NCBI GenBank assembly: GCA_038065495.1
Contig: JBBTQW010000001.1
Span: forward strand, 44,137-108,136
DNA length: 64,000 nt
Direction: 5' to 3'
DNA from: Patescibacteria group bacterium
GTDB lineage: Bacteria > Patescibacteriota > Minisyncoccia > Phycocordibacterales > JACOZG01
Numbering within the stretch: the stretch's first letter is position 1; each line of letters opens with the position of its first letter. Below the pieces are notes generated by a model. That model ran no database searches. It was not told the DNA's origin and saw nothing but the letters and a program-made list of their open reading frames with translations. Positions 1-64,000 of this stretch are shown here, piece by piece. Both the position numbers and the translations under genes were made by a program.

Positions 1-2486
1 TATAATCCACCACTCTTGTTTCCCCATTTTCGCCCAATTCTAATTTATCAATCTTGCCATTCAGTTTAATGTCACCCAAAAAAACGCCCCGCACGCTAAA
101 CTCATTCACTATTCTGTTTGGCCACTGATATTTATACCACTTCAAGTAACCACTCAAGGCTTTCTCGCCTTTCGTCAAACTAGCCGTAAAGTCAGACGGC
201 GAGAACGGTTGTTTCTCCAGATGATACTTAAACCGCGTCAGCAATTTTTCTTCTCGCCACTTCACATCTTCGCGGTATTGATCGAAAAATTCTTTGAGCG
301 TGCTGTGCACGGCTGTACCATAGAGCAAGTGCTTTTCTTGCACTTGCGTCAGTCGCAAAAGATTCTGGTAAAAATATTTGAGTGGACAGGACAGATAATT
401 ATTAAGATCTGTTACCGACATTCCTCTATCTAAGAATATTTTGTTGAGATAAGCTTTCTCGCTCAAACTAGATTTAATTACCGGCTTCATCTTCAGTGTT
501 TCAGCCGCTGAAATTTGCAAATCTTTTGGCTCTATAAATTCCACCAAGCTCTTGTCTATCTCTTCGATAAACTGACTAGCTAGTTGCGGTCGACCGTCCG
601 GCGTATGCTTAGCATAAGTGATACTCACGCTTTTTTTCGCCCTGGTAAGTGCAACATAAAATAATCTCCTTTCGCCATTCTCGTCTTCTGCTTCTTGTTT
701 GCTAAAGCTGCTACGCTTCCGCCGGTTACCGAAGTGGCCGTCGGTGGCGCCAATAATATACACGTGCTCGAATTCTAAACCTTTCGAGCGATGCGCCGTC
801 ATCAAGCGCACACCGCTCTGCGCGGCCAAGACAGTCTGATTCATGCCCAAGCTATGACGTTTTAACGTTTCTAAATAATCAATAAAATCGGCCAATCTAT
901 AATCGTGATGACTCCCCGCTAGTTCTCTGATTTCTTCATAAAAAGCTTGCACTTTGGCGAGCTTTTCTTCGGCTTGATCAGCTTTTAGCAAATAATTCAG
1001 CAAATTACTGTCTTCTAGCACGAGACTGAAAACGTCCAGCAAATTCTGATTATGGCCCGCACGATGCCACTTCTCTAACTTTTTATAAATCTCAACTAAT
1101 TCTTTATTTTTTGTTAACTTCAAATCCTGATAACTTTTTACTTTATAAACTTCCAGACTATCTAAACCCAAGAAATCTAAGCGCAAGAATCGCATCAGAA
1201 AGCTTTCAGAACCAAAGTGATGAATAGTCTCTAAAATCAAAATAATTTTGCTAATCGTGATGTCTTGCAAGAGATTAGTATTAGATTGCACCACAATCGC
1301 CACACTTTCTCGCTCCAGCGCGCGAGCAATGGCATCAGCATCAGCATTATCGCGATAAATCACGGCAATTTCGTCAGGACTTACTCCAGCTTTGATTTTC
1401 TCTTTAATCTCTTGCGCGAGAAAGTAATTTTCCAGATTAGTGTCACGCAGAGCGAGTACTTTAATTTTCTCAGGTAATAATTTATTCGCTGTTAATAATT
1501 TTCCCGAATCAATCAAGCTGTGCGCGGCGTCGAGAATAGTCTGATGCGAGCGATAGCTGTGCGTGAGCGAAATCAATTTCGCTTCTGGATAAAGCTTCTG
1601 GAAATAATTAAAATTGTCTAAGCTGGCACCTTGAAACTGGAAAATCGCCTGTTTCTCATCGCCCACGATAAACAAATTTGGACTCTGGTGAAAGTTAGAT
1701 AATAAAGCGAGCAGTTCATTTTGGCTCTGATTAGCATCTTGATGTTCGTCGGCCAGAATATAGAGAAACTCTTCTTGCAGTTTGCGCAAAAAGCTTTTTT
1801 TCTTTTTTAATACACTCAAGACTTCCATAATCATATCCGCAAAGTCGTACAGATTCTGCGCGCGCAACGCCTGCTCGTATTCGCGATAAATTAATGCCAG
1901 TTCTTGCTCTTTACTATTTTCTTCTACTTTATTCTCAGTAGATTTTAGATAATCAGTAAAATTAATATTATCTTTTTTTAAGCGCTCAATCTCGCTCAAC
2001 AAACTCGGCAAATAATAAAACGGTGCGCCATATGGTCGCAAAATTTTCAGCTTCAGTTTATCTTCCTGATCAGTGATGATTTTTTCTAAAATCTTGACCT
2101 GTGCCACGCGCGAGGCATTACTCGAGCCAATGATTCTGGGGAATTCTTCCGGATAATTCTGAATAATCTCATTACAGAAGCCGTGGAAAGTATTGATATT
2201 GACGCGATAACCCCGCGAGCCGATCAAACTCACCAAGCGCTCCCGCATGGAGTGCACGCCAGAATTGGTGAAAGTGAGCGCCAAGATGCCATCTGGCGGC
2301 GTATCAGTTTCGCGCAAGATATTCGCAATCCGCAAAGTCAAAACCTGCGTCTTGCCTGTGCCCGGGCCAGCCACGACCATCACTGGGCCTTCGATCGTAT
2401 CCACGGCCTCCTTCTGCGCCGGATTAAGCTTGTTATAAGCCAGTGAGAATTTATCAGAAATTTTGTCGAGATGGCGGTCAGGCATG
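1..2486 (-). CDS. UvrD/PcrA-family ATP-dependent DNA helicase with C-terminal PD-(D/E)xK (RecB-like) nuclease domain; partial, C-terminus runs off the left edge
   Basis: Minus-strand translation from ATG at 2486 gives MPDRHLDKISDKFSLAYNKLNPAQKEAVDTIEGPVMVVAGPGTGKTQVLT (Walker A), and later the motif VI stretch TAHRSKGLEFEHVYIIG...EERRLFYVALTRA. The distal part contains LNNYLSCPLKYFYQN, typical of the start of a RecB-type nuclease fold. No minus-strand stop occurs before position 1, so the ORF is absent from the track because it is edge-truncated. Confidence 0.85.
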
Positions 2487-2514
2487 ATGGCTAGATTATA
2501 GCAAATCTGCTAGA

Positions 2515-2976
2515 ATGCCGATTATGTTACACGAAAAAATCAAAAGTGAAGTGAAGCAAGCAATGCTGGAGAAGAATCAGGTCAAGCTGGGCGTGGTGCG
2601 GGGTCTGCTCGCCGCTTTTACGAATGAGTTAGTAAACTTAAAGCGCAAACCGGATGAGTTTCTCGATGACGAGACGGTAATATCAGTCATCAGGCGCGAA
2701 GCGAAAAAGCGCAAAGATTCTATTACGCAATTTGAGGCGGGCGGACGCGCCGATCTAGCTGATGCCGAAAAAGCGGAATTAGTTTTTATCGAAGTTTATT
2801 TGCCGCAACTCATGAGTCGCGATGAGATCAAAAAAATTGCGGAAAGTAAAAAAACAGAATTAGGCGTGAGTAGCAAGGCTGATGCTGGTAAATTTACTGG
2901 CGCGCTGATGAAGGAACTGAAAGGCAAGGCTGACGGCGGTGATGTGAAGGCCGTGGTGGACGAGTTATTGGCTTAA
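2515..2976 (+). CDS. yqeY: GatB/YqeY domain protein
   Basis: 153-aa ORF with typical YqeY sequence (LKEAMKaK..., RREAKKRKDSI..., LSRDEIKKIAE, KGKADGGxV). Confidence 0.8.
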   Translation: MPIMLHEKIKSEVKQAMLEKNQVKLGVVRGLLAAFTNELVNLKRKPDEFLDDETVISVIRREAKKRKDSITQFEAGGRADLADAEKAELVFIEVYLPQLMSRDEIKKIAESKKTELGVSSKADAGKFTGALMKELKGKADGGDVKAVVDELLA

Positions 2977-3031
2977 TTTAAAATAAAAAAAAGAAACCCG
3001 CTCGCGATGCATGACACATCGGGAACGGGTT
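2972..3031 (-). terminator. Rho-independent terminator (nested hairpin AACCCG...CGGGTT plus T-run on minus strand)
   Basis: aagaaacccgctcgcgatgcatgacacatcgggaacgggtt is preceded on the plus strand by an A-run, which is a T-run on the minus strand. It sits directly after the stop of the 3034..3738 gene. Confidence 0.6.
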
Positions 3032-3033
3032 CT

Positions 3034-3738
3034 TCAGCCCACAAGCGCCAGGACGATGTCACCGGCCTCGTGCTTACCATAAGCTGGAAAGAAGAAAAGA
3101 TTGAGAATCTTCTTCGTGCTCCACTTACCCAGAGCCAAGATATACTCTGTCTTGTCTTCTGTGCCGTCAGCAATCCCGAGGAAGCGACCATTGAGCGGAC
3201 ACTCCCTGTGATAGCGACTCATGAACTTAAGCAAGTGAACCGCCCGTGCTGGCCGAGCACCACGGAGCGCAAGCCATCTAACAATCTCGTCATTGGTCAT
3301 GTCGTCTCGGTCTAAGATGAAGAGCCGACAAGACACAATCTGACCGGCCTCTACGGTGTATGAGAACTCTTTCTGAAGAAGCTCACACTGTGTCACTGCC
3401 CGAGGGGCCTCAATTCCTGAAATTGGCCAGTTCCTGGCTGCCGTCTCGCCCGAAGATAGGTCGAGATAGAAAAGCTGCTCCTGAATCACCTCGGTCCAGA
3501 GAACAATCTGATTAGCTGGTGATTCTTGGGCCGATACCGGCGTCACCGCCACTGGTGGTGACAGAAACAGAACTCTCGCCTCAACCTTCTTCATTGGCAG
3601 AGCCGGCTGGACTCGCCGACCGAGACCGGTCAGACGATGAAGCAACCGATGCATCGGTAACCCCAGCCAATGAGGCCAGTGCCGAATCGTTCGGCTAATC
3701 TTGGTCGCCAGAGAAGCAATCAGAACATTGGTCTGCAC
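3034..3738 (-). CDS. hypothetical protein (Arg-rich N-terminus); GTG start
   Basis: 234-aa ORF with GTG start preceded by a strong SD (AAAGGAGGTGA, 5-nt spacer). A nested hairpin plus T-run terminator sits immediately after its stop. GC is visibly higher than the neighbours. No recognisable domain. Confidence 0.6.
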   Translation of the reverse strand: MQTNVLIASLATKISRTIRHWPHWLGLPMHRLLHRLTGLGRRVQPALPMKKVEARVLFLSPPVAVTPVSAQESPANQIVLWTEVIQEQLFYLDLSSGETAARNWPISGIEAPRAVTQCELLQKEFSYTVEAGQIVSCRLFILDRDDMTNDEIVRWLALRGARPARAVHLLKFMSRYHRECPLNGRFLGIADGTEDKTEYILALGKWSTKKILNLFFFPAYGKHEAGDIVLALVG

Positions 3739-3788
3739 AAGTCACCTCCTTTCGGGAGAGTAAAAGACCAGTCCAATTCCAGCCTACT

Positions 3789-4613
3789 CTACTCTATCTC
3801 GTAACGCAAGGTCACAGACACACGCACTTCTTGCGAACCGGGCTGGATGCTTGGCGCTGGAGCGGCCGCCATACCAAGATCGCGACTCGCCTCCATGCTA
3901 TAAATTTTGGTCATTGGATAATCCATACCACCTTCGTCGATACCCAATAATTCTCCAAGCGAGAAACCGGCCGCTTTGGCAATTGACTTAGCCTTAACCT
4001 TGGCCTCCGCAATGGCTTGAGCGCGAGCTTCGTTCTCGGCTGTCACTGGATCATCAATCGTAAAGTCGAGTTGCGAGACCGAGTTAGCGCCTTGTTTGAT
4101 TACACCCGAGAGCGCCTCGCCGATTTTACTAAAATTATCTTGGCGCACTTTCACCGAAACTGTCTGACTAATGGAGTAGCCAACGATCTCTGGCGGCGGA
4201 CAAGTCTGATTGAAACCGTCTGGACGAAAACCGCAATTGGCCGTCTCATAGCGCGGTGAGAGATTGTAACTCTCGGTCTTAATATCTTTCTCATCTAGCC
4301 CCTGATCTTTTAAGAATTTGATGGCTTTATTAACTTTCTCAGTATTGCTTGTCTGCAGTTTGCTAATATCGGTATCGCCCTCGGTGATTACGCTAAACGT
4401 GAACTTAGCGACGTCTGGCACCACCACCACCTTGCCCTCACCACTAGCCGAGAAGCTGCGGAAAGAGGCTGGCTGGATGGAACGCGCATAAGCGCTCACA
4501 TAACGCCAAGCGGAAAAAGCCACTAATAAAATGCTAATAATCAAAACCCAGCCCAAATAATTCTTTAATTTTTCAGTCATGTTCCACATTATAGCTTTTT
4601 TACTTCTAAACAC
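3789..4613 (-). CDS. SIMPL/DUF541-family periplasmic protein (YggE-like), N-terminal TM anchor
   Basis: 274-aa ORF. An N-terminal hydrophobic segment is followed by a SIMPL-like region (...SISQTVSVKVRQ...IAEAKVKAKSIAKAAGFSLGELLGIDEGG...). The start is ambiguous between 4613, 4589 and 4580. Confidence 0.75.
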   Translation of the reverse strand: MFRSKKAIMWNMTEKLKNYLGWVLIISILLVAFSAWRYVSAYARSIQPASFRSFSASGEGKVVVVPDVAKFTFSVITEGDTDISKLQTSNTEKVNKAIKFLKDQGLDEKDIKTESYNLSPRYETANCGFRPDGFNQTCPPPEIVGYSISQTVSVKVRQDNFSKIGEALSGVIKQGANSVSQLDFTIDDPVTAENEARAQAIAEAKVKAKSIAKAAGFSLGELLGIDEGGMDYPMTKIYSMEASRDLGMAAAPAPSIQPGSQEVRVSVTLRYEIE

Positions 4614-5359
4614 AAGAACAAGGGAAATTCATGTCTCGCGCTATTTTCTGCCTTTTGCCTTGGGCCAGATTCACTTTCGCGATGCGAGATCCACTCCTCT
4701 AATCTCGTGACCGCCAAGCCAGCACTAGCGATGAGCTTGAAATAATACTGCAACGGTCTATGAAAAGAAACTGTTTTCTCGCTGGCTGTCTGACTGCCCG
4801 GATGCATGAGGATTTCTGTCTTGCTCTCACTCATGTATTTATCCAGCCGACGAGCTTGCGTTTTCATTACATCATCCCAGAGCCAAGAACTAGCGCCAGC
4901 AATCCGGAACGCCGGATGGTTCAACACCAGAATTATTTTCCCTGACTTTTTCACTACTCTGTTTATTTCACTAAAAACTAATTTAATATTCTCAATATTT
5001 TGCACTGCCAGCACGCAGATTATTTTATCAAAACTGTTACTTTCTAAACTCGCTAAACTTTCTGCATTAGCAATAAGATATTTTATATTTTTGAAATTTT
5101 TACTATTTTCTTGCGCTAGTTTTACCAATTCAGAAGAAATATCAGCACCAACTATTTCTACTCCACCAACTCTCGCCATTTCGCGAGAGAAAAAACCCGA
5201 ACCACAAGCTAAGTCTAAAACTTTCTCGCCACTTTTTAAGTCCAGCAAGCGCAACAAATTTGGCAGAATTACTTGTTTCTGATAAGTGTCTGGATTCTGC
5301 TCGAGATGATCGTCGTACCAATCAGCGACATTGCCCCAAGAAGTGTTATTTTTTACCAT
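4589..5359 (-). CDS. class I SAM-dependent methyltransferase (Methyltransf_11-like)
   Basis: 256 aa with the VLDLACGSGFFSREMA glycine-rich SAM motif and a DKIICVLAVQNIEN motif II region. Confidence 0.85.
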   Translation of the reverse strand: MVKNNTSWGNVADWYDDHLEQNPDTYQKQVILPNLLRLLDLKSGEKVLDLACGSGFFSREMARVGGVEIVGADISSELVKLAQENSKNFKNIKYLIANAESLASLESNSFDKIICVLAVQNIENIKLVFSEINRVVKKSGKIILVLNHPAFRIAGASSWLWDDVMKTQARRLDKYMSESKTEILMHPGSQTASEKTVSFHRPLQYYFKLIASAGLAVTRLEEWISHRESESGPRQKAENSARHEFPLFLCLEVKKL

Positions 5360-5966
5360 GTTTTTTACGCCACCAGAAGAAGACGAGAATTGCGAGTAAA
5401 ATTATCAGTCCCAAATCTTCTAGTTTATTGAAATACTGACTGTATTTGTAGAAAGCGCCGCCGATTTGCCAGCCAAAGAAGCTCACCACGTAAGCGCGAA
5501 CCACGATACCAAAAAAAGTCAGTAAAATATATCTAGTCACTGGCAAGCGTGTGAGGCCAGAAAAGATATTAATCACCACGCTCGGGATTACTGGCACCAA
5601 GCGCAAGCCGAAGAACACCAACTCATCCGCCCGACCACGATGAAACCGGCCCTGCAACTGCTCGATCTCGAGCCAACTCACGCCCACATAGCGCCCCCAA
5701 CGCTCAATCGCCGGCTTGCCGAGGCGATAAGCCAAGCCGTAAGTGACCAGCGAGCCAAGCGTCAGCCCCAGCGCGACCGGGATAGCCACTTGAGTAAGTA
5801 GCGCGAGCAGAGAAGCGCCGGAGATAGCCTGCGCGCCGAGGATAAAAAATCCCGCCGAGAGCATCACTAATGCTGACGGAATCGGCACAATCACCTCTTC
5901 CGTAAAAGCCGCTAAGAAAGCGCCGAGCGCGCCATAATGCGTAATCCAATCAGCCAAGTGTTGCAT
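5346..5966 (-). CDS. DedA/VTT-domain family membrane protein
   Basis: The ORF extends to 6092, but the conserved DedA core begins at MQHLADWITHYGALGAFLAAFTEEVIVPIPS (start 5966). A TATAAT-like element lies just upstream. Downstream motifs YxLGKPAIERWGRYVG and FGLRLVPVIPSVV are typical of DedA. Confidence 0.8.
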   Translation of the reverse strand: MQHLADWITHYGALGAFLAAFTEEVIVPIPSALVMLSAGFFILGAQAISGASLLALLTQVAIPVALGLTLGSLVTYGLAYRLGKPAIERWGRYVGVSWLEIEQLQGRFHRGRADELVFFGLRLVPVIPSVVINIFSGLTRLPVTRYILLTFFGIVVRAYVVSFFGWQIGGAFYKYSQYFNKLEDLGLIILLAILVFFWWRKKHGKK

Positions 5967-6088
5967 GAGAATGAGATTATAACACGATTTTAGACAATCC
6001 TCCTTCGCCAAGGCTTCGGCGAGATAAAGAAAAAAGGCGCATCCAGTTGGACGCGCCCCACCACTTGCGTGGGTTTTCGATCTTTCAT

Positions 6089-6385
6089 TCATTGACTGCG
6101 AATGGTTGCTCCCTTAAACAACCAGCCCGTAAAGACTTCCACCGTCACCCGCTTGCCCACAGGATTGGTCGCCTCTGCGGTGAATCTGGCCGCATCGCTA
6201 TCACTACCTCCGCGGACGCCGATCGCGAACCACGAATGGTCAACAATTTTGATATCGCTGAAACCACTTGTCTCAAGTGCCTTGATTGCGACCTGATCGC
6301 TTACCGTGCACCCGCGACACGACATCAGCGCGACAAGGACAACGATTACGACAACAACGACAACACTGAACCTGTCGATATTCAC
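6089..6385 (-). CDS. small secreted/membrane-anchored hypothetical protein
   Basis: 98 aa with a hydrophobic N-terminus (VVVVVIVVLVALMSCRGC), a good SD (GAAGGAGAAGAATC-GTG/ATG) and consensus promoter module copy P1 upstream. Confidence 0.55.
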   Translation of the reverse strand: MNIDRFSVVVVVVIVVLVALMSCRGCTVSDQVAIKALETSGFSDIKIVDHSWFAIGVRGGSDSDAARFTAEATNPVGKRVTVEVFTGWLFKGATIRSQ

Positions 6386-6458
6386 GATTCTTCTCCTTCA
6401 GAAAAAGTGTTTTACTTGTTTTCAAGGTCCTAGAACAATCTAGTGCCTTCCAACCTCC

Positions 6459-6486
6459 ATTATAGCAAATGGGTAGAAATTGTCAA
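6459..6486 (-). promoter_or_regulatory. sigma70 consensus promoter module P1 (TTGACA-16-TATAAT, then GGAGGTTGG)
   Basis: Reverse complement reads ttgacaatttctacccatttgcTATAATggaggttgg. It drives the 6089..6385 gene. Confidence 0.6.
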
Positions 6487-6550
6487 GGAGCAAAAAAAGC
6501 CTTATTCTTAGGCCTCTTTTAGATCTCAATTTTCGAGTTTCTAACGGGAT

Positions 6551-7282
6551 TTATGATTCCAATGATTGCCCCAAGAACACTTTCTCCAATATCCCCCGCG
6601 CCAGCAAATCTGCTGGCACACCCTCCACCACCACTTTACCTTTATCCAGCACATAAGCCCTCGTAGCGATGCTCGCGAGCGATTGCAAATTATGCTCCAC
6701 CACCACAATCGCCATCTGCCGCGCTTCGTTAATTTCTTTTATTTTTGCAAAAACTTCTTTGACAATCTTTGGCGCCAAGCCCAAGCTCGGCTCATCTAAG
6801 AGCAAAATTTCTGGCTCGCACATCAAGCCGCGCGCAATTGCGAGCATCTGTTGCTGGCCACCAGAGAGGCTACCAGACTTGGCTTTTAATTTAGTCTTCA
6901 AAGCCGGGAAAAGTTCTAAAACACCAGCTAATCTCTCAGCAATTAACTTTTTATCCTTGACCTGCCAGGCGCCGAGCTCTAGATTCTCCGCCACGGTCAA
7001 GTGCCGGAACACGCGCCGGCCTTGCGGCACGAAGGCGATACCCCGCGCCGTCATCTGGTGTGAGACTGGCTGGATCGCCTGCCCGCGCCAGCGCACTGTG
7101 CCCGTATCGATTGGCGCCAGACCAAAGATCGCCTTGAGCACCGTGCTCTTGCCCGCGCCGTTCGGGCCCATCAGCGCCACAATCTCACCCTCATCAGCCG
7201 TCACGCTGGCACCATCCAGTGCCCGCACGCCGCCATAATGGACGTGAACACCAGCGAGTTGTAACAGAGTTTCGGTAGGCAT
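6551..7282 (-). CDS. livF: branched-chain amino acid ABC transporter ATP-binding protein (LivF-type)
   Basis: 243 aa with Walker A GPNGAGKST, ABC signature LSGGQQQ and Walker B ILLLDEP. Confidence 0.9.
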   Translation of the reverse strand: MPTETLLQLAGVHVHYGGVRALDGASVTADEGEIVALMGPNGAGKSTVLKAIFGLAPIDTGTVRWRGQAIQPVSHQMTARGIAFVPQGRRVFRHLTVAENLELGAWQVKDKKLIAERLAGVLELFPALKTKLKAKSGSLSGGQQQMLAIARGLMCEPEILLLDEPSLGLAPKIVKEVFAKIKEINEARQMAIVVVEHNLQSLASIATRAYVLDKGKVVVEGVPADLLARGILEKVFLGQSLES

Positions 7283-7288
7283 TAGAAA

Positions 7289-8416
7289 CTATTCGTACGG
7301 GACATATTTACCATCACGAGCAACTTTTACGCTAGTTTGATCGTTAATGTCGCCGTTGTTGTCAAAATTGATCTGATACGATAAGCCGGGAAAATCAGAC
7401 AGGTCGTCTAATTGCTTCTTAATACATTCTCCAGAATAAGCGCTGTTCTGACAAGCTTCGCCAACAAACGAGAGAATCTTGATCGCATCGTAGTGACGCA
7501 AAGTGAGATAACTAAGAAAATCCTGACCGTAACTCTTCTGATATTCTTCGGCAAATTTAGCTGAGGTTTTATTAGTAGGAGCAGTCACTAGCAAGCCCTC
7601 GGCGGCAGATCCAGCTGTCGAAAATAACTCCGGAACATCACAGGGTTGCCCGCACATCATTGGCACTTTAATCCCCAACTCTTTGGCTTGTTTTAGGATC
7701 GTGCCAGCCTCACGATAGAGAGTAGCCAAGAAAATGCCATCCGGATTAGCCGCCTTGACCTTGGCCAGTTGCGCCCGATAATCCGACTGACCAGGAGCGG
7801 AACTTTCTTCCGCGACAATAGTGGCTCTATTGGCCGCATACTTCTTGAACGCGGCTAGAGCGCCAGTGCCATAGTCACTATTGAGATAAAGCACTGCGAT
7901 TTTCTTCTTACCAAGCTTATCGATAAGCACATCTGCCGTGAGTTCAGCCTCTTTATCCGCCGTACCCACAATGCGAAAAGCGTAATCATCCGGGGTCGAA
8001 TAAGCTGGAGCAGCTGTCAACGCGAGCATTGGAACTTGGTCTTGGTTAACGATCGGGATCAGAGGCATCGCGGCTGGACTGCCAAACACCACAACCACAT
8101 CCACCTTGTTTAACGTCCGCAGTTTATTGTAAGCACTTAGAGCCACTTTTGAATCATAAGCATTGTCCTCAAAAATCACTTCGACCTTCTTCCCTTCAGC
8201 TAGTAAATCTTTCACCGCCAATTCCACGCCCTGCTTGGCAAATTCCCCAGCACTAGCAATCGGTCCAGTCAGCGGCAAAATCGCGCCAATTTTAATTACC
8301 TTTTCAGTGGTAGGAGTGACTGGTGTTACTGAATCTTTCTTCACCAAACAAGAAATCCCCCAGATCACCAGAGCAATCACAACTATCCAGAGCACGATTT
8401 TTGTGGTTTTGTTCAT
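7289..8416 (-). CDS. ABC transporter substrate-binding protein, LivK/Peripla_BP_6 family, N-terminal TM anchor (paralog 1)
   Basis: 375 aa. A TM helix is followed by IKIGAILPLTGPIASAGEFAKQGVELAVKDL..., the Leu/Ile/Val-binding protein family signature. Confidence 0.85.
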   Translation of the reverse strand: MNKTTKIVLWIVVIALVIWGISCLVKKDSVTPVTPTTEKVIKIGAILPLTGPIASAGEFAKQGVELAVKDLLAEGKKVEVIFEDNAYDSKVALSAYNKLRTLNKVDVVVVFGSPAAMPLIPIVNQDQVPMLALTAAPAYSTPDDYAFRIVGTADKEAELTADVLIDKLGKKKIAVLYLNSDYGTGALAAFKKYAANRATIVAEESSAPGQSDYRAQLAKVKAANPDGIFLATLYREAGTILKQAKELGIKVPMMCGQPCDVPELFSTAGSAAEGLLVTAPTNKTSAKFAEEYQKSYGQDFLSYLTLRHYDAIKILSFVGEACQNSAYSGECIKKQLDDLSDFPGLSYQINFDNNGDINDQTSVKVARDGKYVPYE

Positions 8417-8505
8417 GAGTTTAAATTTGGCTTAAATTTTTAACAGCCAAATTCTAGCAAACTAGCGCCTATTAGCCAAGAGTCGAAGCAGAGTCTCGGT
8501 GGGCA

Positions 8506-9675
8506 TTAGTTATTCATCGGCAGAAATGTCTCCTTTCCGTCTATGACCTGCGTCAAAGCTAGAGCATATGTGGGTTTGTGATCTGAACCAAAAATGATTC
8601 GTCCAGCAACACCATCCCAAGTGGTTGCCCGCTTGAAATAATCTCGTAGACATTCAACCTCTTGATTGCCACAAGATTCGATAGCCGCCTTCAGACGGAA
8701 CGGCATATCGTAAACCAGTGCAATCAAATGGTTGTTAAATGCAATAGGACGACCATATTTCGCTTCGTAATTAGCCAGAAAATTTATTGCTACGGATTTT
8801 TCTCGGTCAAAGAGCCCGCCAAAAGCAAAGTGCTTTGGCGGCAAATAACCACCAGTAACTTCCATGATCTTCTTAGCACTAAAGGCGGCGTTAAAGGCTG
8901 TGGGCCTCTCCACACCCAACTCTTTAAGTTGCTTCACAATAAGGCCCATTGTTTCTGGTCCTTGAGTGCCGATCAAGATTCCATCAAAAGTATGTGTTTT
9001 TAACTTTTGAACGATTGTGCGGAAATCATTTACCCCCGGAGAAAAACTCTCATCAAAAACTACTACTCCCCCAGCAGCCTGAAAAGCGGTCTTAAAATTC
9101 TCAGAGAAATCTACCGCGAATTCTTTCTTCTCGGTGATAACAGCGATACTTTTGATATCTTGACCAAAAACATATTTAGCACCCTCTTGGGCATAATAGC
9201 TACTGGGCACAGAGTTACGAAAAACCCATTCCCCTTCATTGGGAATGTTCGATACTGACGTAAGATTGGCAAGGACCAAAACTTTGTCTACAGATGATTG
9301 TGGAGCGATTGTCATCGTCTCGGTCGAGCAATGACCACCCAAAATAACACTGACCTTATCGCTGTTAACCAGTTTTTGCCAGGCATTAATAGCCGACTTA
9401 CCGTCACATTTCCCATCTTCGACAATCATCTCAAATGACCGGCCCAGTACTCCACCACTGCTGTTAATTTCCTCGACCGCCAGAAGAATTGCATTCCTAG
9501 CATCCTCACCATAAATTGCCGCCGTCCCCGATAGTGGCGCAATCACCCCAATCTTAATCGGCTCGGCAGAAATAGCCGGAGCTGGGGCTGGCTCTGTTTT
9601 GCCGCTTTTGCTAACCCAAACCCCCAAGCCAATAACTACTAAAATAACCACAATCCAGCCGATGATTTTGTTCAT
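8506..9675 (-). CDS. ABC transporter substrate-binding protein, LivK/Peripla_BP_6 family (paralog 2)
   Basis: 389 aa with IKIGVIAPLSGTAAIYGEDARNAILLAVEEINSSGGVLGR. Confidence 0.85.
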   Translation of the reverse strand: MNKIIGWIVVILVVIGLGVWVSKSGKTEPAPAPAISAEPIKIGVIAPLSGTAAIYGEDARNAILLAVEEINSSGGVLGRSFEMIVEDGKCDGKSAINAWQKLVNSDKVSVILGGHCSTETMTIAPQSSVDKVLVLANLTSVSNIPNEGEWVFRNSVPSSYYAQEGAKYVFGQDIKSIAVITEKKEFAVDFSENFKTAFQAAGGVVVFDESFSPGVNDFRTIVQKLKTHTFDGILIGTQGPETMGLIVKQLKELGVERPTAFNAAFSAKKIMEVTGGYLPPKHFAFGGLFDREKSVAINFLANYEAKYGRPIAFNNHLIALVYDMPFRLKAAIESCGNQEVECLRDYFKRATTWDGVAGRIIFGSDHKPTYALALTQVIDGKETFLPMNN

Positions 9676-9722
9676 ATTTTATTTGTTAATTTCTAATTTA
9701 TCAAAATCCTAGCACAAGCTGA

Positions 9723-10472
9723 TTATTCTCCCAAATACGCCTCCACTACCTCTCGCTGCGCCAGCACCGCACTTGGCTCGCCCTCGGCGAGCAACTGACC
9801 GGAATCCAGCACAATCACGCGATCCGAAAGTTGCCGAATCAGCTCCATATTATGCTCGATCAAGATCACGACTTTATTTTGCTGTTTTAAATCTTGCAAC
9901 ACATTCGTCACAATTTTGATCATCTCGGGGAAAAGTCCGGCAAATGGTTCGTCGAAAAGAAAGATTTGAATCGGGAAAGTCTGCGCCATCGCGAGCACGC
10001 GCGCGATTTCCAACAATTTTCTCTGTCCGTACGAGAGATTAATCGCCAGTTCGCCATGTTTGCTCCACAAATTTACTTTTTCTAAAACCTCGCGCGCTCG
10101 AGCTAAGTGCAGATTGTTATGCTTTTCAAATAGTGCGCTAAAAACTGGTCTGTCTGTTAGGACTACCAAAATATTATCCAGCACACTCATTTGTTCAAAA
10201 AGTCGCACATCCTGAAAAGTCCGGGTAATCCCGTAACTCGGCACTTGCGCTATCTCTACTTTCTTTAACTTCGTCCGTTCCAGAACTACAATTTCCCCAC
10301 CATCTAGCGGCAAAACGCCGGTAAGCAAATTCACCAGCGTACTCTTGCCCGAGCCGTTGGGTCCAATGATGCTGGTAATCTGCCCGGCGGCAAACTGGAG
10401 CGACAAGTGATCCACCGCGTGCACGGCATCAAACTTCTTTACTAGATTGTGAGTGGAGAGGATGGGAGGCAT
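9723..10472 (-). CDS. livG: branched-chain amino acid ABC transporter ATP-binding protein (LivG-type)
   Basis: 249 aa with GPNGSGKST, LSYGQRKLLEIAR and FLFDEP. It shares a start/stop junction with the upstream SBP gene. Confidence 0.9.
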   Translation of the reverse strand: MPPILSTHNLVKKFDAVHAVDHLSLQFAAGQITSIIGPNGSGKSTLVNLLTGVLPLDGGEIVVLERTKLKKVEIAQVPSYGITRTFQDVRLFEQMSVLDNILVVLTDRPVFSALFEKHNNLHLARAREVLEKVNLWSKHGELAINLSYGQRKLLEIARVLAMAQTFPIQIFLFDEPFAGLFPEMIKIVTNVLQDLKQQNKVVILIEHNMELIRQLSDRVIVLDSGQLLAEGEPSAVLAQREVVEAYLGE

Positions 10473-11599
10473 TATGGTTGGGTATAAAGAACCGCTTTCC
10501 CATTAACGATTTGCTTGACGGTTGGCAGAAGACCAATTGCGTCGCCATTTTCATCGAAACCATAAGTCCCCATTACCCCTTTAAAATCCTTGAGGCTGTG
10601 CAAATAGTCTTTTAGTTTCGAGTTATCCAAACCAACATTATCAATAGCCTGCTTTATCATATAAACAGAATCGTATGTAACAGCGTCAGCAAACTTGATT
10701 GTTGGTGCACGACCATAAAGCGACTCAAATTTATGGAAAAGTTCACTTTTTATTTGATTGTTACCAACATTAGGATCAGCAAAGAAAATCATTCCTTCTG
10801 CTTCGGATATTTCAATGACTTCTTCTAATTCACCAAAATAATTACCGTAAATTGGACCTTTATATCCCAATTGCCGCAATTGTCTTAACGCAGAGATTCC
10901 CCCAAGTGGTGCATTTGGATTCATAACCACTGTTTCTGGTTTTTTGGAAATTACATCAAGGACATAACCCCTAAAATCGGTAGTACCTGGAGGGTAATTT
11001 TCTTCAATGACTTCTCCTTGAAAATATTTTTTAAATGCCTTAAGTAAACCGACTGTAAAATCACTCGTTTCTGTTATGACTGCTACTTTCCCATACTTTT
11101 TATTAATCGTCTCCGCCATAACTCTACCAGTATCATCATCAGAGTAAGAATTACGGAAAATAAATTCTCCAGCACCAGTTAAATCAGGATGCGTAGCCCA
11201 CATCGACATCATCAAAACTTGATTCCTCTCGGCCACCGGTGCTACCGCCAAGGCTTCTTGACCACAAATCACCAACAGAATCTTCACCTTGTTTACCGTA
11301 ATCAATTTTTGCGCCGCAGAGAGTGCATCCTTGGGACCACATTTACCATCCTCGTAAATGATTTCTAAAGCCTGACCATTAACACCTCCGGAAGTGTTTA
11401 TTTCCTCGCGAGCGATTTCCACAACATCCCTCATTTCTTCCCCCCAAGCTGCAGCAAAACCAGACAACGGGCCGATAAAACCAATCTTCACAGTCTCACC
11501 ATTTTTTTCTCCAGAATTCTCACTTTTGCTCGCATAAACAGCGATAAAAATTAGCGCGAGAAGTACGAATAACCAGATTATTTTGTTTTGGGCTTGCAT
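10472..11599 (-). CDS. ABC transporter substrate-binding protein, LivK/Peripla_BP_6 family (paralog 3)
   Basis: 375 aa with VKIGFIGPLSGFAAAWGEEMRDVVEIAREEINTSGGVNGQ. Confidence 0.85.
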   Translation of the reverse strand: MQAQNKIIWLFVLLALIFIAVYASKSENSGEKNGETVKIGFIGPLSGFAAAWGEEMRDVVEIAREEINTSGGVNGQALEIIYEDGKCGPKDALSAAQKLITVNKVKILLVICGQEALAVAPVAERNQVLMMSMWATHPDLTGAGEFIFRNSYSDDDTGRVMAETINKKYGKVAVITETSDFTVGLLKAFKKYFQGEVIEENYPPGTTDFRGYVLDVISKKPETVVMNPNAPLGGISALRQLRQLGYKGPIYGNYFGELEEVIEISEAEGMIFFADPNVGNNQIKSELFHKFESLYGRAPTIKFADAVTYDSVYMIKQAIDNVGLDNSKLKDYLHSLKDFKGVMGTYGFDENGDAIGLLPTVKQIVNGKAVLYTQP

Positions 11600-11611
11600 G
11601 ATTTTATTTTT

Positions 11612-12478
11612 TTATAATTTATATTCCCCTACCAAGCCTTGCGGGCGGTAAAGCATTAGTATAACTAAAATCAGACCATAGACCACCTGCCGCATCTGCG
11701 CCGCGATGTCGCTGGGGAAGCCCACAAAGCGCAATAATTCTGGCAAGAGAATGAGAAACAAAGCGCCGAGTAGCGAGCCACGGAGATTGGCTAAGCCGCC
11801 CAGAATGATAATAGCGAGAATAAAGATAGATTCAAATAGAACGAAACTAGACGGATCAACGAAGGTGATGTAAGAGGCAAAGAGCGAACCAGCCACGGCA
11901 GCCAGCGCGGCTGATAAAACAAAGATTATGAGTTTGTAAAAAGTGGTACGATAGCCAAAAACTTGGAGCGCTTGTTCGTCCTCGCGAATAGCGCGGAGGG
12001 CGCGGCCGAAAGAAGAATTGACGATAAAGCGGCATAAGAAATAAACTAATAACAAAATCGCTAGCACTAATAGCAAAAAGTGAAAGTTGTCAGTCAAGTT
12101 GAGGCCAAAAATCTCCGGACGTCTAATACCGGGGATGCCGAGCGGACCTCTGGTTAGGCTTTGCCAGTTGAGGAAAACCGAATAGATAATAATGTTAAAG
12201 CCAAAAGAGCCGAGCGCGTAATAATCGCCGTGGAAGCGGGACAAAACTAAACCAATTAACAAAGCCAAGACAGAAGTGATGAGCACGCCGAGTAGCAAAG
12301 CCACGAAAAAGTTGAGCCCGGTGCTGGTGAGCAAGATCGCCGTGGCATAGGCGCCCAGACCATAGAACGCCGCATGCGTCACACTTAGCAAGCCGGTGTA
12401 GCCCACCACCAAGTTTAAGCTCAAGCCGAGGATGCCGTAGATGCCAACAAGGATTGCTAAGTGAATTAAGTAAGGCAT
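11612..12478 (-). CDS. livM: branched-chain amino acid ABC transporter permease (LivM-type)
   Basis: 288 aa, polytopic, with the LivM-like GYTGLLSVTHAAFYGLGAY motif. Confidence 0.85.
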   Translation of the reverse strand: MPYLIHLAILVGIYGILGLSLNLVVGYTGLLSVTHAAFYGLGAYATAILLTSTGLNFFVALLLGVLITSVLALLIGLVLSRFHGDYYALGSFGFNIIIYSVFLNWQSLTRGPLGIPGIRRPEIFGLNLTDNFHFLLLVLAILLLVYFLCRFIVNSSFGRALRAIREDEQALQVFGYRTTFYKLIIFVLSAALAAVAGSLFASYITFVDPSSFVLFESIFILAIIILGGLANLRGSLLGALFLILLPELLRFVGFPSDIAAQMRQVVYGLILVILMLYRPQGLVGEYKL

Positions 12479-12490
12479 GATTTTTTACTT

Positions 12491-13351
12491 CTATCTTTTG
12501 AACAAGCCCTGCGGGCGGAAAATTAAGAACACAATTAGTAAAGCAAAAGCGATCGCGTCCTTCCACTCGCCCGAGATCTGCCAAATGCCAAAGTTCTCCA
12601 CCGTGCCAAGCAAGAAGGCGCCCAGCACGCCGCCATAGATATTGCCGATGCCGCCCACAATCGCCGCGATCACGCCCTTGAGCAGCAAGTTGAGCCCCAT
12701 CGTCGGCTCAATGCCAGTGTCGAAGCCCACCAAGACGCCCGCCAAGCCACCAATGGCCGCGGAGAGGAAGAAGACAAAGCTGATGATTTTATCAGTATTA
12801 ATCCCCACCACCCGCGCCACCTCTTCATCATCGCCCACCGCTTTAATTGCCCGGCCAAATCTAGTCCGATTGAGGAAGAACGCTAGCGCGAGCATAATCA
12901 GCAAGCCGCTGGCAAGAATCACCAACTGCACGCCGGTAATCGCGCCGCCAATCACTTCATAAATTTTCCCTTCGCCAGCCGAGAGAGTTTGAAACTGACT
13001 GGAAAACAGGATCGCAATCACGGCTTGGAGAGCTGTGAAAATCCCGAGCGAGGCCACTAGCAAGACCATTGTCGAGGCTTTGCGGCGGCGCAATGGTCGG
13101 TAAACGAAGTAATCTGCTAAGTAACCAACCAAACCGGCAAGTAAAATTGCCAAGACCACGCTCAAGCCCAAGTTCAGACCGATTATTTTATACAACCAAT
13201 ACACGCCATAACCACCGATCGCCATCATCACGCCGTAACTAAGGTCAAAAAACTTGACCGTGCTGTAGATGAGATTAAAGCCAAGCGCGATCATCGTGTA
13301 GATCGCGCCGGCGATAATGCTATTGAGAATGAGTTGCGGCAGGATGCCCAT
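12491..13351 (-). CDS. livH: branched-chain amino acid ABC transporter permease (LivH-type)
   Basis: 286 aa, polytopic BPD_transp_2-like. Confidence 0.85.
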   Translation of the reverse strand: MGILPQLILNSIIAGAIYTMIALGFNLIYSTVKFFDLSYGVMMAIGGYGVYWLYKIIGLNLGLSVVLAILLAGLVGYLADYFVYRPLRRRKASTMVLLVASLGIFTALQAVIAILFSSQFQTLSAGEGKIYEVIGGAITGVQLVILASGLLIMLALAFFLNRTRFGRAIKAVGDDEEVARVVGINTDKIISFVFFLSAAIGGLAGVLVGFDTGIEPTMGLNLLLKGVIAAIVGGIGNIYGGVLGAFLLGTVENFGIWQISGEWKDAIAFALLIVFLIFRPQGLFKR

Positions 13352-13371
13352 TGGGCGAGATTTTTACTTTT

Positions 13372-14544
13372 TTAGCTAGCCAGTTCGGCCTTGCCGTTCT
13401 TGATGACTTTCAACACGTGGCCGCCCACACGATCACCGTCCGCGCCGATCGTTACCAAACCAGAAGCTCCCGGCCAATCTTTGACTGTTCTTACCCAAGT
13501 GGCAATCTTTCCCGCATCAGTCCCGTTTTTGTTAATTCCTTCTGCCAGAATATAGACTAAGTCGTATTGTGCTTGAGCATAGTTACGATAAATCATTTCT
13601 TTGCCGTATTTTTTGAGATAGTCCGCGTCGAGTTTTTGCGATTTCGGCAAGCTCGCTGTCCCTTGTTCGGCAACCAATGCGCCCTCAAGTCTCGTTTTGT
13701 GATTAGTAATCAAGTCAGCATTGCCAGAGACAATGTCGTTTGCCAAGAGTGGCACCGACCACTTGAGATCAGCTAGCTGTTTGAGAATCCGTTCGGCCGT
13801 GCCAGGAGATTGAGGATCGATGAACAAAGCATCAGCATTCGCTGCCCGCAATTTCGTGAGAGTAGAACGAAAGTCAGTGGTAGTGCCTGGATACTCTTCT
13901 TTCGTGATTGTCCCCGCCGTTGCTGGGTAATTAGCTTCGAAAGCACGATAAATACCAAGAGCATAATCCGAGGATTCCTGCAGAACGGCTACCTTTTTCC
14001 AACCATGAGCAATCGCGGCCTCGGCTAGCACCCGACCCTGGCCATTGTCGCTAGCCACAGTCCGGGCGAAAAACAGACTTTTGTTTGTCAAATCAGGACT
14101 AGTGGCTGTGCCAGAAAACACAAAGACTTTCGCTTGCTCGGCAATTGGCAAACCGGCCAGAACGGCGCCAGAACAATCCGAGGCGATCACAATCTTGACG
14201 CCGTCAGCGTTGACTAACTTCTGCATTGCATTAGCACCGCCAGTGCCATTGCATTTCCCGTCTTCGTAAACTAGTTCAAATGTTCGGCCATTAATCACAT
14301 TATTTGTGTTGACTTCTTCCACCGCTAGATCAGTCACATTTTTCACAAACTCTCCCAAAGCTGCGGCGTCGCCAGTTAGTGGCGTAATCACACCAACCTT
14401 AATCGGCCCAGTTTCCACCACCGGAGTGGGAGTTTCTGTAGTAGTGGGTGCGCTAGATTGACTCGCTTTGCCGAGATAGGCCAGACCGATAACCAACAGA
14501 ACCAAGATAATCAAACCAACTATCGCTTTGCCAGTATTGCTCAT
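13372..14544 (-). CDS. ABC transporter substrate-binding protein, LivK/Peripla_BP_6 family (paralog 4), first gene of operon
   Basis: 390 aa with IKVGVITPLTGDAAALGEFVKNVTDLAVEEVNTNNVINGR. Confidence 0.85.
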   Translation of the reverse strand: MSNTGKAIVGLIILVLLVIGLAYLGKASQSSAPTTTETPTPVVETGPIKVGVITPLTGDAAALGEFVKNVTDLAVEEVNTNNVINGRTFELVYEDGKCNGTGGANAMQKLVNADGVKIVIASDCSGAVLAGLPIAEQAKVFVFSGTATSPDLTNKSLFFARTVASDNGQGRVLAEAAIAHGWKKVAVLQESSDYALGIYRAFEANYPATAGTITKEEYPGTTTDFRSTLTKLRAANADALFIDPQSPGTAERILKQLADLKWSVPLLANDIVSGNADLITNHKTRLEGALVAEQGTASLPKSQKLDADYLKKYGKEMIYRNYAQAQYDLVYILAEGINKNGTDAGKIATWVRTVKDWPGASGLVTIGADGDRVGGHVLKVIKNGKAELAS

Positions 14545-14593
14545 GTTATGTATTATTTTAAATTTTTAATTTCTCTATTTTTCACAGTCTTTC

Positions 14594-14627
14594 TGCACAC
14601 TCTATTATTATATCATTTCCTCCAACT
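14594..14627 (-). promoter_or_regulatory. candidate promoter for the liv-type operon (TTGCAA-15-TGaTATAAT, extended -10), overlapping the 3' end of pepF
   Basis: Reverse complement reads ttgcaaagttggaggaaatgaTATAAT. Inferred by eye only. Confidence 0.35.
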
Positions 14628-16392
14628 TTGCAATCTTCGCCTCTATTTCCTTCAAACCGCGCTCAAAAAACGCCGGATTTCTCACGTCTACACCAACTTG
14701 CGCGAAAATATCCTCCGGCGAAGCGCTAGAACCGGCAGATAAAAACTGTCTGATTTTTTCTTCAAACTTATTATTTTCTTGATAGCTGGAATATAAAGCA
14801 TTAGAGACTAATTCGCCGAAAGCGTAAGAATAAACATAGAAAAAATTGCGCAAGTGCGACCATGAGACGAAAAAGTAGCCATCAGCTTCTGTGAGCTTAA
14901 ACACCGGCCCAAGATAAGCGCTCATGTGCTGATTTAACAATTTCGCAATTTTTTCTTTACTCAAGCTCCCCTGTTTTCTGATTTGATTATGCAGATCAAG
15001 CTCAAAGTTGAAGCACGCGATTTGCCGGAAGATGGTCATCACAGAGTCATTAATCCGGTCATGTAAAGCTATTATTTTCTCTTTTTCAGTCAGCAGATTA
15101 AACACTTCGTCAAAGACGAAATTTTCGAATAAAGTGCTGGCCACTTCGGCCGTCGCGATGCTGTGGCCGCGGTAGAGCGGCGGCTGGGCGGCATCGCCCA
15201 GCCTGGCATGCATGGCATGCCCCAGCTCGTGAGCCAAAGTCATCAGTGACTTAAAATCCGACAAGTGATTGAGCAAGACAAAGGTTGGCAAGCCTTCTGT
15301 ACTAGAGCAATAAGCGCCGCCGGTCTTCCCGACTTTCGGAAACACATCAATCTGGCCGTTGGCCAAGAATTCTTCAAAAGCCGTCACATAAATCGGATTA
15401 ACTCGGCCGAAAGCTTTCTTCACAATTTCTACCGCTTGGGCAAAAGTAATTTTCTGCGTGGTCTGGCCTACTGGCGCAGCGCGATCGGCGTAAGTTAGGT
15501 TTTTCAAACCCAACATTTTCGCTTTCGCTTTATAAAATCTGTGGCTGATGTGAAAATTTTTAGTAACCGTTTTGACGAGATTATCCACGGTTTTCTCTTC
15601 ATTCTGATAACCCAGAACCGTGGCCGAGTAAGGTTGCGCATAGCCGCGCAGTTCGTCATTGATTTTTTTGTTTAAAACTATGGCGTTTAGTTCACTCTCG
15701 GCGAAATCAGCGACGCTGGCTAATTTTTGATTTACCAAAGTGTGCAATTCTCGTCGCTCTTTCGTTGCCAAAGATTGGATTTTCCCCATTGCTTCGGCCA
15801 GTGGCAATTTTTTATTTTTCCAGAGAATTTCTTGTTTAGAAACAATTTTGTCGTTCCCGCGCACCCACAGCTCATGGGCTGGCAAACTCTTCAAGTTCAT
15901 GATTTTTTCTTCAGCAACAGAGAGCACATGCTTGGCTTCGCGAAAAGCGCATTGGAGTAAAAAACTATATTTCTGCAACTTAGCGTGCTTAAGAAATTTG
16001 GCCTGCAGTTCTGGTTTAATTTTCGTCAGCGCCACACCAAAGAAGGTGATCTTGTTGCCACTATTGGTGTACCTCTGCCCGAGCAAATTTAGCTTCGCCT
16101 CCACTTTGGCATTTTTACTGTCCAGATCATGTTGATAAGCAAAGTAAGCATAAGGCTTACTAAATGCCTGATCAGATAATTTCTCATAATCTGCGAGCGC
16201 TAGCGCGAGCTTGACCGGATCAGTCAGGTAATCCGTTTTGTTCGCATATTTCTGCGCAAACTTTTCATGTGCTTGTTCCATCTTCTGCAAATCACGTTCT
16301 ATGGCCGAATCAGCGTTATTCCGGTACAGCAAACTAAAATCCCAATCCGTTTTGATTTTACTTGTTTTATTTCCAGTCATAATAATCCGCAA
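14608..16392 (-). CDS. pepF: oligoendopeptidase F (M3 family zinc metallopeptidase)
   Basis: 594 aa with an HELGHAMH zinc-binding HEXXH motif and M3B-like length and architecture. Confidence 0.9.
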   Translation of the reverse strand: MRIIMTGNKTSKIKTDWDFSLLYRNNADSAIERDLQKMEQAHEKFAQKYANKTDYLTDPVKLALALADYEKLSDQAFSKPYAYFAYQHDLDSKNAKVEAKLNLLGQRYTNSGNKITFFGVALTKIKPELQAKFLKHAKLQKYSFLLQCAFREAKHVLSVAEEKIMNLKSLPAHELWVRGNDKIVSKQEILWKNKKLPLAEAMGKIQSLATKERRELHTLVNQKLASVADFAESELNAIVLNKKINDELRGYAQPYSATVLGYQNEEKTVDNLVKTVTKNFHISHRFYKAKAKMLGLKNLTYADRAAPVGQTTQKITFAQAVEIVKKAFGRVNPIYVTAFEEFLANGQIDVFPKVGKTGGAYCSSTEGLPTFVLLNHLSDFKSLMTLAHELGHAMHARLGDAAQPPLYRGHSIATAEVASTLFENFVFDEVFNLLTEKEKIIALHDRINDSVMTIFRQIACFNFELDLHNQIRKQGSLSKEKIAKLLNQHMSAYLGPVFKLTEADGYFFVSWSHLRNFFYVYSYAFGELVSNALYSSYQENNKFEEKIRQFLSAGSSASPEDIFAQVGVDVRNPAFFERGLKEIEAKIAKLEEMI

Positions 16393-16431
16393 TCTAGCAC
16401 AAAAAGGGTAACAAGTCAGCGCTTTCTCGTT

Positions 16432-16674
16432 TTACCGATGAGGACAACCGGCCCAGCAACAAGGTCGGCGTTTACCAGCGATCAGCTCTGCGCGCGTTCT
16501 GGTAATTCGGTGCGTTCTGGTTTCTACTTTTTTCGCCGATTCAATCCAACAAATCCACTCATTGCGCGCAAGTGGTGTGATGCTTTCCCAAGCTGTCAGA
16601 GCTCTTGGCGCGGTAGCAAGCTCTTGGCGCAAATCTGACAACATTTTGTGTGGGAGTGGTTTGGCGGTTTTCAT
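16432..16674 (-). CDS. YdeI/OmpD-associated (bacteriocin-protection-like) family small protein
   Basis: 80 aa. WESITPLARNEWICWIESAKKVETRTHRITRTRAELIAGKRRP matches the conserved core of the YdeI/OmdA family as I remember it. Confidence 0.55.
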   Translation of the reverse strand: MKTAKPLPHKMLSDLRQELATAPRALTAWESITPLARNEWICWIESAKKVETRTHRITRTRAELIAGKRRPCCWAGCPHR

Positions 16675-16750
16675 GTGCTGCTATTTTAGCATTTTTTGAG
16701 CCTCGTAAAGTCCTTTTCTTTACCAGATTTATCATATAGTATGTGAGCAT

Positions 16751-16821
16751 TGCCGGCTCGTCTAATGGTAGGACGACTGCCTCTGGAGCAGTTAATTGGG
16801 GTTCGAGTCCCTGGCCGGCAG
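16751..16821 (+). tRNA. tRNA-Gln (anticodon CTG)
   Basis: Acceptor TGCCGGC/GCCGGCA, 3-bp D-stem (Gln-like), anticodon stem ACTGC/GCAGT with loop CTCTGGA, T-loop TTCGAGT. No encoded CCA. Confidence 0.85.
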
Positions 16822-16825
16822 CAGT

Positions 16826-17470
16826 ATGGGACAAAAAAACTACGATTGGGCCAAAACTCCGAGTCTAGCAATATTCATTGTGTATGTAACTGGGTTTTTA
16901 GTTTGGAATATGTATTTAGCTCATTTTGCCTTTTTCGAATACGACCTACTTCAAACTAGATTTATTTCTGCAGGGATATTAACGCTCTTTCTGCCAGCAA
17001 TTTTAATCCTATGGAAAGAAAAAAATGAGTGGCTTTTTTCTAAAAGAGACCGACTTGTAAAGTTTGTTTTGTACGCGATATGGATAGTATTTTTTGGTGG
17101 TTTAATCTTCCCCCACATACCACAACACCTAGGTGGTAGCAAACCGAAAATATCAAGCGTAGTGGCGTCTACAAGCACTCTGGAAAATCTTAGTATAATG
17201 GGTGTAACCCTGGCTGATGCCGGAGAAGGAAAACAACGAGTTCAGACTATTCCGATGTGTAAAATATACCAGAACAGAGACTCTGTAATTTTTGGCGTTG
17301 TAAGAGACACAGGGAGTGAGATCATCTCCAACAGAGTTTTAATCTTAAATAAAGTTCAAGTCGAGGCAGAATCTGTAACACCCGATGATCCCCAACAATA
17401 CACCCAGATATGCAGGTTAATTAGAGAGGTATATGGAATCAAAGAAGGAGTAGTAACTGAAACCCGGTAG
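16826..17470 (+). CDS. hypothetical polytopic membrane protein
   Basis: The ORF-track entry starts at 16796 inside the tRNA. The first ATG after the tRNA is 16826 (MGQKNYDW...). Several hydrophobic helices, AT-rich, no recognisable domain. Confidence 0.5.
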   Translation: MGQKNYDWAKTPSLAIFIVYVTGFLVWNMYLAHFAFFEYDLLQTRFISAGILTLFLPAILILWKEKNEWLFSKRDRLVKFVLYAIWIVFFGGLIFPHIPQHLGGSKPKISSVVASTSTLENLSIMGVTLADAGEGKQRVQTIPMCKIYQNRDSVIFGVVRDTGSEIISNRVLILNKVQVEAESVTPDDPQQYTQICRLIREVYGIKEGVVTETR

Positions 17471-17585
17471 AAAACTATCGCTTCTTAAAGTCTTCGCCAG
17501 CGGCGGAATAATATGCTAAATTAACAGAGTTAGTGAAGAAATTATTAAAATAAAAATAAAAGTTAGCTAAAATAAAAAAAATAAC

Positions 17586-18203
17586 ATGATGAAACAAGAA
17601 CAAACACAACGCGGTTTTATTTTCCCACTTGTGATCGTAATCGTCGCGGCTCTCGCCATTGGCGGCGGCGTTTATTACTCTAAACAGAAACAGAACGCCA
17701 ACCCAGCAAGTACTGAAACAGCAACAACTGAAACTACAACCACCACCGAGACCAGCACGGCGACGAGCAATACGAGTGATGGTACTAATGTCAGCAACAA
17801 TGGCACTAATGGCACACTCCGCCAACTCTTGGCCCTTAGCGGCGACTGGACCTGCACGGTGGAGAATAAAACTCCAGGCGCGGAATCAACCGGCACGGTT
17901 TATCTCTCCGGCCAGATGATGCGCGGCGACTTTATGCTCCAGAATCAAGCCACGAGCGAAGCGCACATGATCAAGACCGGCAATGATATGTATGTGTGGA
18001 ACGGCGCGCAAGGCGCCAAAATGAGCATGGATATGACCACGCAAGCTGGTAATACACAGACAAAAAGCAACAACAGCGTGGATCTGGATCAGAAAGTGGA
18101 TTACCAGTGCCAGAGCTGGACCAAAGATGAGAGTAAATTTGCCGTACCAAGTGGCGTCAGCTTTATTGATCTCGCGGCAATGTTGAAACTAAAAGCTTAC
18201 TAA
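17586..18203 (+). CDS. secreted/anchored Thr/Ser-rich low-complexity protein, hypothetical
   Basis: 205 aa with an N-terminal hydrophobic anchor (FIFPLVIVIVAALAIGGG), then TETATTETTTTTETSTATSNTS low complexity and a Cys-containing C-terminal domain. Confidence 0.55.
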   Translation: MMKQEQTQRGFIFPLVIVIVAALAIGGGVYYSKQKQNANPASTETATTETTTTTETSTATSNTSDGTNVSNNGTNGTLRQLLALSGDWTCTVENKTPGAESTGTVYLSGQMMRGDFMLQNQATSEAHMIKTGNDMYVWNGAQGAKMSMDMTTQAGNTQTKSNNSVDLDQKVDYQCQSWTKDESKFAVPSGVSFIDLAAMLKLKAY

Positions 18204-18212
18204 AAATAAAAA

Positions 18213-19250
18213 CTAAACTGGTTTTGCTAGTTTAACCAGCGCCAGTTCCAGAGGTAAGAGAGAAACCGCCGCTTTGGCGGTTTCTGTATGTGCCGCGAGC
18301 AGTTCCCGCAGAATTTCTGGCAAGCGGCTAGCGTTCTCGTGTTCACTTAATTTTTTAATACTATTTATTTCATCAGCGCTCAAACCGGCCAACCAAATTG
18401 TTTGCGAATTTTTGTCATCAAGTCTAACTAACAAAGCGAGACGCAACTGGCGCAATAATAATTTAATCAGCGTCTGCGCGGAATAACTACGCGAGTTACT
18501 CGCTTGCACTTGCTCTAGGGCCACACTCAAATTATTTTCCAGAATCGCTTGCGCGAGCCTGCGGACGAGAACAGCCGCGGGTGCGCCAGTCACCAGTTCG
18601 GCCTCGGCCAGCGTGATTTTGTGATCGCTTGAAGCGCTCATCGCTTGTTGGAGCAAGCCGGTCACGTCGCGGAAGGAGCCATCGCCGAGCAAAGCGATTA
18701 ACTCGCCCGCATCTTTGTCTAATTTAAATTTTTCTTGTTTGGCAATATGTTGCAAGAGATCTTGCAAAGCCGGCTGGCTGGGCTTCTGGAAGGCAAAAGT
18801 CTGACAACGAGAAATGATCGTCTCCGGTACGCGTTCGAGTTCTGTCGTCGCCAAGATAAACACCACATGACTTGGCGGCTCTTCCAGAATTTTCAAGAGT
18901 GCGTTGAACGCCTCTTTCGTCAGCATATGCACTTCGTCAATAATGTAGACTTTCCGCGGCGAGCGAAACGGCAGTGTGCCTACTGCCTCGCGCAAAGCTC
19001 TAATCTCATCAATTCCCCGATTAGAAGCGCCGTCAATTTCGTACAAATCTTCTGGCTGGGTTTCCAGTTCTCTGGCCAAAATTCTAGCCACGCTGGTCTT
19101 GCCCGTGCCGCGCGAGCCGGCAAAGAGGTAAGCATGCGCGATATTGCCGAGCTTGAGCGCGCCGGAGAGCACTTGCACCACGCTCTCTTGCCCGATCACT
19201 TCGCTAAATTTACTTGGCCGATATTTGCGATACAGTGCGAGTTCAGACAT
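18213..19250 (-). CDS. dnaX: DNA polymerase III subunit gamma/tau, short form
   Basis: 345 aa with YRKYRPSKFSEVIGQESVV...AHAYLFAGSRGTGKTSVARILA (Walker A), a DEVHML box and SRCQ sensor. Confidence 0.85.
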   Translation of the reverse strand: MSELALYRKYRPSKFSEVIGQESVVQVLSGALKLGNIAHAYLFAGSRGTGKTSVARILARELETQPEDLYEIDGASNRGIDEIRALREAVGTLPFRSPRKVYIIDEVHMLTKEAFNALLKILEEPPSHVVFILATTELERVPETIISRCQTFAFQKPSQPALQDLLQHIAKQEKFKLDKDAGELIALLGDGSFRDVTGLLQQAMSASSDHKITLAEAELVTGAPAAVLVRRLAQAILENNLSVALEQVQASNSRSYSAQTLIKLLLRQLRLALLVRLDDKNSQTIWLAGLSADEINSIKKLSEHENASRLPEILRELLAAHTETAKAAVSLLPLELALVKLAKPV

Positions 19251-19284
19251 GAATATTAGCGCATTATAACGGAATTTTGAGCAA

Positions 19285-19321
19285 GAAAAAAGGGCCCCAA
19301 CATCACAATGATGAGGGGCCC
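19285..19321 (-). terminator. Rho-independent terminator (GGGCCCC...GGGGCCC hairpin plus T-run on minus strand)
   Basis: Plus strand reads aaaaaaGGGCCCCaacatcacaatgatgaGGGGCCC. It terminates the minus-strand gene 19360..19593. Confidence 0.6.
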
Positions 19322-19359
19322 GGAAAGTACTCCATTTTCTAGCTTCGGGCTGCTGGCCG

Positions 19360-19593
19360 TTAGCTGAAGGTCATACCAGATTTGTTGTTGCTACCGAACG
19401 CGAAAGCGAGCGCGCTGGCGACGAGAGAGTTGATCTGCGCGGTGATCCTCTTCTTCAGGTGGTTGGTAGCGCGGCTGGTGGGATCGTTGTTGTGTCGCGT
19501 AATCAATTTGTTCACGATGAATCCTCCAAAAAATGGAGACCACTTGGCGAAGCAGTTCTCTCTGGCAAACGAGCCAGAAACTGGATCAAACAT
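19360..19593 (-). CDS. small hypothetical protein (77 aa), weakly supported
   Basis: ORF flanked by two terminators with a weak upstream promoter-like element (TTGGCA-14-TATATT) but no SD. The C-terminus is hydrophobic. Confidence 0.35.
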   Translation of the reverse strand: MFDPVSGSFARENCFAKWSPFFGGFIVNKLITRHNNDPTSRATNHLKKRITAQINSLVASALAFAFGSNNKSGMTFS

Positions 19594-19669
19594 AAAGAAC
19601 TGCGGCCACGTTTAATATAGCACAAAACTATTCTGCCAAGCCAGAGTTATCCACAGTGGATTTTTAAGC

Positions 19670-19706
19670 AAAAAAAAATGCCCCCGAACAACAGCTGTTC
19701 GGGGGC
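19670..19706 (-). terminator. Rho-independent terminator (GCCCCCGAACA...TGTTCGGGGGC plus T9 on minus strand)
   Basis: Plus strand reads aaaaaaaaatGCCCCCGAACAacagcTGTTCGGGGGC. It ends the transcript started at promoter P2. Confidence 0.65.
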
Positions 19707-19876
19707 AGAAGGGATCATGTTTTGGCATCTGTTATCTTTGGGCCATCCTAGGGACAGCTTGCAGAGCGTGTCAGGCTCAATGATGCTCAACGATTGAATC
19801 CTTTCAATGGTTGGTCTCTACATTGTTTAGTGGCCGGCCACACAGTGTGGCCGGGTCGCTGCGCCGCCGAGGTTGA

Positions 19877-19990
19877 TCAGCTGCTGGCGTCGTCGCCGTC
19901 GTGCATCGTGATGTCGTGAGAACTCTGATAACAATTACGATGGGTGTTGACCGTGGCGAAATTGCCACCATAGTGATTCCGGACGAGCAT
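19877..19990 (-). CDS. candidate 37-aa peptide (MLVRNHYGGNFATVNTHRNCYQSSHDITMHDGDDASS) on a promoter-to-terminator transcript of about 400 nt; could instead be a non-coding sRNA
   Basis: ATG at 19990 is preceded by AAAGGAGCCTCAA (strong SD, 7-nt spacer). Promoter P2 lies upstream and the terminator at 19670-19706 downstream. The longer track ORF 19877..20080 would need a GTG start without an SD. Confidence 0.35.
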   Translation of the reverse strand: MLVRNHYGGNFATVNTHRNCYQSSHDITMHDGDDASS

Positions 19991-20089
19991 TTGAGGCTCC
20001 TTTGGTCCAAAACGTGGACCGGTAGAAAGAACTTGTCCCCTGTGACTGCGTGTGTCTCTCAAGACAACTCCTCCAATCACTCTACCCCC

Positions 20090-20117
20090 AGTATAGCAAG
20101 CCCACAGGATTTGTCAA
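20090..20117 (-). promoter_or_regulatory. sigma70 consensus promoter module P2 (TTGACA-16-TATACT, then GGGGGTAGAGTG)
   Basis: Reverse complement reads ttgacaaatcctgtgggcttgcTATACTgggggtagagtg, nearly identical to P6. Confidence 0.65.
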
Positions 20118-20158
20118 GTGTTTTGGCAAGATCAAGAGTTTAAATAGCCGAAATACGC

Positions 20159-21145
20159 CTAACTAGAGCCGTTTTTTAGATACTCACTCACAATTTGCTC
20201 AACTTCTGAAGCGCTATTGGTGAGCATTAGCTTCTCACGCAGTTCTTTCGCTCCATCCCAGCCATTTACATACGCTTTATAGTGCTTCTTCATGATCGCG
20301 AAGCTTTTTATTTCTCCCAAAAGTTCAGCAAAAAGCTTAGTATGCTCCAGCATCACACGTAAACGTAACTCCCGCCCCTCGATTCCCCCGGGAAATTTAT
20401 TTTTGGAAAATAGAAATGGATTGCCGAAAATCGCTCGGCCGAGCATCGCGCCATCAGCGCCAGTTGTTGATACTTTTTCTCGCGCATCAGCTAAATCTTT
20501 CAGATCGCCATTGCCAATTATTAAACACGTGCTTCCCGAATTATTTCTAATCTCTACTGCTCTCTTCACTTCTTCCCAACGCGCCGGCACTTTCGACATT
20601 TCTTCGCGCGTGCGCGCGTGGATCGTGATAACCGCTGGCTCTTCAGCCAATAACTCTGGCAACCAGTTTTCTAGCTCATTATTTTTGTAACCCAATCTAG
20701 TTTTGACCGAAACCGGAATATTTTTACCAGCTAATGCTATCCCCTGTTTCGCTGATCTGATTAATTCGCGCGCGAGTTTGGGTGTTTTAATTAAAGCTGC
20801 GCCAGCGCCTTGCTTCTCAATACTCCGGTCCGGACAGCCCATATTAATATCCAAACCATCGAAACCCAGTTCCGCAATCAGCTTGCTTGCCTGCTCCATC
20901 TTGGCCGGCTTGCTTGTAAAAATCTGCGCCACGATTGGCCGCTCTTGTTCAGAATATTTGAGATCATGAAGCAAAACTTCCCGCCCCGGACTCATCAGGC
21001 CATCAGCGGAGACAAACTCCGTCCAGAGTACATCCGGTTTGCCATATTTGGTGATGATTCTTCTGAAAGCGCAGTCAGTCACATCCGCCATTGGCGCAAG
21101 GACGAAAAATGGCTTAGCCAAATCTTGCCAAAAATTTCCACTCAT
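20159..21145 (-). CDS. dus: tRNA-dihydrouridine synthase
   Basis: 328 aa with LAPMADVTDCAFRRII..., the FMN-binding TIM-barrel Dus signature and the catalytic Cys region INMGCP. Confidence 0.9.
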   Translation of the reverse strand: MSGNFWQDLAKPFFVLAPMADVTDCAFRRIITKYGKPDVLWTEFVSADGLMSPGREVLLHDLKYSEQERPIVAQIFTSKPAKMEQASKLIAELGFDGLDINMGCPDRSIEKQGAGAALIKTPKLARELIRSAKQGIALAGKNIPVSVKTRLGYKNNELENWLPELLAEEPAVITIHARTREEMSKVPARWEEVKRAVEIRNNSGSTCLIIGNGDLKDLADAREKVSTTGADGAMLGRAIFGNPFLFSKNKFPGGIEGRELRLRVMLEHTKLFAELLGEIKSFAIMKKHYKAYVNGWDGAKELREKLMLTNSASEVEQIVSEYLKNGSS

Positions 21146-21157
21146 ACTTAATCAAGT

Positions 21158-22042
21158 TTAATTAGCAAATTTATAAAAAACTTTCCCCGGGAAGCGTAAA
21201 TCAAGATATTCTAACTCTTGCTTATTCTTTTGCGCTATTTGATATTCTGTAACAAAATCCGGCGCGAGCAGAGCCGCTTGCAGAGTTAAATTTAATTCAC
21301 TACTCACCTGTTCCAGATTAGCCAAAACTGTGAGTGGCCGAGAGAGCGTATCAGCCGCGCGCGTGGCCGTCAAACGATAATCGCTAGCGCTATTCGCCAC
21401 CAGTTCGCTAATCGCCAAGCCAGATAGAATCGTCTGACTGAACGTGTGATTGAGCGTCGTGATTAAATTAGTGATTTGGGTAAAGTTTTGGACCGAAAAT
21501 GGTCGCGTGTTGAGCGCAAGATTTGGGCCTGATGTGGTAAATCTGACAAAAGATTCGCCGGAGAAAACTGGTGCCGGCGCAAAGGCCAGACCAGACTGAT
21601 CGAGCAAGAAACAGATTTGTGGCTGATCACTACCACACCAGAGATATTGCCCGCGCCGCTCGGCCACAACAATCTTGATCGTTGTAAAGTTCTCGCGTGA
21701 GATTTGCGCTGACTCTAGGGTTGGGAATTGCGCGAGCAAGGCTTGCGCGAGCGCCCGCCGCGGATACCACAGGGCATTGCGCCGTGGTAGCACGAACAAA
21801 TAATCACCGGCGAGAAATTCTTGCGTGGCTTGATCTAAAATATCCTGACTCACTGTTTCTTGACCAGCGATCTGGACTTGGCTGATGAGCAAACGCGAGT
21901 GATTGGCAAAAATAATAAAATCAGCAAGCAGCGCGAGAGCGAGCAACAGCCACAGGCTAGAGCGCCAGAGGCGCTCGCGCTGGCGCCGCGCCAGCGCTTG
22001 CTCGCTAAAAATCGCTTTCTTACTTTGCCGGGCGGCACTCAT
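21158..22042 (-). CDS. FtsQ/DivIB-like cell division protein (TM anchor + POTRA-like region), tentative
   Basis: 294 aa. A TM segment (WRSSLWLLLALALLADFIIF) is followed by ...ISQVQIAGQETVSQDILDQA... resembling the POTRA start of FtsQ. Weak family call. Confidence 0.45.
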   Translation of the reverse strand: MSAARQSKKAIFSEQALARRQRERLWRSSLWLLLALALLADFIIFANHSRLLISQVQIAGQETVSQDILDQATQEFLAGDYLFVLPRRNALWYPRRALAQALLAQFPTLESAQISRENFTTIKIVVAERRGQYLWCGSDQPQICFLLDQSGLAFAPAPVFSGESFVRFTTSGPNLALNTRPFSVQNFTQITNLITTLNHTFSQTILSGLAISELVANSASDYRLTATRAADTLSRPLTVLANLEQVSSELNLTLQAALLAPDFVTEYQIAQKNKQELEYLDLRFPGKVFYKFAN

Positions 22043-24510
22043 GCGTTAGTACTAGTTTGCAAACTCAAAGTGCCAGCGAGCCAAGTGGCGCTCGCGCCCG
22101 GCTTGAGCCGACCACTGATAATGGCATCGGCCACCGCTTGCTCTACGTGATCTTGAATATAACGCGCCATTGGCCGAGCGCCAAAGAGCGGATCACTACC
22201 CTTCTGCACCACTTCGGCCACCAATTCTGGCGTGACTTGGAAAGCGATCCCCTGCTCGCGCAAGCGCAGAACTAATTTCTCTAGCTGGAGCTTAGCCACT
22301 TGCGCTAGATTCTGCTCGCTAAGCGGCTGGAAGATCACAACTTCATCAAATCGGTTCAGCAATTCTGGACGGAAAATGCCCGCCTGCACGATTTGATTGA
22401 TTAGTTCAGCCCGCATCGTGCTGGGATCACGCTTAGCTCTGATCATTTGCCAAATAATTTCGGCGCCGGCATTGGACGTAGCCAAGAAAACGATATTTCG
22501 CGCATTAACTCTCCGACCCAACATATCAGAAAAGTAGCCTTCGTCGAGAATTTGCAAAAATAAATTCAGCACGTCTTTGTTAGTCTTTTCAAATTCATCC
22601 AAGAGCAAGACGCCATAAGGATTCTGGCGCAAAAGCTTGGCGAGTAGGCCAGGTTTACCATCGCTAAACGAGCCGATCAAGCGCGAGAGTGACTCGGCGG
22701 ATTGATACTCGCTCATATCCAGGCGCATCATCGCCTCCTCGCGGCCAAAGAGTACCCGCGCCAAGGCTTTGGCCGTTTCCGTCTTACCCACGCCAGTGGA
22801 GCCGAGGAACAAGAACGAGCCAATCGGGCGTTTCTCGTTCCGCACACCCGCGCGAGCTCGTCTTAGAGCCTCACTAATCGCCGCGAGCGCTGTCTCCTGG
22901 CCAATTACTTGCTTTTTCAGCTCTGTTTCTAGACCCAATAACTTAGCCTGTTCCGGCGCGGCAATCGGACCGAGCGGAATGCCGGTCTTCTCTTGCACAA
23001 AAGTGAGCACTTCATCGCGTTCGATTATTCTCGTCTCTCTCCCCGCTTCTCGCTCATGATTTATCACCCACGGCACAATTTCCGTCAGCAGATCCAACGC
23101 CTGATCAGAAATATTCTCAGACGGAAAATAGCGTTCCGCACTGGTGATTAGTGCTGTTAGTGCCTGATAAGTAAAAAAGATTTGTGACTTATTTTTTGAC
23201 TCTAAATCAACCGCCTGCGTTTCTAGAATTTTTATCAATCTAGTTTGATCAATAGTGGCGACTAATAATTGCTCAAAGCGTTGCAAGAGCGTGTCGCGTG
23301 TTTCTAACTCCCGATGGAAGAGTTCACGATCAGCGAGTGCTACTACCATCAGCGCCGGCGAGATGAGAAACTGATCAAGTAAAGCCGTGATGTTACTGCC
23401 TAAGCGTTCGGCCCCAGCCAGCAAAGCGGGCAAGTCGTCGATAATCAGAATAATATTGCCGGCGCTGATAGCCTCACTCAAGAGCTTGAACAATTCCCGC
23501 TCCAGCAGCTCCCGCTCGCGGAAGGCGGCCAAGAAGAGCGCGGTGTGGAAGAGTATTGGCCGGCGATGTTCCAAGCCGGGCGGCACCGCGCCCAGCGCGA
23601 GCTCGCGCACCAGTTCCCACACAATATCTAGCTTGCCGGAGCCAGCCTCGCCCACCACCAGCGCATTGGCCTCCGCCGAGCGCAAGAGAATAGTGGCGAG
23701 CCGCCGCGCCTCGGCGCGGCGGGCACTGGTGCCCGCGGCCAGCGTGGCCGTGGGCTCGCCCGCGAGCAAGTCCTCGCTGTAGCGGAGCAAGGTCGGCACT
23801 TGGCCATAAGACCAAGTCTTGGCCAAGCCCGGGATGCGCTCTAAGTGCTCGCGACTCCACCAACGCTCGGCTCGCGCTCGCGCTTCGATCTCATTCACGA
23901 TCCACTCCACAGCGCCATCAAGTTCCGCGATTTTAATATTTAAGCTAAATAGCCACTTGCTAAAACTCTCATCATGCTGGTAGAGCCAGTCGGCCAAGCG
24001 GCGCAAAGTGAGCGCCTCTGCGCCGCCCAGTTCTAGTTTGACCACTGTTTGTAAATTAGCGTCGCGTTGCTGGAGAAAGCTCGCAATTTGCTGGTAACTC
24101 ACGCCCAAGCGTTGCATCACAGCGAGACCAGTTGAGGAAGTTAAGAAAGCGCTCCAGACATCATCATTTTTTAACTTAAACAAAATCCGGCCAACGGTGA
24201 AAGTAAACAGATCTGCGCGATGATAATTATTATCCAGAATATTGTCGTAATAATAAGAACGGAAAAAGCACTCTATTAAATAGACTAGTAGAGTTAGTGC
24301 CAGCGTGATCATCGCCAAGCCAATCCAGCGTGAGAGAGCGACAGCGCCGCCTTGCCACCAAGCGTGAGCGAGCAACAAAATCAGACCAAGCGCGAGCAAT
24401 TTGCCAACAAACAACAAAATATTCCGCGCACGACGGGAGATTAATTCTTCCAGCAACAAAACTGGATAGAGACGACTCAAACGAATTTTATCAGCAAGGG
24501 TAGAGGGCAT
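22039..24510 (-). CDS. membrane-anchored Clp/Hsp100-like AAA+ ATPase with a degenerate first ATPase module and an intact ClpA/ClpC-type D2 module
   Basis: 823 aa. The N-terminus has 2-3 TM helices. The first module is degenerate (GEAGSGKLDIV...IILIIDDLP) and the second is a canonical ClpA/B D2 (GSTGVGKTETAKALA...LLDEFEKTNKDVLNLFLQILDEG...FLATSN). GC-rich. Confidence 0.7.
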   Translation of the reverse strand: MPSTLADKIRLSRLYPVLLLEELISRRARNILLFVGKLLALGLILLLAHAWWQGGAVALSRWIGLAMITLALTLLVYLIECFFRSYYYDNILDNNYHRADLFTFTVGRILFKLKNDDVWSAFLTSSTGLAVMQRLGVSYQQIASFLQQRDANLQTVVKLELGGAEALTLRRLADWLYQHDESFSKWLFSLNIKIAELDGAVEWIVNEIEARARAERWWSREHLERIPGLAKTWSYGQVPTLLRYSEDLLAGEPTATLAAGTSARRAEARRLATILLRSAEANALVVGEAGSGKLDIVWELVRELALGAVPPGLEHRRPILFHTALFLAAFRERELLERELFKLLSEAISAGNIILIIDDLPALLAGAERLGSNITALLDQFLISPALMVVALADRELFHRELETRDTLLQRFEQLLVATIDQTRLIKILETQAVDLESKNKSQIFFTYQALTALITSAERYFPSENISDQALDLLTEIVPWVINHEREAGRETRIIERDEVLTFVQEKTGIPLGPIAAPEQAKLLGLETELKKQVIGQETALAAISEALRRARAGVRNEKRPIGSFLFLGSTGVGKTETAKALARVLFGREEAMMRLDMSEYQSAESLSRLIGSFSDGKPGLLAKLLRQNPYGVLLLDEFEKTNKDVLNLFLQILDEGYFSDMLGRRVNARNIVFLATSNAGAEIIWQMIRAKRDPSTMRAELINQIVQAGIFRPELLNRFDEVVIFQPLSEQNLAQVAKLQLEKLVLRLREQGIAFQVTPELVAEVVQKGSDPLFGARPMARYIQDHVEQAVADAIISGRLKPGASATWLAGTLSLQTSTNA

Positions 24511-24516
24511 GATTTT

Positions 24517-24906
24517 TTATTTAAACAACAAGGCTAGACCCAAAACTAAAGCCAAAATAATAATCAACGGCAAAACCAGCCATAGAATTAAAGTAACTGA
24601 GCCGAGCAAAATTACTAATAAATAAACCAAACCACCGAACACGAGCATAATTATTCTGATCACAGCGCCAACCAAACGCATGAGAGAATTGATGAAGAAA
24701 GTCGCAAGCGTAGCGCCGAGATTAAAGCGCGCTGGATAAACTTCGCCCAACCTCTTCCACGGCGCTAATAAAGTTCTGGCTAAAACTGAGATTGAGAAAA
24801 AGTGATAAATAAACCAGAGATAATTGCCCCAGATCACGACCAAATCGCGCCAGGCTAGGGTGTAATGCCACCAGAGATACTCAAACGGTAGGGCCAATAA
24901 CGGCAT
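24517..24906 (-). CDS. hypothetical polytopic membrane protein
   Basis: 129 aa, highly hydrophobic, overlapping the serS stop by about 26 nt. Confidence 0.45.
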   Translation of the reverse strand: MPLLALPFEYLWWHYTLAWRDLVVIWGNYLWFIYHFFSISVLARTLLAPWKRLGEVYPARFNLGATLATFFINSLMRLVGAVIRIIMLVFGGLVYLLVILLGSVTLILWLVLPLIIILALVLGLALLFK

Positions 24907-26143
24907 AGCCTAAATATTTTGCTAAAGCCTCTGGCAACTTAATGCTGCCGTCAGCTTGTTGATAATTCTCGATCAGTGAGACCAAAATTCTTGGCGTCGG
25001 TATAGCCGTGCTATTGAGCGAGTGCGCATATTTTAACTTCCCATCTTCTCCATCGCGATAACGGATATTCAATCTTCTCGTCTGGAAATCATGGAAATAA
25101 GAAGCCGAACTAATCTCGCGATATTTGCCCTCCAGTGGCACCCACAGTTCAATGTCATATTTCTTCACCTGACCCAAACCAAGATCGCCACCGCAGTTCA
25201 CCACCGTGCGATACGGAATGCCGAGCAACTCAATAAATTCTTCCGTATTTCTATTCAGCGCCTCATGCTCTTGCACGGATAAATTGTGATCGGCGGCGCA
25301 GAGCGTGACTTGTTCTAGTTTGTAAAATTCATGAACTCTAATCAAGCCTTTCACATCACGGCTGTGGCTGCCCGCTTCTCTGCGAAAGCACGGCGAGAAG
25401 GCTAAATATTTTACCGGCAAATCAGCTAGTTCTAAAATCTCATCTCCATGCAAGCCCATCGTGGCCACTTCGGCAGTTCCCGCAAGATAATCTGCATCTT
25501 GCGTTTTATACAAGTCCTCTTCGCTCTGCGGCAAAAAGCCCGTGCCCAGCAAATTCTCACGCTTCACCAGCGACGGTACAATAATTGGCGTAAAACCTTT
25601 CTGACTAAAGAAGTCCAGCGCCATTCGCCAGATCGCCATAGAGAGCGTGACGCCAGCGTTCTTGAGAACATAACCTCGGAAACCCGCTACTTTCGTGCCA
25701 CGTTCTAGATCAAGCAAGTTTAATTTAGTCATCAGCTCAATGTGATCTTTGGGAGTAAAATCAAACTTTGGCTTCTCGCCCCAAGTTTTGATCTCCTGAT
25801 TGTCAGCATCGCTCTCACCGTCCGGCACAGAAATATCCGGAATATTCGGCACTTGCAACATCAGCTTCTGCCAGCTTGTCATCAATTCTCGCAGCGCTTC
25901 TTCGCCAGTTTTGAACTTCACTTTCAACTCTTTTAATTTTTCCAAAAGTTCTGGGGTTTTATTTCTGGCCAATTCTTCGCCCAGTTTATTCTGTTCAGAT
26001 CTAAGCGCTTGCACTTCTTGCATCAGTTTTAACCGCTCGTCATCTATTTTCAGTAAATCTTCAACGTTAAAATCCACACGCTTCTTCTTAGCCGCGGCAC
26101 GCACCAGATCAGCATTTTCCCGAATAAACTTGATGTCTAGCAT
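24881..26143 (-). CDS. serS: seryl-tRNA synthetase
   Basis: Start at MLDIKFIRENADLV (the ORF extends 11 codons upstream). An N-terminal coiled coil is followed by class II motifs (FRREAGSHSRDVKGLIRVHEF..., GGDLG...). Confidence 0.9.
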   Translation of the reverse strand: MLDIKFIRENADLVRAAAKKKRVDFNVEDLLKIDDERLKLMQEVQALRSEQNKLGEELARNKTPELLEKLKELKVKFKTGEEALRELMTSWQKLMLQVPNIPDISVPDGESDADNQEIKTWGEKPKFDFTPKDHIELMTKLNLLDLERGTKVAGFRGYVLKNAGVTLSMAIWRMALDFFSQKGFTPIIVPSLVKRENLLGTGFLPQSEEDLYKTQDADYLAGTAEVATMGLHGDEILELADLPVKYLAFSPCFRREAGSHSRDVKGLIRVHEFYKLEQVTLCAADHNLSVQEHEALNRNTEEFIELLGIPYRTVVNCGGDLGLGQVKKYDIELWVPLEGKYREISSASYFHDFQTRRLNIRYRDGEDGKLKYAHSLNSTAIPTPRILVSLIENYQQADGSIKLPEALAKYLGYAVIGPTV

Positions 26144-26221
26144 GTTAAATAAAATTATAACAAAAAAACGCCTCATCTCACAATCAAGTGGGACAAGGCG
26201 TGGCGGACGACAAAACAGAAC

Positions 26222-26545
26222 TTAATCGAATTTGGACTTTAGTGCCTTCTTCAATCGTTCGAAATCTCCATTACTCAAGGGATTGCCCTCACTTTGTTCC
26301 GGGCAATTGTACAAGCGAAGCACGAAAGCATCGGCTTGCGATTTGACCAAATCGAGCTCAGCAATCAACTTTCTAGTCAAAACCTTGAGACGACTCGCAG
26401 TACCAACTCCCATGTTTGGCTTATCAGCCCGACCAAAGCGAAAACGGAAACGAGCTTCCACACTCGGATCTTCAGAAATTATTACCCGAATCACATTAGC
26501 TCGAGCAATTTCAATTTCCGTTAGTTCAGCAAACTCTCGAATCAT
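26222..26545 (-). CDS. hypothetical protein (107 aa)
   Basis: ORF with a plausible context upstream of serS. No recognisable domain. Confidence 0.45.
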   Translation of the reverse strand: MIREFAELTEIEIARANVIRVIISEDPSVEARFRFRFGRADKPNMGVGTASRLKVLTRKLIAELDLVKSQADAFVLRLYNCPEQSEGNPLSNGDFERLKKALKSKFD

Positions 26546-26600
26546 ATGATCCTCCCATGTTTAGAGACCAAGTCCATTCTAATGCTACAATATTCCGCAC

Positions 26601-27467
26601 ATGAGCACAATCAAGCGCTTATCCCCAAGCCAGTTTCCGTCACTTCTGCGCGAAATTAATGACCCGCCGAAAGAGCTATATTTAGAAGGCAAATTGCCGG
26701 ACGCCAGTTTTATTTATCTCACGATCGTTGGCTCGCGCAAATATTCTAGTTACGGCCGAGAAGCTTGTGAGAAAGTTATTGCCGAACTAGCTGGCTATCC
26801 CGTCGCGATTATTTCTGGCTTGGCGGTGGGAATAGACACGATTGCGCATCAAGCAGCACTCCAAGCTGGCTTGCCCACCGTGGCGATCCCGGGTTCGGGC
26901 TTGGGCCGGAATGTGCTCCATCCCAGTTCTAATAAAAAACTCGCTGATGAAATCATAGAAGCCGGTGGCGCGCTCTTGAGTGAATTCCCGCCCGATTATC
27001 CAGCTGGCTTACACACTTTCCCACGCCGAAATAGAATCATGGCTGGCCTCGCGAAAGCTGTGCTGATAGTAGAAGCCGGCGACAAAAGTGGCACGCTGAT
27101 CACAGCGAAATTAGCAACAGATTATAATCGCGACGTCCTCGCCATCCCGGGCTCAATCTTCTCAGCCGGCTCGCTGGGCACGAATAATTTGATCAAGCTT
27201 GGCGCGACGCCGGTTTGCTCGGGTCGTGATTTGCTGATTGGTTTGGGTTTTGACTTACCTGACGAATATGGCCAGCAGAAATTAAATTTAGAGAGTTTAA
27301 CTAAATCAGAACAGAAAGTTTATGAAATCCTAAAGATCGAACCCCTCCCGCGCGACGAATTGATCCGGAATCTCAATCTGCCAATTAGTGAAGCAAATGT
27401 GCTACTAGCGATGATGGAAATTAAGGGAATTATCAAAGAGATGATGGGAGAATTACGGGTGGGGTGA
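26601..27467 (+). CDS. dprA: DNA processing protein DprA (Smf)
   Basis: 288 aa with the Rossmann-like DprA core (VGSRKYSSYGREA..., GLAVGIDTIAHQAALQAG..., GSLITAKLA). Confidence 0.85.
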   Translation: MSTIKRLSPSQFPSLLREINDPPKELYLEGKLPDASFIYLTIVGSRKYSSYGREACEKVIAELAGYPVAIISGLAVGIDTIAHQAALQAGLPTVAIPGSGLGRNVLHPSSNKKLADEIIEAGGALLSEFPPDYPAGLHTFPRRNRIMAGLAKAVLIVEAGDKSGTLITAKLATDYNRDVLAIPGSIFSAGSLGTNNLIKLGATPVCSGRDLLIGLGFDLPDEYGQQKLNLESLTKSEQKVYEILKIEPLPRDELIRNLNLPISEANVLLAMMEIKGIIKEMMGELRVG

Positions 27468-27472
27468 GAAAT

Positions 27473-27506
27473 AAAAAAACCCCGCACCATTTCTGGTTTG
27501 GGGTCT
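27473..27506 (-). terminator. Rho-independent terminator for gene 27539..27838 (hairpin plus T-run on minus strand)
   Basis: Plus strand reads aaaaaaACCCCGCACCatttctGGTTTGGGGT. Confidence 0.5.
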
Positions 27507-27538
27507 TACGAACAGTTCTTGAAGACCAGGGTCGTCTC

Positions 27539-27838
27539 CTAAGCTGGCCAATCCCTGCTGTATGGAGTGGTCATGATCCGCATTGTCTCCCGAGGATCTC
27601 TGGAGAGAATGTGATGACAGGACCGATCATCCAAGAAACCAAACTTGTGGTAGTCTCCCAAGACCATTTGGTCAACCTCGGAGTAGAATGCAAGCGCGCT
27701 GGCGGCAACTTTTTTCAGAACATGTTCGATTCTTGTGCCATCGGGCAGATCGAGCACCTGCATTCTGGGGAAATCGTCCTCCTTAGTAACAACGCCATCA
27801 CCGATGTAAAGGGGGCGATAAACCAATTTAACCTTCAT
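27539..27838 (-). CDS. small hypothetical protein A (99 aa) expressed from consensus promoter P3
   Basis: Strong SD (GGAAGGAGAAAATCC-ATG), promoter P3 upstream and a terminator downstream. The antisense track ORF 27464..27904 is rejected. Confidence 0.6.
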   Translation of the reverse strand: MKVKLVYRPLYIGDGVVTKEDDFPRMQVLDLPDGTRIEHVLKKVAASALAFYSEVDQMVLGDYHKFGFLDDRSCHHILSRDPRETMRIMTTPYSRDWPA

Positions 27839-27917
27839 GGATTTTCTCCTTCCGGCCTTTTGGGGCCAAAAATAAGGTTATTTCTTGTCAAAGTGCTACG
27901 ATAGCACCTCAACCCCC

Positions 27918-27946
27918 AGTATAGCAAATTGCGGTTTATTTGTCAA
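27918..27946 (-). promoter_or_regulatory. sigma70 consensus promoter module P3 (TTGACA-17-TATACT, then GGGGGTTGAGG)
   Basis: Reverse complement reads ttgacaaataaaccgcaatttgcTATACTgggggttgagg. Confidence 0.65.
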
Positions 27947-27966
27947 GTATTATAACTCACCCCCAG

Positions 27967-27993
27967 CCCCCTCTCTTAATTTAAGAGAGGGGG
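27967..27993. promoter_or_regulatory. 27-bp perfect palindrome (CCCCCTCTCTTAA-T-TTAAGAGAGGGGG) between divergent promoters; candidate operator
   Basis: Self-complementary 13+1+13 nt, centred between the -35 of P3 (minus) and a plus-strand TTGACA-16-TAAACT element at 28009-28036. No T-run on either side, so unlikely to be a terminator. Confidence 0.5.
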
Positions 27994-28042
27994 CGAGATG
28001 TTAGAAATTTGACAAAAAAGTAGCTCATGCTAAACTTTCCCA

Positions 28043-28256
28043 AGTTCACACCAGCTGGTAGTCCCTTGACCCCGACGCGTCCGCCGATAACCGCAAGCTT
28101 GGTTTCGGCGTCCGAGGCGACCCGTAGCGTTCGGGAGCCGGCCACGAAAAGTGGTTGGCTCGAGCCCGAGAAAATATCGGATACGTCGGGAAGCATTTTG
28201 GGGATTTCCGTGAACACAGTTTGCATTGGTACTCACTGATGCAAACTGTTTTTTTA
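28043..28256 (+). ncRNA. candidate structured small RNA or topA leader (about 210 nt, GC-rich) ending in a canonical terminator
   Basis: A plus-strand promoter-like TTGACA-16-TAAACT lies at 28009-28036. The GC-rich segment has several hairpins (CCGA...TCGG, GGCCAC-GAAAA-GTGGTT) and ends with ACAGTTTGCAT...ATGCAAACTGT plus T7 at 28215-28256. The overlapping track ORFs are low-complexity and lack an RBS. Confidence 0.35.
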
Positions 28257-28314
28257 TTTCTCACAAATTTGCAACTTGTTAACAATCTGTGCTACTAATG
28301 TAACTTAAGATGAT

Positions 28315-28391
28315 CCCGTTAGAAGTAACTCTTTCTACTTTCGTAACGGAAAAACAAAATTAAAAATTAATATTCTTAAACTTCTAACGGG
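28315..28391 (+). promoter_or_regulatory. 12-bp perfect inverted repeat (CCCGTTAGAAGT ... ACTTCTAACGGG) in the topA 5' leader; the right arm abuts the ATG
   Basis: Left arm 28315-28326, right arm 28380-28391, with the topA ATG at 28392. Could sequester the translation initiation region. Confidence 0.4.
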
Positions 28392-30578
28392 ATGAAATTA
28401 CTGATTGTCGAGTCGCCGGCGAAAGCGAAAACGATTGCCAAATATCTGGATGGCGAGTACACCGTGCGCGCGAGCGTCGGGCATATTCGTGATCTGCCGA
28501 AGAGTAATAAAAACGCGATTGATATCGAGGCCGGCTTCGTGCCGAATTATGTGATTAGTCCAGGGAAAGAAAAAGTGGTGAGTGAATTGAAAAGCTTGGC
28601 CAAGAAGGCTGAGAAAACGGTGCTCGCGACAGATCCGGACCGTGAAGGTGAAGCAATCGCTTGGCACATTAAGGAAGCACTGGGCTTGAAGAATCCGGAC
28701 AGAATCGTGTTCCATGAGATTACGAAAGAAGCCGTGCAAGAAGCGGCCGAACATCCAAGAAAAATTGATGAAAATTTAAGATCAGCGCAAGAGGCGCGAC
28801 GCGTGCTCGACAGACTATTTGGTTATGACTTGTCTGGTTTGATCTGGCAGAAGTTGCGCTACGGTTTATCAGCTGGCCGCGTGCAGTCCCCCGCGCTAAG
28901 AATCTTGGTGGAACGCGAACGCGAGATTAAAGCGTTTATTCCGGAAAAATTCTGGGTGCTGGAAGCGCTGTTGGCTACTAAAGAAAAAAAAGAAATCTTG
29001 TTTACTTGCGTAGAAGAGCCGAAGACGCAAGAAAGCGCTGACGAGATTGTGAATCTAGCGAAAAAATCAGACTGGCAAGTGGCGAGCGTCAAACAAACGC
29101 CAACGAAACGCTCGCCGCGCGCACCGTTTACGACATCAACGCTCCAGCAAGCGGCTTCTTCTCGTCTCGGCTACTCACCGTCTATCACAATGCGACTGGC
29201 GCAGAAGCTGTATGAAGCCGGTCACATCACTTACATGCGCACGGACAGCACTAATCTATCCCAACAAGCGCTGGCTGAAATTGCTGGTTTGGTGGAAACA
29301 CAATTTGGTCAGAAATATTTGCAAGTCAGAAAGTATGCGACTAAATCGAAGAACGCGCAGGAAGCGCATGAGGCGATCCGGCCATCTCACGCAAGTAATC
29401 TGAATGCTGGCAATTCGCCGCAAGAGCAGAAACTTTACAAATTAATCTGGTCACGCGCGGTGGCGAGTCAGATGAAAGACGCTGAGATGCTGAAAACAGA
29501 AATTATTGCGCAAGCTCGCCCCGCCAATGGCGGGGCAGGTGAGAAAAAAGTTCCTGATTTTAAAACTTTGGGATCAGTCATCACTTTCGACGGCTGGCTC
29601 AAAGCTGACCCGGCCGCGCGCGGCGAAGACGTGGAATTGCCAAAAATTTCTGACGGCGAAAAGCTTGATCTCAAAAATATCAACGCGCTTGGTAAAGAAA
29701 CGCAACCGCCGAAGAGATATAGTGAAGCTGGCCTCGTGAAAGAATTGGAAAAGCGCGGGATTGGCCGACCGAGCACTTATGCGCCCACCATCAAGACGAT
29801 TATTGATCGCGGTTATGTGGAAAAGGTGGAACGCAGTCTCAAGCCGACAGAAACGGGCGAAGTGGTGAGTAGCTTTTTGGAAGAAAATTTTGCCAGCTAT
29901 ATCAGCGACGACTTCACTCGCGAGATGGAAGATAAGCTGGACTTGATCGCGACTGGCGAACATGAGTATGTGAAGACGCTGAAAGATTTCTACGGCCCCT
30001 TCAAGAAAGAAATCGCGTCGAAGAAAAAATTGCCGAAAATTACTAATCTTGGGGCTGCGCCGGCTGATCTGCTCTGCCCGGTCTGTGGTAGCGCAATGAT
30101 TATCAAACTCAGTCGCTCTGGCAAATTTTATTCTTGTTCACGATTCCCAGACTGCGTGGGAGCGCGCAAGATGGACGGGAATGTGATGGAAGGGCCGAAA
30201 GAAACGGGCGAGCTCTGCCCAGACTGCAAAGACGGCAAATTGATCGAGCGCGAAGGTAAATTTGGTAAGTTTATTGCTTGCAGTAATTATCCGAAGTGCA
30301 AATTTATCAAAAAAGATCCAAGCCAAGAAGCAGCCGGCGATACTGGCGTAACTTGCACAGTTTGTAAGAAAGGCACGATGCGCGAGAAGCGCGGGAGATT
30401 TGGCATATTCTATGGTTGCTCAAATTATCCGGACTGCAAAAATATTATTAAAACCAAACCAACTGGCAAGATCTGCGAGATGTGTGGCGCGCTAATGATG
30501 GCGGGGACGAAAACGATTCCGGACAGATGCTCGAACAAAGCCTGCGCCAATCACAATCCGCACAAGCTGATGAAATAA
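28392..30578 (+). CDS. topA: DNA topoisomerase I with C-terminal zinc-ribbon repeats
   Basis: 728 aa with MKLLIVESPAKAKTIAKYLDGEYTVRASVGHIRDLP (Toprim), active-site Tyr region (HITYMRTDS) and three C4 zinc ribbons near the C-terminus. Confidence 0.95.
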   Translation: MKLLIVESPAKAKTIAKYLDGEYTVRASVGHIRDLPKSNKNAIDIEAGFVPNYVISPGKEKVVSELKSLAKKAEKTVLATDPDREGEAIAWHIKEALGLKNPDRIVFHEITKEAVQEAAEHPRKIDENLRSAQEARRVLDRLFGYDLSGLIWQKLRYGLSAGRVQSPALRILVEREREIKAFIPEKFWVLEALLATKEKKEILFTCVEEPKTQESADEIVNLAKKSDWQVASVKQTPTKRSPRAPFTTSTLQQAASSRLGYSPSITMRLAQKLYEAGHITYMRTDSTNLSQQALAEIAGLVETQFGQKYLQVRKYATKSKNAQEAHEAIRPSHASNLNAGNSPQEQKLYKLIWSRAVASQMKDAEMLKTEIIAQARPANGGAGEKKVPDFKTLGSVITFDGWLKADPAARGEDVELPKISDGEKLDLKNINALGKETQPPKRYSEAGLVKELEKRGIGRPSTYAPTIKTIIDRGYVEKVERSLKPTETGEVVSSFLEENFASYISDDFTREMEDKLDLIATGEHEYVKTLKDFYGPFKKEIASKKKLPKITNLGAAPADLLCPVCGSAMIIKLSRSGKFYSCSRFPDCVGARKMDGNVMEGPKETGELCPDCKDGKLIEREGKFGKFIACSNYPKCKFIKKDPSQEAAGDTGVTCTVCKKGTMREKRGRFGIFYGCSNYPDCKNIIKTKPTGKICEMCGALMMAGTKTIPDRCSNKACANHNPHKLMK

Positions 30579-30592
30579 GTTAGAATAGACTT

Positions 30593-31147
30593 ATGCCGAG
30601 CTGGCACATATTACTTACAATCACTCACCTCTTCGGCCTCGCGCTGGGCGCTGGCGGGGCCTTCGCGAGCGATTGGATCTTCCTCCTTAGCGCTCATGAT
30701 AGTCATATCTCGCGCACCGAGACGCGCTTCTTGAGCCTCGGCAGTAAGCTCGTCTGGACGGGCGTGGCGATTCTCGCTCTATCCGGCTTGGGTTTATTCT
30801 TACTCGATCCCACTCGCCTGCTCGCTTCGCCCAAGTTCCTCGCCAAGATGAGCGTTATTCTGATAATTATCTTGAACGGCATCTCGTTCCACTTTCTGCA
30901 CTTGCCCAGAATTAGACGCCATGCCGGCGAACACTTCCCCTCCTCCGACGAATTTATGCGTTACCGCTTCCCGCTCGTCGCGAGTGGCGCAATCTCCTTC
31001 GTCTCCTGGTCCAGCGCGCTCATCCTCGGTGCTTGGCGATCAGTTCCCTTTTCTTATCCCCAGATCATGCTCGTTTATCTCGCTACGCTGATTATCGCCA
31101 TTCTCGTATCTTATTTAGCCAGAAAAAAGCTTGTGCCGGATGAGTGA
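30593..31147 (+). CDS. hypothetical polytopic membrane protein
   Basis: 184 aa with 4-5 TM helices, just downstream of topA. Confidence 0.55.
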   Translation: MPSWHILLTITHLFGLALGAGGAFASDWIFLLSAHDSHISRTETRFLSLGSKLVWTGVAILALSGLGLFLLDPTRLLASPKFLAKMSVILIIILNGISFHFLHLPRIRRHAGEHFPSSDEFMRYRFPLVASGAISFVSWSSALILGAWRSVPFSYPQIMLVYLATLIIAILVSYLARKKLVPDE

Positions 31148-31252
31148 GTTTTTAAAGCTTAACAAATAAAGTGCAATATGCTAGGCTGGGATGTCAGATC
31201 GTTGAAAAGCAAATAAACCCCGTTTTTTGGCCCTAGGTCAAAAGGAGATTGT

Positions 31253-31474
31253 ATGTCGCTTGAACTAGCATGGAAATCTATCAGAGTCTTTGGGCTTTTT
31301 TGGATGTTCGGCTTTTTCGCCAGTGGGACACTCTTGGCGCAGGTAATGATTGGGACCAGACCACTGATCTTCGTGAACGGAGTGGTCTTTGTCATGGTCT
31401 ACATGACTGGAGCGCTGAGGGGTGTCAGATACAACATCGACCACCTCTTCATGAAACCTCCCGCCGACAATTAA
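31253..31474 (+). CDS. small membrane protein (73 aa), hypothetical
   Basis: Strong SD (AAAAGGAGATTGT-ATG), two TM helices and the terminator hairpin at 31494-31535 (GGCACATTTGG...CCAGATGTGC plus T-run). Confidence 0.5.
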   Translation: MSLELAWKSIRVFGLFWMFGFFASGTLLAQVMIGTRPLIFVNGVVFVMVYMTGALRGVRYNIDHLFMKPPADN

Positions 31475-31493
31475 CGCGTAGATCTACCACATT

Positions 31494-31535
31494 GGCACAT
31501 TTGGCCTAACAAACCAGATGTGCTTTTTTCTTTTT
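31494..31535 (+). terminator. Rho-independent terminator
   Basis: GGCACATTTGGcctaacaaaCCAGATGTGC followed by TTTTTTCTTTTTC. Confidence 0.6.
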
Positions 31536-31558
31536 CTAAAAACTAAACCGTAAAATTT

Positions 31559-31963
31559 CTATTCAAAAACTTTTTCCTTCAAAGCGCTGGCAACAAATTC
31601 GTCGAGATCTTCTTGCTTAGCCATTTCTGCCACTGTCAACCAGAGGAAAGCATCATGCTCCGGACTTAATTTAACTTTGCCATCAGCAGTCGAAAGATAA
31701 CTTAGACGAACCACTTGCTTATCAGCTCTGATAATATCTTGCGCTAGAAAAAGTTGTGGCGACGAAGTGAGCACGAGACCTGTTTCTTCTTCAACTTCTC
31801 TCGCTAAATTGGTAATTAAGTCAGTTCCGGGTTCAATCCGTCCACCAACAACGTCCCAAATGCCATTTACCAAATGCCGATTCTCAGGCGCACGACGCAC
31901 CAGTAAATATTTGCCGTCTTTATTTTTGAGAAAAGCTTTTACTCCCACTTGTAATGGCAACAT
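31559..31963 (-). CDS. NUDIX hydrolase
   Basis: 134 aa with the Nudix box GGRIEPGTDLITNLAREVEEETGL (GX5EX7REUXEEXGU). Confidence 0.8.
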   Translation of the reverse strand: MLPLQVGVKAFLKNKDGKYLLVRRAPENRHLVNGIWDVVGGRIEPGTDLITNLAREVEEETGLVLTSSPQLFLAQDIIRADKQVVRLSYLSTADGKVKLSPEHDAFLWLTVAEMAKQEDLDEFVASALKEKVFE

Positions 31964-31965
31964 AT

Positions 31966-32910
31966 TTAAACTGTGAAATTTTTGAGATTATAAAGCTCGG
32001 CCTCGTCGTCAGGCGAGCTATCGTCTATTGCTTCTGGTAAAACTTCTGAAACATTTTCCGGAATCGGCGAGGCTTGTTGGAACTGCGGCGAGTTTAATAA
32101 ATCAAAAATTTGCGAGAGATCGTCATTGGAGAAAAAGTCGATAGTCACTTTGCCACCTACCTCTTTTTTTTCTACGCGCACGCGGGTGCCCAGTTTCTCG
32201 GTCAACTTCTGCTCTAGTTCCACGATCGTTGGATCAACGAGATAATTCTTGTTACGAACTTTCTCATGTGCCACTCTTCTGGCGAGACTTTCGGCCTCAC
32301 GCACGGTCAGTTTGCGCGTCATAATTTCTTGGAAGAGCGTTTGCTGTTCGGCTGGCCGGTCACCAAGCATCAAGAGCGGTCGGGTGTGACCCTCAGAAAT
32401 TTTCCCATCAGCCAGCGCTTGGATCATCTCGGCTGGTAGAGCGAGTAGGCGAATCGAATTAGAAACATACTCTCGACTCTTGCCCACGCGCTTGGCCACC
32501 TCCACATGCGTGAGTTTGAAGTCTTGGACAAGTTGCTGGAAGGCGCTGGCGCGATCCACCGGATTCAAGTCTTCGCGTTGCAAGTTCTCGATAATCGCCA
32601 TCTCCAGCTTGAGCTTATCGCTCTGCTCGCCGTCGCGGATCACCGCCGGCACTTGCGAGATGCCGGCTAGCTTAGACGCCCGCCAACGCCGCTCGCCAGC
32701 AATCAGTTCGTACTCCACGGCTAATCCCCCATCTGGCCGGGCAAATTCTTGTCTTGTCACCACCAGTGGCTGGAGCACGCCGTATTGCCGGATCGAATCG
32801 GCCAAGGCGCGGAGCTTGTCTTCGTCAAAGTCATGCCGCGGCTGAAAAGGATTCGGCTTGATCTTATCAACCTCAATCCAGAAGATAGCGTTATTGTAAG
32901 TCTCGCTCAT
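31966..32910 (-). CDS. parB: ParB/Spo0J chromosome partitioning protein (no adjacent parA)
   Basis: 314 aa. ParB box region IKPNPFQPRHDFDEDKLRALADSIRQYGVLQPLVV and the HTH region GISQ...VAKRVGKSREYVSNSIRLLAL. Confidence 0.85.
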   Translation of the reverse strand: MSETYNNAIFWIEVDKIKPNPFQPRHDFDEDKLRALADSIRQYGVLQPLVVTRQEFARPDGGLAVEYELIAGERRWRASKLAGISQVPAVIRDGEQSDKLKLEMAIIENLQREDLNPVDRASAFQQLVQDFKLTHVEVAKRVGKSREYVSNSIRLLALPAEMIQALADGKISEGHTRPLLMLGDRPAEQQTLFQEIMTRKLTVREAESLARRVAHEKVRNKNYLVDPTIVELEQKLTEKLGTRVRVEKKEVGGKVTIDFFSNDDLSQIFDLLNSPQFQQASPIPENVSEVLPEAIDDSSPDDEAELYNLKNFTV

Positions 32911-32932
32911 TTCTGCTATTTTAACACAAGTT

Positions 32933-33018
32933 GCCGGAGTGGCGGAATGGCATACGCATACGACTCAAAATCGTACGACCGCAAGGTCTTGTGGGTTCAA
33001 GTCCCACCTCCGGCACCA
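32933..33018 (+). tRNA. tRNA-Leu (anticodon CAA), CCA encoded
   Basis: Acceptor GCCGGAG/CTCCGGC, anticodon stem TACGA/TCGTA with loop CTCAAAA, a 15-nt variable arm, T-loop TTCAAGT and a 3' ACCA. Confidence 0.85.
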
Positions 33019-33021
33019 ATT

Positions 33022-33093
33022 GCTCTCGTCTTTCAATGGATAGGATATCTCCCTCCGAAGGAGATGATGCAGGTTCGATTCCTGCCGAGAGCA
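33022..33093 (+). tRNA. tRNA-Arg (anticodon CCG)
   Basis: Acceptor GCTCTCG/CGAGAGC, anticodon stem TCTCC/GGAGA with loop CTCCGAA, T-arm GCAGG-TTCGATT-CCTGC. The D-arm is imperfect by eye. Confidence 0.75.
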
Positions 33094-33102
33094 CAGTCAA
33101 AT

Positions 33103-33132
33103 AAAAAAAACCGGACGTTGGTGGTCCGGTTT
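33103..33132 (-). terminator. bidirectional hairpin terminator (ACCGGAC...GTCCGGT; T8 on minus strand)
   Basis: Plus strand reads aaaaaaaACCGGACgttggtgGTCCGGTtt. It follows the tRNA pair and terminates the minus-strand gene 33151..33345. Confidence 0.6.
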
Positions 33133-33150
33133 GAGCGTGATCAGTAAAAG

Positions 33151-33345
33151 CTAGTAAAGAATCGGTCCGTGGAAATCTTCCGCGGTAAGCCGCCGTGAAC
33201 GCTCAATTGCTTCCAACTCTTCGCGAGCGGCCTCACGAAACTCACTCACAATCCGCTCATGACGAATTCTGGCTTCCGCACTTGAGGCAAGAAGTTTACC
33301 AATTTCAGTTTCTTCAACCCGAAGAATTCGCGGTTTAAGACGCAT
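33151..33345 (-). CDS. small hypothetical protein (64 aa), charged/helical
   Basis: SD AAGGAGAAAACTAGT-ATG with a terminator immediately downstream. Confidence 0.45.
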   Translation of the reverse strand: MRLKPRILRVEETEIGKLLASSAEARIRHERIVSEFREAAREELEAIERSRRLTAEDFHGPILY

Positions 33346-33511
33346 ACTAGTTTTCTCCTTGTTACAGTTTACAAATGTGCGACTATGTCTATACTACATA
33401 AATTATGACCAAAAACAAAATCCTCGTCCTCCTCGGATCAACGGCCAGTGACAAAATAACAGAATAAAAAAGTGCCGTCCGTCTTGGTAGACGAACGGCA
33501 CTGGGATGGAA

Positions 33512-34378
33512 TCATGGTTTGGCAATCACCACTTGATCCTTCTTCCTGAATCGAGCAGTTGCTCGAACAATCGGCAGGACCACCAGAGCGGCAAATTGTG
33601 AGAAAGGACTTTCTTGAAGCCCGTCAGTATGGCTCTTGACCATATCGGCGAGCTCCTGTTCCTCCTCCAAGATAGTGTCGTAGCCGGGCCAGTCGATGGG
33701 GTCTTCTCCCGTATAATTGGCCCAGATCCGAGCAGCGTCCTTCTTGGACCTCTCATACTCCTCTTTCGCACCACGACGATAAACCTCCCAAGCGTGCATG
33801 ATCATCATGTCATACATACGGAAGATTGTTTTGATCCGCCGATCAGCCACCAAAGCCTTGAGCAACGACCCTACTAAGACCGCACCGAAGGCCAGGACGA
33901 AAGAAGCATAAGTCGGCTGCACTGGTTGCTCGAAGTTGACCCAAGGGATGAAGGCTTTACCAAAGGTAAAGCCGAACCCGCCGAGGATTGCGGTACGACC
34001 AAGTGCTTTGGCCAACCCAATCCGTTTGGTGGATTGAGTGATTTCTTGGATCCGGTGCTCGCGCTCCTTAATGGCTCGTTGTTCAAGCTCTTCCACATCG
34101 TGACGTCGTCGCTCGATACCTCGCGCCAAGGAAACAATCACCGTCTTGAGACCAGAGAGGAACTGCCATTCGGCTGTCCCAATCCGGGCCTCATACCTAC
34201 GGCAGACCTTCTCAAAATCACTAACCGACTCGGAAGCAAGCTTGAGAGTGGGTCGAGTTGAGCCACCATTCATGCTCGCCAGATAGTAACAGTAGGCAAT
34301 GTCGAGAACTCGGTCTGGTGTATAGAACGCCAAGGCCGAGTCCTTCTTTCGCGAACTCTTTCTCTTCATGTTCATCAA
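33512..34378 (-). CDS. hypothetical membrane protein (288 aa), GC-rich block
   Basis: Two central TM helices flanked by charged soluble regions. No recognisable domain. Confidence 0.55.
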   Translation of the reverse strand: MMNMKRKSSRKKDSALAFYTPDRVLDIAYCYYLASMNGGSTRPTLKLASESVSDFEKVCRRYEARIGTAEWQFLSGLKTVIVSLARGIERRRHDVEELEQRAIKEREHRIQEITQSTKRIGLAKALGRTAILGGFGFTFGKAFIPWVNFEQPVQPTYASFVLAFGAVLVGSLLKALVADRRIKTIFRMYDMMIMHAWEVYRRGAKEEYERSKKDAARIWANYTGEDPIDWPGYDTILEEEQELADMVKSHTDGLQESPFSQFAALVVLPIVRATARFRKKDQVVIAKP

Positions 34379-35193
34379 CCCTCGGGAGTAAGCTGGTTGG
34401 CGTCGTCCTCTTGACTACTGTGACTGTCGTGAGAATCGTGACCGGAATCAGTGATTTCGATATCGTCAGCCCCCTTCACAGCTACGCTGTCGTAGAGACT
34501 ATCGATACGACTCTCCTGCAATCTAAGAAACGGCACATTCTCTATCTTACGCAGAAGGCGCAAGCCATCAGGCGTAAAGATCAGGATTGTGCCAGCCAGA
34601 AGGAGCATCTGTTCGGCCGCATCGGGATACTGATAGCTCACAGTTTTAGAACCGCGAGCCAGCGAGTCATCCTTCTTGCCAAACTGATAATGCTCAATCG
34701 AGTTGGGCGAGAGAACCCAACGATCGTTCAGCCTTGTGTCAACAAACATGAGCGCCCCCAACATCGACAAGATAACACTGATAGTCAAGCCAAAGTTCGG
34801 ACTGTATGCCGGCTTCAGCTCCCAGAAGGTGTTCATGATTGTACTCAAGAACAAGACATTCTTGACATCTCTAAGCCACAAGCCACCGACCCAAAGCAGA
34901 GCAACCGCGACAAGAGTAAAAATCGTCTGGTCGCGAGAGAGCTCAAAGCCGAGCGCGATGACCACCAGCGTCAAGGCTGTAATGTAGGTCCAACCCGCCG
35001 CCTCTGGACTAATCCAGGCGTAATGAGTTGGTACCCACAGCAGAAACCCGAGAAGCCAGATGGGCCAGAAGAAGATGAACTTGGGATACGCGTACACAAC
35101 AATCTTGGTGGGATCGCGTTCCCGCTTGAAGACGCAGACGCAAGCACTGCAGACCTTCTTCACCGCGGACAAGGGATTAAACTTAAACGACAT
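34375..35193 (-). CDS. hypothetical polytopic membrane protein (272 aa) with Cys-rich N-terminus and acidic His/Ser/Asp-rich C-terminal tail
   Basis: Its stop overlaps the downstream start by 4 nt (ATGA), indicating a co-translated pair. N-terminal CSACVCV, 4-5 TM helices, C-terminal DSGHDSHDSHSSQEDD. Confidence 0.55.
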   Translation of the reverse strand: MSFKFNPLSAVKKVCSACVCVFKRERDPTKIVVYAYPKFIFFWPIWLLGFLLWVPTHYAWISPEAAGWTYITALTLVVIALGFELSRDQTIFTLVAVALLWVGGLWLRDVKNVLFLSTIMNTFWELKPAYSPNFGLTISVILSMLGALMFVDTRLNDRWVLSPNSIEHYQFGKKDDSLARGSKTVSYQYPDAAEQMLLLAGTILIFTPDGLRLLRKIENVPFLRLQESRIDSLYDSVAVKGADDIEITDSGHDSHDSHSSQEDDANQLTPEG

Positions 35194-35354
35194 ACCGTTC
35201 CTCCAGTGGTGCCGCCAGGCACCAAAAAGTTTTCAAAGAGCGTTCCAAACCATTGGAAGCCAGCAAGAGGTTAGCATACTACACTTTATTTGTCAATAGC
35301 CAAATTCTCCACCCCTGTTTGTGCTCTTGGGACAAAGAGTTTAAGGTGATAATA

Positions 35355-36248
35355 ATGAAAGTCCCCCATTTCCTCGTCATCCTCGGACCAACGGCCTCTG
35401 GCAAGTCAGGACTGGCTGTTAAATTAGCCAAAAAGTTTGATGGTGAAATAATCAGCGCTGACTCCAGACAAGTTTATCGCGGTTTAGATATCGGCGCGGG
35501 GAAAATTACAAAACGCGAAATGCAGAATGTGCCACACTATTTATTAGACGTGGCGAATCCGAAACGCGTGTTTTCTGTCGCGCAATATCAGAAATTGGCA
35601 AAGCAAAAAATTAGAGAGATTCTAGCGAGAAATAAATTGCCAATCATCTGCGGCGGCACGGGCTTCTATATTCAGGCTGTTGTTGATGATTTAGTGTTAC
35701 CAGAAGTGCAAGCTAATCTGAAATTACGTGAGAGCTTAGCGAGAAAAAATCCGGAAGAGTTATTTAAGATTCTGCAGAAATTAGACAAGACTAGAGCGCA
35801 GAATATTGATAAAAATAATCCGAGAAGATTAATTAGAGCAATTGAAATTGCGAAAAGTTTGGGTCAGGTGCCGAATTTTAATAAAAATAAAAAAGCTGAG
35901 AATGAAAATAAGAACATTGTAATCATTGGTCTCAATCCCCCAGCCGAAAAACTAAAAAAACTAATCAAGATTAGACTAGAAAAAAGATTAAAATCTGGAC
36001 TGATTACGGAAGTGAGAAATTTGCATGAGCAAGAGAAGTTGAGCTGGAAGAGATTAGAAAACTTGGGACTAGAATATAAATTTGTCGCGCTATTCCTCCA
36101 GAAAAAAATAAAAGATAAGAAAGAATTCACAGAAAAATTAAATACCGCGATTTGGCATTATGCGAAGAGGCAAATGACTTGGTTCAAGCGCGACGAACGA
36201 ATACGCTGGCTGACAGAAAAACAAGCGTTGAAGTTAAAGCTGAAATAA
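35355..36248 (+). CDS. miaA: tRNA dimethylallyltransferase
   Basis: Start at MKVPHFLVILGPTASGKSGLAV (P-loop), with ISADSRQVYRGLDIGAGKIT. The track ORF extends 34 codons upstream without an RBS. Confidence 0.85.
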   Translation: MKVPHFLVILGPTASGKSGLAVKLAKKFDGEIISADSRQVYRGLDIGAGKITKREMQNVPHYLLDVANPKRVFSVAQYQKLAKQKIREILARNKLPIICGGTGFYIQAVVDDLVLPEVQANLKLRESLARKNPEELFKILQKLDKTRAQNIDKNNPRRLIRAIEIAKSLGQVPNFNKNKKAENENKNIVIIGLNPPAEKLKKLIKIRLEKRLKSGLITEVRNLHEQEKLSWKRLENLGLEYKFVALFLQKKIKDKKEFTEKLNTAIWHYAKRQMTWFKRDERIRWLTEKQALKLKLK

Positions 36249-36603
36249 GACAATACAAGCACCAAGCGTTAATCACGAAAGCTTGGAGATAAACGAAAGC
36301 AAGCGAGGCCGAGAACGCAAGCAAACTGAGCCACCAGACTACTTTGATCAACTTTTTATTCGGCTGTTGAAGGTTAAGTAAGATTAAAATAAAAACCGTG
36401 AGATAGAAAAGCGCGCCAAGCAGAGCGACTGGCACGCCAGCGATCTGGGAATAGACACTATTCGTGACCGTATCGCAACCAGCTAGGATAGTACACGGGA
36501 TAGGCGTGCCAGTGTAGTGCTTGATCGTGAGAAAAGTGGCATCGGCAAAGCCAATGAAGCTAAGCGCTAAGAGCGTCAGTGATAAGTTTTTTGAATTCAT
36601 CAT
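36184..36603 (-). CDS. vitamin K epoxide reductase (VKOR) family membrane protein
   Basis: 139 aa. VKOR family placement is by resemblance only; no canonical CXXC redox motif was located. Confidence 0.7.
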   Translation of the reverse strand: MMNSKNLSLTLLALSFIGFADATFLTIKHYTGTPIPCTILAGCDTVTNSVYSQIAGVPVALLGALFYLTVFILILLNLQQPNKKLIKVVWWLSLLAFSASLAFVYLQAFVINAWCLYCLISALTSTLVFLSASVFVRRA

Positions 36604-37324
36604 AACTTTTAGGATTAGTGATCTTGCCGCCGTTTAAGTAAAAAGTGGGTGTCCCCTCCACGCCCGAGCGCAAGCCACTCTGATAATGTTGCTCGATTTT
36701 ATCTTTTACTATTTTGGTATCAATATCAACTTCGAGTTTAGTGAGATTAACGCCGGTATTTTTTATTAAATTTACTAGTGTCTCGCGCGCGGCAATCTGC
36801 TCGGACCAAGCCTGCTGACCAGCATAGATTGCATCGGCGGCTAACCAGAACTTGCCCTGCAAACCAGCCGCCTCGACTACTTGTGAGGCCAGTTGAGCGT
36901 TCGCGTGATTCTGGCGGAGTGGGAAGTGGCGGAAGGTCACACCAATCTTATCACCAAACTCCTCACGCAACTGCGTTACCCAAGTAGCATAAAAGGCGCA
37001 AGCTGGGCATTGGAAGTCGCCATACTCCACCAATTGCACTGGAGATTCTTGACTACCAGCCGTCCAATCTGCGGCGGTCACCGGATCAGCCAGCTTGCCC
37101 GCCACAGCGCCAGCGCCTGGAGGCGTGACTGTGGCGAGTTTATATAAACCAAAAACCGTGCCAGCGAGAATCAATACTGCGAGTAACCAGGGCCAGAGTT
37201 TGCGTCCAGAATTACCACCACTACTCGCGCTAGCGCTGGAATTGCTATTCTTCTGCTTTTGCCGCGCCTCGCGCTCTTGCTCGTAAAGTTCTTTGGGACT
37301 CAAATTAGATTGATTTTCAGTCAT
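36560..37324 (-). CDS. DsbA-like thioredoxin-fold thiol:disulfide oxidoreductase, TM anchored
   Basis: 254 aa. A TM anchor is followed by YGDFQCPACAFY (CXXC). It overlaps the VKOR gene by 44 nt. Confidence 0.8.
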   Translation of the reverse strand: MTENQSNLSPKELYEQEREARQKQKNSNSSASASSGGNSGRKLWPWLLAVLILAGTVFGLYKLATVTPPGAGAVAGKLADPVTAADWTAGSQESPVQLVEYGDFQCPACAFYATWVTQLREEFGDKIGVTFRHFPLRQNHANAQLASQVVEAAGLQGKFWLAADAIYAGQQAWSEQIAARETLVNLIKNTGVNLTKLEVDIDTKIVKDKIEQHYQSGLRSGVEGTPTFYLNGGKITNPKSYDEFKKLITDALSA

Positions 37325-37347
37325 AATTCCTATATCCTACCAGATAA

Positions 37348-37419
37348 GGGCCTATAGTTTCAATGGTAAAACAGCGGTCTCCAAAACCGTAGTTCCCCGT
37401 TCGAGTCGGGGTGGGCCCG
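37348..37419 (+). tRNA. tRNA-Trp (anticodon CCA)
   Basis: Acceptor GGGCCTA/TGGGCCC, anticodon stem GCGGT/ACCGT with loop CTCCAAA, T-arm CCCCG-TTCGAGT-CGGGG. Confidence 0.8.
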
Positions 37420-37497
37420 CCTTCGCTAGCGCTTCGGCGGGCAAGCCCGCTTTACCACAATCCGTAAACCCGCTTTAGCAAAATTTGCTCTACTAGC

Positions 37498-37656
37498 CTA
37501 CTTTTTGATCTCTTTGTGAGTCGTGTGTTTGCGGCACCAGCGACAGTGCTTCTTGGTCTCAATCTTGCGCTCCACGAGCTTGCGATTTTTCCGGCTCCAG
37601 TAATTAACCCGTTTGCAGGTCGTGCAGGCCAGCCGAATCAGTTGATCTTGTGACAT
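37498..37656 (-). CDS. rpmG: 50S ribosomal protein L33
   Basis: 52-aa ORF MSQDQLIRLACTTCKRVNYWSRKNRKLVERKIETKKHCRWCRKHTTHKEIKK. The CxxC...CxxC pattern and length match L33. Absent from the ORF track because it is under 60 aa. Confidence 0.8.
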   Translation of the reverse strand: MSQDQLIRLACTTCKRVNYWSRKNRKLVERKIETKKHCRWCRKHTTHKEIKK

Positions 37657-37699
37657 AGGTAGATAAGACTAATATAAAACGAGAAAAAGAGCAAATAAC

Positions 37700-37786
37700 T
37701 GGTGCGCCGGGCAGGATTCGAACCTGCGTAGCCCAATGGGCGACAGATTTACAGTCTGTTGTAATTGACCACTCTACCACCGACGC
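37700..37786 (-). tRNA. tRNA-Tyr (anticodon GTA), CCA encoded
   Basis: Reverse complement has acceptor GCGTCGG/CCGGCGC, anticodon stem ACAGA/TCTGT with loop CTGTAAA, a long variable arm, T-arm GCAGG-TTCGAAT-CCTGC and ACCA. Confidence 0.85.
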
Positions 37787-37800
37787 GTGGCCACACTATA

Positions 37801-40515
37801 TTACTTTACGCTATGCGAGGCAACTGGATTGGCGCGCAAGGTGCGACGACCAGACTTGAGCGCTTTCTTGATCTCTAGCGCTGGTTTGCCATTTTTTAGC
37901 TCCACCGAGAGCGCACCGCCGCCCTCGATCTGCTTGGCAATAATAAACTCGGCGACTTGGTTAAGAATCTCGTTCTGGATCAAGCGCTTGAGCGGCCGCA
38001 CGCCATACTCGGCGCTATAGCCCTCACGCGCCAGATAAGCCATCACTTCGGCCGAGACTTGCAAACTGATGTTCTTGTGACTCAAACGCCGGCGCACTAG
38101 CTCCAGTTGGATGTCCACAATTTCTTTAATCACTTCGGCTGGTAGTGGATTGAAAATAATAATGTCGTCTAATCTATTCAAGAATTCCGGGCGGAAATGA
38201 TTTTTTAAACTTTCCATGATTCTCTGCTTGGTTTCGTTATAATCCGGCAAACCAGCATTCTCGCCGCTGGCGAAGCCGATTTTCTGCAATCTCTGGATAA
38301 ACTCACTGCCGATATTGGACGTGAGAATAATGATCGTGTTCTTGAAATTTACTGTTCTCCCTTTGCCGTCAGTTAGCCGGCCATTGTCTAAGACTTGTAG
38401 AAGAATGTTAAAGACTTCTGGATGCGCTTTCTCAATTTCATCAAACAGCAAGACCGAATATGGCCGATGGCGCACCGTCTCGGTGAGTGAGCCGCCTTCC
38501 TCATAACCCACATAGCCGGGCGGCGAGCCGATCAGTTTGGAAACCGAATATTTCTCCATATATTCGCTCATATCGATCCGCACCAGCGCCTTGTCGTCGT
38601 CGAACATAAAATGCGCCAGCGTCCGGGCCAGTTCCGTCTTGCCCACGCCCGTTGGCCCGAGCAGCATAAACGAGCCAATCGGCCGATCCGGGTCCGCCAC
38701 GCCAGCGCGAGAACGTTTAACGGCTTCTGCAATCTTCCGCACCGCTTCATCTTGGCCCCGCACGCGGCGCTTGAGCTCGTCCTCCATCCGCGTTAGCCGA
38801 CCCACCTCGCTCTCCAGCATCTTGGTCACTGGGATATGCGTCCAGCGCGCCACCACCTTGGCAATCTCCTCATCCGTCACTTCTTCTTTTAGAATCCTTC
38901 TAGAACTCTGCAGCTTTTTTAACTTAACATCACGCAGCTTTAGTTCTTTTTCCAATTGCGGAATCCGACCATATCTAATCTCCGCCGCGCGGGAGAGATC
39001 TGCTCGGGCCTCGGTCTGCTCGGCTTCCAGTTTGAGATTATTTAGCTCGCGCTTAAGCGTTTTGATCTCACCAATCACCTCCTTCTCATTCTTCCACTTC
39101 AGCTCCAGCTCGCTCACTTGCTCGCGCAAGTCGCTGATTTCTTTATCAATTTTCTTGACGCGCGCCTTAGTCGCTTTGTCGTCATTGAGAGTTAACTCTT
39201 TCTTGAGCGCTTCGCGTTCTACTTCTAATCTCATAATCTTCGTATCTGCTTCGCCTAATGCTATTGGCTTATTCTCCAATTGCAATCTTAGCGCGCTCGC
39301 CGCTTCGTCTACCAAGTCGATCGCCTTGTCTGGCAAGAACCTGTCAGCAATATACCTACTCGACAAGTTTACGGCCGCCACAATCGCGCTATCCGTGATG
39401 TGCACGCCGTGATGCGACTCATAGCGCGGTTTGAGTCCGCGCAAGATCGTAATCGCGTCTTCCACCGTTGGCTCTTCCACGTAGACTGGTTGGAAGCGGC
39501 GCGTGAGCGCTTGATCTTTCTCAATATACTTCTGATATTCCTTCGTCGTCGTCGCGCCAATCGCGCGCAGTTCGCCGCGCGCCAGCGCCGGCTTAAGCAT
39601 ATTACTCGCATCAATCGCTCCTTCCGCTGCCCCCGCTCCCACGATAGTGTGAATTTCGTCAATAAATAAAATAAATTTGTTACTCGAGCGTTCTAATTCT
39701 TTCAAAACACCCTTCAAACGCTCTTCGAACTCGCCCCGATACTTCGTCCCCGCCACGAGCAAGCCCAAATCAAGTGAGATTAATTCTTTCTCGCGTAGCG
39801 ATTCCGGAATATCACCACGCACAATCTTAATCGCCAAACCTTCGGCAATTGCCGTCTTGCCCGTCCCCGCTTCGCCAATCAAAATTGGATTATTTTTGGT
39901 CCGGCGCGACAAGATTTCCATTAATCTCTGGATTTCTTCTTCCCGGCCAATCACCGGATCCAGTTTATCTTCTCGTGCTAGATCGGTTAAGTTTTTTGTA
40001 AACTTTTCAATATTCTTAAACTTTTTTGGCACTTCCGGCTCTGGATTATTATCTTGATTTGCCCGCAATTCTTGCAACACTTTCAACACCCTGTCTTTAG
40101 TCACCCGAAATCTGTTTAAAACCTCATGCGCTGGGTTGGGAGTTTCTAATAAGCCTAACAACAGATGCTCAACAGAAACAAATTCATCTTGCAAATTTGC
40201 ACTAATCTTAGCTGCAGTGTCGAAAACTTTCACCAATTCTGGCGTGAGATAGATTTGGTAAGCAGCCGATAAAACCGCCGGTTGCTCGTGACCATCCAAA
40301 CTTTCTAGCACATAATCTGCGAGCATCACCGTGTCCACTTCGATTTTGTCGAGAATAGAATTAAACAAACTATCTTCTTGCAAGAGTAATGCCGCCAGCA
40401 AGTGGAGTGGCCCAACCTGATTCTGCCCACGCTCAATGGCCAGCTCGTGCGTTTTGCGAATTACTTCTTTGGCCTTAGACGTAAAATTAGAAAATGGCGG
40501 CGGCAAATTACTCAT
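37801..40515 (-). CDS. clpB: ATP-dependent chaperone ClpB
   Basis: 904 aa with two AAA+ modules (GEAGTGKTAIAEGLA; GPTGVGKTELARTLA) and a long middle coiled-coil domain. Confidence 0.95.
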   Translation of the reverse strand: MSNLPPPFSNFTSKAKEVIRKTHELAIERGQNQVGPLHLLAALLLQEDSLFNSILDKIEVDTVMLADYVLESLDGHEQPAVLSAAYQIYLTPELVKVFDTAAKISANLQDEFVSVEHLLLGLLETPNPAHEVLNRFRVTKDRVLKVLQELRANQDNNPEPEVPKKFKNIEKFTKNLTDLAREDKLDPVIGREEEIQRLMEILSRRTKNNPILIGEAGTGKTAIAEGLAIKIVRGDIPESLREKELISLDLGLLVAGTKYRGEFEERLKGVLKELERSSNKFILFIDEIHTIVGAGAAEGAIDASNMLKPALARGELRAIGATTTKEYQKYIEKDQALTRRFQPVYVEEPTVEDAITILRGLKPRYESHHGVHITDSAIVAAVNLSSRYIADRFLPDKAIDLVDEAASALRLQLENKPIALGEADTKIMRLEVEREALKKELTLNDDKATKARVKKIDKEISDLREQVSELELKWKNEKEVIGEIKTLKRELNNLKLEAEQTEARADLSRAAEIRYGRIPQLEKELKLRDVKLKKLQSSRRILKEEVTDEEIAKVVARWTHIPVTKMLESEVGRLTRMEDELKRRVRGQDEAVRKIAEAVKRSRAGVADPDRPIGSFMLLGPTGVGKTELARTLAHFMFDDDKALVRIDMSEYMEKYSVSKLIGSPPGYVGYEEGGSLTETVRHRPYSVLLFDEIEKAHPEVFNILLQVLDNGRLTDGKGRTVNFKNTIIILTSNIGSEFIQRLQKIGFASGENAGLPDYNETKQRIMESLKNHFRPEFLNRLDDIIIFNPLPAEVIKEIVDIQLELVRRRLSHKNISLQVSAEVMAYLAREGYSAEYGVRPLKRLIQNEILNQVAEFIIAKQIEGGGALSVELKNGKPALEIKKALKSGRRTLRANPVASHSVK

Positions 40516-40545
40516 AATATTTTAATTAACTAAAAATTTAGTAAA

Positions 40546-41370
40546 TTATTTCGGCAAAGCATTAAGCGTTTCTCGCACCATCTTGGCGGTGAGGGCGAGA
40601 CCAACGTCAGTCGAGACGCCCACGGCCTTGCCCTTAGTATTAACAATCGGCCCGCCCAGATTGTTCTGATTGGCCGCGCTGGTGTTGATAAATACGGTGG
40701 ACGAAGCAGTATTACTAAACAGGCCCGAGACAATACCACCAGCCACCGTAATTGGTCCATTGTCTGGCACACCCAGCGCCACGACCGTCTGGCCGGGCAG
40801 AGCTTCCGTCTCAACCAAATCTAATTTGGTAAGTTTGGGATTAGTAATATTTTTCCCGTCAGCGTCCTTGAGACTGGCCAAATCTAACTTGAGTAGCGTG
40901 ATCCCGCGCTTGGCGTCGCTCCGCACCACTTGCGCCATAGCTGTGCGCTTATCGCTCAAGAAAACTTGATAAGCACCCGGGACATTAGCAATCGTCGCTT
41001 GATTATTGGTGGCAAAAATTTTATCAGCTGTGGCGAGCAAACCTTCGTCAGTAATAATAAAACCCGAGCCAAGTGTACTGCCAGCTTTGTCGGCAATGCG
41101 CACTACCGCCGGGCTAGCCGCGTTGATCACATCCACAATCAATTGCTCCTCCGTCACGATCACCGGCACCTCTTTGATCACCGTGGTGGTCTTGGTATCG
41201 CCGGGCACGGTCTTCTCGATCGTCCGCTCCACCACGCGATTAATCGTCTGCGTTACTGTCGGTGGCGCTTGCTCTAATAAAGTGACTGTTACAATCCCCG
41301 TCGCGATACTCGTGACGAAGCTAATCAACAAAGTGAGCAAAACGATTTGATTTTTGTTTAATTCTTCCAT
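40546..41370 (-). CDS. trypsin-like (S1/HtrA-type) serine protease domain protein without PDZ, TM anchored
   Basis: 274 aa. A TM anchor is followed by GSGFIITDEGLLATADKI, HV...D and NNLGGPIVNTKG (equivalent to GNSGGP). There is no evident PDZ domain, so the HtrA assignment is tentative. Confidence 0.65.
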   Translation of the reverse strand: MEELNKNQIVLLTLLISFVTSIATGIVTVTLLEQAPPTVTQTINRVVERTIEKTVPGDTKTTTVIKEVPVIVTEEQLIVDVINAASPAVVRIADKAGSTLGSGFIITDEGLLATADKIFATNNQATIANVPGAYQVFLSDKRTAMAQVVRSDAKRGITLLKLDLASLKDADGKNITNPKLTKLDLVETEALPGQTVVALGVPDNGPITVAGGIVSGLFSNTASSTVFINTSAANQNNLGGPIVNTKGKAVGVSTDVGLALTAKMVRETLNALPK

Positions 41371-41383
41371 TTTTCTTTATTTT

Positions 41384-41974
41384 TTAACTATTTTGCATAA
41401 TATACCATACTTTTTCCCAATTTACAACGTTCCAAAACGCGTCCACGTAATCCGCTCTTTTGTTCTGATACTTGAGATAATAAGCGTGTTCCCACACATC
41501 CAAGCCAAGCAAAATCTTGGCACCACTCGGCAAATCCTGATTCGCGCTTGTTTCAATCTTTAATCTTCCCGCCTCATCAACAATCAACCAGACCCAACCA
41601 GAACCAAACCGACTCAAAGCCGCGTCTTTAAATAATTTTTTAAAATTCTCCAAACTTTCGAAATTCTCATTTATTTTTGCCAGCAATTCCGAATAATTGG
41701 TAATTTGCGTTTGAGTATTTTCTGCCGGTATTAGAATTTCCCAGAAAAAACTGTGATTCCAGTGGCCACCAGCATTATTTTTCACTACCGGATTTTCACT
41801 GGCACACAGTTCCAACAAACTTTTCTGGGCCAACTCCGGATTTTTCTCTAGCTCACCGTTTAGCTTATCAATATAAGCCTGATGATGCTTAGTGTGATGA
41901 ATCCGCATCGTCGCCTCATCAATCCACGGCTCTAATGTGTTGTATTCGTAATTTAGTTTGGGTAGTGTGTACAT
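41384..41974 (-). CDS. sodA: Fe/Mn superoxide dismutase
   Basis: Start at [25 protein letters not shown] and [18 protein letters not shown] are classic SOD motifs. Confidence 0.9.
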
Positions 41975-42067
41975 ATCCAGATTATAATAAAAAAACGACC
42001 TCATGTCAGCAACCAGGCTGATGTGAGGTCGTTATAATATTTCGTACAGTCCTGATGGGTCTGCACG

Positions 42068-42418
42068 CTACTTCTTCTCCTTTGGTCGGACACTTGGCTC
42101 AAAAGACCGGAGGAATGCCAGAGCCGCTTTCTTGATGATAATTTTTCCACCCTGCATCGGTGGAAGAATTGGCATCCAACAATTTCCCATTGCATCATAC
42201 GGACGATAACCGAGTCTAAACCCTATTGATTCCTTGAAAGGAACCCGGACATGGGCCGTGAGGAAACCAGGACACCCTTTCTCGGCGAAACAATGTATAT
42301 CACCCTCATCACGCGGTCTGAATTTCTCTGGATCCATCGCATGTTTGAGCCATCTAATCTTCCGGAGATTGAGCAGATCTTCCCTTTCGCTGACCGCTTC
42401 ACTTGGCTTTTTTGCCAT
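42068..42418 (-). CDS. small basic hypothetical protein B (116 aa) expressed from consensus promoter P4
   Basis: Promoter P4 upstream, Cys/His-containing (HCFAEKGCPGF), no recognisable family. Confidence 0.5.
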   Translation of the reverse strand: MAKKPSEAVSEREDLLNLRKIRWLKHAMDPEKFRPRDEGDIHCFAEKGCPGFLTAHVRVPFKESIGFRLGYRPYDAMGNCWMPILPPMQGGKIIIKKAALAFLRSFEPSVRPKEKK

Positions 42419-42493
42419 CTGAGCTCTCGCTTTCTTTGCAATGTACTTCTAGCATAATCTGGCTAGAATTCAGCTGCTGGTAATACCAGCTCA

Positions 42494-42522
42494 ACTCTCA
42501 CTATAGCAAATACTGGAGACTT
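42494..42522 (-). promoter_or_regulatory. sigma70 consensus promoter module P4 (TTGACA-17-TATAGT, then GAGAGTTGAGC)
   Basis: Reverse complement reads ttgacaagtctccagtatttgcTATAGTgagagttgagc. Confidence 0.6.
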
Positions 42523-42523
42523 G

Positions 42524-43597
42524 TCAAGTCACAGAAGGATCGAGCTGTTTGTTTAATTTCTTCACACTGTTTAATTTTTTCAAAATATCCGGCAAAACTC
42601 GCAAAACGTAATCTAAATCACTCTTTTTCGTTTCCGGACTCAAACTAAATCTGACTGCACTCGAATCTGTCTTAATTAGATCATGTGTCTGCAAACTGCA
42701 AGCCGCGCCAGTAGAACAAGCAATGCCTTTGGCATCCAGTTCCAGGACAATCTGCTCGCCCAGCAAACCAGCGAAGCTCACGCTCACATTATTCGCCAAC
42801 CTAACTTCTTTTTTATTTTCAGTTATTTCTGGTCCGTTTAATTTTACATTTTTTAACTTTAATAATTTAACAATAAAATAATCGCGAAGTTTGCTCACTT
42901 TCTGATTATTCATTTCTCTATTTTTCTGTGCTAATTCTAACGCTCGCGCAAATTTAATTATCCCTGCCACATTTTCTGTCCCCGAACGCAATCCCCGCTC
43001 TTGTCCGCCACCAAGCAAAACTGGTAATATTTTTATCCCACGCCGCACAAACAAACAACCTACGCCAGCCACGCCAATTTTTGCGCCGTTCAAAGTCAGC
43101 AAATCCACGCCAAGCTTCTGCACATTGAGATCTAAATATTTCGCCGCCTGGCAAGCGTCGGTGTGCAGATACGGTGTTCTAGATTTATTTGCTAATCTAA
43201 ATTTTCTAATTACTTTCGCTACTTCTCTAATATTATTTATCACGCCAATCTCGTTGTGTGCATAAATAACAGAAACGAGATCTGTTTGTTTTTTTAAATT
43301 ATTTTTTAATTCAGAAATATTAGAAATAAAACTAGCGTTAAACTTTTTTGCTGGTTCTAAGACAGATGCATGCTCTAAATCTGTTGTGATTAAGTGTCTA
43401 GGTTTAAGACCAAAAATCGCGAGATTGTTAGATTCTGTGCCGCCAGAGGTAAAAATAATTTCATCTGGTTGCGCGTGTAATATTTCTGCTACTTTTCGGC
43501 GCGCTTGATCTAACTTTCTCGCAGCTAGAATTCCCTCTTGATGTAAACTTGAGGGATTGTCTTGCCCGGCGGCGGAGTCAAGATAAATTTGCTTCAT
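42524..43597 (-). CDS. cysteine desulfurase (class V aminotransferase, NifS/IscS/SufS-like)
   Basis: 357 aa with a PLP-lysine region and the catalytic Cys region GIACSTGAACS. Confidence 0.85.
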   Translation of the reverse strand: MKQIYLDSAAGQDNPSSLHQEGILAARKLDQARRKVAEILHAQPDEIIFTSGGTESNNLAIFGLKPRHLITTDLEHASVLEPAKKFNASFISNISELKNNLKKQTDLVSVIYAHNEIGVINNIREVAKVIRKFRLANKSRTPYLHTDACQAAKYLDLNVQKLGVDLLTLNGAKIGVAGVGCLFVRRGIKILPVLLGGGQERGLRSGTENVAGIIKFARALELAQKNREMNNQKVSKLRDYFIVKLLKLKNVKLNGPEITENKKEVRLANNVSVSFAGLLGEQIVLELDAKGIACSTGAACSLQTHDLIKTDSSAVRFSLSPETKKSDLDYVLRVLPDILKKLNSVKKLNKQLDPSVT

Positions 43598-43627
43598 TAC
43601 GCCGATTCTAGTATAATTTCCGCCACG

Positions 43628-44083
43628 ATGCCAGCTTTTCTTAATTTTGCGATTTTTGAGCCTTTTTACTTACTGCTAGCCGCCGTGCTCATTTTGCTAG
43701 CCTGGGTCGCCTACTTGGAGTGGCGGCTCAAGCGCTTTATGACCGGCCAGACCGGCGCGAGCTTGGAAAATAGCTTTGCTGATTTAACCGAAAGCGTCAA
43801 ACAAACTGACAAAGTTAACGAAGAGATTCAGCAACACTTGATCAAAATGGAAGAGCGTCTCCAGAAGAGCGTGCAGCATGTCAAAACAGTTAGATTTAAT
43901 CCGTTTACGGAAACTGGCGGCAATCACAGCTTTGCCACGGCTCTACTCGACGAACATGGCAATGGCGCAGTGATCTCCACACTGTACTCGCGCGATAAGA
44001 CCAGCGTCTTTGCCAAGCCAATCAAATCTCGCGTTTCAGAGTTTGAGCTAACCAAAGAAGAAGAACAAGCTATCGCTAAATAG
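43628..44083 (+). CDS. hypothetical membrane-anchored protein (possibly DUF4446-like)
   Basis: Start at MPAFLNFAIFEPFYLLLAAVLILLAWVAY (TM), then charged helices and TETGGNHSFATALLDEHGNGAVIS. Confidence 0.5.
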   Translation: MPAFLNFAIFEPFYLLLAAVLILLAWVAYLEWRLKRFMTGQTGASLENSFADLTESVKQTDKVNEEIQQHLIKMEERLQKSVQHVKTVRFNPFTETGGNHSFATALLDEHGNGAVISTLYSRDKTSVFAKPIKSRVSEFELTKEEEQAIAK

Positions 44084-44115
44084 CAAAATAGCCAAAATAA
44101 TTTTTTACTAAAATC

Positions 44116-45603
44116 ATGTCTAAACAAAAACGCTCGCCAATTGTGGTGGTGATGGGTCACATCGACCACGGCAAATCCAGTTTGCTTGACTACATCCGGC
44201 AAACCAATGTCACTGCCGGCGAAGCTGGGGGCATTACCCAAGCCGTGAGCGCTTACGAAGCGGATGGCCTCACTTTCTTAGACACGCCCGGCCACGAGGC
44301 TTTCTCTGGTATTCGCGAACGTGGCGCCAGTATTGCTGATTTGGCTATTTTAATTGTCTCGGCGGAGGAAGGCGTGAAAGCGCAAACCCTAGAAACACTA
44401 GCGCAAATCCAAGCGGCTAATATTCCGTTCATTGTGGCGATTAATAAAATAGACAGACCAAATGCCAATGCTAATTTAGTAAAACAGCAGTTAGCTGAAA
44501 AAAATTTATTGCTGGAAGGTTATGGCGGCACGGTACCGGTCGCCGAAATCTCGGCCAAGACGGGCGCTGGTGTGCCAGAACTGCTGGAACTACTACACTT
44601 ACTGGCTGAAATGCAAAATCTCACGGCTGACTCAGCCGCACCGGCACAAGGCTTTGTACTAGAGGCGCACATGGACCACCGTGCCGGCGTGACGACAACT
44701 TTAATTATCAAAGACGGCACGCTCCAGACTGGCAGTTTTATCTTGATCGGTAATGATCTGAGTAAGATAAAGAGGTTAAATAATTTTAAAGGCGAAATGG
44801 TAAGAAGTCTGGGACCAGCTTCCCCAGCGCAGGTCGTGGGCCTCGCGGCATTGCCGACTGTGGGCGCGAGCTTCGTGGCTTATGCTGGTAAAGTAGAAGC
44901 AGAAAAAGCGCTAGCAGAAAGTGTCACGCCAGAAAAAAACCAACACAAAACGGCCGAGAATAATCAAGCTAACACTAATCAAGAAACTAAAAATAATCAG
45001 ACGGAAGTGCCAGTGATCCTGAAAGCCGATGTGCTCGGCAGTCTGGAGGCGCTCAAGAAAGAAGTGCTGAAGTTAGGTTCTGATCTGGTGCGGATAAAAA
45101 TCTTGAGCGAGGGCGTGGGTCGGATTAACGAGAACGAAGTCAAGCAAGCAGGTTCCGCGCGTGGGGCGATCATCCTCGGCTTCAACGTCGCACGAGAAAA
45201 CAGCGTAAACGAACTAGCAGAAAAGCTGGGTGTGGAAATTGCCACTTTTGAGATTATTTATAAATTGTCAGAATGGTTAGCAGAACAGCTTAAGCTCCGC
45301 ACGCCTAAGCAAGAAGTGGTGACGACCCTTGGTCGAGCTAAATTATTAAAAATCTTTAGCGCCACGCGCGAGCGGCAGATTGTGGGCGGCGTGGTGACAG
45401 AAGGCCAGATCGCACTGGGCAAGACGATCAAAATCTTGCGGCGTGATAACGAGATTGCGCGCGGCAAGATTGTGGAACTGCAAGAGCAGAAACTGCCGAC
45501 GAAAGAAGTTGGCGCCGATCGGCAGTTTGGTGCCGCGGTGGAAGTGAAAGTCGCACTGGTAGCTGGCGATGTGATTGAGGCGATTACAGTCGTCCAATCT
45601 TAA
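44116..45603 (+). CDS. infB: translation initiation factor IF-2, N-terminally truncated form (G domain to C-terminus)
   Basis: 495 aa starting directly at the G domain (VVVMGHIDHGKSSLLDYIR, DTPGHEAF, NKID) and continuing into the IF-2 C-terminal beta-barrels. Confidence 0.9.
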   Translation: MSKQKRSPIVVVMGHIDHGKSSLLDYIRQTNVTAGEAGGITQAVSAYEADGLTFLDTPGHEAFSGIRERGASIADLAILIVSAEEGVKAQTLETLAQIQAANIPFIVAINKIDRPNANANLVKQQLAEKNLLLEGYGGTVPVAEISAKTGAGVPELLELLHLLAEMQNLTADSAAPAQGFVLEAHMDHRAGVTTTLIIKDGTLQTGSFILIGNDLSKIKRLNNFKGEMVRSLGPASPAQVVGLAALPTVGASFVAYAGKVEAEKALAESVTPEKNQHKTAENNQANTNQETKNNQTEVPVILKADVLGSLEALKKEVLKLGSDLVRIKILSEGVGRINENEVKQAGSARGAIILGFNVARENSVNELAEKLGVEIATFEIIYKLSEWLAEQLKLRTPKQEVVTTLGRAKLLKIFSATRERQIVGGVVTEGQIALGKTIKILRRDNEIARGKIVELQEQKLPTKEVGADRQFGAAVEVKVALVAGDVIEAITVVQS

Positions 45604-45618
45604 TCAAGCTAAAAAATT

Positions 45619-45969
45619 ATGCCGAGACATGAAGAACGATTAGTAGCCGAACTGCGACGCCTAGCCGCGAGTTTCCTTACACGCGAATCTGACGGCCGCT
45701 CGCTGATTACGGTGACGCACGTGGAGCTATTGCCATCGGGGCGCAAAGCGGTGATTCTGATTTCGGTTTTGCCCGAGCAAGAAGAATTGCGGGCCATCGC
45801 CTTTGCCCGTCGGCGACGCAACGATCTCACTCACTACATTCGCGAACATGTGCGCACCGGCCACCTGCCGGAGCTGGACTTTGCTCTGGACTTAGGCGAG
45901 AAGCATCGACAGAAAATTGACGCCCTAGTGCTAAGCGATGAGCAGAAAAAATTAGATAAGCTGCGCTAA
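45619..45969 (+). CDS. rbfA: ribosome-binding factor A
   Basis: 116 aa with the KH-like RbfA core (LITVTHVELLPSGRKAVILISVL). It lies directly downstream of infB, the conserved gene order. Confidence 0.8.
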   Translation: MPRHEERLVAELRRLAASFLTRESDGRSLITVTHVELLPSGRKAVILISVLPEQEELRAIAFARRRRNDLTHYIREHVRTGHLPELDFALDLGEKHRQKIDALVLSDEQKKLDKLR

Positions 45970-45990
45970 GTTTGCTAGAGTAAATTGGTC

Positions 45991-46062
45991 GGCCTAGTCG
46001 CCAAGTGGTAAGGCAAGAGTCTGCAAAACTCTTATACGGCGGTTCGATTCCGCCCTAGGCCT
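45991..46062 (+). tRNA. tRNA-Cys (anticodon GCA)
   Basis: Acceptor GGCCTAG/CTAGGCC, anticodon stem AGAGT/ACTCT with loop CTGCAAA, T-loop TTCGATT. Confidence 0.85.
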
Positions 46063-46067
46063 CCTCT

Positions 46068-46150
46068 GCCCGGGTGGCGGAATGGTATACGCGACAGACT
46101 TAAAATCTGTTGACCGTAAGGTCTTGTGGGTTCGAGTCCCACCCCGGGCA
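46068..46150 (+). tRNA. tRNA-Leu (anticodon TAA)
   Basis: Acceptor GCCCGGG/CCCGGGC, anticodon stem ACAGA/TCTGT with loop CTTAAAA, long variable arm, T-loop TTCGAGT. Confidence 0.85.
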
Positions 46151-46175
46151 CTGTGTTATGATTTAAAAAAATTAA

Positions 46176-46251
46176 GCCCTGTTAGCTCAGCTGGTAGAGC
46201 AGTCGCCTCTTAAGCGAACGGTCGGGGGTTCGATTCCCTCACAGGGCACCA
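46176..46251 (+). tRNA. tRNA-Lys (anticodon CTT), CCA encoded
   Basis: Acceptor GCCCTGT/ACAGGGC, D-arm GCTCAGCTGGTAGAGC, anticodon loop CTCTTAA, T-loop TTCGATT and ACCA. Confidence 0.85.
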
Positions 46252-46298
46252 AAAAAATCATCTCTCCATAAGCTCGGGATGATTTTTCTTTTCGCGAA
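46252..46298. terminator. bidirectional terminator hairpin (A-run, hairpin, T-run)
   Basis: aaaaaaATCATCtctccataagctcggGATGATttttcttttc lies between the tRNA cluster (+) and the 46306..46554 gene (-). Confidence 0.45.
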
Positions 46299-46305
46299 AA
46301 CCAGA

Positions 46306-46554
46306 CTAGAGACCGTAGACGTAATAACCCACTATCGCGTAATCGGCCAGATTATCCAGTAGCATCACACCGCTGCGATTATCGATCGCGCCGTTATTGA
46401 ATAGCGCGGCGGAAGCGTTATCGGCAATAACCGTCTGCACGTAACCACTCTGGCTTACATAAGCAAATGTGGCAGCTTGAGAGAAAGCCGGGATACCCAC
46501 GAGCAATAACGCCATTACTAGCAAACTGACTGGGAAAGTTAAATTCTTAATCAT
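46306..46554 (-). CDS. small secreted hypothetical protein (82 aa) with signal peptide
   Basis: N-terminal signal (LLVMALLLVGIPAFSQAATFA), C-terminus ...GYYVYGL. Confidence 0.5.
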   Translation of the reverse strand: MIKNLTFPVSLLVMALLLVGIPAFSQAATFAYVSQSGYVQTVIADNASAALFNNGAIDNRSGVMLLDNLADYAIVGYYVYGL

Positions 46555-46653
46555 TAGTTTTATTTTTTATTTTATTTTTCTATTAATAATCTCGATCACT
46601 CTTACCCTGTGCCGTTAAAGCACCAGAAACATTACAGTTATTCCTGCTATTTC

Positions 46654-47208
46654 CTATTTCCTTTTGAGCTCACTCACCTCTTTCTCTAATTTCTTGATCT
46701 GGAGTTCCAGCTTCTGCGTATGTCCCACCAGCTTAGACTCCACTTGTTTAGCATGACTAGCCAGCGTCTCGGCCACCACCATCATGTCGGTAACATCTTC
46801 GATCGCCAATAGGATAATGGGCGGGAAAATCCCCGAAGTCGCATCTTCTTTGGGGTGGATCTGCCGGGCGTTTAAGATCATCACCTTGCGGCCAATCACC
46901 GGGAACTCATGCGCCACCTCAAAGCCTTTAAAGAAAGTGTTCTTGGGCAAAATATCTTCTAATAATTTCCTTAGAGACGGAATATTCCACTGGCCATTGC
47001 CCAGCTCATAGACTACCCGGTTCTCCGTTTCTCTGGCTTCCACCTGGAAGGCTAGATAAAATGATTCATTGGCCGCCATGACCCGTAACTCTTTATCCAG
47101 AATCAGAACCGGCTCACGCACCACGTCCACCACCGTCTTAATGTAAGTCCAACTCTCTTCCCACAATCGTCCGACGAGATCAGCATTTTTATTTGTTTCC
47201 ATAGCCAC
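46654..47208 (-). CDS. PAS-like sensor domain protein with C-terminal coiled coil (putative regulator), tentative
   Basis: 184 aa with a PAS-fold-like stretch of about 110 aa (REPVLILDKELRVMAANESFYLAFQVE...VMILNARQI) and a KLELQIKKLEKEVSELKRK coiled coil. Divergent from the ECF sigma gene. Confidence 0.45.
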   Translation of the reverse strand: MAMETNKNADLVGRLWEESWTYIKTVVDVVREPVLILDKELRVMAANESFYLAFQVEARETENRVVYELGNGQWNIPSLRKLLEDILPKNTFFKGFEVAHEFPVIGRKVMILNARQIHPKEDATSGIFPPIILLAIEDVTDMMVVAETLASHAKQVESKLVGHTQKLELQIKKLEKEVSELKRK

Positions 47209-47402
47209 CTAGACGTTGAAATTTCCAAAACATTACAGTCACCCATTCTATCCAATCCATCCAATCCATTGTCATTAGCTATTACCAGCCGACAAGCGTA
47301 AGATCAGAGTAAGACTGGCGCAAACGTTCTTAGAGCTATTGACTTTTGTGCTGTAATATTCCGGTAATCAAAGCTCCTCCAACGCGTCTTAAACTAGATA
47401 AC

Positions 47403-47930
47403 ATGCTAACCACCAAACAAGCGATTATCCAACGGGCATTGCTCGCTCTCGCCCACAGCGATTACAGCAAGGGGCTTAATTCCCATGCTTTCTTCAAAGT
47501 CAGCGACCGGGCAGTGGGCGAAGACTTAGTCCAAGACACTTTTACCAAAACTTGGCGCTATCTGGTGCGCGGCGGCAAGATCGAGATCATGAAGGCGTTT
47601 CTCTATCACATTCTTAATAATCTAATTATCGACGAGTACCGCAAGCGCAAACATAAGAACGCTTCGCTAGACTTGTTACTAGAAAAAGGCTTTGAGCCCA
47701 GCGCGCGAGAAACTGATAAATTATTCGACATCTTGGATGGCAGAGCGGCGCTGTTGCTAATCCAAAATCTGCCGGCAAATTATCAGAGGGTGATGCGCTT
47801 GCGTTATGTGCAAGATTTATCGCTCAAAGAAATTTCGCTCATCACCGGGCAGTCTACCAATACCGTGGCGGTCCAGACTCATCGCGGACTGGAAAAGCTC
47901 AAAGTCTTGTACCATTCGTCTCGGCCGTAA
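47403..47930 (+). CDS. RNA polymerase sigma factor, sigma-70 family (ECF-type)
   Basis: Start at MLTTKQAIIQ. Region 2 is DLVQDTFTKTWRYL and region 4 is YQRVMRLRYVQDLSLKEISLITGQSTNTVAVQTHRGLEKLK. Confidence 0.85.
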   Translation: MLTTKQAIIQRALLALAHSDYSKGLNSHAFFKVSDRAVGEDLVQDTFTKTWRYLVRGGKIEIMKAFLYHILNNLIIDEYRKRKHKNASLDLLLEKGFEPSARETDKLFDILDGRAALLLIQNLPANYQRVMRLRYVQDLSLKEISLITGQSTNTVAVQTHRGLEKLKVLYHSSRP

Positions 47931-47953
47931 ACTCCTGCTACAATAAATCCGCC

Positions 47954-48040
47954 AGCCGAGGTGGCGAAATGGCAGACGCATCAGCTTTAGGAGCTGACGG
48001 GGGCAACCCCATGGAGGTTCAAGTCCTCTCCTCGGCACCA
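47954..48040 (+). tRNA. tRNA-Leu (anticodon TAG), CCA encoded
   Basis: Acceptor GCCGAGG/CCTCGGC, anticodon stem TCAGC/GCTGA with loop TTTAGGA, long variable arm, T-loop TTCAAGT and ACCA. Confidence 0.85.
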
Positions 48041-48047
48041 GTATAAC

Positions 48048-48611
48048 GTGAAGAAAAAACTTAATTTTATCAAAACCGCCGCACTGGATCCCAATATCGG
48101 CGCCGTGGCGCGCAGTTCGCGATATGTCGTTAAGACTGTTTTAAGCAAATTAAAAGGCGAGGTCTTGAATCAAGTTTGGGAATATGGCCCAGGCGATGGC
48201 GTGGTGACCCGAGAAATTCTCAAGTTGTTACCAAAAAACGGCAAACTGACAGTAATCGAAACTAATGCGCATTTTGTCCGATCGCTAAAGCAAATCCCTG
48301 ATGCGCGATTAGAGATTATCCACGGCACGATCCAAGAAACACTACCAAGATTGCTCAAGCAAATTAGTCTAGAGAAAATTAAAGTAGATGCAACTATCTC
48401 CAGCGTGCCTTTTTCTTTCTTCACTCCACGCGAGCGTGATCAGATTATAAGACAAACCAGCTCGGCACTACGAGACGATGGCAAGTTTGTGGTCTTCAAC
48501 CAATACACGCCACTGATGTTCTTCCCAATCAAAAAACACCTCAAAAAGCTCAGGCTAAGTTATGAATTCCGCAATCTGCCACCGTGTTTCATCTTTTCTG
48601 CCAAAAAATAG
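48048..48611 (+). CDS. small class I SAM-dependent methyltransferase (rRNA-adenine-dimethylase-like fold), GTG start
   Basis: 187 aa with the SAM motif VWEYGPGDGVVTREIL. The start is uncertain, since the GTG lies 8 nt after the tRNA. Confidence 0.65.
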   Translation: MKKKLNFIKTAALDPNIGAVARSSRYVVKTVLSKLKGEVLNQVWEYGPGDGVVTREILKLLPKNGKLTVIETNAHFVRSLKQIPDARLEIIHGTIQETLPRLLKQISLEKIKVDATISSVPFSFFTPRERDQIIRQTSSALRDDGKFVVFNQYTPLMFFPIKKHLKKLRLSYEFRNLPPCFIFSAKK

Positions 48612-48650
48612 AGAGTATTTCCAGGCCTAAAAATAAGGCTTTTTTACCCC

Positions 48651-48680
48651 TTGACAAGAATGGGCCTATGGGTGTATAAT
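48651..48680 (+). promoter_or_regulatory. sigma70 consensus promoter module P5 (TTGACA-18-TATAAT, then GGGGGTTGG)
   Basis: ttgacaagaatgggcctatgggtgTATAATgggggttgg lies about 95 nt upstream of the SPFH gene. Confidence 0.65.
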
Positions 48681-48773
48681 GGGGGTTGGTTGAGTAAGGG
48701 GCTCGTGTGAGCTTCTGAAAATAGGAAACGGACAGTTGTTTGTAAACTGAATATAGAAGAAGGAGAATGTGTT

Positions 48774-49955
48774 ATGGCAGAGGTAAACTATCGCTCAACA
48801 GAAAACTTGGGGTGGTATCGCTCCGTTGTGGTACTTTTGTACATCACCTTTGTGGCAGTCGGTATTGCACTTTGGTGCTTCCCGATCGAAATCGTAAAGG
48901 GAAAGCCATTTGGACTTGATGTAACGTTCGGGTTCTTAGTCGTTTGTTACACCCTGGCTAGCTTACGGCAAGTTGGTGAAGATGAGCACGCGGCCAAAAC
49001 ATTTTTTGGTCGACCAATGCAGAACGTAGACTCTGGTCTAACGTTCGTACCGCTCTTTATCTGCAGACTGGTACGCTTCTCTACCAATCTCCAGACACTC
49101 GTTATCGGTTCTCCACGAGAACATCCAACGGAAAGGGACTCAGATGGTAAGATAAAAACATTTGACTTTGTCCCATCTCGAGGAACTCTGGTCAGTGAGG
49201 AGCCACTACGCATTACCACAGCAAGCTATACTGCTGCTGAGTGGAAAGTAGACGGGAATCCACTGTCAGAGGACGATGTTAAGAAAAGATTCCCAAGAGA
49301 AGACGCTTTAGCTGGCCGAAGTACCATTGACCCACAGATCATTGTCACATTTATCGTGCTTGACGCATGTAAATTTGTGAAGGCAGTTGGCTCAAAAATC
49401 GAATTGGCCGTTGCGCCAATTGCCCAAGCGGCACGTGGGACACTCCAGGCCTTTTGTGGTAAAAGAGATTTGTCGTTTATCATCCACCAACTTGAGGACG
49501 AAGCACAGAAACAACTGCTCCGCGACCTTGAGATACTGGTTGGTGACCCGGATTCTCTTGACCCAAATTCCAAGAAAGAACCTTTACACTGGGGTGTAGA
49601 CATCCGTGGTGTACGCATTAGTGACATCGGATTATCCTACAAGGTGAACAATGCCTTGTCGGAAGCCAGAGCGGCTGGAGCCAGAAAAGAGACGACGATC
49701 ACCGATGCCGAAGCTAACAAGAAAAAGTTCGAGCTTGAGGGCGAAGGTGCTGCGAAAGCTGCTTTCTTACTCCTACAAGCTCAGGCGCGAGGTTCTGCCA
49801 AGATGGCCAAGATAATGAAAACGGACGAAGGCAAACTTGCCGCCCAGCTACAAGCGATGAAAGAAGCGCTGAGCAAGGGCGACAACAAGCTCTTCATGGT
49901 CGGAGGAAAATTCCACGATCTGATGGAAATCCTGGCCAGCGCGCTTGGAAAGTGA
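48774..49955 (+). CDS. SPFH/Band-7 (stomatin/flotillin/HflKC-like) domain membrane protein
   Basis: 393 aa. An N-terminal TM hairpin is followed by a Band-7-like core, then an Ala/Lys/Glu-rich coiled coil (EANKKKFELEGEGAAKAAFLLLQAQARG) typical of flotillin-like proteins. SD GAAGGAGAA. Confidence 0.7.
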   Translation: MAEVNYRSTENLGWYRSVVVLLYITFVAVGIALWCFPIEIVKGKPFGLDVTFGFLVVCYTLASLRQVGEDEHAAKTFFGRPMQNVDSGLTFVPLFICRLVRFSTNLQTLVIGSPREHPTERDSDGKIKTFDFVPSRGTLVSEEPLRITTASYTAAEWKVDGNPLSEDDVKKRFPREDALAGRSTIDPQIIVTFIVLDACKFVKAVGSKIELAVAPIAQAARGTLQAFCGKRDLSFIIHQLEDEAQKQLLRDLEILVGDPDSLDPNSKKEPLHWGVDIRGVRISDIGLSYKVNNALSEARAAGARKETTITDAEANKKKFELEGEGAAKAAFLLLQAQARGSAKMAKIMKTDEGKLAAQLQAMKEALSKGDNKLFMVGGKFHDLMEILASALGK

Positions 49956-50017
49956 GAATGATGATTTAGGCTAAGACAAGGCCGTTTGCAGTATTCTGCA
50001 GGCGGCCTTTTTTATAC

Positions 50018-50045
50018 TTGACAAATCCTATGTACTTGCTATAAT
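50018..50045 (+). promoter_or_regulatory. sigma70 consensus promoter module P6 (TTGACA-16-TATAAT, then GGGGGTAGTGG)
   Basis: ttgacaaatcctatgtacttgcTATAATgggggtagtgg is near-identical to P2 over about 40 nt. Confidence 0.65.
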
Positions 50046-50108
50046 GGGGGTAGTGGTGCTGTATTGCGGCACTTTGACAACAAAATAACCAGAAAACAGG
50101 AGAATAAA

Positions 50109-50303
50109 ATGGACATTTTCCAGTGTCTATGCGTGGCCGCTATGATCGTCGGCGTGATTGGCTTTATTGCCAGTTTATGGGGAATCGGTCTCGGTTTCTT
50201 GGCTAGGTTATCACTGCGGACCGCTTGCTTTGCCTGCCAACAAATCCGGAGAGCCCGCCGTGAACACAAAAATAAAACAAAGAAAGAACAGGTGAAATCA
50301 TGA
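50109..50303 (+). CDS. small TM protein (64 aa) with Cys-containing basic tail
   Basis: Start at MDIFQCLCVAAMIVGV with SD AACAGGAGAATAAA-ATG. Its TGA stop overlaps the next ATG (ATGA), indicating translational coupling. Confidence 0.5.
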   Translation: MDIFQCLCVAAMIVGVIGFIASLWGIGLGFLARLSLRTACFACQQIRRARREHKNKTKKEQVKS

Positions 50304-51061
50304 AGTGGAAAAGTGCGCTCATTTCCATTGCTCTCGTAACTCTGACAATTTGGGCATTATCCTGGTGGAACAAAAACTCCACCAAATTACCACCGCCACC
50401 AACAGCACAGACGACAACAGGTACGACAAAGGAAGACAAAGAAACGGAAAGCAAGACAGACCGCACAACACCAACGCTGATCATGGTGGCAATAGTCGCC
50501 ACGATTGTCGTCGGAATTGCAATCAAACGACAGAGAGAAAAAGCTGAACTCGAGCGTCAAAAAAAGATTGCGAAAGAAACCCCCAAAGAGAAAGAGGCCA
50601 GACTGGATCAGGAGAAAAAAGACAAAGAAGCTTGGCAGAAAAGAAAGAAGAGTTTGAGTAAGTGGTTACTTGCCACTTTTCTAATCCTCCTCATCCTCTT
50701 CGCTGGCTGGAAAATCGGAGTAGTGGGTTATGTGCGGCAAGCTATGGCCAGCAACTCACGACCGGTGGGTACTGTTACAACAGTAACCAGAGCTCCGGCA
50801 CCGCAAATGCCGAGGTCTGGACATGCTGAGCTGTGGGTAGATGATCAGCACTGGGAAGAATTCGAGATCCATCACGAGGATGTCGAAATTCACCACTTCA
50901 ATGACGGACCAGTGGTTATCATCCCACCCCACGGCGCACCGGTGAGAAGTTATCCTAAGGAAGTCACCGTGTGGCCAAAGGATACTCAACGCAAGGGTGT
51001 CTGGCGCGTCCAGGCACTAAACCCTGGGCCGAAGTTTCGAGACACGTGGACTTGGGACTAA
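50300..51061 (+). CDS. hypothetical membrane protein (253 aa, 3 TM) with Thr-rich and Lys/Glu-rich linkers and His-rich C-terminal domain
   Basis: Start coupled to the upstream small gene. C-terminal HWEEFEIHHEDVEIHHFNDG. Confidence 0.6.
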   Translation: MKWKSALISIALVTLTIWALSWWNKNSTKLPPPPTAQTTTGTTKEDKETESKTDRTTPTLIMVAIVATIVVGIAIKRQREKAELERQKKIAKETPKEKEARLDQEKKDKEAWQKRKKSLSKWLLATFLILLILFAGWKIGVVGYVRQAMASNSRPVGTVTTVTRAPAPQMPRSGHAELWVDDQHWEEFEIHHEDVEIHHFNDGPVVIIPPHGAPVRSYPKEVTVWPKDTQRKGVWRVQALNPGPKFRDTWTWD

Positions 51062-51134
51062 ACTCCCGAGTACCAAAAAGCCCCGCGCGCAACTACTTGT
51101 TGCGTGGCGGGGCTTTATTTTTTGATTTAGCAGA

Positions 51135-51416
51135 TTAGCGACAGTTAATCGTCGCGCAAACCAAGTTGAGAATACCGATCGCCGAGATCATAATGAAGAG
51201 GCCAATCACACCCCAGAGCACATGCTGGGCGCCCTTCTTGCGCGCCTCCTCATTGGTCTGCTCCGAGAGCATCTCGTACACACCGTAGAGAAAGGTGACA
51301 AAGGCGACGGCCCCCAAGAGTGTAATAATCGGCTTCGCAATTTTATCTACCACCTTATCAAGCACCGGCAAGCCTTTAACAGCTTGGGCATAAGCGACTG
51401 GCCAGAAGTTGGACAT
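51135..51416 (-). CDS. VirB2/TrbC-like (T4SS-pilin-like) small two-TM protein, paralog 1
   Basis: 93 aa. Architecture is leader, TM1, charged loop (EQTNEEARKKGAQH), TM2 (LWGVIGLFIMISAIGIL) and a short tail. Confidence 0.55.
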   Translation of the reverse strand: MSNFWPVAYAQAVKGLPVLDKVVDKIAKPIITLLGAVAFVTFLYGVYEMLSEQTNEEARKKGAQHVLWGVIGLFIMISAIGILNLVCATINCR

Positions 51417-51429
51417 GCTTAATAGCTAA

Positions 51430-51792
51430 CTACTGACGCGGAATCTGAGGCAACGGCTGGCCAGGACCCTGACTATTGCCAAGACGGAAGGTGCCGCCGA
51501 GCAAATTGACTAGACCCCAAACCGAGACCATCACAAAGATCGCGATAATACCATTGATCATCATACTGCGACCGGCGGACTGTGCATCTTCGTCACCAGC
51601 CGACATCACATACTTGAGCACGCCGTAGAGGAAGTAGACCACGGCTAAACCGATGATGAGCGGAATAACGTAAACGTTGATAATCCGGATAATGATCTCA
51701 AAGATTCCCTCCACACTATTCTGCGCTAGCGCGAGCACTGGCAGGGCCAGAGCGGCCAGAGGCACAGCATACTTTTTTACAATCTGTAACAT
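51430..51792 (-). CDS. VirB2/TrbC-like (T4SS-pilin-like) small protein, paralog 2, with signal peptide
   Basis: 120 aa. Signal peptide (AVPLAALALPVLALAQNS), TM1, loop (SAGDEDAQSAGRSMM), TM2 (INGIIAIFVMVSVWGLVNLLGGTF). Confidence 0.6.
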   Translation of the reverse strand: MLQIVKKYAVPLAALALPVLALAQNSVEGIFEIIIRIINVYVIPLIIGLAVVYFLYGVLKYVMSAGDEDAQSAGRSMMINGIIAIFVMVSVWGLVNLLGGTFRLGNSQGPGQPLPQIPRQ

Positions 51793-51868
51793 ATTTTTTA
51801 CTTATTTTACTTCTTATAAACTAATAATAACTAAACTAAGTTGACCCCTAAATTATACTAAACTTGGG

Positions 51869-52153
51869 CTAAGAACCAAAGTAGGGCAATGGCGGCGTGC
51901 TGTTATCTAGCACAAAGGTGCCACCCAGCACATTTACCAAGCCCCACACCGAGATCATCACAAAGAGGCCAATAATCCCGTACAACATCATCTTCCTCCC
52001 CTCTTCTTGCTCTTTGGCATCGCCTGCTTTGCTCATATATTTTAGCACCCCAAGGAGAAAGTAGACAACCGCCGCGCCAATAAATAGCGCAATGAGCGGC
52101 TGCAGAATCGCGTCGGTAAAGAGTTTGACTAAGCCAGCAAAATCTCTAGTCAT
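51869..52153 (-). CDS. VirB2/TrbC-like (T4SS-pilin-like) small protein, paralog 3
   Basis: 94 aa. Clearly paralogous to 51430..51792, sharing ...VVYFLLGVLKYMSKAGDAKEQEEGRKMMLYGIIGLFVMISVWGLVNVLGGTF. Confidence 0.6.
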   Translation of the reverse strand: MTRDFAGLVKLFTDAILQPLIALFIGAAVVYFLLGVLKYMSKAGDAKEQEEGRKMMLYGIIGLFVMISVWGLVNVLGGTFVLDNSTPPLPYFGS

Positions 52154-52180
52154 AATATTTTATATAATTATTTAACAAAA

Positions 52181-52516
52181 TTATTTCAAGCTATTAATCG
52201 TCTGGCCGATGGCAGAAGAAATGATGTACGCACCCAATATAATCGCCGCGCCAATGACCACGCCCAGCAGAGCACGTTTCGCGTCACTCAACTTATCCGG
52301 TGCGCCACGAGCTTGGACGAAGAGGAAACCCACATACACTATCGCCACCACCAGCACCGGCAGGCCCACCTGCACTACAATCTCGAGCAATTTATTTACA
52401 AAATCTTGAATGCTACAAATATTGATCGGATTGCTGATTGGCCCGGAACCGCCGCAGTTGCCTGAGCTTGGACGCGGGATTACATCAGCCGCGTAAACGA
52501 TAAATTGATCTAACAT
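52181..52516 (-). CDS. VirB2/TrbC-like (T4SS-pilin-like) small protein, paralog 4 (Cys pair N-terminal to TM1)
   Basis: 111 aa with NCGGSGPISNPINICSIQDFVNKLLEIVV, TM1, loop (QARGAPDKLSDAKRA) and TM2. Confidence 0.55.
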   Translation of the reverse strand: MLDQFIVYAADVIPRPSSGNCGGSGPISNPINICSIQDFVNKLLEIVVQVGLPVLVVAIVYVGFLFVQARGAPDKLSDAKRALLGVVIGAAIILGAYIISSAIGQTINSLK

Positions 52517-52546
52517 GACGAGTTCATTCTAGCACTTTATTGCTCA

Positions 52547-53011
52547 CTACTGGGGCAAGAAGCTGTGGACAGAGCTCTTGAGCGTATCTTTGGCGAGATA
52601 ATTAAAGATCGTATTGACGATTAGCCACGCGGCCAGCACCAGCGCCAGGCCAATGATCGCCGCCTGCAGGATCTCAATTGCTTGCTTGCGCTTCTCCGGT
52701 TTGGCTGGCTGGCTGGCCATGCCAATGCCGGCATAAGCAATCGCCACGGTGGCCACCGGCACAGCGAGGACAAAAGTAAAATAGTTCACAATATTCTGCA
52801 CAAGCTTAAAGAAGTCATTGGTCTGGCACTCGGCCTGGCCGGGATTGCCGCAAGGCACAATATTACTAGCCACTTGCGCGTGAGTCACCGAAGCCGAAAA
52901 AATTAGCGTGAGGCTAAAAAGTAAAACTAAAGCGAGAACAATAATTCTGCTAAATAAATTATTCATTATTATTTGCCGGCAAGAGATCTTGTAATTGCGC
53001 GCTGGCATCAC
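52547..53011 (-). CDS. VirB2/TrbC-like (T4SS-pilin-like) small protein, paralog 5 (Cys pair; start possibly internal at 52966)
   Basis: 154-aa ORF. A signal/TM is followed by PCGNPGQAECQTNDFFKLVQNIVNYF, TM1, loop (ASQPAKPEKRKQA) and TM2. The upstream 45 nt overlap the SBP-like gene, so the start may be MNNLFSR. Confidence 0.55.
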   Translation of the reverse strand: MMPARNYKISCRQIIMNNLFSRIIVLALVLLFSLTLIFSASVTHAQVASNIVPCGNPGQAECQTNDFFKLVQNIVNYFTFVLAVPVATVAIAYAGIGMASQPAKPEKRKQAIEILQAAIIGLALVLAAWLIVNTIFNYLAKDTLKSSVHSFLPQ

Positions 53012-54284
53012 TCACCGCGCGGCTGGGATCAACGCGGCCAAGCGCAAGCGACTCGGCCATCTGGCGCCAGAGCAGGAGCGTTTTATCCGGTGCCGGATCT
53101 AGCCAGTCGCGGGCAATTACGGCGGCTTGGTAGAGCACACTCTGGTCTGGATCAGCCGGGAGCGTGGCCAGCAAGTCATTACGCGCCGGTGGCAGAGTGG
53201 CCGCCGTGGCAACGAGCGCGGCAAAGTCCGGACCGGAGAGCAAGTTAGCCACGGCTATAGCCGTATTGGGATTGGCCGCGCCGCGAGCGAGGGCGAGGAA
53301 GTGGAAGCGGCCGAGAGTGAGCTGGCGCGATCCGCCCTCACGCTGGGGTGGCGTGGCAATGTAGAAGTTAAGTTGGGGATTCTGCGCAGCTAGGCGGTCG
53401 ATCTCACTGCCCCAGCCCAAGTACATCGCAAGCTTGCCGCGGAGGAAGGCCTCACGCGCCTCGGGTTGAGAACTATTCCACGCATAGAGCGTATTGGCCG
53501 GATCGGTGAAGCGGAGGAAGAAGGCGAGAGCCTCGCTGGCTGGCTGCTGACTAAAACCCAGCGCCTCTTTAAGCGTCACTTTTGGCAACCCGGCCGAGCG
53601 CGCGACAATGGGATTGCCGGCTTGCATAATCAAGAGTGAGAGCAGCTCTTTGGCATTAGAAATATTAGAGAAAGTGCCAAGGGCAATGCCACTCTGGCTG
53701 ATATTGCCGCGGCCATCGGTCTGCGTTAATAATTTGTTCACGGTCGCTAAGTCTTTCCAAGTTCTGGGTACAGACGGCACTTTGGCATTGGCGAGCAAAT
53801 CTTGATTGTAGAAGAGCACAAGTGGATCAACATATACTGGCCAACCATAGACACCGTCCGGACCAAATAATAATTCCCAATCTCGAATATGCGTGCCAAG
53901 CACAAAAGTATCTTTGAAAGTTTGTTTAGAAAATGTTTCGTACGGAATCTGCTGAAGTTTCGCCGCTTGTCTAGTGAGAATATCAGAAGATAAAGTAACT
54001 AAATCCGGTCCGCGGCCCAGCGCTAGCGCTTCGACTAGATCATTCTCTAGCGTCTCGGGATTTTTCTCCACATATACCAGCGAGAACTGGTCTTGGTGTT
54101 CTTGTCGCGCTTTTTCTAGCACGCTATTCAGCCTTTCCGCCGGGATCGTCCCCCACCAGACCACTGTGCCGCCGAGGCCACCCGTGGGCGCGCGGAAGCC
54201 GGGCAAGACACCGGCAAAAACGAGCACGCCCACGAGCAGCGCGACGATAAAAATAGCAATGATAGTGATCTGGAAGCCGTTCAT
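52959..54284 (-). CDS. TM-anchored extracellular solute-binding-protein-like protein (possible ABC SBP family 1), GC-rich
   Basis: 441 aa. A TM anchor is followed by an alpha/beta periplasmic-binding-like sequence (GTVVWWGT..., ...AMYLGWGSE...). Family call is tentative. Confidence 0.5.
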   Translation of the reverse strand: MNGFQITIIAIFIVALLVGVLVFAGVLPGFRAPTGGLGGTVVWWGTIPAERLNSVLEKARQEHQDQFSLVYVEKNPETLENDLVEALALGRGPDLVTLSSDILTRQAAKLQQIPYETFSKQTFKDTFVLGTHIRDWELLFGPDGVYGWPVYVDPLVLFYNQDLLANAKVPSVPRTWKDLATVNKLLTQTDGRGNISQSGIALGTFSNISNAKELLSLLIMQAGNPIVARSAGLPKVTLKEALGFSQQPASEALAFFLRFTDPANTLYAWNSSQPEAREAFLRGKLAMYLGWGSEIDRLAAQNPQLNFYIATPPQREGGSRQLTLGRFHFLALARGAANPNTAIAVANLLSGPDFAALVATAATLPPARNDLLATLPADPDQSVLYQAAVIARDWLDPAPDKTLLLWRQMAESLALGRVDPSRAVSDASAQLQDLLPANNNE

Positions 54285-54823
54285 GATTTTAATTCTTTTA
54301 TTTTAGCAAAAATCAGACCATAATGATGCTCCCCGGCTGGGAAATTTTCTTGGAACTCAAAGCCAGCCTGCGTGGCAATCTCTTTGACCTGATCTGGTTT
54401 AATTATTTTTTCCGTATTTGGTCCGAGATTAGAAAAAGAATCACTCCAGTCTATTACTATTAGTTTTCCATCCGCTTTTAAAATTCTTTTCGCCTCCAAG
54501 AACATGCTATATTTCTGCTCGGACTGGAATAAAATATTCGCTACCAAAACAGCATCTACACTAGCATCTTGCAATTTAGAGCCACCGAGTTTATCCACAT
54601 CGCCCCAGAGATATTTAATATTCGTGACGCGACGAGATTTAGCCTCGTTCGCTAATCTATCTAGCAATTCCTTCTGTACTTCTACTGCATACACCATCCC
54701 GCTATTACCCACGCGCGCCGCCATAGCCAGCGTGTAAGCGCCCGAACCGGCACCAAAGTCGGCGACGCGCGCGCCTTCTCGCAAACCAAAATACGGTACA
54801 TTTTTTTCCGGATCAGAGAACAT
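54281..54823 (-). CDS. class I SAM-dependent methyltransferase
   Basis: 180 aa with the SAM motif VADFGAGSGAYTLAMA and DAVLVANIL motif II. Confidence 0.8.
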   Translation of the reverse strand: MFSDPEKNVPYFGLREGARVADFGAGSGAYTLAMAARVGNSGMVYAVEVQKELLDRLANEAKSRRVTNIKYLWGDVDKLGGSKLQDASVDAVLVANILFQSEQKYSMFLEAKRILKADGKLIVIDWSDSFSNLGPNTEKIIKPDQVKEIATQAGFEFQENFPAGEHHYGLIFAKIKELKS

Positions 54824-54875
54824 GTTGTGGTGAGAATAATTATAACACTAAATCTGATTTAACAGGACAAGTTAC

Positions 54876-55072
54876 CTGTGATAGAATAATTTTCGACAAC
54901 TTAATAGTAAAAGTAGCCTAAACCAGTGAGTAATCACTGGCATGGCGAAAGTCAGTCACGTAATGCACAGAAAACCCATCATGGGGTCGCATTACGTGCC
55001 GTATCGGGAAACCGATACGAGTGGCGCAAGCCACTACCTGTGGTGGGCTTTCTGTTCCTCGCTACAGGTAAT
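54876..55072 (+). ncRNA. candidate structured non-coding RNA or cis-regulatory leader, unknown class
   Basis: Three plus-strand GNRA-capped hairpins: CCAGTGA-GTAA-TCACTGG, CGTATCGG-GAAA-CCGATACG and GTGGC-GCAA-GCCAC. A 10-bp stem CACGTAATGC...GCATTACGTG encloses ACAGAAAACCCATCATGGGGTC. A long-range 8-bp helix pairs TTACCTGT (54877-84) with ACAGGTAA (55065-72). The GCCAC strand can alternatively pair downstream (CCAC-TACCTGT-GGTGG), giving mutually exclusive hairpins. On the minus strand the loops are non-GNRA, so plus orientation is inferred. No ORF with an RBS is present. Confidence 0.4.
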
Positions 55073-55102
55073 TACAAATAAAAACGCAAAAAAAAATAAA
55101 AT

Positions 55103-55765
55103 ATGAAAATAGTGCGAGACCTTACCGTTGAATATAAAAAGAACCCAGTCCAAGCAATAATTGTGTCATTACTCATCCTCCTCGGGTTAATATTTGCGCG
55201 GTACATAACTATTTCCCTAGTTATAATCGTGTACTTAGCGAGAAAGTTTAAGAAAGACGAACGAGAGAAAAAAGACATGAAGAAGAAATGCTCGCATTGT
55301 CAGACAGAAATAACTTGGCTCGCGACAAGGTGTCCGCATTGTCACGGCAAAATGCAAGTATGGACAGCAGATTCAAAAATAGTAGCCACCATCCTAGCCG
55401 TGTCACTTTTTGTAGGAATAGTAAAGATCAGTTCAATGTCATCGAACACTTCTAGCCTAACCAACACATCACCAAGCGCCCCTTCTCAAGAACAAATAAA
55501 CAAAAAGCGAGAAATAGAATCTATTGTTTACGCAAAAGAAGTCATTAAGGAAACACTGAAAGCTCCCTCAACAGCTAAATTCGTTGATGTAAGGAGCTAC
55601 GAACTTTCAAACCAGAAAGATGTTTGGGCGGTAAACGGTTATGTAGATAGCCAAAATAGTTTTGGCGCGATGATAAGAAACATGTGGGAAGTTCAGCTTG
55701 ATTATAGAAACGGAAAAGGAGGGACGGTAAAAAGTATTCTCTTCGACGGAAAGCAGTTACAATAA
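55103..55765 (+). CDS. hypothetical membrane protein with zinc-ribbon (CxxC...CxxC)
   Basis: 220 aa. N-terminal TM, CSHCQTEITWLATRCPHCHG, second TM, and a C-terminal globular domain. Confidence 0.55.
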   Translation: MKIVRDLTVEYKKNPVQAIIVSLLILLGLIFARYITISLVIIVYLARKFKKDEREKKDMKKKCSHCQTEITWLATRCPHCHGKMQVWTADSKIVATILAVSLFVGIVKISSMSSNTSSLTNTSPSAPSQEQINKKREIESIVYAKEVIKETLKAPSTAKFVDVRSYELSNQKDVWAVNGYVDSQNSFGAMIRNMWEVQLDYRNGKGGTVKSILFDGKQLQ

Positions 55766-55791
55766 AAACTTCAGCTAAAAAGTCTCTGTTT

Positions 55792-58263
55792 TTACAAAAA
55801 CGTCAAACTCGCCAATCTGTCATTCTCACGCAGTTTCATAATTCTCACGCCTTGCGTTTGCCGACCGAGGCTGGGGATCTGGCCGAGAGCGGTGCGGATC
55901 ACCTGGCTCTGCTTGCTCATCGCTACAATCTCACTTTCTTCCGGATAAATCACGCGGCCGCTGACGAGCTTGCCGGTTTTGCTCGTAATTTTGGCCGTTT
56001 TGATCCCCGAGCCACCGCGCTTCTGTGTTTTGTATTCTTTTAATTTTGTTTTTTTGCCATAACCATTTTCCGTCATGATTAGAAATTCGGCGTCACTATT
56101 CCCCGCTTTGACGATACTGGCACCGATCACTTCGTCGCCTTTCTTGAGCTTCATCCCGCGCACGCCGCCAGCTGCGCGACCCATCTCGCGGATGTCTTTT
56201 TCTTTAAATCTGATCGCCTGACCACCAGCCGAAGCGGTGATCACTTCGTCCCCGGCTTCGACAAGAATAACAGAGAGTAGCGAGTCGCCAGCTTCTAATC
56301 TGATAGCAAGAATCCCGCTCCGTCGCACGTCTTGGAAGCTCGCGGCCGAGACTTTCTTAGTCACGCCATGCTTGGTAATCATCAAGAGCGAGGCGGTCTT
56401 CCCCTTACTACTTTTTGGTACCGGCAAGACCGAGGTAATTTTCTCATCATCAGCGAGCGGGAGAAAATTCATCACACTCTTGCCGCGTGTGGCGCGTTTG
56501 CCTTCGGGGATATCATACATCTTGAGCTGATAAGCCTTGCCTCGGTTTGTAAAGAAAAGTAAATCACTGTGTGTGTTCGCCGAGAGTAGAATCGTGACAA
56601 AGTCTTCTTCTTTTACATCTAAATCTCCGACTCCAACGCCGCCACGGCGCTGGGCGCGATACTCCACCGGATCTGTACGCTTCACATAACCACCAGCCGT
56701 CAGCACCAGCACATTCTCTTTTTCCGGGATCAAGTCTTCCGTATTAATCTCCGTCGCGCCGTGCTTCACGACTTTCGTCTTTCTCGGTTTAGCATACTTG
56801 GCCGTGATTTCTTCAAATTCCTGACGCACCACAGCGAGAATTTTCTTGCTACTCGCCAATAAATCTCTTAACGCTTTGATCAGTTCTTGCTTCTCTTTCA
56901 GCTCTTCAATAATTTTCTTAATTTCCAGCCCAGCCAATTTCTGCAGTTTCATTTCCAGAATCGCCACGGCTTGCCGCTCCGTAAATTTAAACTTCTTGAT
57001 TAGATTTTCTTTCGCTGCTTCTGTATCTTGTGATTTTTTAATAGTCGCGATAATTTCGTCAATAATATCTATAGCCTTTTTCAAGCCCAGCAAGATATGC
57101 TCCCGTTCTTCCGCTCTAGCTAAATCAAATTTGCTTCTTCTGGTCACAATCTCCTGCCGATGTTTAACAAATTCTTCCGCCACATCACGGATCGAGAGCA
57201 ATCTGGGCACGCCTTCAACGAGAGCGAGCATGTTGTAATGGAAAACTGTTTCTAATTCCGTATTTTTATATAAAGCGTTAACAACTTTCTGCGGAAAAGC
57301 GCCATTCTTGAGCTCAATCACAATGCGCATGTTGTCGAGCGTCGTTGATTCATCACGCAGACCCCTAATTCCCTCAATCTTTTTCTCACGCACCAAGTCC
57401 GCAATTTTGGTAATCAAATCTTGTTTATTAACTTGATACGGAATAGAAGTGATAATAATCTGGAACAAACCACTTTTTTCTTCAATAATTTCCGTCTCGC
57501 CGCGCACCAGCACGCCGCCGCGGCCGGTCGCGCTGGCATGAGCGATGTCTTTTTCATTAAAAATCAAACCGCCGGTGGGGAAATCCGGACCTTTGATAAA
57601 CTTTAAGAGATCATCAGTCGTAGCACTTGGCTCGTCGATGAGGTGAATCAGAGCGCCCATCACTTCGCCAAGATTGTGCGGCAGGATTTTCGTGGCCATG
57701 CCAACGGCAATGCCCACCGTGCCGTTGATCAATAAATTTGGTATGGCCGATGGCAAGACGCTTGGTTCTTGGCGCGTGCCGTCATAATTGGGAAGAAAGT
57801 TGACCGTGTCTTTTTCCAAATCTCGTAATAGCTCCCCAGCAAGTGGCGCCATTTTTACTTCCGTATAACGCATCGCGGCCGGTGGATCGCCGTCAATCGA
57901 GCCAAAATTTCCCTGGCCGATCACCAATGGATGGAGTAGCGAGAAATCTTGGGCAATTCTGGTAAGCGCGCCGTAGCAAGCCGGATCACCGTGTGGATGA
58001 TATTTACCCAACACATCACCCACTACCAGCGCCGACTTCCGAAATTTGGCCGTCGCGCCCAAACCAAGCTCATGCATGGAGTATAAAATTCTTCTTTGTA
58101 CTGGCTTCAGCCCATCACGGACGTCTGGTAGCGCGCGATCCACGATCACGCTCATGGCGTAGTCGATGTAAGAGGTCTTCATCTCGCCGGTAATATCCGT
58201 GAGGATCACCCGCGGTTCGCCCGCCTCAAAGTTATTAACTAATTTTGTTTCAGACTTTGCCAT
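55792..58263 (-). CDS. gyrA: DNA gyrase subunit A
   Basis: 823 aa with the GyrA N-terminal signature [29 protein letters not shown], active-site Tyr region and C-terminal beta-pinwheel repeats. Confidence 0.95.
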
Positions 58264-58496
58264 CCGGTAATAATACTTAATTTAATATTGCCTAACCAGC
58301 TACTGTTCTCGCTCACAATTGCCACCGTGCTGGTGCTGGTTTCTACAGCCGGAGCTGGCGCCAGAGACCAACGCCAAGACAAGAGCCAGATTAGCACGAT
58401 CAAGAGCGTGATCAAAGTGGTGCTCCACCAGAGGATCGCCCGCCTCTTCTCCTCCGGCTCTTGTCGCAATTTCTCAATGTAATCCCAGAAAGCCAT
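58239..58496 (-). CDS. small TM protein (85 aa), hypothetical
   Basis: ORF overlapping the gyrA start by 25 nt, with a single TM. Weak support. Confidence 0.35.
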
Positions 58497-58539
58497 GAAA
58501 GTTATTTAGTAATTTAGTGAGGAGTTAGTTAGTTGAAAA

Positions 58540-59160
58540 TTAGAACGACTTGATGACCACCACATCGCCAGCTTTCTCGCTTAATTCTTTCTTCTTCACT
58601 GTCCAGCTTTCCACTGCTTCCAGTTTTTCCTCACCCATTTCTTTCAAGAACAGCGCCAAGCTAGAACTAGAAAAATTAACTGGCACAATGACTCTTGGCT
58701 CTAGTTTAGTCGCCAATTTCGCCGCTCCTTTCGGCCCCAAGCCACCCTCGGCCGGCTCAGCGAGTGGCGCAAAGAGAATGTCGATTGTCCCCAAGGCTTC
58801 CACTGTTTCGTTACTCAATTCTGCCTCGGCTAGCGCGCCCAAGTGCACCAGCCGTGCGCCCTCCAGCTGGAGCAAATAAACGGTATTAATTTTCTGCCCC
58901 GGACCAATAGTCGCAAAACCGCGAATCAAATTGCCTTCCACCTCATATTCGCCCGGGCCGTCGATCACAAACGGCACGCGATCGGCGCGCGAGACTTGCT
59001 CCACGCCGGCATAGCCAGCGTCAGAGAGCGAGACCAGCGCCAAGTCGGCGCCAAACTTGACCACTTCCTGATCAGCGCCTTTCCCAATCGGATTAAAAGC
59101 GACGACCCAGTCGCCTTGCTGGATCTTGACCATGCCTAAGCCGTAATGACTGATTATCAT
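58540..59160 (-). CDS. MBL-fold metallo-hydrolase-like protein, tentative
   Basis: 206 aa. The beta-lactamase-like fold is inferred from the patterns (...DLALVSLSD...VHLGAL...DILFAPL...) but no canonical HxHxDH motif was found. Family call is tentative. Confidence 0.55.
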   Translation of the reverse strand: MIISHYGLGMVKIQQGDWVVAFNPIGKGADQEVVKFGADLALVSLSDAGYAGVEQVSRADRVPFVIDGPGEYEVEGNLIRGFATIGPGQKINTVYLLQLEGARLVHLGALAEAELSNETVEALGTIDILFAPLAEPAEGGLGPKGAAKLATKLEPRVIVPVNFSSSSLALFLKEMGEEKLEAVESWTVKKKELSEKAGDVVVIKSF

Positions 59161-59186
59161 GATTTAATTTAGTGGCTTAATTATAG

Positions 59187-59220
59187 CAAAAATCTCGCTA
59201 AGAGTGAAGCGAGATTTTTA
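59187..59220 (-). repeat. repeated hairpin element copy 1 (tagcaaaaaTCTCGCTAAGAGTGAAGCGAGattttt)
   Basis: The 20-mer CTCGCTAAGAGTGAAGCGAG is identical to the one at 63001-63020. It is flanked by A-run and T-run, acts as a bidirectional terminator-like hairpin, and overlaps a TTGCTATAAT -10-like element for the MBL gene. Confidence 0.6.
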
Positions 59221-59284
59221 AGAAAATAAAAAACGGCGCACGTGGTTCTTTGGGAACCAAATGCACCGTTTAAGGACGAACATG

Positions 59285-59614
59285 CTAGGGCTTGCAAAGT
59301 AGGCCATTAAAGACTTCGTCTTCAATGTAACCGACAACCTCTGCATCATCTGTCATTGCCTTGAGAACGTCGTCCAGACGCTCGGATAAGAGCTCGCCGG
59401 CACTCGCACCGTGTTTTGACAAAAAGTGCGTGAAGCCAAAACCGATCAGCACACCGAGCGCATGTGCGCTTTTAACCGTGTCCACCCTATCGAGAATGTG
59501 TGAGAAAAAATCATCCACCACACACCTCGCTCGACTGATTTTTGTCAAACGCGTCCTTAATGCCTCTTTCTCAGGCAAACTAACTTCTCTCAGCGCAATA
59601 GAAACTTCAGCCAT
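59285..59614 (-). CDS. hypothetical protein (109 aa)
   Basis: ORF followed by repeat hairpin copy 1 as terminator. No recognisable domain. Confidence 0.45.
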   Translation of the reverse strand: MAEVSIALREVSLPEKEALRTRLTKISRARCVVDDFFSHILDRVDTVKSAHALGVLIGFGFTHFLSKHGASAGELLSERLDDVLKAMTDDAEVVGYIEDEVFNGLLCKP

Positions 59615-59761
59615 AATAAACTCTCCTGCTTGCTGACACTATTTAACTTTCAAGGTCCGGTGGACAACACGTCCACCATCCAACATTGAGTATAGCATAA
59701 TAACCCCACGACCGTCAAGTGGCAAGACGCGATATAAAATAAGCCTAAAATAAGGCGATTT

Positions 59762-60820
59762 TTAGAAGCTCAGAACCTTGAGATACTGGCTGGAATTTAC
59801 CTCACCCGCAGAGTCGAATTGATAAGACGAAACCTGTCCGGTAATACCAGCTAAGATTTTGGCTTTTAGTTGTTCAATCGATAAGTCTTGAGCGTAGAAA
59901 GTATCGAGAATTCCAAACAAATCAAAAGTAATCGAATCATAGAACGGATATTGCGAGTCTTTGCCATATTTTGCTTTGTAGTCACTCACATATTTCTCGT
60001 AACCGGCTGTATCCAGAGACGCCTTCCAACACACGCCATGCAAACCGTAATCAGCTGGCTTGAAGGGGTAATCGCAAGTGTTCACTTCGCTAATAATTTC
60101 TGGCTTAAAGCTCTGAACTTGCATTTCCTTCAGCACCAGTTGCGCCGCTTTATCACTCGTAGGCACAAAGAGTAATGTATCAATGCCGGAGAATTTTAGT
60201 TTAGTAACTTGCGTGCGATAAGTGTTGTCATTGGCATTATATTTTTCTGTCGTCAAGATTTTGCTACCAAGATTTTCTTGCAAAAGATTGGCCAGCGACT
60301 GGGCATAATCTTGTTCTTCGTGCAAGAGACCGATCTTTTTGTTTTCTGGGATAGTCTTGATATGCTCCACCATTGCCTCGCCCACCGAGAGCGCGTCGGG
60401 AATAAATCTGATCACTTCTGTGCCAGTTTTTCTAATTTCGGCCGAGCCAGCGTAAGCGGTTAGGATTAGATCGCCATTTTGTTGAGCGAGCGGTGCGAGG
60501 GCCATCACACTGCCGCTACATGCAACGTAGAAAATCCTGACGTTTTCTAATTTTAATTTCTGGTAAGCTGAGATCGCTTTTTTAGCATCACATGGATCGT
60601 CTTCAAACATTGGGAGAATATTCTGATAAGTTTGGAGATTAATTGCATTCTTAATCGGCTCACCCATCGAGGCCACTGCTCCGCTCAGCGGGATAATCAC
60701 ACCAATCTTCACCGGTCGTTCTAGTTTTACGGCATTATCTGCCTCTGGATTTTTAGAAGCCAAAACAGCAATACCAATAACAACCACAATAACCACCAAC
60801 CAAATTATTACTTTTTTCAT
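59762..60820 (-). CDS. ABC transporter substrate-binding protein, LivK/Peripla_BP_6 family (paralog 5)
   Basis: 352 aa. A TM anchor is followed by VKIGVIIPLSGAVASMGEPIKNAINL. Confidence 0.8.
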   Translation of the reverse strand: MKKVIIWLVVIVVVIGIAVLASKNPEADNAVKLERPVKIGVIIPLSGAVASMGEPIKNAINLQTYQNILPMFEDDPCDAKKAISAYQKLKLENVRIFYVACSGSVMALAPLAQQNGDLILTAYAGSAEIRKTGTEVIRFIPDALSVGEAMVEHIKTIPENKKIGLLHEEQDYAQSLANLLQENLGSKILTTEKYNANDNTYRTQVTKLKFSGIDTLLFVPTSDKAAQLVLKEMQVQSFKPEIISEVNTCDYPFKPADYGLHGVCWKASLDTAGYEKYVSDYKAKYGKDSQYPFYDSITFDLFGILDTFYAQDLSIEQLKAKILAGITGQVSSYQFDSAGEVNSSQYLKVLSF

Positions 60821-60826
60821 GTTTAA

Positions 60827-61951
60827 TTAATTTTCTAGTTTCACAAATTGACCGTCCTTAACAATCTTGAACAAAGTTGGCTTAGAAGCAACGCCATTTT
60901 CGTCAATACTAATGTTGCCACTCACGCCGTGATAATATTTGATCTTGTGCAATTCTGTTTTGATACACTCAACGTCTTCGCCACATACTAGATAAGCCGC
61001 AACTTCCAGATGTAGAGCGTCATAAGCATTGGAAGCAAAGACATCAGGAAAAACTCCGTATAGCTGCTTAAAGTGATCACGGAAGCCGTTGCTGTCGTCG
61101 CCCAAGATAGCTGGGTCAGCAGATGAGATAATAAAACCTTCAGCAGTTTTGCCAGCCACACTAAGAACAACCGGATCCTCGTTCTGATAATTACCAACCA
61201 GTGGTGTTTGAATGTCTAATTCTTTGGTTTGCTTGATGATCGTTCCTAATGCGCCAGTTAGTTGGGTCACAAAAATCACATCCGGTTTTGCCGCTTTAAT
61301 TTTTGTCAGATTGGTTCTGAAGTCGTTAGTGTCGAGAGAAGTCATCTCGTCAGCCACCACTTGACCACCGAGTTCCGTAAATCTAGCCCCAATATATTTC
61401 CGGTAATCTTTGCCAAACTGCGTATTGTAATAAATAAAAGCCGCTTTTTTGGCTTTCAAATTATTAACCGTAAAATCAGCAATCGTTTTAGCATTATCTC
61501 TGACTAAGAAATTAGTGGAGAAGTAATAATTTTTCCCTAACAAATCATCAACGTTCGCCGCAACACCCATGCTGATAATTTTGTTTGGCTCGGTAATTGC
61601 AATAGACGGAACCAAACCAATCGCGCAAAATTGATTAATAGTTTTTACTTTATCAATATTAATCAGTTTCTGGACCGCCGAAGTAATATCTTTTGGTAGG
61701 CAAGCATCTTCGTAAACAAGATTTATCGCTAAATCTTTCTTTCCACTCTCGAGATCTTTTTTAGCGAGATCAAAACCACGTTTGATATTCTCACCAATTG
61801 AGGCGTAGTTGCCTGTCAGTGGAATAGCAATGCCAATCTTGATCACCTCACCACTTTTCACATCACTATTTTCTGTTTTATTTTTACTCGCAAAAACGAC
61901 GATGAAAATTATTGCGAGAATTATTACTAGCCAAATTATTACTTTTTTCAT
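60827..61951 (-). CDS. ABC transporter substrate-binding protein, LivK/Peripla_BP_6 family (paralog 6)
   Basis: 374 aa. A TM anchor is followed by IKIGIAIPLTGNYASIGENIKRGFDLAKKDL. Confidence 0.8.
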   Translation of the reverse strand: MKKVIIWLVIILAIIFIVVFASKNKTENSDVKSGEVIKIGIAIPLTGNYASIGENIKRGFDLAKKDLESGKKDLAINLVYEDACLPKDITSAVQKLINIDKVKTINQFCAIGLVPSIAITEPNKIISMGVAANVDDLLGKNYYFSTNFLVRDNAKTIADFTVNNLKAKKAAFIYYNTQFGKDYRKYIGARFTELGGQVVADEMTSLDTNDFRTNLTKIKAAKPDVIFVTQLTGALGTIIKQTKELDIQTPLVGNYQNEDPVVLSVAGKTAEGFIISSADPAILGDDSNGFRDHFKQLYGVFPDVFASNAYDALHLEVAAYLVCGEDVECIKTELHKIKYYHGVSGNISIDENGVASKPTLFKIVKDGQFVKLEN

Positions 61952-61975
61952 GATTAATTAATTTAGAATAACTTA

Positions 61976-62977
61976 TTACAATTTAACCGGCACACCATCT
62001 TTAATTTGCTTCAAGATCAGATCGCGCTGGTACACGCCACTGTCATTAAATTTACTGGACGAAATTAATTTATCTTTCACACACTCATAATCACCAGCGC
62101 AGGCAACCACGTTATCTGTTAGCAAAGCCGTGGCTTCTCGGGTTAAGCCAAAAACGGCGGCTTCAGCGTCAGCCATGCCGGCTGGGTAAGAATAGAAAAC
62201 GTCAGAGACGAGCGCGCGCACGGCTGGCAGTTCCACCACATAAGTAGAGAAAACGGGAACAGCCACTTTCTGCTGGCGCAATTTACTGAGACCACTGGCA
62301 AAGAAGAAGGAGATATCTGGCGAATAAATTGCATCCACTTTGGCGAGATTAATCTTGGCTATTTCGGTCGAGACATCGCTGGAATCGTCCAGCAATTTGC
62401 TCTCAATCACGATTTTGCCTTTGAAGGCCGCGCGGAAAGCATCCGCATGCGCTTGAGAAAAGGCGTTGCCGTAACTAATTAACGCCACATTCTTGTAACC
62501 CAATTCATACATTTTGTTGGCAATAAACGTTGATTCATCTTGAAGCGAATACTGGATGTTGAAGAAATTGTTACCACTTTTCTGATACAAATCAGCCGAA
62601 GCGGCAGCCGGCACCAGAGCCAAGATTTTCTGATTATTAAGCAATGGCACGATCGCCTCTTGTGGCGAGCCACAAGCCGGGCCAATCAAAAAAGAGATTT
62701 TCTGAAAGCCGGTTAACTTCTGGAAAGCCGAAACCGCTTCCTTGGGATCACATTTGTCGTCTTCGTAAACTAACTCAACATTTTTCCCAGCCGCTCCGGC
62801 CATCGCGCCTTTCCTAATTTCTTCACCGTAATCGGCCACCACTCCAGTCAGTGGTGCAATTACGCCGATCTTGATTGGCTCACTGGCCACTGGCGCAACT
62901 GGCTTCTTGCTCATCCACACCCCGCCGATTATCAAAACTAAGATAATTATTATTGCCCAAATTGTTGATTTATTCAT
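61976..62977 (-). CDS. ABC transporter substrate-binding protein, LivK/Peripla_BP_6 family (paralog 7)
   Basis: 333 aa. A TM anchor is followed by IKIGVIAPLTGVVADYGEEIRKGAMAG. Confidence 0.8.
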   Translation of the reverse strand: MNKSTIWAIIIILVLIIGGVWMSKKPVAPVASEPIKIGVIAPLTGVVADYGEEIRKGAMAGAAGKNVELVYEDDKCDPKEAVSAFQKLTGFQKISFLIGPACGSPQEAIVPLLNNQKILALVPAAASADLYQKSGNNFFNIQYSLQDESTFIANKMYELGYKNVALISYGNAFSQAHADAFRAAFKGKIVIESKLLDDSSDVSTEIAKINLAKVDAIYSPDISFFFASGLSKLRQQKVAVPVFSTYVVELPAVRALVSDVFYSYPAGMADAEAAVFGLTREATALLTDNVVACAGDYECVKDKLISSSKFNDSGVYQRDLILKQIKDGVPVKL

Positions 62978-62993
62978 GATTTACCCACAGTAG

Positions 62994-63027
62994 CAAAAAA
63001 CTCGCTAAGAGTGAAGCGAGTTTTTTG
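62994..63027 (-). repeat. repeated hairpin element copy 2 (tagcaaaaaaCTCGCTAAGAGTGAAGCGAGtttttt)
   Basis: Identical 20-mer to copy 1 with the same flanks. It acts as terminator for 63054..63881 and sits upstream of the SBP paralog 7 start. Confidence 0.6.
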
Positions 63028-63053
63028 TGAGAAACAGAATCAGTTAGCCAGAT

Positions 63054-63881
63054 CTACGGATAACCAGTACCCGTCTTCATACAAGTGTAAGTGTCTGGAA
63101 TATTGTAAGCGTTGGTGCCCACCACAGTGTAAGCATAACCGGTTGGGCAACCTGGGAATGGCACACCCTTACAAGGGAAGCTATTGAGCGTAATAAACCC
63201 AGCGGTGTGCTGGATTCCACACCAGGCACCAGACTGATTACCGTCATTGGTGCAACGGAACTCGTCTGTGCCGCCGCCCACACAGAGACCCTTGCTCGCC
63301 ACGATTGTGTCGTCAGCCCGGATATTACCGGCCACGTGTAGCTTGTCTTGGCTGTATGGACTCTCGATGCCAATACCCACATTGCCGTTCATAATCGTCA
63401 CCGGACCATCGGCATAGATCGCGCGGTTGGCACTGCCCGCACCGCCGCCGCTCTTAACCCACAGCGCGCTCCAGAAGCCGTTCCAGTTCTTGATACCCGA
63501 GAGCTCGGTACCGGTGAGTGTGCCGCCACCCGGATACCAGACGCGGAAGTTGTAGTCATTCGCGCCGCCGTGATTGCCATTGATAATCGCGCCTGTGAGA
63601 GTGGTAAAGTCGCCGGCATTGCCACTGACAGCATTATAGCCAGCCGGTAACTGACTCGCCGGTGTGGCCGGTGGCGGTGTGTAGCCGCCGGTACTACCAG
63701 ACGTATTGCCACCATATTGCGCCGCTAAGCCAAGCAACCAAGCATTAATCCCATCAATTGTGGACTGGCTGGCGCCAGAAACGCTGGACGGATAAGTTTG
63801 CGCTTGCGCTAACTGTGTAGCCAGCACCGCGCCAGAGACCACAAATAACAAAACAAAAAGACTAATAACTAATTTTTTCAT
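63054..63881 (-). CDS. secreted Gly/Thr/Asn-rich, Cys-containing hypothetical protein (possible adhesin or surface protein)
   Basis: 275 aa with a signal peptide (LFVLLFVVSGAVLATQLAQAQT), Gly-rich low complexity and a Cys-rich C-terminal domain (CVGGGTDEFRCTNDGNQSGAWCG...CKGVPFPGCPTGYAY...YTC). Confidence 0.6.
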   Translation of the reverse strand: MKKLVISLFVLLFVVSGAVLATQLAQAQTYPSSVSGASQSTIDGINAWLLGLAAQYGGNTSGSTGGYTPPPATPASQLPAGYNAVSGNAGDFTTLTGAIINGNHGGANDYNFRVWYPGGGTLTGTELSGIKNWNGFWSALWVKSGGGAGSANRAIYADGPVTIMNGNVGIGIESPYSQDKLHVAGNIRADDTIVASKGLCVGGGTDEFRCTNDGNQSGAWCGIQHTAGFITLNSFPCKGVPFPGCPTGYAYTVVGTNAYNIPDTYTCMKTGTGYP

Positions 63882-63978
63882 GAATAATTTTAAACTAATA
63901 ATTTCGACACTATTTCACACTAATTTAGTATACTCGATTATTATACTTGATTAAAGTAAAGGAATCTATATAATGTCT

Positions 63979-64000
63979 GTCTATGACAAATTTGACCAAA
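63979..64000 (+). CDS. possible start of a plus-strand gene running off the right edge (MSVYDKFDQ...)
   Basis: ATG at 63979 with AAAGGAA 9 nt upstream and TATAAT immediately 5'. Only 7 codons are visible. Confidence 0.2.

Follow-up and report, generated by a model that had tools for sequence, protein, structure and literature searches.

In E. coli, rRNA-type (stringent) promoters carry near-consensus hexamers, a G+C-rich discriminator and an upstream A/T tract, and the combination of a 16-nt spacer with a G-rich discriminator is typical of them. Gram-positive bacteria possess 5'-terminal stem-loops that stabilise mRNA, such as the aprE and ermC leaders, and phages are the source of morons, which are insertions composed of a promoter, a gene and a terminator. 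The role of the discriminator in rRNA-type promoters is among the matters treated in PMC8422995. For Thermus aquaticus, a GGGA element at -6/-3, directly after the -10, has been described that is recognised by sigma region 1.2 and whose effect on binding affinity is about 150-fold with the Thermus RNA polymerase and about 7-fold with that of E. coli (Feklistov 2006 and Haugen 2006, both as cited in PMC3526302). Putative mobile promoters, or promoter reuse, have been catalogued under a rule that asks for an alignment of 50 nt or longer, with an identity of 80% or higher, between upstream regions whose flanking coding sequences fail to align (Matus-Garcia, Nijveen & van Passel 2012, PMC3488235).

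We analysed a window, meaning the whole 64-kb stretch of DNA, from an uncultured ultra-small Patescibacteria/CPR bacterium. The pattern TTGAC[AT]-N15-19-TA[TC]ANT matches this window exactly six times, and all six matches are intergenic and point toward the downstream gene. From the start of the -35 to the end of the -10, they are:

P1: 6486-6459, minus strand
P2: 20117-20090, minus strand
P3: 27946-27918, minus strand
P4: 42527-42500, minus strand
P5: 48651-48680, plus strand
P6: 50018-50045, plus strand

All six promoter-like sites of the original prediction are thus present on the strands it gave, with P4 alone, which had been placed at 42494-42522, displaced by about 5 nt. The hexamers that define sigma-70/sigma-A promoters (TTGACA/TATAAT, 16-18 nt apart) are found in P1-P6, with scores of 12/12 in three sites and 11/12 in the other three and with spacers of 16, 16, 17, 16, 18 and 16 nt, respectively. 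Straight after the -10, every site carries G[GA]G[GA]GT[TA]G, for which the chance expectation is about 1/8192 per site, and an ORF with a Shine-Dalgarno site begins 50-90 nt downstream of each. The predicted GGGGGT is exact in four of the six sites, with GGAGGT in P1 and GAGAGT in P4; the predicted tgc at the spacer end fails in P5, whose 18-nt spacer ends in gtg and has no canonical TG of an extended -10; and the closing A/G of the consensus is a T in P6.

The sites head units laid out as terminator, promoter, leader, small ORF and terminator, and the neighbours of these units are housekeeping genes. The component features, with promoter scores from a position-weight (PWM) scan, are:

6494..6515, minus strand: P1 upstream element AGGCCTAAGAATAAGGCTTTTT, terminator-like, with a T-tract, shared with P5
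6450..6487, minus strand: P1 predicted core promoter, C-TTGACAA, 16-nt spacer tttctacccaTTTGC, TATAAT, GGAGGT, TGG; 42.7 bits
6386..6452, minus strand: P1 'type A' leader, 5'-proximal hairpin, then GACCTTGAAAAC; fold z=-2.7
6089..6385, minus strand: P1 cargo, 98-aa lipoprotein-like protein; terminator 6034-6059
20082..20118, minus strand: P2 predicted core promoter, 16-nt spacer aatcctgtgggCTTGC, TATACT, GGGGGT, AG; 45 bits
19668..20083, minus strand: P2 predicted transcript, about 415 nt, ending at terminator 19679-19707; fold z=-2.8
27910..27947, minus strand: P3 predicted core promoter, 17-nt spacer aataaaccgcaaTTTGC, TATACT, GGGGGT, TG; 46.3 bits
27839..27911, minus strand: P3 'type B' leader, hairpin GGTGCTA..TAGCAC, TTTGACAAGAAATAACC, second hairpin before the Shine-Dalgarno site; z=-2.3
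27539..27838, minus strand: P3 cargo, 99-aa orphan ORF (in L048, an unrelated 70-aa ORF instead)
42492..42528, minus strand: P4 predicted core promoter, 16-nt spacer, TATAGT, GAGAGT, TG; 40.7 bits
42068..42493, minus strand: P4 leader (5' hairpin GCTGGTA..TACCAGC) and 116-aa orphan ORF; terminator 41994-42033
48623..48688, plus strand: P5 upstream element and predicted core promoter, 18-nt spacer, no TG, TATAAT, GGGGGT, TG; 36.5 bits
48687..50009, plus strand: P5 leader (hairpin at +11), SPFH/Band-7 protein (393 aa, 48774-49955) and terminator (49978-50009)
50017..50053, plus strand: P6 predicted core promoter, 16-nt spacer aatcctatgtaCTTGC, TATAAT, GGGGGT, AG; 44 bits
50052..51061, plus strand: P6 type-B leader (50055-90) and two ORFs, a 64-aa transmembrane protein (50109-50303) and an overlapping 253-aa membrane protein (50300-51061)

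The genes that follow the cassettes are orphans unrelated to one another: their proteins are mutually non-homologous, belong to no Pfam family, and have no function or family in common. The suggestion that they are lineage-specific was largely right, as the P3 product has no homolog in 5.8 billion clusters, the P4 product has no relative among 1.84 billion representatives, and the P5 SPFH/Band-7 protein has two weak homologs only; the P1 product, however, belongs to a small family (13 homologs) that matches the phage protein family phrog_902 (E=7e-12). The P2 transcript holds a candidate 37-aa ORF (19879-19992) with a Shine-Dalgarno site, and it has neither an Rfam family nor similar DNA among the comparison loci. 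Rather than leading an operon, as had been proposed, the SPFH gene forms a monocistronic, single-gene unit with its own terminator, which the P6 core adjoins directly. The -35 hexamer of P4 contains the stop codon of the upstream gene, and the P4 gene ends at a strong terminator, with the SOD gene behind it having its own promoter.

P1-P6 form a discrete family. In a scan of the window and 17 kb of flanks at a cut-off of 22 bits, the six sites reached 36-46 bits, the range from the cut-off up to 36 bits was empty, and 20 shuffled sequences yielded no match; on the same contig, the 17 kb beyond the window contained no additional full member, only weaker -35 promoters lacking the G-run. About 20 further promoter-like sites in the window, among them the promoters of its nine tRNA genes, have an extended -10 only and A/T-rich discriminators, and the G-rich extension was found at neither the tRNA nor the LOOT RNA promoters. 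Because the other promoters of the window lack it, the G-run is not generic in this genome. Across the 27 non-coding extended -10 sites of the window, a G-rich discriminator accompanies 5 of the 9 with a good -35 and none of the 18 without (Fisher p=0.0016). As proposed, the six form a dispersed family whose members are closer to one another than promoter activity by itself demands; conservation reaches beyond the -35 and -10 hexamers to spacers, upstream element and leaders.

This sharing is piecemeal. Within the window, P1 and P5 share the upstream element, P3 and P6 the leader, and P2 and P6 the spacer, the last pair being 89% identical over 38 nt (34/38, slightly above the 85% first estimated). 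The 22-nt upstream element has two matches, P1 and P5, at 96% identity and none in shuffles, and it also precedes modules in the related loci L030, L034 and L040. The P1 spacer type recurs in L013, L015 (two copies), L030, L039 and L044, and the type-B leader is common to P3, P6, L044, L048 and L034. Groundwater contigs of close relatives from Hainich, which are short and unbinned such that different loci in one genome cannot be distinguished from different strains, hold the same promoter-leader cassettes before different genes. As most comparison loci were found via the motif, their cores are ascertained, and the independent evidence comes from spacers, leaders, flanks and cargo only.

At two syntenic loci the leader was retained while the ORF behind it was replaced by an unrelated one, the core being kept at one locus and swapped at the other. 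The Hainich contig L048, syntenic with window positions 25878-29701 at 81-90% identity, is 97% identical to P3 from -36 to +33, yet its ORF is unrelated; L037, compared with the focal genome's own locus in L028, shares the -35 and the leader, with core swapped and cargo replaced. L044 has the P1 cargo (86% amino acid identity) and the P1 core, yet a P3-type leader. L030 carries the P1 cassette, including a P1-type leader with a compensatory T-A to A-T stem change, with cargo and flanks unrelated to those of P1. The spacer TCTACCCATTTGC occurs in eight copies from at least three assemblies or metagenomes, and a decayed copy at position 833 of L015 kept the spacer while the -10 and the G-run were lost.

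Under the published mobile-promoter rule of 50 nt at 80% identity, no pair qualifies within the window, where the closest reaches 38 nt at 89%, and six cross-contig pairs do: P1-L030, P1-L044, P3-L048, L030-L034, L030-L044 and L037-L040, all with non-homologous cargo except the orthologous P1/L044. As in that catalogue (PMC3488235), similar upstream regions stand before non-homologous genes, within and across genomes, with no obvious transposon; unlike its entries, the cassette splits into an exchangeable upstream element, core and leader, stays fixed at syntenic loci as the cargo behind it changes, and belongs to a family that has a specific G-rich discriminator as its defining mark. The idea of a mobile promoter unit gains comparative support from the same cassettes before unrelated genes in relatives and from the mosaic exchange of core and leader, but no transposon-like ends were found. 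A strict pattern found 25 loci in 185,579 species genomes, among them 10 Saccharibacteria loci (nine genomes) and 3 in other CPR, and a clade-specific pattern found 19 loci in metagenomes, of which a single 0.1-um-filtered groundwater sample supplied 9.

We favor, with a probability of roughly 0.6, the explanation that these are sigma-A promoter-leader cassettes of maximal consensus, homologous to one another, expanded in this lineage and dispersed by duplication and recombination, each heading a self-contained unit. Each cassette, promoter plus leader, would measure about 110-130 nt, and the copies would be related by descent: within this Patescibacteria (CPR) clade, duplication would have been followed by recombination or gene conversion between loci. 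Known kinds of element represented here are promoter reuse and G-rich discriminator promoters.

The six sites would be working housekeeping (sigma-A/sigma-70 type) promoters of one homologous family. Each of their conserved blocks corresponds to a position that RNA polymerase is known to contact. The T-tract found around -40 to -47, which in many cases is the end of the terminator before it, would be UP-element-like; between the predicted -35 (C-TTGACAA) and -10 (TATAMT), a spacer of 16-18 nt with TTTGC at its end would supply the TG of an extended -10; GGGGGT at -6 to -1 would be a G-rich discriminator that contacts sigma region 1.2, like the Thermus GGGA; and W at +1 with G at +2 would fit the core-recognition-element pocket. 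The likeness to GGGA lies in a non-template G run right after the -10 at -6 to -4 (GGG in four of the six sites, GGA in P1, GAG in P4) together with a TG-extended -10. The cassette differs in having G, not A, at -3 (a G there is reported for all six sites), an invariant T and +2G thereafter, and a G-run that always accompanies a perfect -35, whereas GGGA permits -35-independent initiation; recognition of GGGGGT by the host sigma factor is putative. High strength, though probable, is not automatic, because near-consensus promoters are escape-limited in E. coli.

Much of the similarity within the window could reflect selection on these contact positions, and we considered whether independent promoters were each selected to the optimum of the lineage's RNA polymerase, with no copying between loci. 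Every invariant column of the six-way alignment falls in the contact blocks, spacers differ among sub-families, a -35/TGCTATAAT/GGGGGT string occurs sporadically in Clostridia, Anaerolineae, Akkermansia, Bdellovibrionales and marine phages, and distant P1-cargo homologs have promoters with a full -35 and extended -10 but without the G-run. We nonetheless find such convergence unlikely, because the likeness extends to bases that polymerase does not read specifically (the P2/P6 spacers, and TCTACCCA in eight copies), to the shared upstream CTAAGAATAAG element and to 60-nt leaders common to unrelated genes; the decayed copy retains its spacer and not the functional boxes; orthologous loci are block-wise mosaics; and the intermediate-strength promoters expected under gradual convergence are absent.

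A doubtful reading of similar standing, compatible with descent of the cassettes by duplication and recombination, is that they mark co-regulated small proteins, often membrane or secreted. A repressor, activator or RNA-binding protein would read the spacer or leader, or the 16-nt spacer and G+C-rich discriminator would confer global control of the kind known from promoters that are stringent, sensitive to supercoiling or able to sense the initiating NTP. The class is discrete with its -35 and G-run tightly coupled, several copies show a CAAAT-N7/8-ATTTG dyad, and conservation of the leader motif CACTTTGACAA extends to its sequence as well as its structure; on the other hand, no regulator was identified, the cargo has no shared function, and a single operator is unlikely because spacers differ between sub-families. 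The resemblance to E. coli rRNA-type promoters lies in the near-consensus hexamers, the sub-optimal 16-nt spacer joined to a G+C-rich discriminator (four of the six copies) and the upstream A/T tract, yet the cassettes drive orphan small proteins and not rRNA, tRNA or ribosomal proteins, and the tRNA promoters, classic stringent targets, lack the module. Moreover, the G's lie on the non-template strand, where at -6 to -4 they are expected to stabilise, not destabilise, open complexes (PMC3526302).

Least probable is that the units are outward-reading ends of MITEs or insertion sequences, or morons left by prophages: despite the autonomous promoter-gene-terminator layout between unrelated genes, the phage-family match of the P1 cargo and the position of the CAYWPU genome units inside a ribosomal-protein gene cluster, there is no prophage context, five of the six cargo proteins have no phage match, 2.9 million viral contigs hold no match to the clade-specific pattern, the surroundings of every copy lack genes for a transposase, an integrase or phage structural proteins (with no transposase domain among the neighbouring genes), and the units share no flanking inverted or direct repeats, terminal inverted repeats or target duplications, the sole flanking inverted repeats (P3, 14 nt; P4, 19 nt) being chance-level and mutually different.

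The predicted transcript usually opens with a stable 5'-proximal hairpin, starting within its first 2-11 nt, followed by CYTTGAMAA; five of the six window leaders fold with z <= -2.2 and 11 of 19 family leaders with z < -1, the other 8 (about 40%) having no hairpin above background, and no leader in the window or related loci matched Rfam. The genome encodes RNase J (L029 1704-3332), and the hairpin would shield the mRNA against the 5'-end-dependent decay for which this enzyme is responsible. In the hairpin near the predicted start and the presence of RNase J the leaders resemble the aprE/ermC-type stabilisers, from which they differ in the hairpin-free fraction, in a stabilising role that here is presumptive, and in the conservation of the type-B leader in both sequence and structure. 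Recombination between related genomes would exchange the ORF behind a conserved cassette, and the cassette would therefore act as a platform that gives strong, portable expression to orphan genes that turn over quickly.

The six sites are genuine, and the finding is statistically solid. Read individually, each carries TTGACA, a spacer of 16-18 nt, TATA(A/C/G)T and then a G-rich stretch, as the original prediction had described. When both strands of the window were scanned with the regular expression TTGAC[AT]-N15-19-TA[TC]ANT, the only matches were these six sites, all of which continue into G[GA]G[GA]GT[TA]G. A two-block weight matrix made from P1-P6 was then applied, at a cut-off of 22 bits, to the window and to 17 kb of same-contig flanks, which together cover 81 kb of the focal genome (window GC content 47%). 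The six sites scored 36-46 bits, no site in this sequence fell between the cut-off and 36 bits, and 20 shuffles gave no match. Some particulars required correction: P4 lies at 42527-42500 and not at 42494-42522; the exact GGGGGT run, described for the whole set, is present in four sites, with GGAGGT in P1 and GAGAGT in P4; and the spacer ending in tgc is absent from P5, whose 18-nt spacer has no canonical extended -10 TG. The reported near-identity of P2 and P6 was borne out (34 of 38 positions).

The flanks were taken from CAYHIU010000001.1 (334,838 bp; assembly GCA_964356885.1), a record that the window matches and whose proteins are labelled "Patescibacteria group bacterium" by NCBI. Two anchor genes give window-to-record offsets that disagree by 102 nt, so the window may derive from a sister assembly that is almost identical, or a small indel may be present in the record.

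The G-run is not a generic feature of the focal genome. In the window, promoter-like sites mostly lack a -35 and have only an extended -10 (TGnTAnAAT) followed by an A/T-rich discriminator; those before the SOD gene, tRNA genes and the LOOT RNA are of this kind. Of the extended -10 sites in non-coding sequence, 27 in all, nine have a good -35, and five of these nine carry a G-rich discriminator; none of the 18 lacking a good -35 does (Fisher p=0.0016). Promoters that bear a -35 and lack the G-run were found at 28009-28036 (+), 59718-59689 (-) and 35296-35268 (-), as well as at two places in the flanks, and the boxes are weaker in all of them. The original prediction had named two patterns that would speak against it, a G-run generic to most promoters and conservation limited to the hexamers; we observed neither. 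Two further features of the window are:

54915-55035 (+): LOOT RNA, full-length (RF03000, 89 bits; gathering score 46)
60798-63889 (-): four tandem paralogous Peripla_BP_6 (periplasmic-binding-protein) genes

The LOOT RNA stands outside the G-run family because its promoter is an extended -10, TGATAGAAT (54879-54887), with an A/T-rich discriminator. Two duplicated regulatory pairs, both without the G-run, indicate that promoter reuse in this genome is not confined to P1-P6. One is a block of terminator plus TGCTATAAT/TGCTACTGT that is 88% identical between 59184-59226 and 62991-63033, close to the tandem periplasmic-binding-protein paralogs; in the second pair, promoters at 31159-31187 (+) and 35296-35268 (-) have the spacer AATAAAGTGYARTATGCTA in common. 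The start regions (31 nt) of the four tandem genes are near-identical, and additional paralogs lie at 7289-11599, so that this small genome has a strongly amplified set of liv-type binding proteins.

Each of the six modules heads a self-contained transcription unit, with a terminator or gene end directly upstream, a leader of 50-90 nt, and a cargo of one small ORF, or two in the case of P6. We refer to promoter and leader together as the cassette. A terminator at the end of the unit was identified in four of the six (P1, P2, P4 and P5). The products are as follows:

P1 (-): 98-aa lipoprotein-like protein
P2 (-): structured RNA of ~415 nt carrying a 37-aa ORF (peptide or small RNA)
P3 (-): 99-aa protein
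P4 (-): 116-aa protein
P5 (+): 393-aa SPFH protein
P6 (+): 64-aa transmembrane peptide and 253-aa membrane protein

The P4 unit ends in a 17-bp terminator after the 116-aa ORF and does not read into SOD-HtrA-ClpB. In the stretch 41974-42033 (-), the SOD gene has its own TATAAT (41986-41981) six bases ahead of an ATG at 41974 and appears to be leaderless; the longer SOD ORF start (42004), which lies inside the P4-unit terminator, is probably wrong.

Apart from SPFH, no cargo in the window belongs to a Pfam family, and the same is true of cargo at related loci; the cargo proteins are also mutually non-homologous, setting aside the orthologous pair of P1 and comparison locus L044. We found no relatives of the P3 product among 5.8 billion clusters and none of the P4 product among 1.84 billion representatives. 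Protein searches with the P5 SPFH protein returned only two weak homologs, the contig examined for one of them contains no upstream promoter region, and metagenome contigs yielded no SPFH relatives. For the P1 product there are 13 relatives as well as a match to the phage family phrog_902. No homolog of the P2 transcript was present in any comparison locus retrieved, and neither this transcript nor any leader contains an Rfam family. A stable hairpin at +2 to +11, counted from predicted start sites, opens five of the six leaders (folding z -2.2 to -2.7), and because RNase J is encoded on the same contig, a role for the hairpin as a 5' stem-loop stabiliser is plausible. Covariation in the leaders amounts to single compensatory changes (P1 against L030, a comparison locus; P3 against P6) among few distinct sequences.

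The invariant columns C-TTGACAA, G-TATA-T-G and G-T-G coincide with the blocks contacted by polymerase at the -35, extended -10, -10, discriminator and +2. The G-run occupies the same position, directly after the -10, as the Thermus GGGA element, which is read by sigma region 1.2 and changes affinity ~150-fold for Thermus polymerase and ~7-fold for that of E. coli (PMC3526302). Similarity among P1-P6 exceeds the positions that polymerase reads, and parts are shared as a mosaic: P2 and P6 have the spacer AATCCTRTG in common, P1 and P5 a 22-nt upstream element AGGCCTAARAATAAGGCTTTTT (two matches, none in shuffles), and P3 and P6 the leader GGTGCT..GCACTTTGACAA.AAATAACC.

We looked for the module in other genomes. 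Because comparison loci were found via the motif itself, independent evidence comes only from their spacers, leaders, flanks and cargo. A strict, exact-pattern scan of 185,579 species genomes returned just 25 loci: ten in Saccharibacteria (nine genomes), three in other CPR phyla, and the rest scattered among Clostridia, Anaerolineae and others. The genomes closest to the focal one in this motif bear the label Candidatus Saccharibacteria. One of these, CAYWPU, has three copies with the P1-type spacer TCTACCCATTTGC, two of which lie within the ribosomal-protein gene cluster and head unrelated small proteins, and an adjoining decayed copy retains the spacer and has lost the -10 and G-run. The module-plus-orphan-gene units of CAYWPU (locus L015, 66-759 and 4292-4998) are located before rpsS and between rplE and rpsN, and an exact tandem duplication of 39 aa is present in the second cargo protein.

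A clade-specific variant of the pattern identified 19 metagenome loci, nine of them from one 0.1-um-filtered Hainich groundwater sample, on short, unbinned contigs with the GC content and spacer sub-types of the focal genome. Locus L048 is syntenic to window 25878-29701 at 81-90% nucleotide identity. Between -36 and +33, promoter and leader of L048 match P3 at 97%, but an unrelated 70-aa ORF stands where P3 has the 99-aa ORF. L044 has the P1 cargo (86% aa identity) and a P1-type core, but its leader is P3-type. Over 69 nt, which span upstream element, core and leader, L030 is 90% identical to P1; neither its cargo nor its flanks are related to those of P1. In L037, the ortholog of a locus just outside the window (a 205-aa gene beside ftsZ), the -35 and leader are retained, the cargo is replaced, and the spacer/-10/discriminator block is swapped (TGCTATAATGGGGG, compared with TGCTAGGCTaagaa in the focal genome).

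Two other groups of loci carry the module in different settings. Elsewhere in the CPR (Sungbacteria, Harrisonbacteria and other Saccharibacteria), the same -35 / TGCTATAAT / GGGGGT module recurs (L006 76-109, L008 5077-5110, L010 7360-7394, L026 435-468) with a ~40-nt hairpin and U-run directly after it; L006 and L008 have GGGGGTACTAAAC[G/A]TG in common. These short hairpin transcripts, which match no Rfam family, could be tiny RNAs or attenuators. In five contigs from gut and other metagenomes (L033, L035, L038, L042, L043; GC 0.43-0.57) the module is followed by a conserved stretch of ~100 nt (aggaaaagggcgctgcgacaagcggtta...) that may be an unannotated RNA; the three contigs scanned (L033, L035, L043) gave no Rfam match.

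The simplest account of P1-P6 is that homologous promoter-leader cassettes form a clade-expanded family, in which selection would hold the cassettes near the polymerase optimum while duplication and recombination spread or homogenise them, each cassette serving as a portable expression platform for fast-changing orphan genes. We infer promoter activity, start site, strength and hairpin role from sequence. A regulon, in which a factor or global control acts through the G-rich discriminator, the 16-nt spacer or a conserved leader motif, is compatible with this account, and we consider it improbable. Sequence shared outside the contact positions, the decayed copy and the mosaic exchange of blocks speak against pure convergence of independent promoters, which we regard as unlikely. 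The canonical housekeeping consensus of both hexamers makes an alternative sigma factor unlikely as well. We also considered slippage at the G-run (reiterative transcription). Although GGAGGT/GGGGGT could pair with the anti-Shine-Dalgarno, we rejected the G-run as a Shine-Dalgarno site or mini-ORF because its position, downstream of the -10 and ahead of the start site, would leave it untranscribed.

We found no support for a phage origin, since the clade-specific pattern has no match in 2.9 million viral contigs. The strict pattern occurs in nine viral contigs, seven of which (IMG/VR; L050-L054, L056 and L057; GC 0.35-0.40) form one unrelated low-GC phage group in which one promoter, TTGACAATCTAGCAGCATAATGCTATACTGGGGGTAACAATTAGTTGCCCC, is shared without change; a design of consensus boxes plus G-run therefore occurs in an unrelated phage group as well. 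Transposon ends were rejected: the units are not surrounded by consistent inverted or direct repeats, and with no shared terminal repeats and no transposase found, a transposon is without support. The closest published concept to the cassette family is that of putative mobile promoters, defined by 50 nt at 80% identity (PMC3488235), a rule satisfied by six cross-contig pairs and by no pair within the window. What we describe is a family of promoter-leader cassettes dispersed in a CPR bacterium; it falls under known phenomena and is no new kind of system.

A bolder extension of the cassette-family account, which we also consider improbable, is that the cassette is a recombination "socket" by which a naturally competent, genome-reduced CPR clade captures, swaps and strongly expresses orphan genes. 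Exchange may be homologous, with the conserved cassette and a housekeeping neighbour as arms, and may amount to integron-like gene turnover without an integrase. In this scenario, a clade-specific polymerase feature might recognise the invariant GGGGGT-W-G, or a dedicated factor might do so and co-regulate the whole orphan set, for example upon host contact.

To our knowledge, the transcription signals of Patescibacteria (CPR) are almost entirely uncharacterised, and a search of the literature on promoters and start sites in Saccharibacteria gave no relevant result. The main interest of the cassette family lies in an odd pairing: in a reduced genome, the promoters nearest to consensus head the least conserved of its genes, and these genes are swapped behind a conserved cassette. 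If the cassette-family account is correct, it would give an unusually clear natural case of promoter reuse, with upstream element, core, leader and cargo visibly recombining across loci and strains. It would also provide a defined native promoter and leader, probably very strong, for genetics in these organisms. Finally, it would point to small orphan proteins as the recipients of most of the transcription investment of an ultra-reduced episymbiont, and would make these proteins candidates for surface, host-interaction or phage-interaction functions.

Follow-up and report, generated by a model that had tools for sequence, protein, structure and literature searches.

One HAAT-family translocator and a proposed panel of seven diverged binding proteins in a groundwater Patescibacteria genome

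The window, the 64-kb stretch of DNA analyzed here, encodes a HAAT-family importer (LivHMGF-type, TC 3.A.1.4) together with seven diverged substrate-binding proteins (SBPs). It is likely, in our judgment, that the one translocator serves all seven as tethered receptors. The kind of transporter is already known; its multi-receptor form is undescribed. The source organism is a Parcubacteria/Paceibacteria-like Patescibacteria/CPR MAG from groundwater. Open reading frames and Pfam matches place an M3 peptidase on the minus strand, followed by SBP1-LivH-LivM-SBP2-LivG-SBP3-SBP4-LivF. The importer spans 6551-14544, from SBP1 to LivF, and the peptidase falls outside this span. A second Peripla_BP_6 trio lies on the minus strand at 59762-62977.

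14608..16392, minus strand: M3B-type oligoendopeptidase (PepF-like), Peptidase_M3 + Peptidase_M3_N
13372..14544, minus strand: SBP1, 390 aa, Peripla_BP_6 (E 5.5e-45), first gene of the operon
12491..13351, minus strand: LivH-type permease, 286 aa, BPD_transp_2 (E 1.8e-47)
11612..12478, minus strand: LivM-type permease, 288 aa, BPD_transp_2 (E 7.5e-51)
10472..11599, minus strand: SBP2, 375 aa, Peripla_BP_6 (E 9e-51)
9723..10472, minus strand: LivG-type ATPase, 249 aa, ABC_tran + BCA_ABC_TP_C
8506..9675, minus strand: SBP3, 389 aa, Peripla_BP_6 (E 1.4e-51)
7289..8416, minus strand: SBP4, 375 aa, Peripla_BP_6 (E 6.6e-51)
6551..7282, minus strand: LivF-type ATPase, 243 aa, ABC_tran (E 1.8e-35), last gene of the operon
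61976..62977, minus strand: SBP5, 333 aa, Peripla_BP_6 (E 9e-28), short subfamily, gene 1 of the second cluster
60827..61951, minus strand: SBP6, 374 aa, Peripla_BP_6 (E 2.9e-45), gene 2 of the second cluster
59762..60820, minus strand: SBP7, 352 aa, Peripla_BP_6 (E 1.9e-19), gene 3 of the second cluster

An initial annotation had described four interleaved SBP genes and three elsewhere in a Liv/HAAT-type importer, and gene order, coordinates, Pfam assignments and profile search all agree with it. A six-frame hmmsearch with a profile built from the seven SBPs returned exactly these seven in the window. One LivH/LivM pair was found by phmmer, with LivG and LivF as the sole ABC ATPases; the single permease/ATPase set that had been claimed for the seven SBPs thus holds for the 64-kb window.

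The genes from SBP1 to LivF are separated by gaps of -1 to 89 nt, with a 1-nt overlap between the SBP2 stop and the LivG start where SBP2 sits between LivM and LivG, and no coding-strand terminator-like hairpin was found between them. Consensus matching alone gives promoter-like sites in the 47-nt gap upstream of SBP3 (9704-9676) and the 89-nt gap upstream of SBP4 (8479-8451). A sigma-70-like promoter (12/12) at 6486-6459, after LivF, opens the next unit. LivG shows the Walker A sequence GPNGSGKST, an LSYGQ and a DEP motif, and has the BCA_ABC_TP_C motif at its C-terminus; LivF carries GPNGAGKST, LSGGQ and LLLDEPS. Compared with E. coli LivM, the LivM here is short, with no N-terminal extension, and scores 178 bits against the NCBIfam LivM subfamily (cut-off 366).

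Pairwise identity among the seven SBPs is 24–33% and no DNA repeats are common to their genes. Sequence comparison thus indicates that these are old, anciently diverged paralogs, and the near-identical recent copies against which the initial annotation had cautioned were not found. A hydrophobic segment marks the N-terminus of all seven (KD19 2.4–3.3) and of 284 of 290 related SBPs; one of the 290 has a lipobox-like match. The first 40 residues are free of Cys in six of the seven. The exception is SBP4, where Cys23 in 'WGISC', near the end of the hydrophobic segment, matches a relaxed lipobox pattern. By alignment, SBP4 is also the only paralog in which both members of the conserved LivJ Cys53-Cys78 pair are missing, whereas the other six keep them; such joint loss is as expected for an extracytoplasmic disulfide. 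By eye, a loose -3/-1 signal-peptidase rule also fits several N-termini, e.g. V-x-A|S in SBP2, SBP6 and SBP7, so some SBPs may be cleaved and released. Of the earlier claim that the SBPs carry a TM anchor and not a lipobox, the hydrophobic N-termini and the lack of a classical lipobox stand, with the relaxed SBP4 match as a caveat, while the N-termini suit an anchor and a cleaved Sec signal alike.

For the shortest paralogs, SBP5 (pLDDT 75) and SBP7 (pLDDT 77), AF2 models show an N-terminal helix (residues 3-23 and 2-23, respectively), a low-confidence linker and a two-lobe fold. The best Foldseek match was 4n0q for SBP5 (TM 0.78), and 4n0q and 4gnr for SBP7.

We compared the window to 80 related loci, 47 of which contain both LivH and LivF. 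Between these two genes, 37 of the 47 hold 1–7 SBP genes, and a 20.9-kb locus contains 0–11 SBP genes in all (median 6). Translocator proteins are 52–86% identical across related genomes (LivH 58–77% and LivM 66–86% in the 80 loci) and SBPs in the same slot are often <40% identical, such that the similarities of receptors and translocator are decoupled. Between the window and locus L007, LivM is 86% and the pre-LivH SBP 39% identical, and between L007 and L028 both are 71% identical. Clustering the 308 SBPs of the related loci at 40% identity gives 74 groups. Judged from these sequences, interleaving belongs to the Parcubacteria/Paceibacteria lineage and not to this genome only, and the SBP array turns over rapidly. 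The synteny comparison that the initial annotation had suggested bears out the interleaving, though not the adjacent peptidase; that the interleaving occurs lineage-wide had been missed. Two LivM loci (L066 and L069) occur in one related MAG, and a further translocator may likewise exist outside the window in the present genome. Divergent TrmB-type regulators, frequent beside the SBP genes of relatives, were not found in the 64-kb window.

Orthologs of SBP1 (40–60% identity) occur in 14 related loci, directly upstream of LivH in 12. The second-cluster proteins also have counterparts: SBP5 in six loci (43–65%), after LivG in five; SBP6 in four (41–68%), including the H-M and post-G slots; and SBP7 in three (40–50%), all within Liv operons.

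Leu/Ile/Val-type HAAT binders ranked first in the search with the profile of seven and in three of four single-paralog searches, among them that with SBP1 (3td9, E 1.4e-30). The exception is SBP3, which matched a urea-binding protein (8tg1, 5.3e-26) and LivJ (4gnr, 2.7e-25) almost equally and scored 104 bits against the NCBIfam LivJ subfamily and 83 bits against UrtA, both far under cut-off; its ligand class is ambiguous by sequence, LivJ-like or urea-binder-like. Apart from SBP3, the family thus ranks closer to Leu/Ile/Val binders than to the urea/amide binders that the initial annotation had named as a contrary outcome.

Pocket columns were read from alignments ~20% identical to LivJ, so that columns 202 and 226 in the C-lobe are possibly misplaced. 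At the LivJ Glu226 column SBP1 has Asp and SBP2 has Tyr; further pocket residues are Cys-Ser, Thr-Ala-Thr and Tyr150 in SBP1, and Cys-Gly and Trp-Ala-Thr in SBP2. Equivalents of LivJ Ser79, Thr102 and the acidic residue at 226 are kept together in SBP1 alone, and SBP1 is, on this reading, the conserved, most LivJ-like amino-acid receptor. The acidic residue is missing in the other six and is present in just 45% of 293 related SBPs. Variability of the LivJ-pocket columns is 3.22 bits, against an average of 2.78 bits, and 0.9% of random column sets reach 3.22. Such unusual variability fits the differing specificities proposed at the outset. Solved neighbors of the SBP5 and SBP7 models bind, at similar scores, 4-hydroxybenzoate, p-coumarate, pyroglutamate, GABA, urea, 2-oxo acids and Leu/Ile.

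The upstream peptidase carries an HELGH motif, matches 3ce2 and 2qr4 in the PDB and starts at an ATG at 16380 in the public gene call (590 aa). It scores below the NCBIfam cut-offs for M3_fam_3 (393 bits, cut-off 562) and pepF (275 bits, cut-off 491). Its sequence contains no signal, TM or N-terminal hydrophobic segment, so it is predicted to be cytoplasmic and to act inside the cell. In none of the 80 related loci does it adjoin the Liv operon, and the closest relative has it 5.6 kb from the operon. The earlier picture of a PepF-led operon feeding the importer does not survive these observations, and the M3 peptidase is probably an incidental neighbor, not a functional part of the importer.

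It is unlikely, then, that the seven SBPs, with differing specificities, all take amino acids or peptides supplied by a co-transcribed oligoendopeptidase. The peptidase and SBP1 do share a strand, across a 63-nt gap with no terminator-like hairpin between them, the nearest characterized relatives bind Leu/Ile/Val except for SBP3, and SBP1 has LivJ-like recognition residues. Against this stand the intracellular peptidase and its separation in relatives, a promoter-like site (14633-14604) overlapping the peptidase 3' end, and the non-acidic Glu226 column in six paralogs. Known peptide binders are absent among the solved neighbors of the fold family, which removes peptides from the ligands first proposed; amino acids are probable for SBP1, whereas the other six lack its recognition set. 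A possible, though doubtful, reading is that the ligands of most paralogs are small molecules other than amino acids, for instance organic or aromatic acids, urea or amides, and derivatives of amino acids, and that a broad-range Paceibacteria Liv importer compensates for a scarcity of other transporters. The structural neighbors with varied ligands, the SBP3 tie, the frequent loss of the acidic residue among relatives and the many SBP clusters fit it, as do 77 SBP genes of relatives that are each paired with a divergent TrmB-type regulator, an arrangement that induction by specific substrates would predict. However, the permease channel would have to take every ligand, yet the translocator is conserved, and Leu/Ile/Val binders lead most of the searches.

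Some paralogs might instead be decaying copies, or be reused as sensors or as surface or host-contact proteins. SBP5 and SBP7 are short, have partial Pfam coverage and lie 45 kb from the translocator; but the model of each is a complete two-lobe binding protein, orthologs of similar length in other genomes reside within Liv operons (L058, for example, has one of 339 aa at 60% identity), and the reading frames are intact with conserved fold motifs, so that we consider this improbable. Recent redundant duplication or an assembly artefact was ruled out by the low identity, the lack of repeats and the recovery of this locus in three independent assemblies.

Returning to one translocator with seven receptors, we infer that all seven SBPs share LivHMGF, are tethered and have distinct ligands. 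Each receptor probably keeps its hydrophobic N-terminal helix uncleaved and, with a short flexible linker, stays fixed to the membrane; it would capture its own small ligand, dock on LivHM and trigger ATP-driven import. The pockets of SBP2-7 would differ from that of SBP1, and SBP5-7 are probably displaced members of the one panel. A single pump would thereby take up a wider range of substrates through diversity of receptors, not of pumps. The interleaved layout would arise because SBP genes are gained, lost and exchanged in this lineage at every junction of a conserved liv operon, and is probably no special regulatory design of this genome. A dependent lifestyle, as suggested initially, is plausible for a groundwater Patescibacteria/CPR MAG on general knowledge of the group.

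The closest known system is E. coli LIV-I (LivJ, LivK + LivHMGF), the HAAT type example, which comprises the same five protein families, with two permeases, two ATPases and a BCA motif at the LivG C-terminus. SBP1 keeps the LivJ disulfide and N-lobe pocket motif, and more than one binding protein per translocator would be a further likeness. However, LIV-I has two receptors that are 77% identical (LivJ/LivK), whereas the window has seven at 24–33%; livK comes first and livJ forms its own unit in E. coli, whereas SBP genes here lie between permease and ATPase genes; and the E. coli SBP is cleaved and periplasmic, in contrast to the putative hydrophobic tether. E. coli LivM has 425 aa, compared with 288 aa without the long N-terminal part, and the window proteins all score under NCBIfam equivalog cut-offs.

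The multi-receptor peptide importers of Borrelia (OppA1-5 with one OppBCDF) and streptococci (AmiA/AliA/AliB) follow the principle proposed here: several anchored receptors, in tandem and unlinked, supply a single translocator in a reduced, host-dependent, monoderm-like cell. Those receptors are lipoproteins encoded ahead of the permeases with no interleaving, and these peptide importers belong to another ABC family and SBP fold class. Binders of lignin-derived aromatic acids from Rhodopseudomonas palustris (4evq, 4evs, 4f8j), urea (8tg1) and pyroglutamate (8wch) share the fold, with similar Foldseek scores for the SBP5 and SBP7 models. They extend the Peripla_BP_6 ligand range well beyond branched-chain amino acids, although sequence profiles place them under Leu/Ile/Val binders, and each usually has its own transporter. 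For SBP5-7, the Bra system of Rhizobium leguminosarum (BraC + orphan BraC3, BraDEFG) provides a model, since BraC3, an unlinked HAAT SBP of different specificity, uses the distant translocator BraDEFG (PMC2978685). Bra has two periplasmic receptors in a diderm and no interleaving, whereas the window has seven, four of them interleaved.

An M3 peptidase gene and a Liv-type importer operon lie on the minus strand of the window. Four genes for Peripla_BP_6 binding proteins (SBP1–SBP4) are interleaved with the permease and ATPase genes of the operon, and a second cluster holds three further paralogs (SBP5–SBP7) arranged head to tail. The open reading frame listing and the Pfam scans agree on this arrangement, as described in the initial annotation.

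Genes of the importer, its binding proteins and the neighboring peptidase, with Pfam assignments.
14608-16392, minus strand: M3 peptidase (Peptidase_M3, Peptidase_M3_N)
13372-14544, minus strand: SBP1 (Peripla_BP_6)
12491-13351, minus strand: LivH permease (BPD_transp_2, PF02653)
11612-12478, minus strand: LivM permease (BPD_transp_2, PF02653)
10472-11599, minus strand: SBP2 (Peripla_BP_6)
9723-10472, minus strand: LivG ATPase (ABC_tran, PF00005; BCA_ABC_TP_C, PF12399)
8506-9675, minus strand: SBP3 (Peripla_BP_6)
7289-8416, minus strand: SBP4 (Peripla_BP_6)
6551-7282, minus strand: LivF ATPase (ABC_tran, PF00005)
61976-62977, minus strand: SBP5 (Peripla_BP_6)
60827-61951, minus strand: SBP6 (Peripla_BP_6)
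59762-60820, minus strand: SBP7 (Peripla_BP_6)

A profile of the seven paralogs, searched against the six reading frames of the 64 kb, returned exactly seven such genes, and phmmer detected no further LivH/LivM-type permease and no ABC ATPases besides LivG and LivF in the 64-kb window. The intergenic gaps from SBP1 to LivF measure -1 to 89 nt and hold no terminator-like hairpins on the coding strand, and the promoter-like sites upstream of SBP3 and SBP4 are consensus-level matches only. The next unit, past LivF, opens with a sigma-70-type promoter at 6486-6459 (-) that matches the consensus perfectly (12/12, with TG). This promoter is followed by a 98-aa open reading frame (6089-6385, -) and a strong terminator-like hairpin (6059-6034), which lies within the 5' end of the annotated VTT-domain gene, so that the true start of this gene is probably further downstream; the call in a sister assembly gives a product of 206 aa. 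A locus with an identical LivH and the same gene order is present in three assemblies, namely CAYHIU010000001.1 (GCA_964356885.1, 334,838 bp) and two independent ones, of which one is from a Hainich groundwater H41 0.1-µm sample.

Elsewhere in the window, a 441-aa sugar-type binding protein (SBP_bac_1/SBP_bac_8; 52959-54284, -) has no cognate permease or ATPase within the window and is an apparent orphan receptor. There are also two ClpB-like AAA+ genes (22039-24510, - and 37801-40515, -), one product, of 904 aa, being complete and having Clp_N plus two AAA domains, and the other, of 823 aa, matching the second AAA module and the D2-small domain only.

LivH and LivM both match PF02653 (E-values of 1.8e-47 and 7.5e-51), giving the two permeases expected of the HAAT family. 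LivG, with its BCA_ABC_TP_C domain, and LivF are two separate ATPases, whose Walker A/B and signature motifs read intact in the translations. All seven SBPs pass the Pfam gathering score for Peripla_BP_6, the family of extracytoplasmic type I (cluster B) binding proteins, and models of the two weakest, SBP5 and SBP7, match 4n0q, 4gnr and 3td9 in Foldseek searches. With every defining feature tested here present, the importer belongs to the HAAT family (TC 3.A.1.4, LivHMGF type). Scores against the enterobacterial LIV-I NCBIfam models fall short of the cut-offs (SBPs, 53–114 bits against 477; LivH, 127 against 379; LivM, 178 against 366). Because they lie below these curated cut-offs, the window proteins are, to judge by score, distant HAAT members rather than orthologs of their E. 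coli LIV-I counterparts.

The Urt cut-offs are missed as well (UrtA, at most 83 bits against 493; UrtB, 131 against 250; UrtC, 130 against 296). For all seven SBPs the LivJ-type subfamily model ranks top in NCBIfam and UrtA next, all far under the curated cut-offs. A PDB search with the profile of the seven places 3td9, 4gnr, 4n0q, LivJ and LivK at the top, with the urea binders and AmiC tens of orders of magnitude below this Leu/Ile/Val group, and single-sequence searches with SBP1, SBP5 and SBP7 give rankings in line with it. The top PDB sequence match of SBP3 is 8tg1, in a near-tie with 4gnr, and the structure description of 8tg1 names a Caldicellulosiruptor urea-binding protein. With this caveat for SBP3, the NCBIfam and PDB rankings speak against a non-amino-acid family such as the urea/amide binders, a possibility raised in the initial annotation.

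Nor are the paralogs near-identical recent duplicates, the other possibility raised there. Their pairwise identity is 24–33% and the genes share no DNA repeats, which rules out recent duplication or gene conversion; cassette-type recombination sites between the genes were ruled out since no repeat family occurs in the gaps. The fold-defining motifs IKIG..PL(T/S)G..A..GE, (Y/F)ED and A..KL are invariant. Equivalents of LivJ Cys53 and Cys78 are both present in six of the seven and both missing in SBP4, a paired retention and loss that fits an extracytoplasmic disulfide, and a second Cys pair, C-x(5-9)-EC, lies near the C-terminus of SBP3–SBP6. SBP6 and SBP7 alone have a 5' end in common: some 33 nt spanning the start codon, TTAATTAA[T/A]CATGAAAAAAGTAATAATTTGG, are nearly identical in the two genes (regions 60800-60860 and 61930-61991, -), and their N-terminal segments (MKKVIIWLV...) are almost identical, with the whole proteins just 28% identical.

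Pfam coverage of SBP5 and SBP7 is partial. AlphaFold2 models built from the seven-paralog alignment (SBP5, pLDDT 75, pTM 0.69; SBP7, pLDDT 77, pTM 0.72) contain an N-terminal helix (residues 3-23 and 2-23, respectively), a low-confidence linker of about ten residues and a full two-lobe α/β fold, and both short paralogs are thus predicted to be complete binding proteins. Their Foldseek neighbors are the Leu- and Ile-bound HAAT proteins 4n0q, 4gnr and 3td9, with near-equal scores for 4-hydroxybenzoate, p-coumarate, pyroglutamate, GABA and urea binders. As neighbors with very different ligands score alike, the fold confirms the family and gives no ligand, and ligand assignment by fold search was dropped as uninformative.

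The SBPs of the window are not lipidated. All seven begin with a hydrophobic stretch (KD19 2.4–3.3). In six of them the first 40 residues are free of Cys; the remaining one, SBP4, has a 'WGISC' that fits a relaxed lipobox pattern only, the criterion being a signal sequence closed by [LVI][ASTVI][GAS]C. Among 290 full-length related SBPs the picture is similar, with an N-terminal hydrophobic segment in 284 (the uncharged stretch has a median of 20 residues) and a lipobox-like match in one. A loose signal-peptidase rule also fits the V-x-A↓S-K N-termini of SBP2, SBP6 and SBP7. CPR cells are generally regarded as having no outer membrane, and since such a cell would lose a released SBP, we infer an uncleaved N-terminal transmembrane anchor, with which the modelled helix and linker of SBP5 and SBP7 are consistent. 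Of the initial proposal that all seven carry such an anchor rather than a lipobox, the second half stands and the first is the probable reading. Directly upstream of the SBP5–7 cluster, the gene at 63054-63881 (-) encodes a clearly secreted protein of 275 aa that has no Pfam match. Its signal peptide is of the classical, cleavable kind (...AQA↓Q), with a hydrophobic region about as long as in the SBPs, and its body is Gly/Ser/Thr-rich. The gap between this gene and SBP5 (62978-63053, -) contains a hairpin with a T-run (AACTCGCT-tcactctt-AGCGAGTTTTTTG). From the end of the hairpin to the start codon of SBP5 there are about 20 nt, too few for a standard promoter.

We compared the ligand pockets in an alignment of 293 Paceibacteria SBPs with LivJ and LivK of E. 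coli MG1655. The LivJ pocket comprises Tyr18, Leu77, Cys78, Ser79, Ala100-Ala103, Tyr150, Tyr202 and Phe276 (PMC6983066). To these columns we added Asp121, Glu226 and Gly227. Identity to LivJ is about 20%, and the C-lobe columns are therefore uncertain. Glu226 of LivJ we take to bind the α-ammonium group.

Residues at the LivJ columns Ser79, Thr102, Tyr150, Tyr202 and Glu226, in this order; the last two are uncertain at about 20% identity.
SBP1: S, T, Y, S, D
SBP2: G, T, F, A, Y
SBP3: S, S, F, G, A
SBP4: S, A, Y, L, Q
SBP5: G, A, F, I, Y
SBP6: A, N, F, L, Y
SBP7: S, G, Y, S, V

In this low-identity alignment SBP1 retains Cys-Ser, Thr-Ala-Thr and Tyr150, and it carries Asp where LivJ has Glu226. 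At that column SBP2–SBP7 show, in order, Tyr, Ala, Gln, Tyr, Tyr and Val, and positions 79 and 102 also vary. Over the 293 proteins, entropy averages 3.22 bits in the 14 pocket columns and 2.78 bits in the full set of 330 scored columns; just 0.9% of random column sets score as high as the pocket. This supports a probable diversification of receptor specificities. The suggestion of amino acids or peptides of differing specificities therefore survives in its last part; the pocket columns favor neither amino acids for all seven nor peptides.

The peptidase was initially read as an oligoendopeptidase F positioned to feed the importer. Pfam identifies M3 and M3_N domains in it, the translation shows an HELGH motif, and 3ce2 and 2qr4 are the closest structures in the PDB. 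It scores 275 bits against NCBIfam pepF (TIGR00181; cut-off 491) and 393 against M3_fam_3 (cut-off 562), to which it is closer. By these matches it is an M3B oligoendopeptidase with no subfamily assigned. It has no N-terminal hydrophobic segment, which implies a cytoplasmic enzyme, unable to release importer substrates outside the cell. Only one of 80 related loci has a homolog (L007, 61% identity), and there 5.6 kb separate it from the first liv-operon gene downstream; we rejected a conserved linkage to the Liv genes on these grounds. The proposed feeding role is thus not supported. The peptidase gene may be co-transcribed with the operon; a weak promoter-like site lies over its 3' end (14633-14604).

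The 80 related loci come from species-representative genomes and were chosen by LivM (66–86% identical), so they sample one lineage only; we identified their SBPs with the profile of the seven paralogs, and BLAST served for the Liv genes. Named lineages among these MAGs are Candidatus Taylor-, Kaiser-, Wolfe- and Nomurabacteria, Paceibacterota and Parcubacteria (Patescibacteria group, Parcubacteria group); many records are auto-labelled 'uncultured Candidatus Saccharibacteria' or 'Gammaproteobacteria', MAG labels that are untrustworthy. Interleaving is seen in the window and is not confined to it, since 37 of the 47 loci with both LivH and LivF have 1–7 SBP genes between them. All four junctions are in use (before LivH, H-M, M-G and G-F), and full 20.9-kb loci hold 0–11 SBP genes (median 6, 37 loci). 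Examples are L004 (SSSHMSSSGSSSSF), L063 (HSSSMSGSSF) and L015 (ten SBPs). One MAG has two distinct LivM loci with different SBP layouts (L066 and L069; JAUPVY010000001 and JAUPVY010000002), reflecting either two Liv systems or a mixed bin.

Across the 80 loci, LivH, LivM, LivG and LivF are 52–86% identical to those of the window, and most SBPs are 22–35% identical to any window paralog. The 308 SBPs fall into 74 clusters at 40% identity, 36 of them singletons. Reciprocal orthologs of SBP1 (at least 40% identity) occur in 14 loci, directly before LivH in 12. In other genomes, the orthologs of SBP5, SBP6 and SBP7 (40–68% identity) are mostly part of a Liv operon, at the G-F and H-M junctions; this position, the best available evidence, suggests that SBP5–SBP7 serve the same translocator as the operon SBPs. 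Between the window and L007, LivM is 86% and the pre-LivH SBP 39% identical, whereas between L007 and L028 both values are 71%, and where two genomes have LivM proteins of at least 80% identity, their pre-LivH SBPs fall below 40% in 61% of the pairs. Such decoupling of SBP and translocator similarity indicates that receptor genes have probably been replaced, exchanged or differentially lost on a stable translocator backbone. In L005, a Bro-N domain protein of phage/mobile-element type (10946-11809, -) lies within the Liv/SBP array beside truncated SBP fragments, a hint that mobile elements may be involved in array remodelling.

The arrays of 36 of the 80 loci also contain TrmB-family HTH proteins of about 260 aa (PF01978; 94 in all, for example L012:4757-5560, - and L058:10889-11713, -). 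The opposite strand carries 86 of them, and 77 of these 86 divergently adjoin an SBP gene. A profile from 57 relatives found no TrmB-type regulator in the 64-kb window, which holds a compact, regulator-free version of the array. SAM-dependent methyltransferase genes (MTS/PrmA-like, Methyltransf_11, CMAS) recur within or beside the SBP arrays of several relatives (L058:16360-17082, 18246-18971, 7199-7954 and 6038-7159; L012:13577-14284). The window has one at 4589-5359 (-), three genes downstream of LivF, after the 98-aa open reading frame and the VTT-domain gene.

A full-text literature search found no published description of Liv/SBP arrays in Patescibacteria; expression of amino-acid SBPs in Patescibacteria is mentioned, without more, in PMC10936435. 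For the window taken alone the outcome is more modest: the importer family is an ordinary one, its multi-receptor layout is unusual, and the link to the peptidase drops out. Most biosynthetic pathways are missing from CPR/Patescibacteria and their recognizable transporters are few, and for the building-block supply of CPR the data point to an economical answer, one pump with diversified receptors. A speculative and, by our own reckoning, rather unlikely extension is that the single, highly conserved Paceibacteria/Parcubacteria Liv translocator is a general import hub, its range set by fast-turning, laterally exchanged tethered receptors (up to 11 or more per locus), often each with a TrmB-type regulator, and most of them binding something other than branched-chain amino acids. 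If true, the hub would be a main route by which biosynthesis-poor, transporter-poor cells gain diverse host or environment metabolites. The roughly 74 receptor subfamilies are a concrete testable set, whose ligands would reveal what uncultured cells take up, and with receptor and translocator similarity decoupled, the locus is also useful for tracing adaptation to a niche or host.

Several receptors on one HAAT translocator are established for LivJ and LivK. Likewise, the orphan BraC3 works with BraDEFG, a HAAT translocator common to several receptors (PMC2978685). This system differs from known systems in the number and divergence of its receptors, in the SBP genes placed between permease and ATPase genes, in the probable signal-anchor tether, and in the lineage-wide turnover and, in relatives, the dedicated regulators.

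Follow-up and report, generated by a model that had tools for sequence, protein, structure and literature searches.

What occupies the gap between dus and dnaX in a groundwater Patescibacteria genome: a protein gene, a non-coding RNA, or inserted DNA that does nothing? The window (the whole stretch of DNA that was analysed, 64,000 nt) shows no anomaly of base composition between positions 19251 and 20158, and a sequence-only reading had described this region as having no confident protein gene. That description holds in part, as the NCBI annotation has two hypothetical proteins in it, of 67 aa and 51 aa, both of them orphans among 5.8 billion protein clusters. The gap contains two mini-genes, referred to below as the HYGG unit and ORF B, of which the HYGG unit is, on balance, probably a new lineage-restricted small-protein gene. 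By sequence analysis, which established the signals, the absence of known families, the patchy and strain-variable distribution, the coding-type substitution pattern, and the homology across three lineages, the HYGG locus is probably a small-protein locus in a fast-changing spot, with no match to a known RNA.

Genomic setting

Loci of relatives were obtained via a Dus-based search. The called neighbours in these loci, fetched with 3-4 kb to either side of the query gene, were a ClpB-like AAA protein, Dus, DnaX, peptidase M3, SerRS, and unknowns of 294, 205, and 214 aa. Scans with DnaX through GTDB genomes and JGI metagenomes gave, among the matches listed, distant relatives (≤55% identity) without the HYGG unit, and nothing specific was found in the literature on the HYGG motif or on Patescibacteria small proteins. 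The downstream gene has a promoter element of its own:

19263-19268, minus strand: -10 box TATAAT of dnaX, 12 nt before the dnaX ATG (19250), with no SD; read from the sequence

This leaderless-type arrangement is kept in seven relatives (L166, L168, L169, L172, L179, L176, and L170), and dnaX retains its own nearly leaderless promoter with or without the HYGG unit in the genomes compared.

A 37-residue reading frame with a conserved N-terminus

The HYGG unit contains one SD-led reading frame:

19877-19990, minus strand: 37-aa ORF MLVRNHYGGNFATVNTHRNCYQSSHDITMHDGDDASS (stop included), with the HYGG codons at 19964-19975

The ORF had been proposed earlier with exactly this sequence and position; its GGAG-to-ATG spacer is 6 nt, not the 7 nt given then. 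A product started at the ATG at 19990 would yield the tryptic peptide NHYGGNFATVNTHR, and NCYQSSHDITMHDGDDASS is a further peptide expected from it. Homologous ORFs occur at L165:5155 (34 aa, in a second strain of the window species), L172:4117 (29 aa), and L169:2235 (21 aa). The four alleles, from three lineages, have a common layout of promoter, GGAG-N6-start, and M-x(1-4)-HYGG ORF in the dus-dnaX spacer, always in the same slot and the same orientation. Dus identity across their lineages is 72-98%, and the GGAG-N6-ATG/GTG start is invariant in 4/4 alleles (window, L165, L169, L172). The chance of a shared SD-start-motif is approximately 1.6e-4 per spacer, and ~1.15 Mb of related loci yielded no HYGG unit anywhere else, even when the motif was relaxed.

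Within the HYGG codons of the four alleles, the variable sites are exactly the four third positions and every change is synonymous, while the codons next to HYGG vary at all positions. The third-position-only pattern has a probability of 1/495 by position alone, a test that amounts to about three independent comparisons because two of the four alleles are strains of one species. The constrained N-terminal part of the peptide comprises 5-9 residues, of which four (HYGG) are conserved. The tail is not conserved between alleles, having diverged with indels and frame changes, and the window and L165 tails have nucleotide similarity out of frame. The codon-usage score of the 37-aa ORF (+0.11 bits/codon) falls short of the average for real genes (0.33 +/- 0.16), but is positive, unlike that of the upstream extension discussed below.

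No relatives of the product were found in protein databases. In 5.8 billion protein clusters the 37-aa ORF and ORF B matched only themselves, and a HMMER search against 1.84 billion representatives added one compositional match inside a 1209-aa protein, although ORFs shorter than 30 aa are rarely called in such collections. The four HYGG peptides and ORF B had no matches in Pfam, NCBIfam, PADLOC, or PHROGs, the 67-aa and 77-aa forms had none in Pfam, and ten further ORFs of at least 38 aa on both strands gave nothing in Pfam except a 13-bit chance match.

The sequence-only reading had suggested a small toxin or a RiPP-like precursor, and neither suggestion held up. A secreted or modified peptide precursor (RiPP or double-glycine-leader bacteriocin) would account for the GG at the end of the conserved N-terminus and the hypervariable C-terminal part behind it, as well as for the strain-level diversification and the strong promoter. 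This origin is nevertheless highly improbable: the leader would have 5-9 residues as against the 15-30 residues with conserved hydrophobic positions of known double-glycine leaders, the tail frames differ between alleles, no leader family of Pfam or NCBIfam was matched, and the called neighbours (3-4 kb to either side) include no peptidase-ABC exporter, radical-SAM, YcaO, or lanthionine enzyme. A type I toxin-antitoxin-like module, in which the mRNA of a toxic peptide would be under antisense RNA control, is extremely unlikely. A small ORF on a long structured mRNA in a variable accessory locus is what such a module would have, and a weak 9/12 plus-strand promoter-like site lies antisense to the ORF at 19947-19974. 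However, no allele has a transmembrane-grade hydrophobic stretch, the best 17-aa Kyte-Doolittle windows scoring -0.36, 0.49, 1.19, and 0.09, and sequestration of the SD is not convincing. The antisense -10 (CATAGT) is simply what the His-Tyr codons read on the opposite strand; it degrades to CGTAGT in L169 and L172 and so is not conserved.

Choice of the start codon

The sequence-only reading allowed at most a 37-aa ORF, but the same frame is open further upstream:

19991-20080, minus strand: upstream in-frame extension, giving 67 aa from GTG 20080 and 61 aa from TTG 20062

NCBI annotates the 67-aa form from GTG 20080 as a hypothetical protein (MEK7650317.1). It is very unlikely that the real product is this protein or the 61-aa form, even though the frame is open in the window genome, TTG 20062 is preceded by a good SD (GGAGGA-N6), and the initiation region is like that of the tiny ORFs MRDG... 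and MKDT... of L166 and L168. The extension scores -0.35 bits/codon, resembling off-frame sequence; a 2-nt indel in L165, inside an otherwise perfectly conserved block, shifts the 61/67-aa extension out of the HYGG frame; and L169 and L172 have no such extension. The 37-aa start is preferred because of these comparative data, and the extension is probably non-coding 5' UTR. A hidden longer protein, possibly frameshifted, was also considered and rejected: tblastn of all frames against the relatives' spacers matched only L165, and matches in every frame there indicate identity at the DNA level.

Promoter, transcript, and 5' untranslated region

A strong promoter module had been placed upstream of the 37-aa ORF, and the scan bears this out with a consensus extended -10 promoter, read from 20117 to 20090:

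20090-20117, minus strand: promoter TTGACA-16-TGcTATACT of the HYGG unit, extended -10, 11/12 match with the TG present
19997-20048, minus strand: conserved 5'-UTR block CAGTCACAGGGGACAAGTTCTTTCTACC-GGTCCA-CGTTT-TGGACC-AAAGGAG, from comparison with L165 and L172

The transcription start is inferred to lie near 20083, so that the transcript, earlier estimated at about 400 nt from promoter to terminator, would run from ~20083 to 19670 (~414 nt). At the promoter, 29 nt are 100% identical in L165 despite diverged flanks, and an equivalent 11/12 promoter is present in L169. Four promoters of this extended -10 type occur in the window where 0.02 are expected, and each of the other three heads a small protein ORF; that the HYGG promoter is one of four near-identical copies had been overlooked in the earlier reading.

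The 5'-UTR block, which occurs once in the window, contains a 6-bp hairpin (20004-20020) directly before the SD GGAG (19997-20000). It is 100% identical in L165 apart from the 2-nt insertion, although the surrounding segment has diverged; overall, the 52-nt UTR block and the promoter show 100% conservation in a segment whose remainder ranges from 79% identical to unalignable. The part CAAGTTCTTTYYAC is also found in L172, where the hairpin reads GGTTCT/AGAACC, so that, by reading of the sequence, both partners differ in 2/6 pairs. Folding of the block alone is not significant. A phage origin of the unit is unsupported, since the UTR block, searched on viral contigs, had no match there.

The 3' region, and whether the RNA itself is the product

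Three features follow the stop codon:

19834-19854, minus strand: perfect 10-bp hairpin CCGGCCACAC-T-GTGTGGCCGG, 23 nt past the stop, dG -16.9, z -2.7
19708-19833, minus strand: 3' untranslated stretch from the hairpin to the terminator, identical in L165 from 19806 downstream
19670-19707, minus strand: intrinsic terminator of the HYGG unit, 13-bp stem with 8 GC pairs, U9

The hairpin is present as earlier described, but its arms are at 19834-19843 and 19845-19854 rather than within 19832-19852. It has no other copy in the window and is absent from L165; analogous 10-bp hairpins are found ~20 nt past the stop in L169 (z -4.2) and L172. The strong terminator with its T9 tract was also correctly recognized, having a 13-bp stem with 8 GC pairs at 19707 to 19679 and 12-nt arms that are 100% complementary.

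A non-coding or dual-function sRNA, in which the structured 3' part or the 5' block would be active and the ORF incidental or secondary, is unlikely. In its favour, the predicted ~414-nt transcript folds at -142 kcal/mol (z = -3.3) and, like its 3' part (z -3.5), better than shuffled sequences; a 52-nt non-coding block is perfectly conserved; the post-stop hairpin recurs in three lineages; and the same slot in L166 and L168 holds a structured RNA with 8 compensatory pairs. Against it, the terminator and one palindrome contribute most of the signal in the z-scores, that of the whole transcript being due mostly to two perfect hairpins, and the model of the L166/L168 RNA finds nothing in the window. 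The 3' stretch has no similarity to the units of L169 and L172, so the ~250 nt of structured 3' sequence proposed earlier do not behave as a conserved ncRNA; just the hairpin and the terminator recur between lineages. As a test of a dual-function sRNA, conservation was found in the 5' block, with one hairpin having 2 compensatory pairs, and not in the 3' region. Besides the promoter, the best-conserved element is SD-start-HYGG with its third-codon-position pattern.

Searches for known RNAs agree with this assessment. Region 19251-20158 had no Rfam match at gathering thresholds, and the matches at E up to 10 were all below threshold; the best of these permissive matches were driven by the terminator (L10_leader with 24.9 bits against 44 required, NsiR1 with 21.8 against 39). 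Rfam on the relatives' loci gave nothing relevant, and ARAGORN found no tmRNA or tRNA in the region. The earlier rejection of tmRNA and RNase P RNA is thus upheld, and the transcript is not 6S or SRP RNA either, or any other known housekeeping RNA in Rfam.

It is quite unlikely that the ORF is a regulatory leader, in which translation of the first codons (nascent M-x-HYGG) would pause the ribosome and alter RNA folding, stability, or read-through into dnaX. The short N-terminal motif, free tail, and variable length are suggestive of such a leader, as are the conserved hairpin just downstream of the stop and, in L169 and L172, a unit terminator that is directly followed by dnaX. However, the last element of the unit is a strong terminator (U9 tract), every genome retains a conserved, nearly leaderless dnaX promoter whether the unit is there or not, and no alternative anti-terminator pairing was found. 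In the window, furthermore, a second unit with its own terminator separates the HYGG unit from dnaX.

ORF B

This second unit consists of the following features:

19614-19622, minus strand: promoter-like extended -10 TGcTATATT of ORF B, with no good -35; read from the sequence
19360-19515, minus strand: ORF B MNKLITRHNNDPTSRATNHLKKRITAQINSLVASALAFAFGSNNKSGMTFS, 51 aa from GTG, NCBI MEK7650316.1
19286-19321, minus strand: terminator of the ORF B unit, GGGCCCC..GGGGCCC stem with inner CAUCA/UGAUG and U6, dG -21.7, z -4.9

The promoter-like site is weak evidence because the consensus scan did not report it. The mechanical frame extends to ATG 19593 (77 aa), and the weak 77-aa ORF noted earlier makes more sense as a 51-aa unit in its own right, with an SD and a promoter-like site belonging to it. 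The 51-aa form has a codon score of ~0, and the extension upstream of it scores -0.30. The second terminator reported beside the weak ORF was found again, with a stem from 19321 to 19292 and U6; a simple terminator scan missed it because of an internal bulge. The SD GGAGGA (19522-19527) pairs with UCUCCA (19534-19539), and this SD-sequestering hairpin together with the structured 5' UTR has a z of -3.7. ORF B is confined to the window species, being identical in L165 and absent from L166, L168, L169, and L172. The unit is a species-specific orphan whose SD is masked by the predicted hairpin. It was considered as a paralog of the HYGG ORF and rejected, as there is no significant similarity between the two; their initiation regions share an 18-nt repeat at 78%.

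Turnover of the spacer among relatives

The window and L165 differ only within a strain-variable segment at 19807-20249; the flanking sequence matches without a difference over more than 8 kb. A scaffold gap with a 55-nt overlap falls on this segment in L165, and an apparent 55-nt duplication there is therefore a product of that overlap, not biology. That the HYGG unit is strain-variable and patchily distributed had been missed in the sequence-only reading. The unit is missing from the closest relatives, L166 (Dus 91%) and L179 (91% to the Dus of L169), and it is therefore dispensable. Relatives without it have other small units, or none, with dus abutting the leaderless dnaX promoter; because the nearest relatives carry other units or none, the dus-dnaX spacer is, in the loci compared, a turnover hot spot. 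The slot in L166 and L168 holds a clearly structured RNA (8 compensatory pairs), which was rejected as a homolog of the window transcript when its covariance model found no match in the window. An integron or mobile cassette was also rejected for want of recombination-site evidence among repeats, neighbours, and viral contigs: there are no terminal inverted or direct repeats at the slot, no further copies in the window, no neighbouring integrase, and no viral-contig match.

This turnover also bears on whether the unit is decaying or neutral inserted DNA with a functionless ORF surviving by chance, which is quite improbable. The distribution of the unit is patchy, its absence from the closest relatives makes it dispensable, strain variation is extreme with an assembly break at the site, and the ORF is an orphan in all databases with a tail that drifts even in frame. 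Nevertheless, the promoter, UTR block, SD spacing, and synonymous-only HYGG codons have been kept where Dus is 72-73% identical, and neutral sequence at such a distance would be unalignable, as the rest of the unit shows.

A broader and decidedly improbable proposal is that the dus-dnaX junction is a dedicated exchange slot in Paceibacteria-like Patescibacteria, and that the HYGG nascent peptide is a translation-coupled sensor setting the fate of its own RNA. Self-contained cassettes (strong promoter, tiny ORF or structured RNA, terminator) such as the HYGG unit, ORF B, a 77-aa orphan, and the L166/L168 RNA would be swapped between lineages, and in some genomes the HYGG unit would influence read-through into dnaX. 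If true, the HYGG peptides would constitute a new class of leader or arrest peptide, in organisms whose regulatory repertoires are minimal.

Proposed mechanism and significance

For the preferred reading, a small-protein gene, the sequence of events would be as follows. The consensus extended -10 promoter would start a monocistronic mRNA of ~414 nt, in which the conserved pyrimidine-rich 5'-UTR block and its small hairpin precede the GGAG, 6 nt before the ATG. Ribosomes would translate the 37-residue peptide, and selection would act on the N-terminal M-x(1-4)-His-Tyr-Gly-Gly, with the tail free to vary in sequence, length, and frame. The hairpin ~20 nt past the stop and the terminator would end and protect the RNA and insulate dnaX, and the dus-dnaX junction would be permissive for the gain, loss, and replacement of small units with strong promoters. 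We infer that the peptide is made and acts via its HYGG N-terminus as a small accessory, non-essential factor. A conserved part of four residues with a free tail is unusual for a folded or binding peptide, and would also fit translation itself mattering.

The small-protein reading would add a comparatively supported M-x(1-4)-HYGG family (21-37 aa) to a phylum in which small proteins and regulatory RNAs are essentially uncharted, and suggests that the public annotation should read 37 aa instead of 67 aa. The analysis also shows these reduced genomes placing their strongest consensus promoters in front of tiny orphan genes, and marks dus-dnaX as one housekeeping junction with a high turnover of such units, even from strain to strain. 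Should a regulatory role emerge for the peptide or its translation, this would be a rare point of access to gene control in uncultured episymbiotic bacteria; otherwise the gene is another small one restricted to its lineage.

Comparison with known systems

In Bacillus and other bacteria, a small unit upstream of dnaX is the scRNA (ffs, SRP RNA). The HYGG unit is likewise small, independently transcribed, and located just upstream of dnaX in the same orientation, but no SRP or other Rfam signal was found at permissive thresholds, and content that varies between close relatives is not the behaviour of an essential RNA such as scRNA/ffs. The double-glycine-leader peptides (class II bacteriocins and some RiPPs) share with the HYGG peptide a GG that ends the conserved part and a hypervariable C-terminus; their leaders have 15-30 residues with conserved hydrophobic positions, so that the HYGG part (5-9 aa) is far too short, and there is no C39-peptidase exporter or maturase nearby and no family match. 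The dual-function RNAs SgrS/SgrT, RNAIII/hld, and SR1/SR1P resemble the HYGG transcript in their ~0.4 kb length, short ORF, long structured untranslated part, and terminator. These RNAs keep a conserved base-pairing region, whereas the HYGG 3' part is unconserved between lineages and no target pairing can be proposed for it.

A short N-terminal motif with a free tail is typical of leader and arrest peptides such as those of erm, cat, and cmlA, and the HYGG ORF has the same short conserved N-terminal motif, free remainder, and variable length. The erm, cat, and cmlA leaders share a transcript with the regulated gene directly behind them, the SD of which is masked by alternative hairpins, while the HYGG unit has a strong terminator of its own and no downstream cistron.

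The remaining comparison is with the small proteins of E. coli found by ribosome profiling and tagging (PMC6001520, PMC11429745). The host of the HYGG unit, unlike that of these examples, is an uncultured Patescibacterium, and most characterised sORF products are membrane helices or are conserved throughout, whereas the HYGG peptides are non-hydrophobic and conserved in M-x(1-4)-HYGG alone. Like the HYGG unit, however, sORF genes of ≤50 aa have a stand-alone promoter, SD, and terminator, are lineage-restricted and without domain matches, and are missed or mis-annotated by pipelines.

Organization of the dus-dnaX spacer

A promoter-to-terminator transcript with a 37-aa open reading frame (ORF) had been claimed for the spacer between dnaX and dus by the sequence-only reading, and the predicted signals and the ORF are present, with minor corrections. 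A consensus scan of the spacer's minus strand gave one near-perfect promoter and one strong intrinsic terminator, which delimit a predicted transcript of ~414 nt (~20083 to 19670), called the HYGG unit after residues near the N-terminus of its peptide. A second small ORF, ORF B, lies between this unit and dnaX.

Features of the 908-nt dus-dnaX spacer and its flanks
20159-21145, minus: dus
20117 to 20090, minus: HYGG unit promoter, TTGACA-16-TGcTATACT, 11/12 (near-perfect)
19990 to 19877, minus: 37-aa ORF, 6 nt downstream of AAAGGAG
19834-19854, minus: post-stop hairpin, perfect, 10 bp, 23 nt past the ORF stop
~125 nt, minus: untranslated stretch from this hairpin to the terminator
19707 to 19679, minus: HYGG unit terminator, 13-bp stem and U9 (strong)
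19614-19622, minus: extended -10-like element of the ORF B unit, TGcTATATT
19515 to 19360, minus: ORF B, GTG start, 51 aa; open back to an ATG, 77 aa
19321 to 19286, minus: ORF B terminator, bulged, U6 (dG -21.7, z -4.9)
19263-19268, minus: dnaX -10 box TATAAT, 12 nt before the dnaX ATG, without a Shine-Dalgarno sequence (SD)
18213-19250, minus: dnaX

The SD and the hairpin had been recognized correctly, but the SD spacer is 6 nt rather than 7 and the hairpin, placed at 19832-19852, was off by 2 nt. The ORF also exists as quoted, but 37 aa is not its upper limit, since mechanical extension of the frame gives 61 or 67 aa.

The 5' UTR of ORF B (19516-19615, minus) forms a long hairpin (z -3.7), and its GGAGGA SD pairs with UCUCCA further upstream, so that translation would be masked. 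In the 51-aa product the N-terminus is basic and one helix, ITAQINSLVASALAFAF, is borderline hydrophobic (Kyte-Doolittle 1.54).

The window contains four near-identical extended -10 promoters, at 6486 (-), 20117 (-), 27946 (-) and 50018 (+), with the consensus cTTGACAAaT-N-TTGCTATAmTGGrGGT (0.02 copies expected by chance). Each heads a small orphan ORF (98 aa membrane-anchored, 37 aa HYGG, ~100 aa and 64 aa membrane, respectively), and three of the four share a transcribed leader, GGrGGTwG-hairpin-CTTTGAmAA..AAATAAC.

Database searches

In the NCBI annotation of this Hainich aquifer Patescibacteria MAG, the two ORFs are hypothetical proteins of 67 aa and 51 aa. Searched against 5.8 billion clusters, the ORF in the 37-aa frame and ORF B matched only themselves, making both orphans, and exhaustive HMMER over 1.84 billion representatives returned the query itself and one compositional match. 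There were no Pfam matches to spacer ORFs on either strand and no NCBIfam, PADLOC or PHROGs matches to the peptides; the unit belongs to no known family. Its identity as a RiPP or bacteriocin, or as a type I toxin, is disfavored.

Rfam, which had been proposed as a check, has no family at threshold anywhere in the dus-dnaX region, and at E values up to 10 gave only sub-threshold matches, all terminator-driven. tmRNA had already been rejected, and ARAGORN likewise finds none. Elsewhere in the window, 54915-55035 (+) matches the LOOT RNA family over its full length (RF03000; 89.3 bits, gathering score 46.4).

Occupants of the spacer in related genomes

DnaX-based scans gave only distant genomes among the matches listed. 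A series of relatives graded by similarity was obtained by a Dus search, and their genomic contexts were fetched. The dus to dnaX order is kept across these relatives; the content between the genes is not.

Content between dus and dnaX, with Dus identity to the window
Window (reference Dus): 908 nt
L165, sister assembly of the same species (98%): 855 nt, scaffold gap removed
L166 (91%): 648 nt
L168 (77%): 334 nt
L169 (73%): 578 nt
L172 (72%): 433 nt
L171 (72%): peptidase M3 gene
L173 (71%): two other genes (322 aa, 86 aa)
L176 (73%): 8 nt
L179 (91% to the L169 Dus): 8 nt
L170 (71%): 7 nt to the next gene, whose start resembles dnaX

At the empty sites (L179:2030-2050, L176:3400-3420, L170:2590-2605) the dus stop lies inside the extended -10 box of dnaX, TGTATAATAG, and the dnaX ATG follows that box by only 7 nt, so the dnaX mRNA is leaderless there. 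Compared with L179, the L169 insert sits exactly between the final dus codons and the dnaX -10 box and supplies dus with a new C-terminus. The HYGG unit is absent from L166 (the closest relative of the window species apart from L165), from L168, and from L179, nearest to L169; it is dispensable. Nothing points to a defined mobile element at the spacer: no repeats and no integrase were found, nor any further copies or matches to phage.

L166 and L168 instead carry a convincingly structured RNA of ~110-190 nt just upstream of dnaX (L166:4808-4915, L168:5115-5221), with 85% identity and eight compensatory base pairs; Dus identity between these two genomes is 75%. An SD and tiny ORF, MRDGSSSLECNCPSN or MKDTSRSME, precede it, and of the two spacers only that of L166 also holds a 77-aa orphan. 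The RNA has no Rfam match, for L166 even at a permissive threshold, and its covariance model found no copy in the window or 41 other loci; it is a candidate new RNA in the slot of the HYGG unit. Upstream of the HYGG ORF, an initiation region at 20062-20080 (-), GGAGGAGTTGTC-TTG-AGA-GAC-ACA (MRDT...), is similar to the SD-plus-start segment of the tiny ORFs MRDG.../MKDT... (L166:4790-4830, L168:5098-5135); it may be left over from an ancestral unit common to both, or the likeness may be due to chance.

Conservation and coding evidence

Both strands of ~1.15 Mb of fetched loci were scanned for a short ORF with a start codon, 1-6 codons and CAY TAY GGN GGN. All matches lie on the dnaX strand within the dus-dnaX spacer, each with an SD ahead, and they represent three lineages.

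Alleles of the HYGG peptide
Window: MLVRNHYGG..., 37 aa
L165: MARRKHYGG..., 34 aa
L172: MKTHYGG..., 29 aa, GTG start
L169: MVLTHYGG..., 21 aa

Relaxed forms of the motif added just two matches, both evidently spurious: ORFs of 12 aa (a Clostridia locus) and 13 aa (locus L113). By shuffling, a shared four-residue motif behind GGAG-N5-8-start occurs in ~1.6e-4 of spacers of this size, and it was seen in both independent spacers tested. L169 has the full architecture: an 11/12 extended -10 promoter, SD, ORF, 10-bp hairpin ~20 nt past the stop codon and strong terminator, then the dnaX promoter. L172 shares with the window the sequence CAAGTTCTTTYYAC of the UTR block, a conserved 52-nt segment of the 5' UTR, and a pre-SD hairpin with both sides changed in two of six pairs (GGTCCA/TGGACC vs GGTTCT/AGAACC).

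All differences between the window and L165 lie within ~19807-20249, outside which the two are identical for >8 kb. Since the promoter (29 nt) and UTR block are 100% identical while the rest of this segment is 79% identical or unalignable, both are under constraint. In L165 (GCA_964356885.1) a 100-N scaffold gap, flanked by a 55-nt exact overlap (together L165:5287-5496), falls precisely at the variable segment, which points to co-existing alleles. The overlap, at the segment's edge, was considered as a duplication and rejected; it is an assembly break from allele heterogeneity. One contig, which comes from an unrelated sample (SRR32696708), is identical to the whole window spacer and differs at its own end by five substitutions in the 3' end of dus (20243-20267), all at third codon positions, indicating a third strain whose recombination breakpoint differs.

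Among the four alleles, GGAG-N6-start is always kept, and the four variable sites in the 12 nt encoding HYGG are the four third positions, with only synonymous changes, while variation in the flanking codons extends to all three positions. A 2-nt insertion in L165, within the otherwise perfectly conserved UTR block, puts the upstream starts in a different frame, and neither L169 nor L172 has the 61/67-aa extension. Codon-usage log-odds, with the long genes of the window as training set, are +0.11 bits/codon for the 37-aa ORF and -0.35 for its extension, ~0 for 51-aa ORF B and -0.30 for its extension (real-gene chunks 0.33 +/- 0.16; off-frame chunks -0.51 +/- 0.38). Together, these observations favor translated forms of 37 and 51 aa over the longer annotated or mechanical ones. 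For the conserved stretch they favor coding rather than a cause at the RNA level alone. An antisense promoter was rejected as its cause, the plus-strand CATAGT being CGTAGT in L169 and L172.

Past HYGG the peptides have almost nothing in common; between the window and L165 tails nucleotide similarity persists, partly out of frame. The 3' untranslated parts have no detectable similarity between lineages, where likeness is limited to the promoter/5' region and the HYGG site. The promoter and UTR block are constrained and the tail and 3' UTR are not. A noncoding or dual-function RNA is disfavored, and the favorable folding z-scores are largely owed to the terminator and the palindrome. Neutral junk is likewise disfavored. 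The unit has transcription and translation signals, homologs and coding-type N-terminal substitutions.

Proposed function and relation to known genes

The HYGG unit would be strongly expressed as a monocistronic mRNA encoding a small soluble peptide, with M-x(1-4)-HYGG as its probable functional determinant. The terminator and the hairpin after the stop codon may stabilize the RNA, terminate it and keep the neighboring leaderless dnaX promoter insulated, and the unit's role is presumably accessory. The conservation pattern is also compatible with a leader or arrest peptide, for which only translating the first codons matters, but that mechanism is weakened by the strong terminator ending the unit, the intervening ORF B unit and dnaX having its own promoter. 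The HYGG unit is probably a genuine, newly recognized, lineage-restricted small-protein gene, adjoined by a second orphan unit in a turnover hot spot. It is useful for correcting the annotation and as a starting point for studying the small proteins of Patescibacteria. The gene should not greatly surprise a specialist, and it belongs to a known kind, the bacterial sORF genes.
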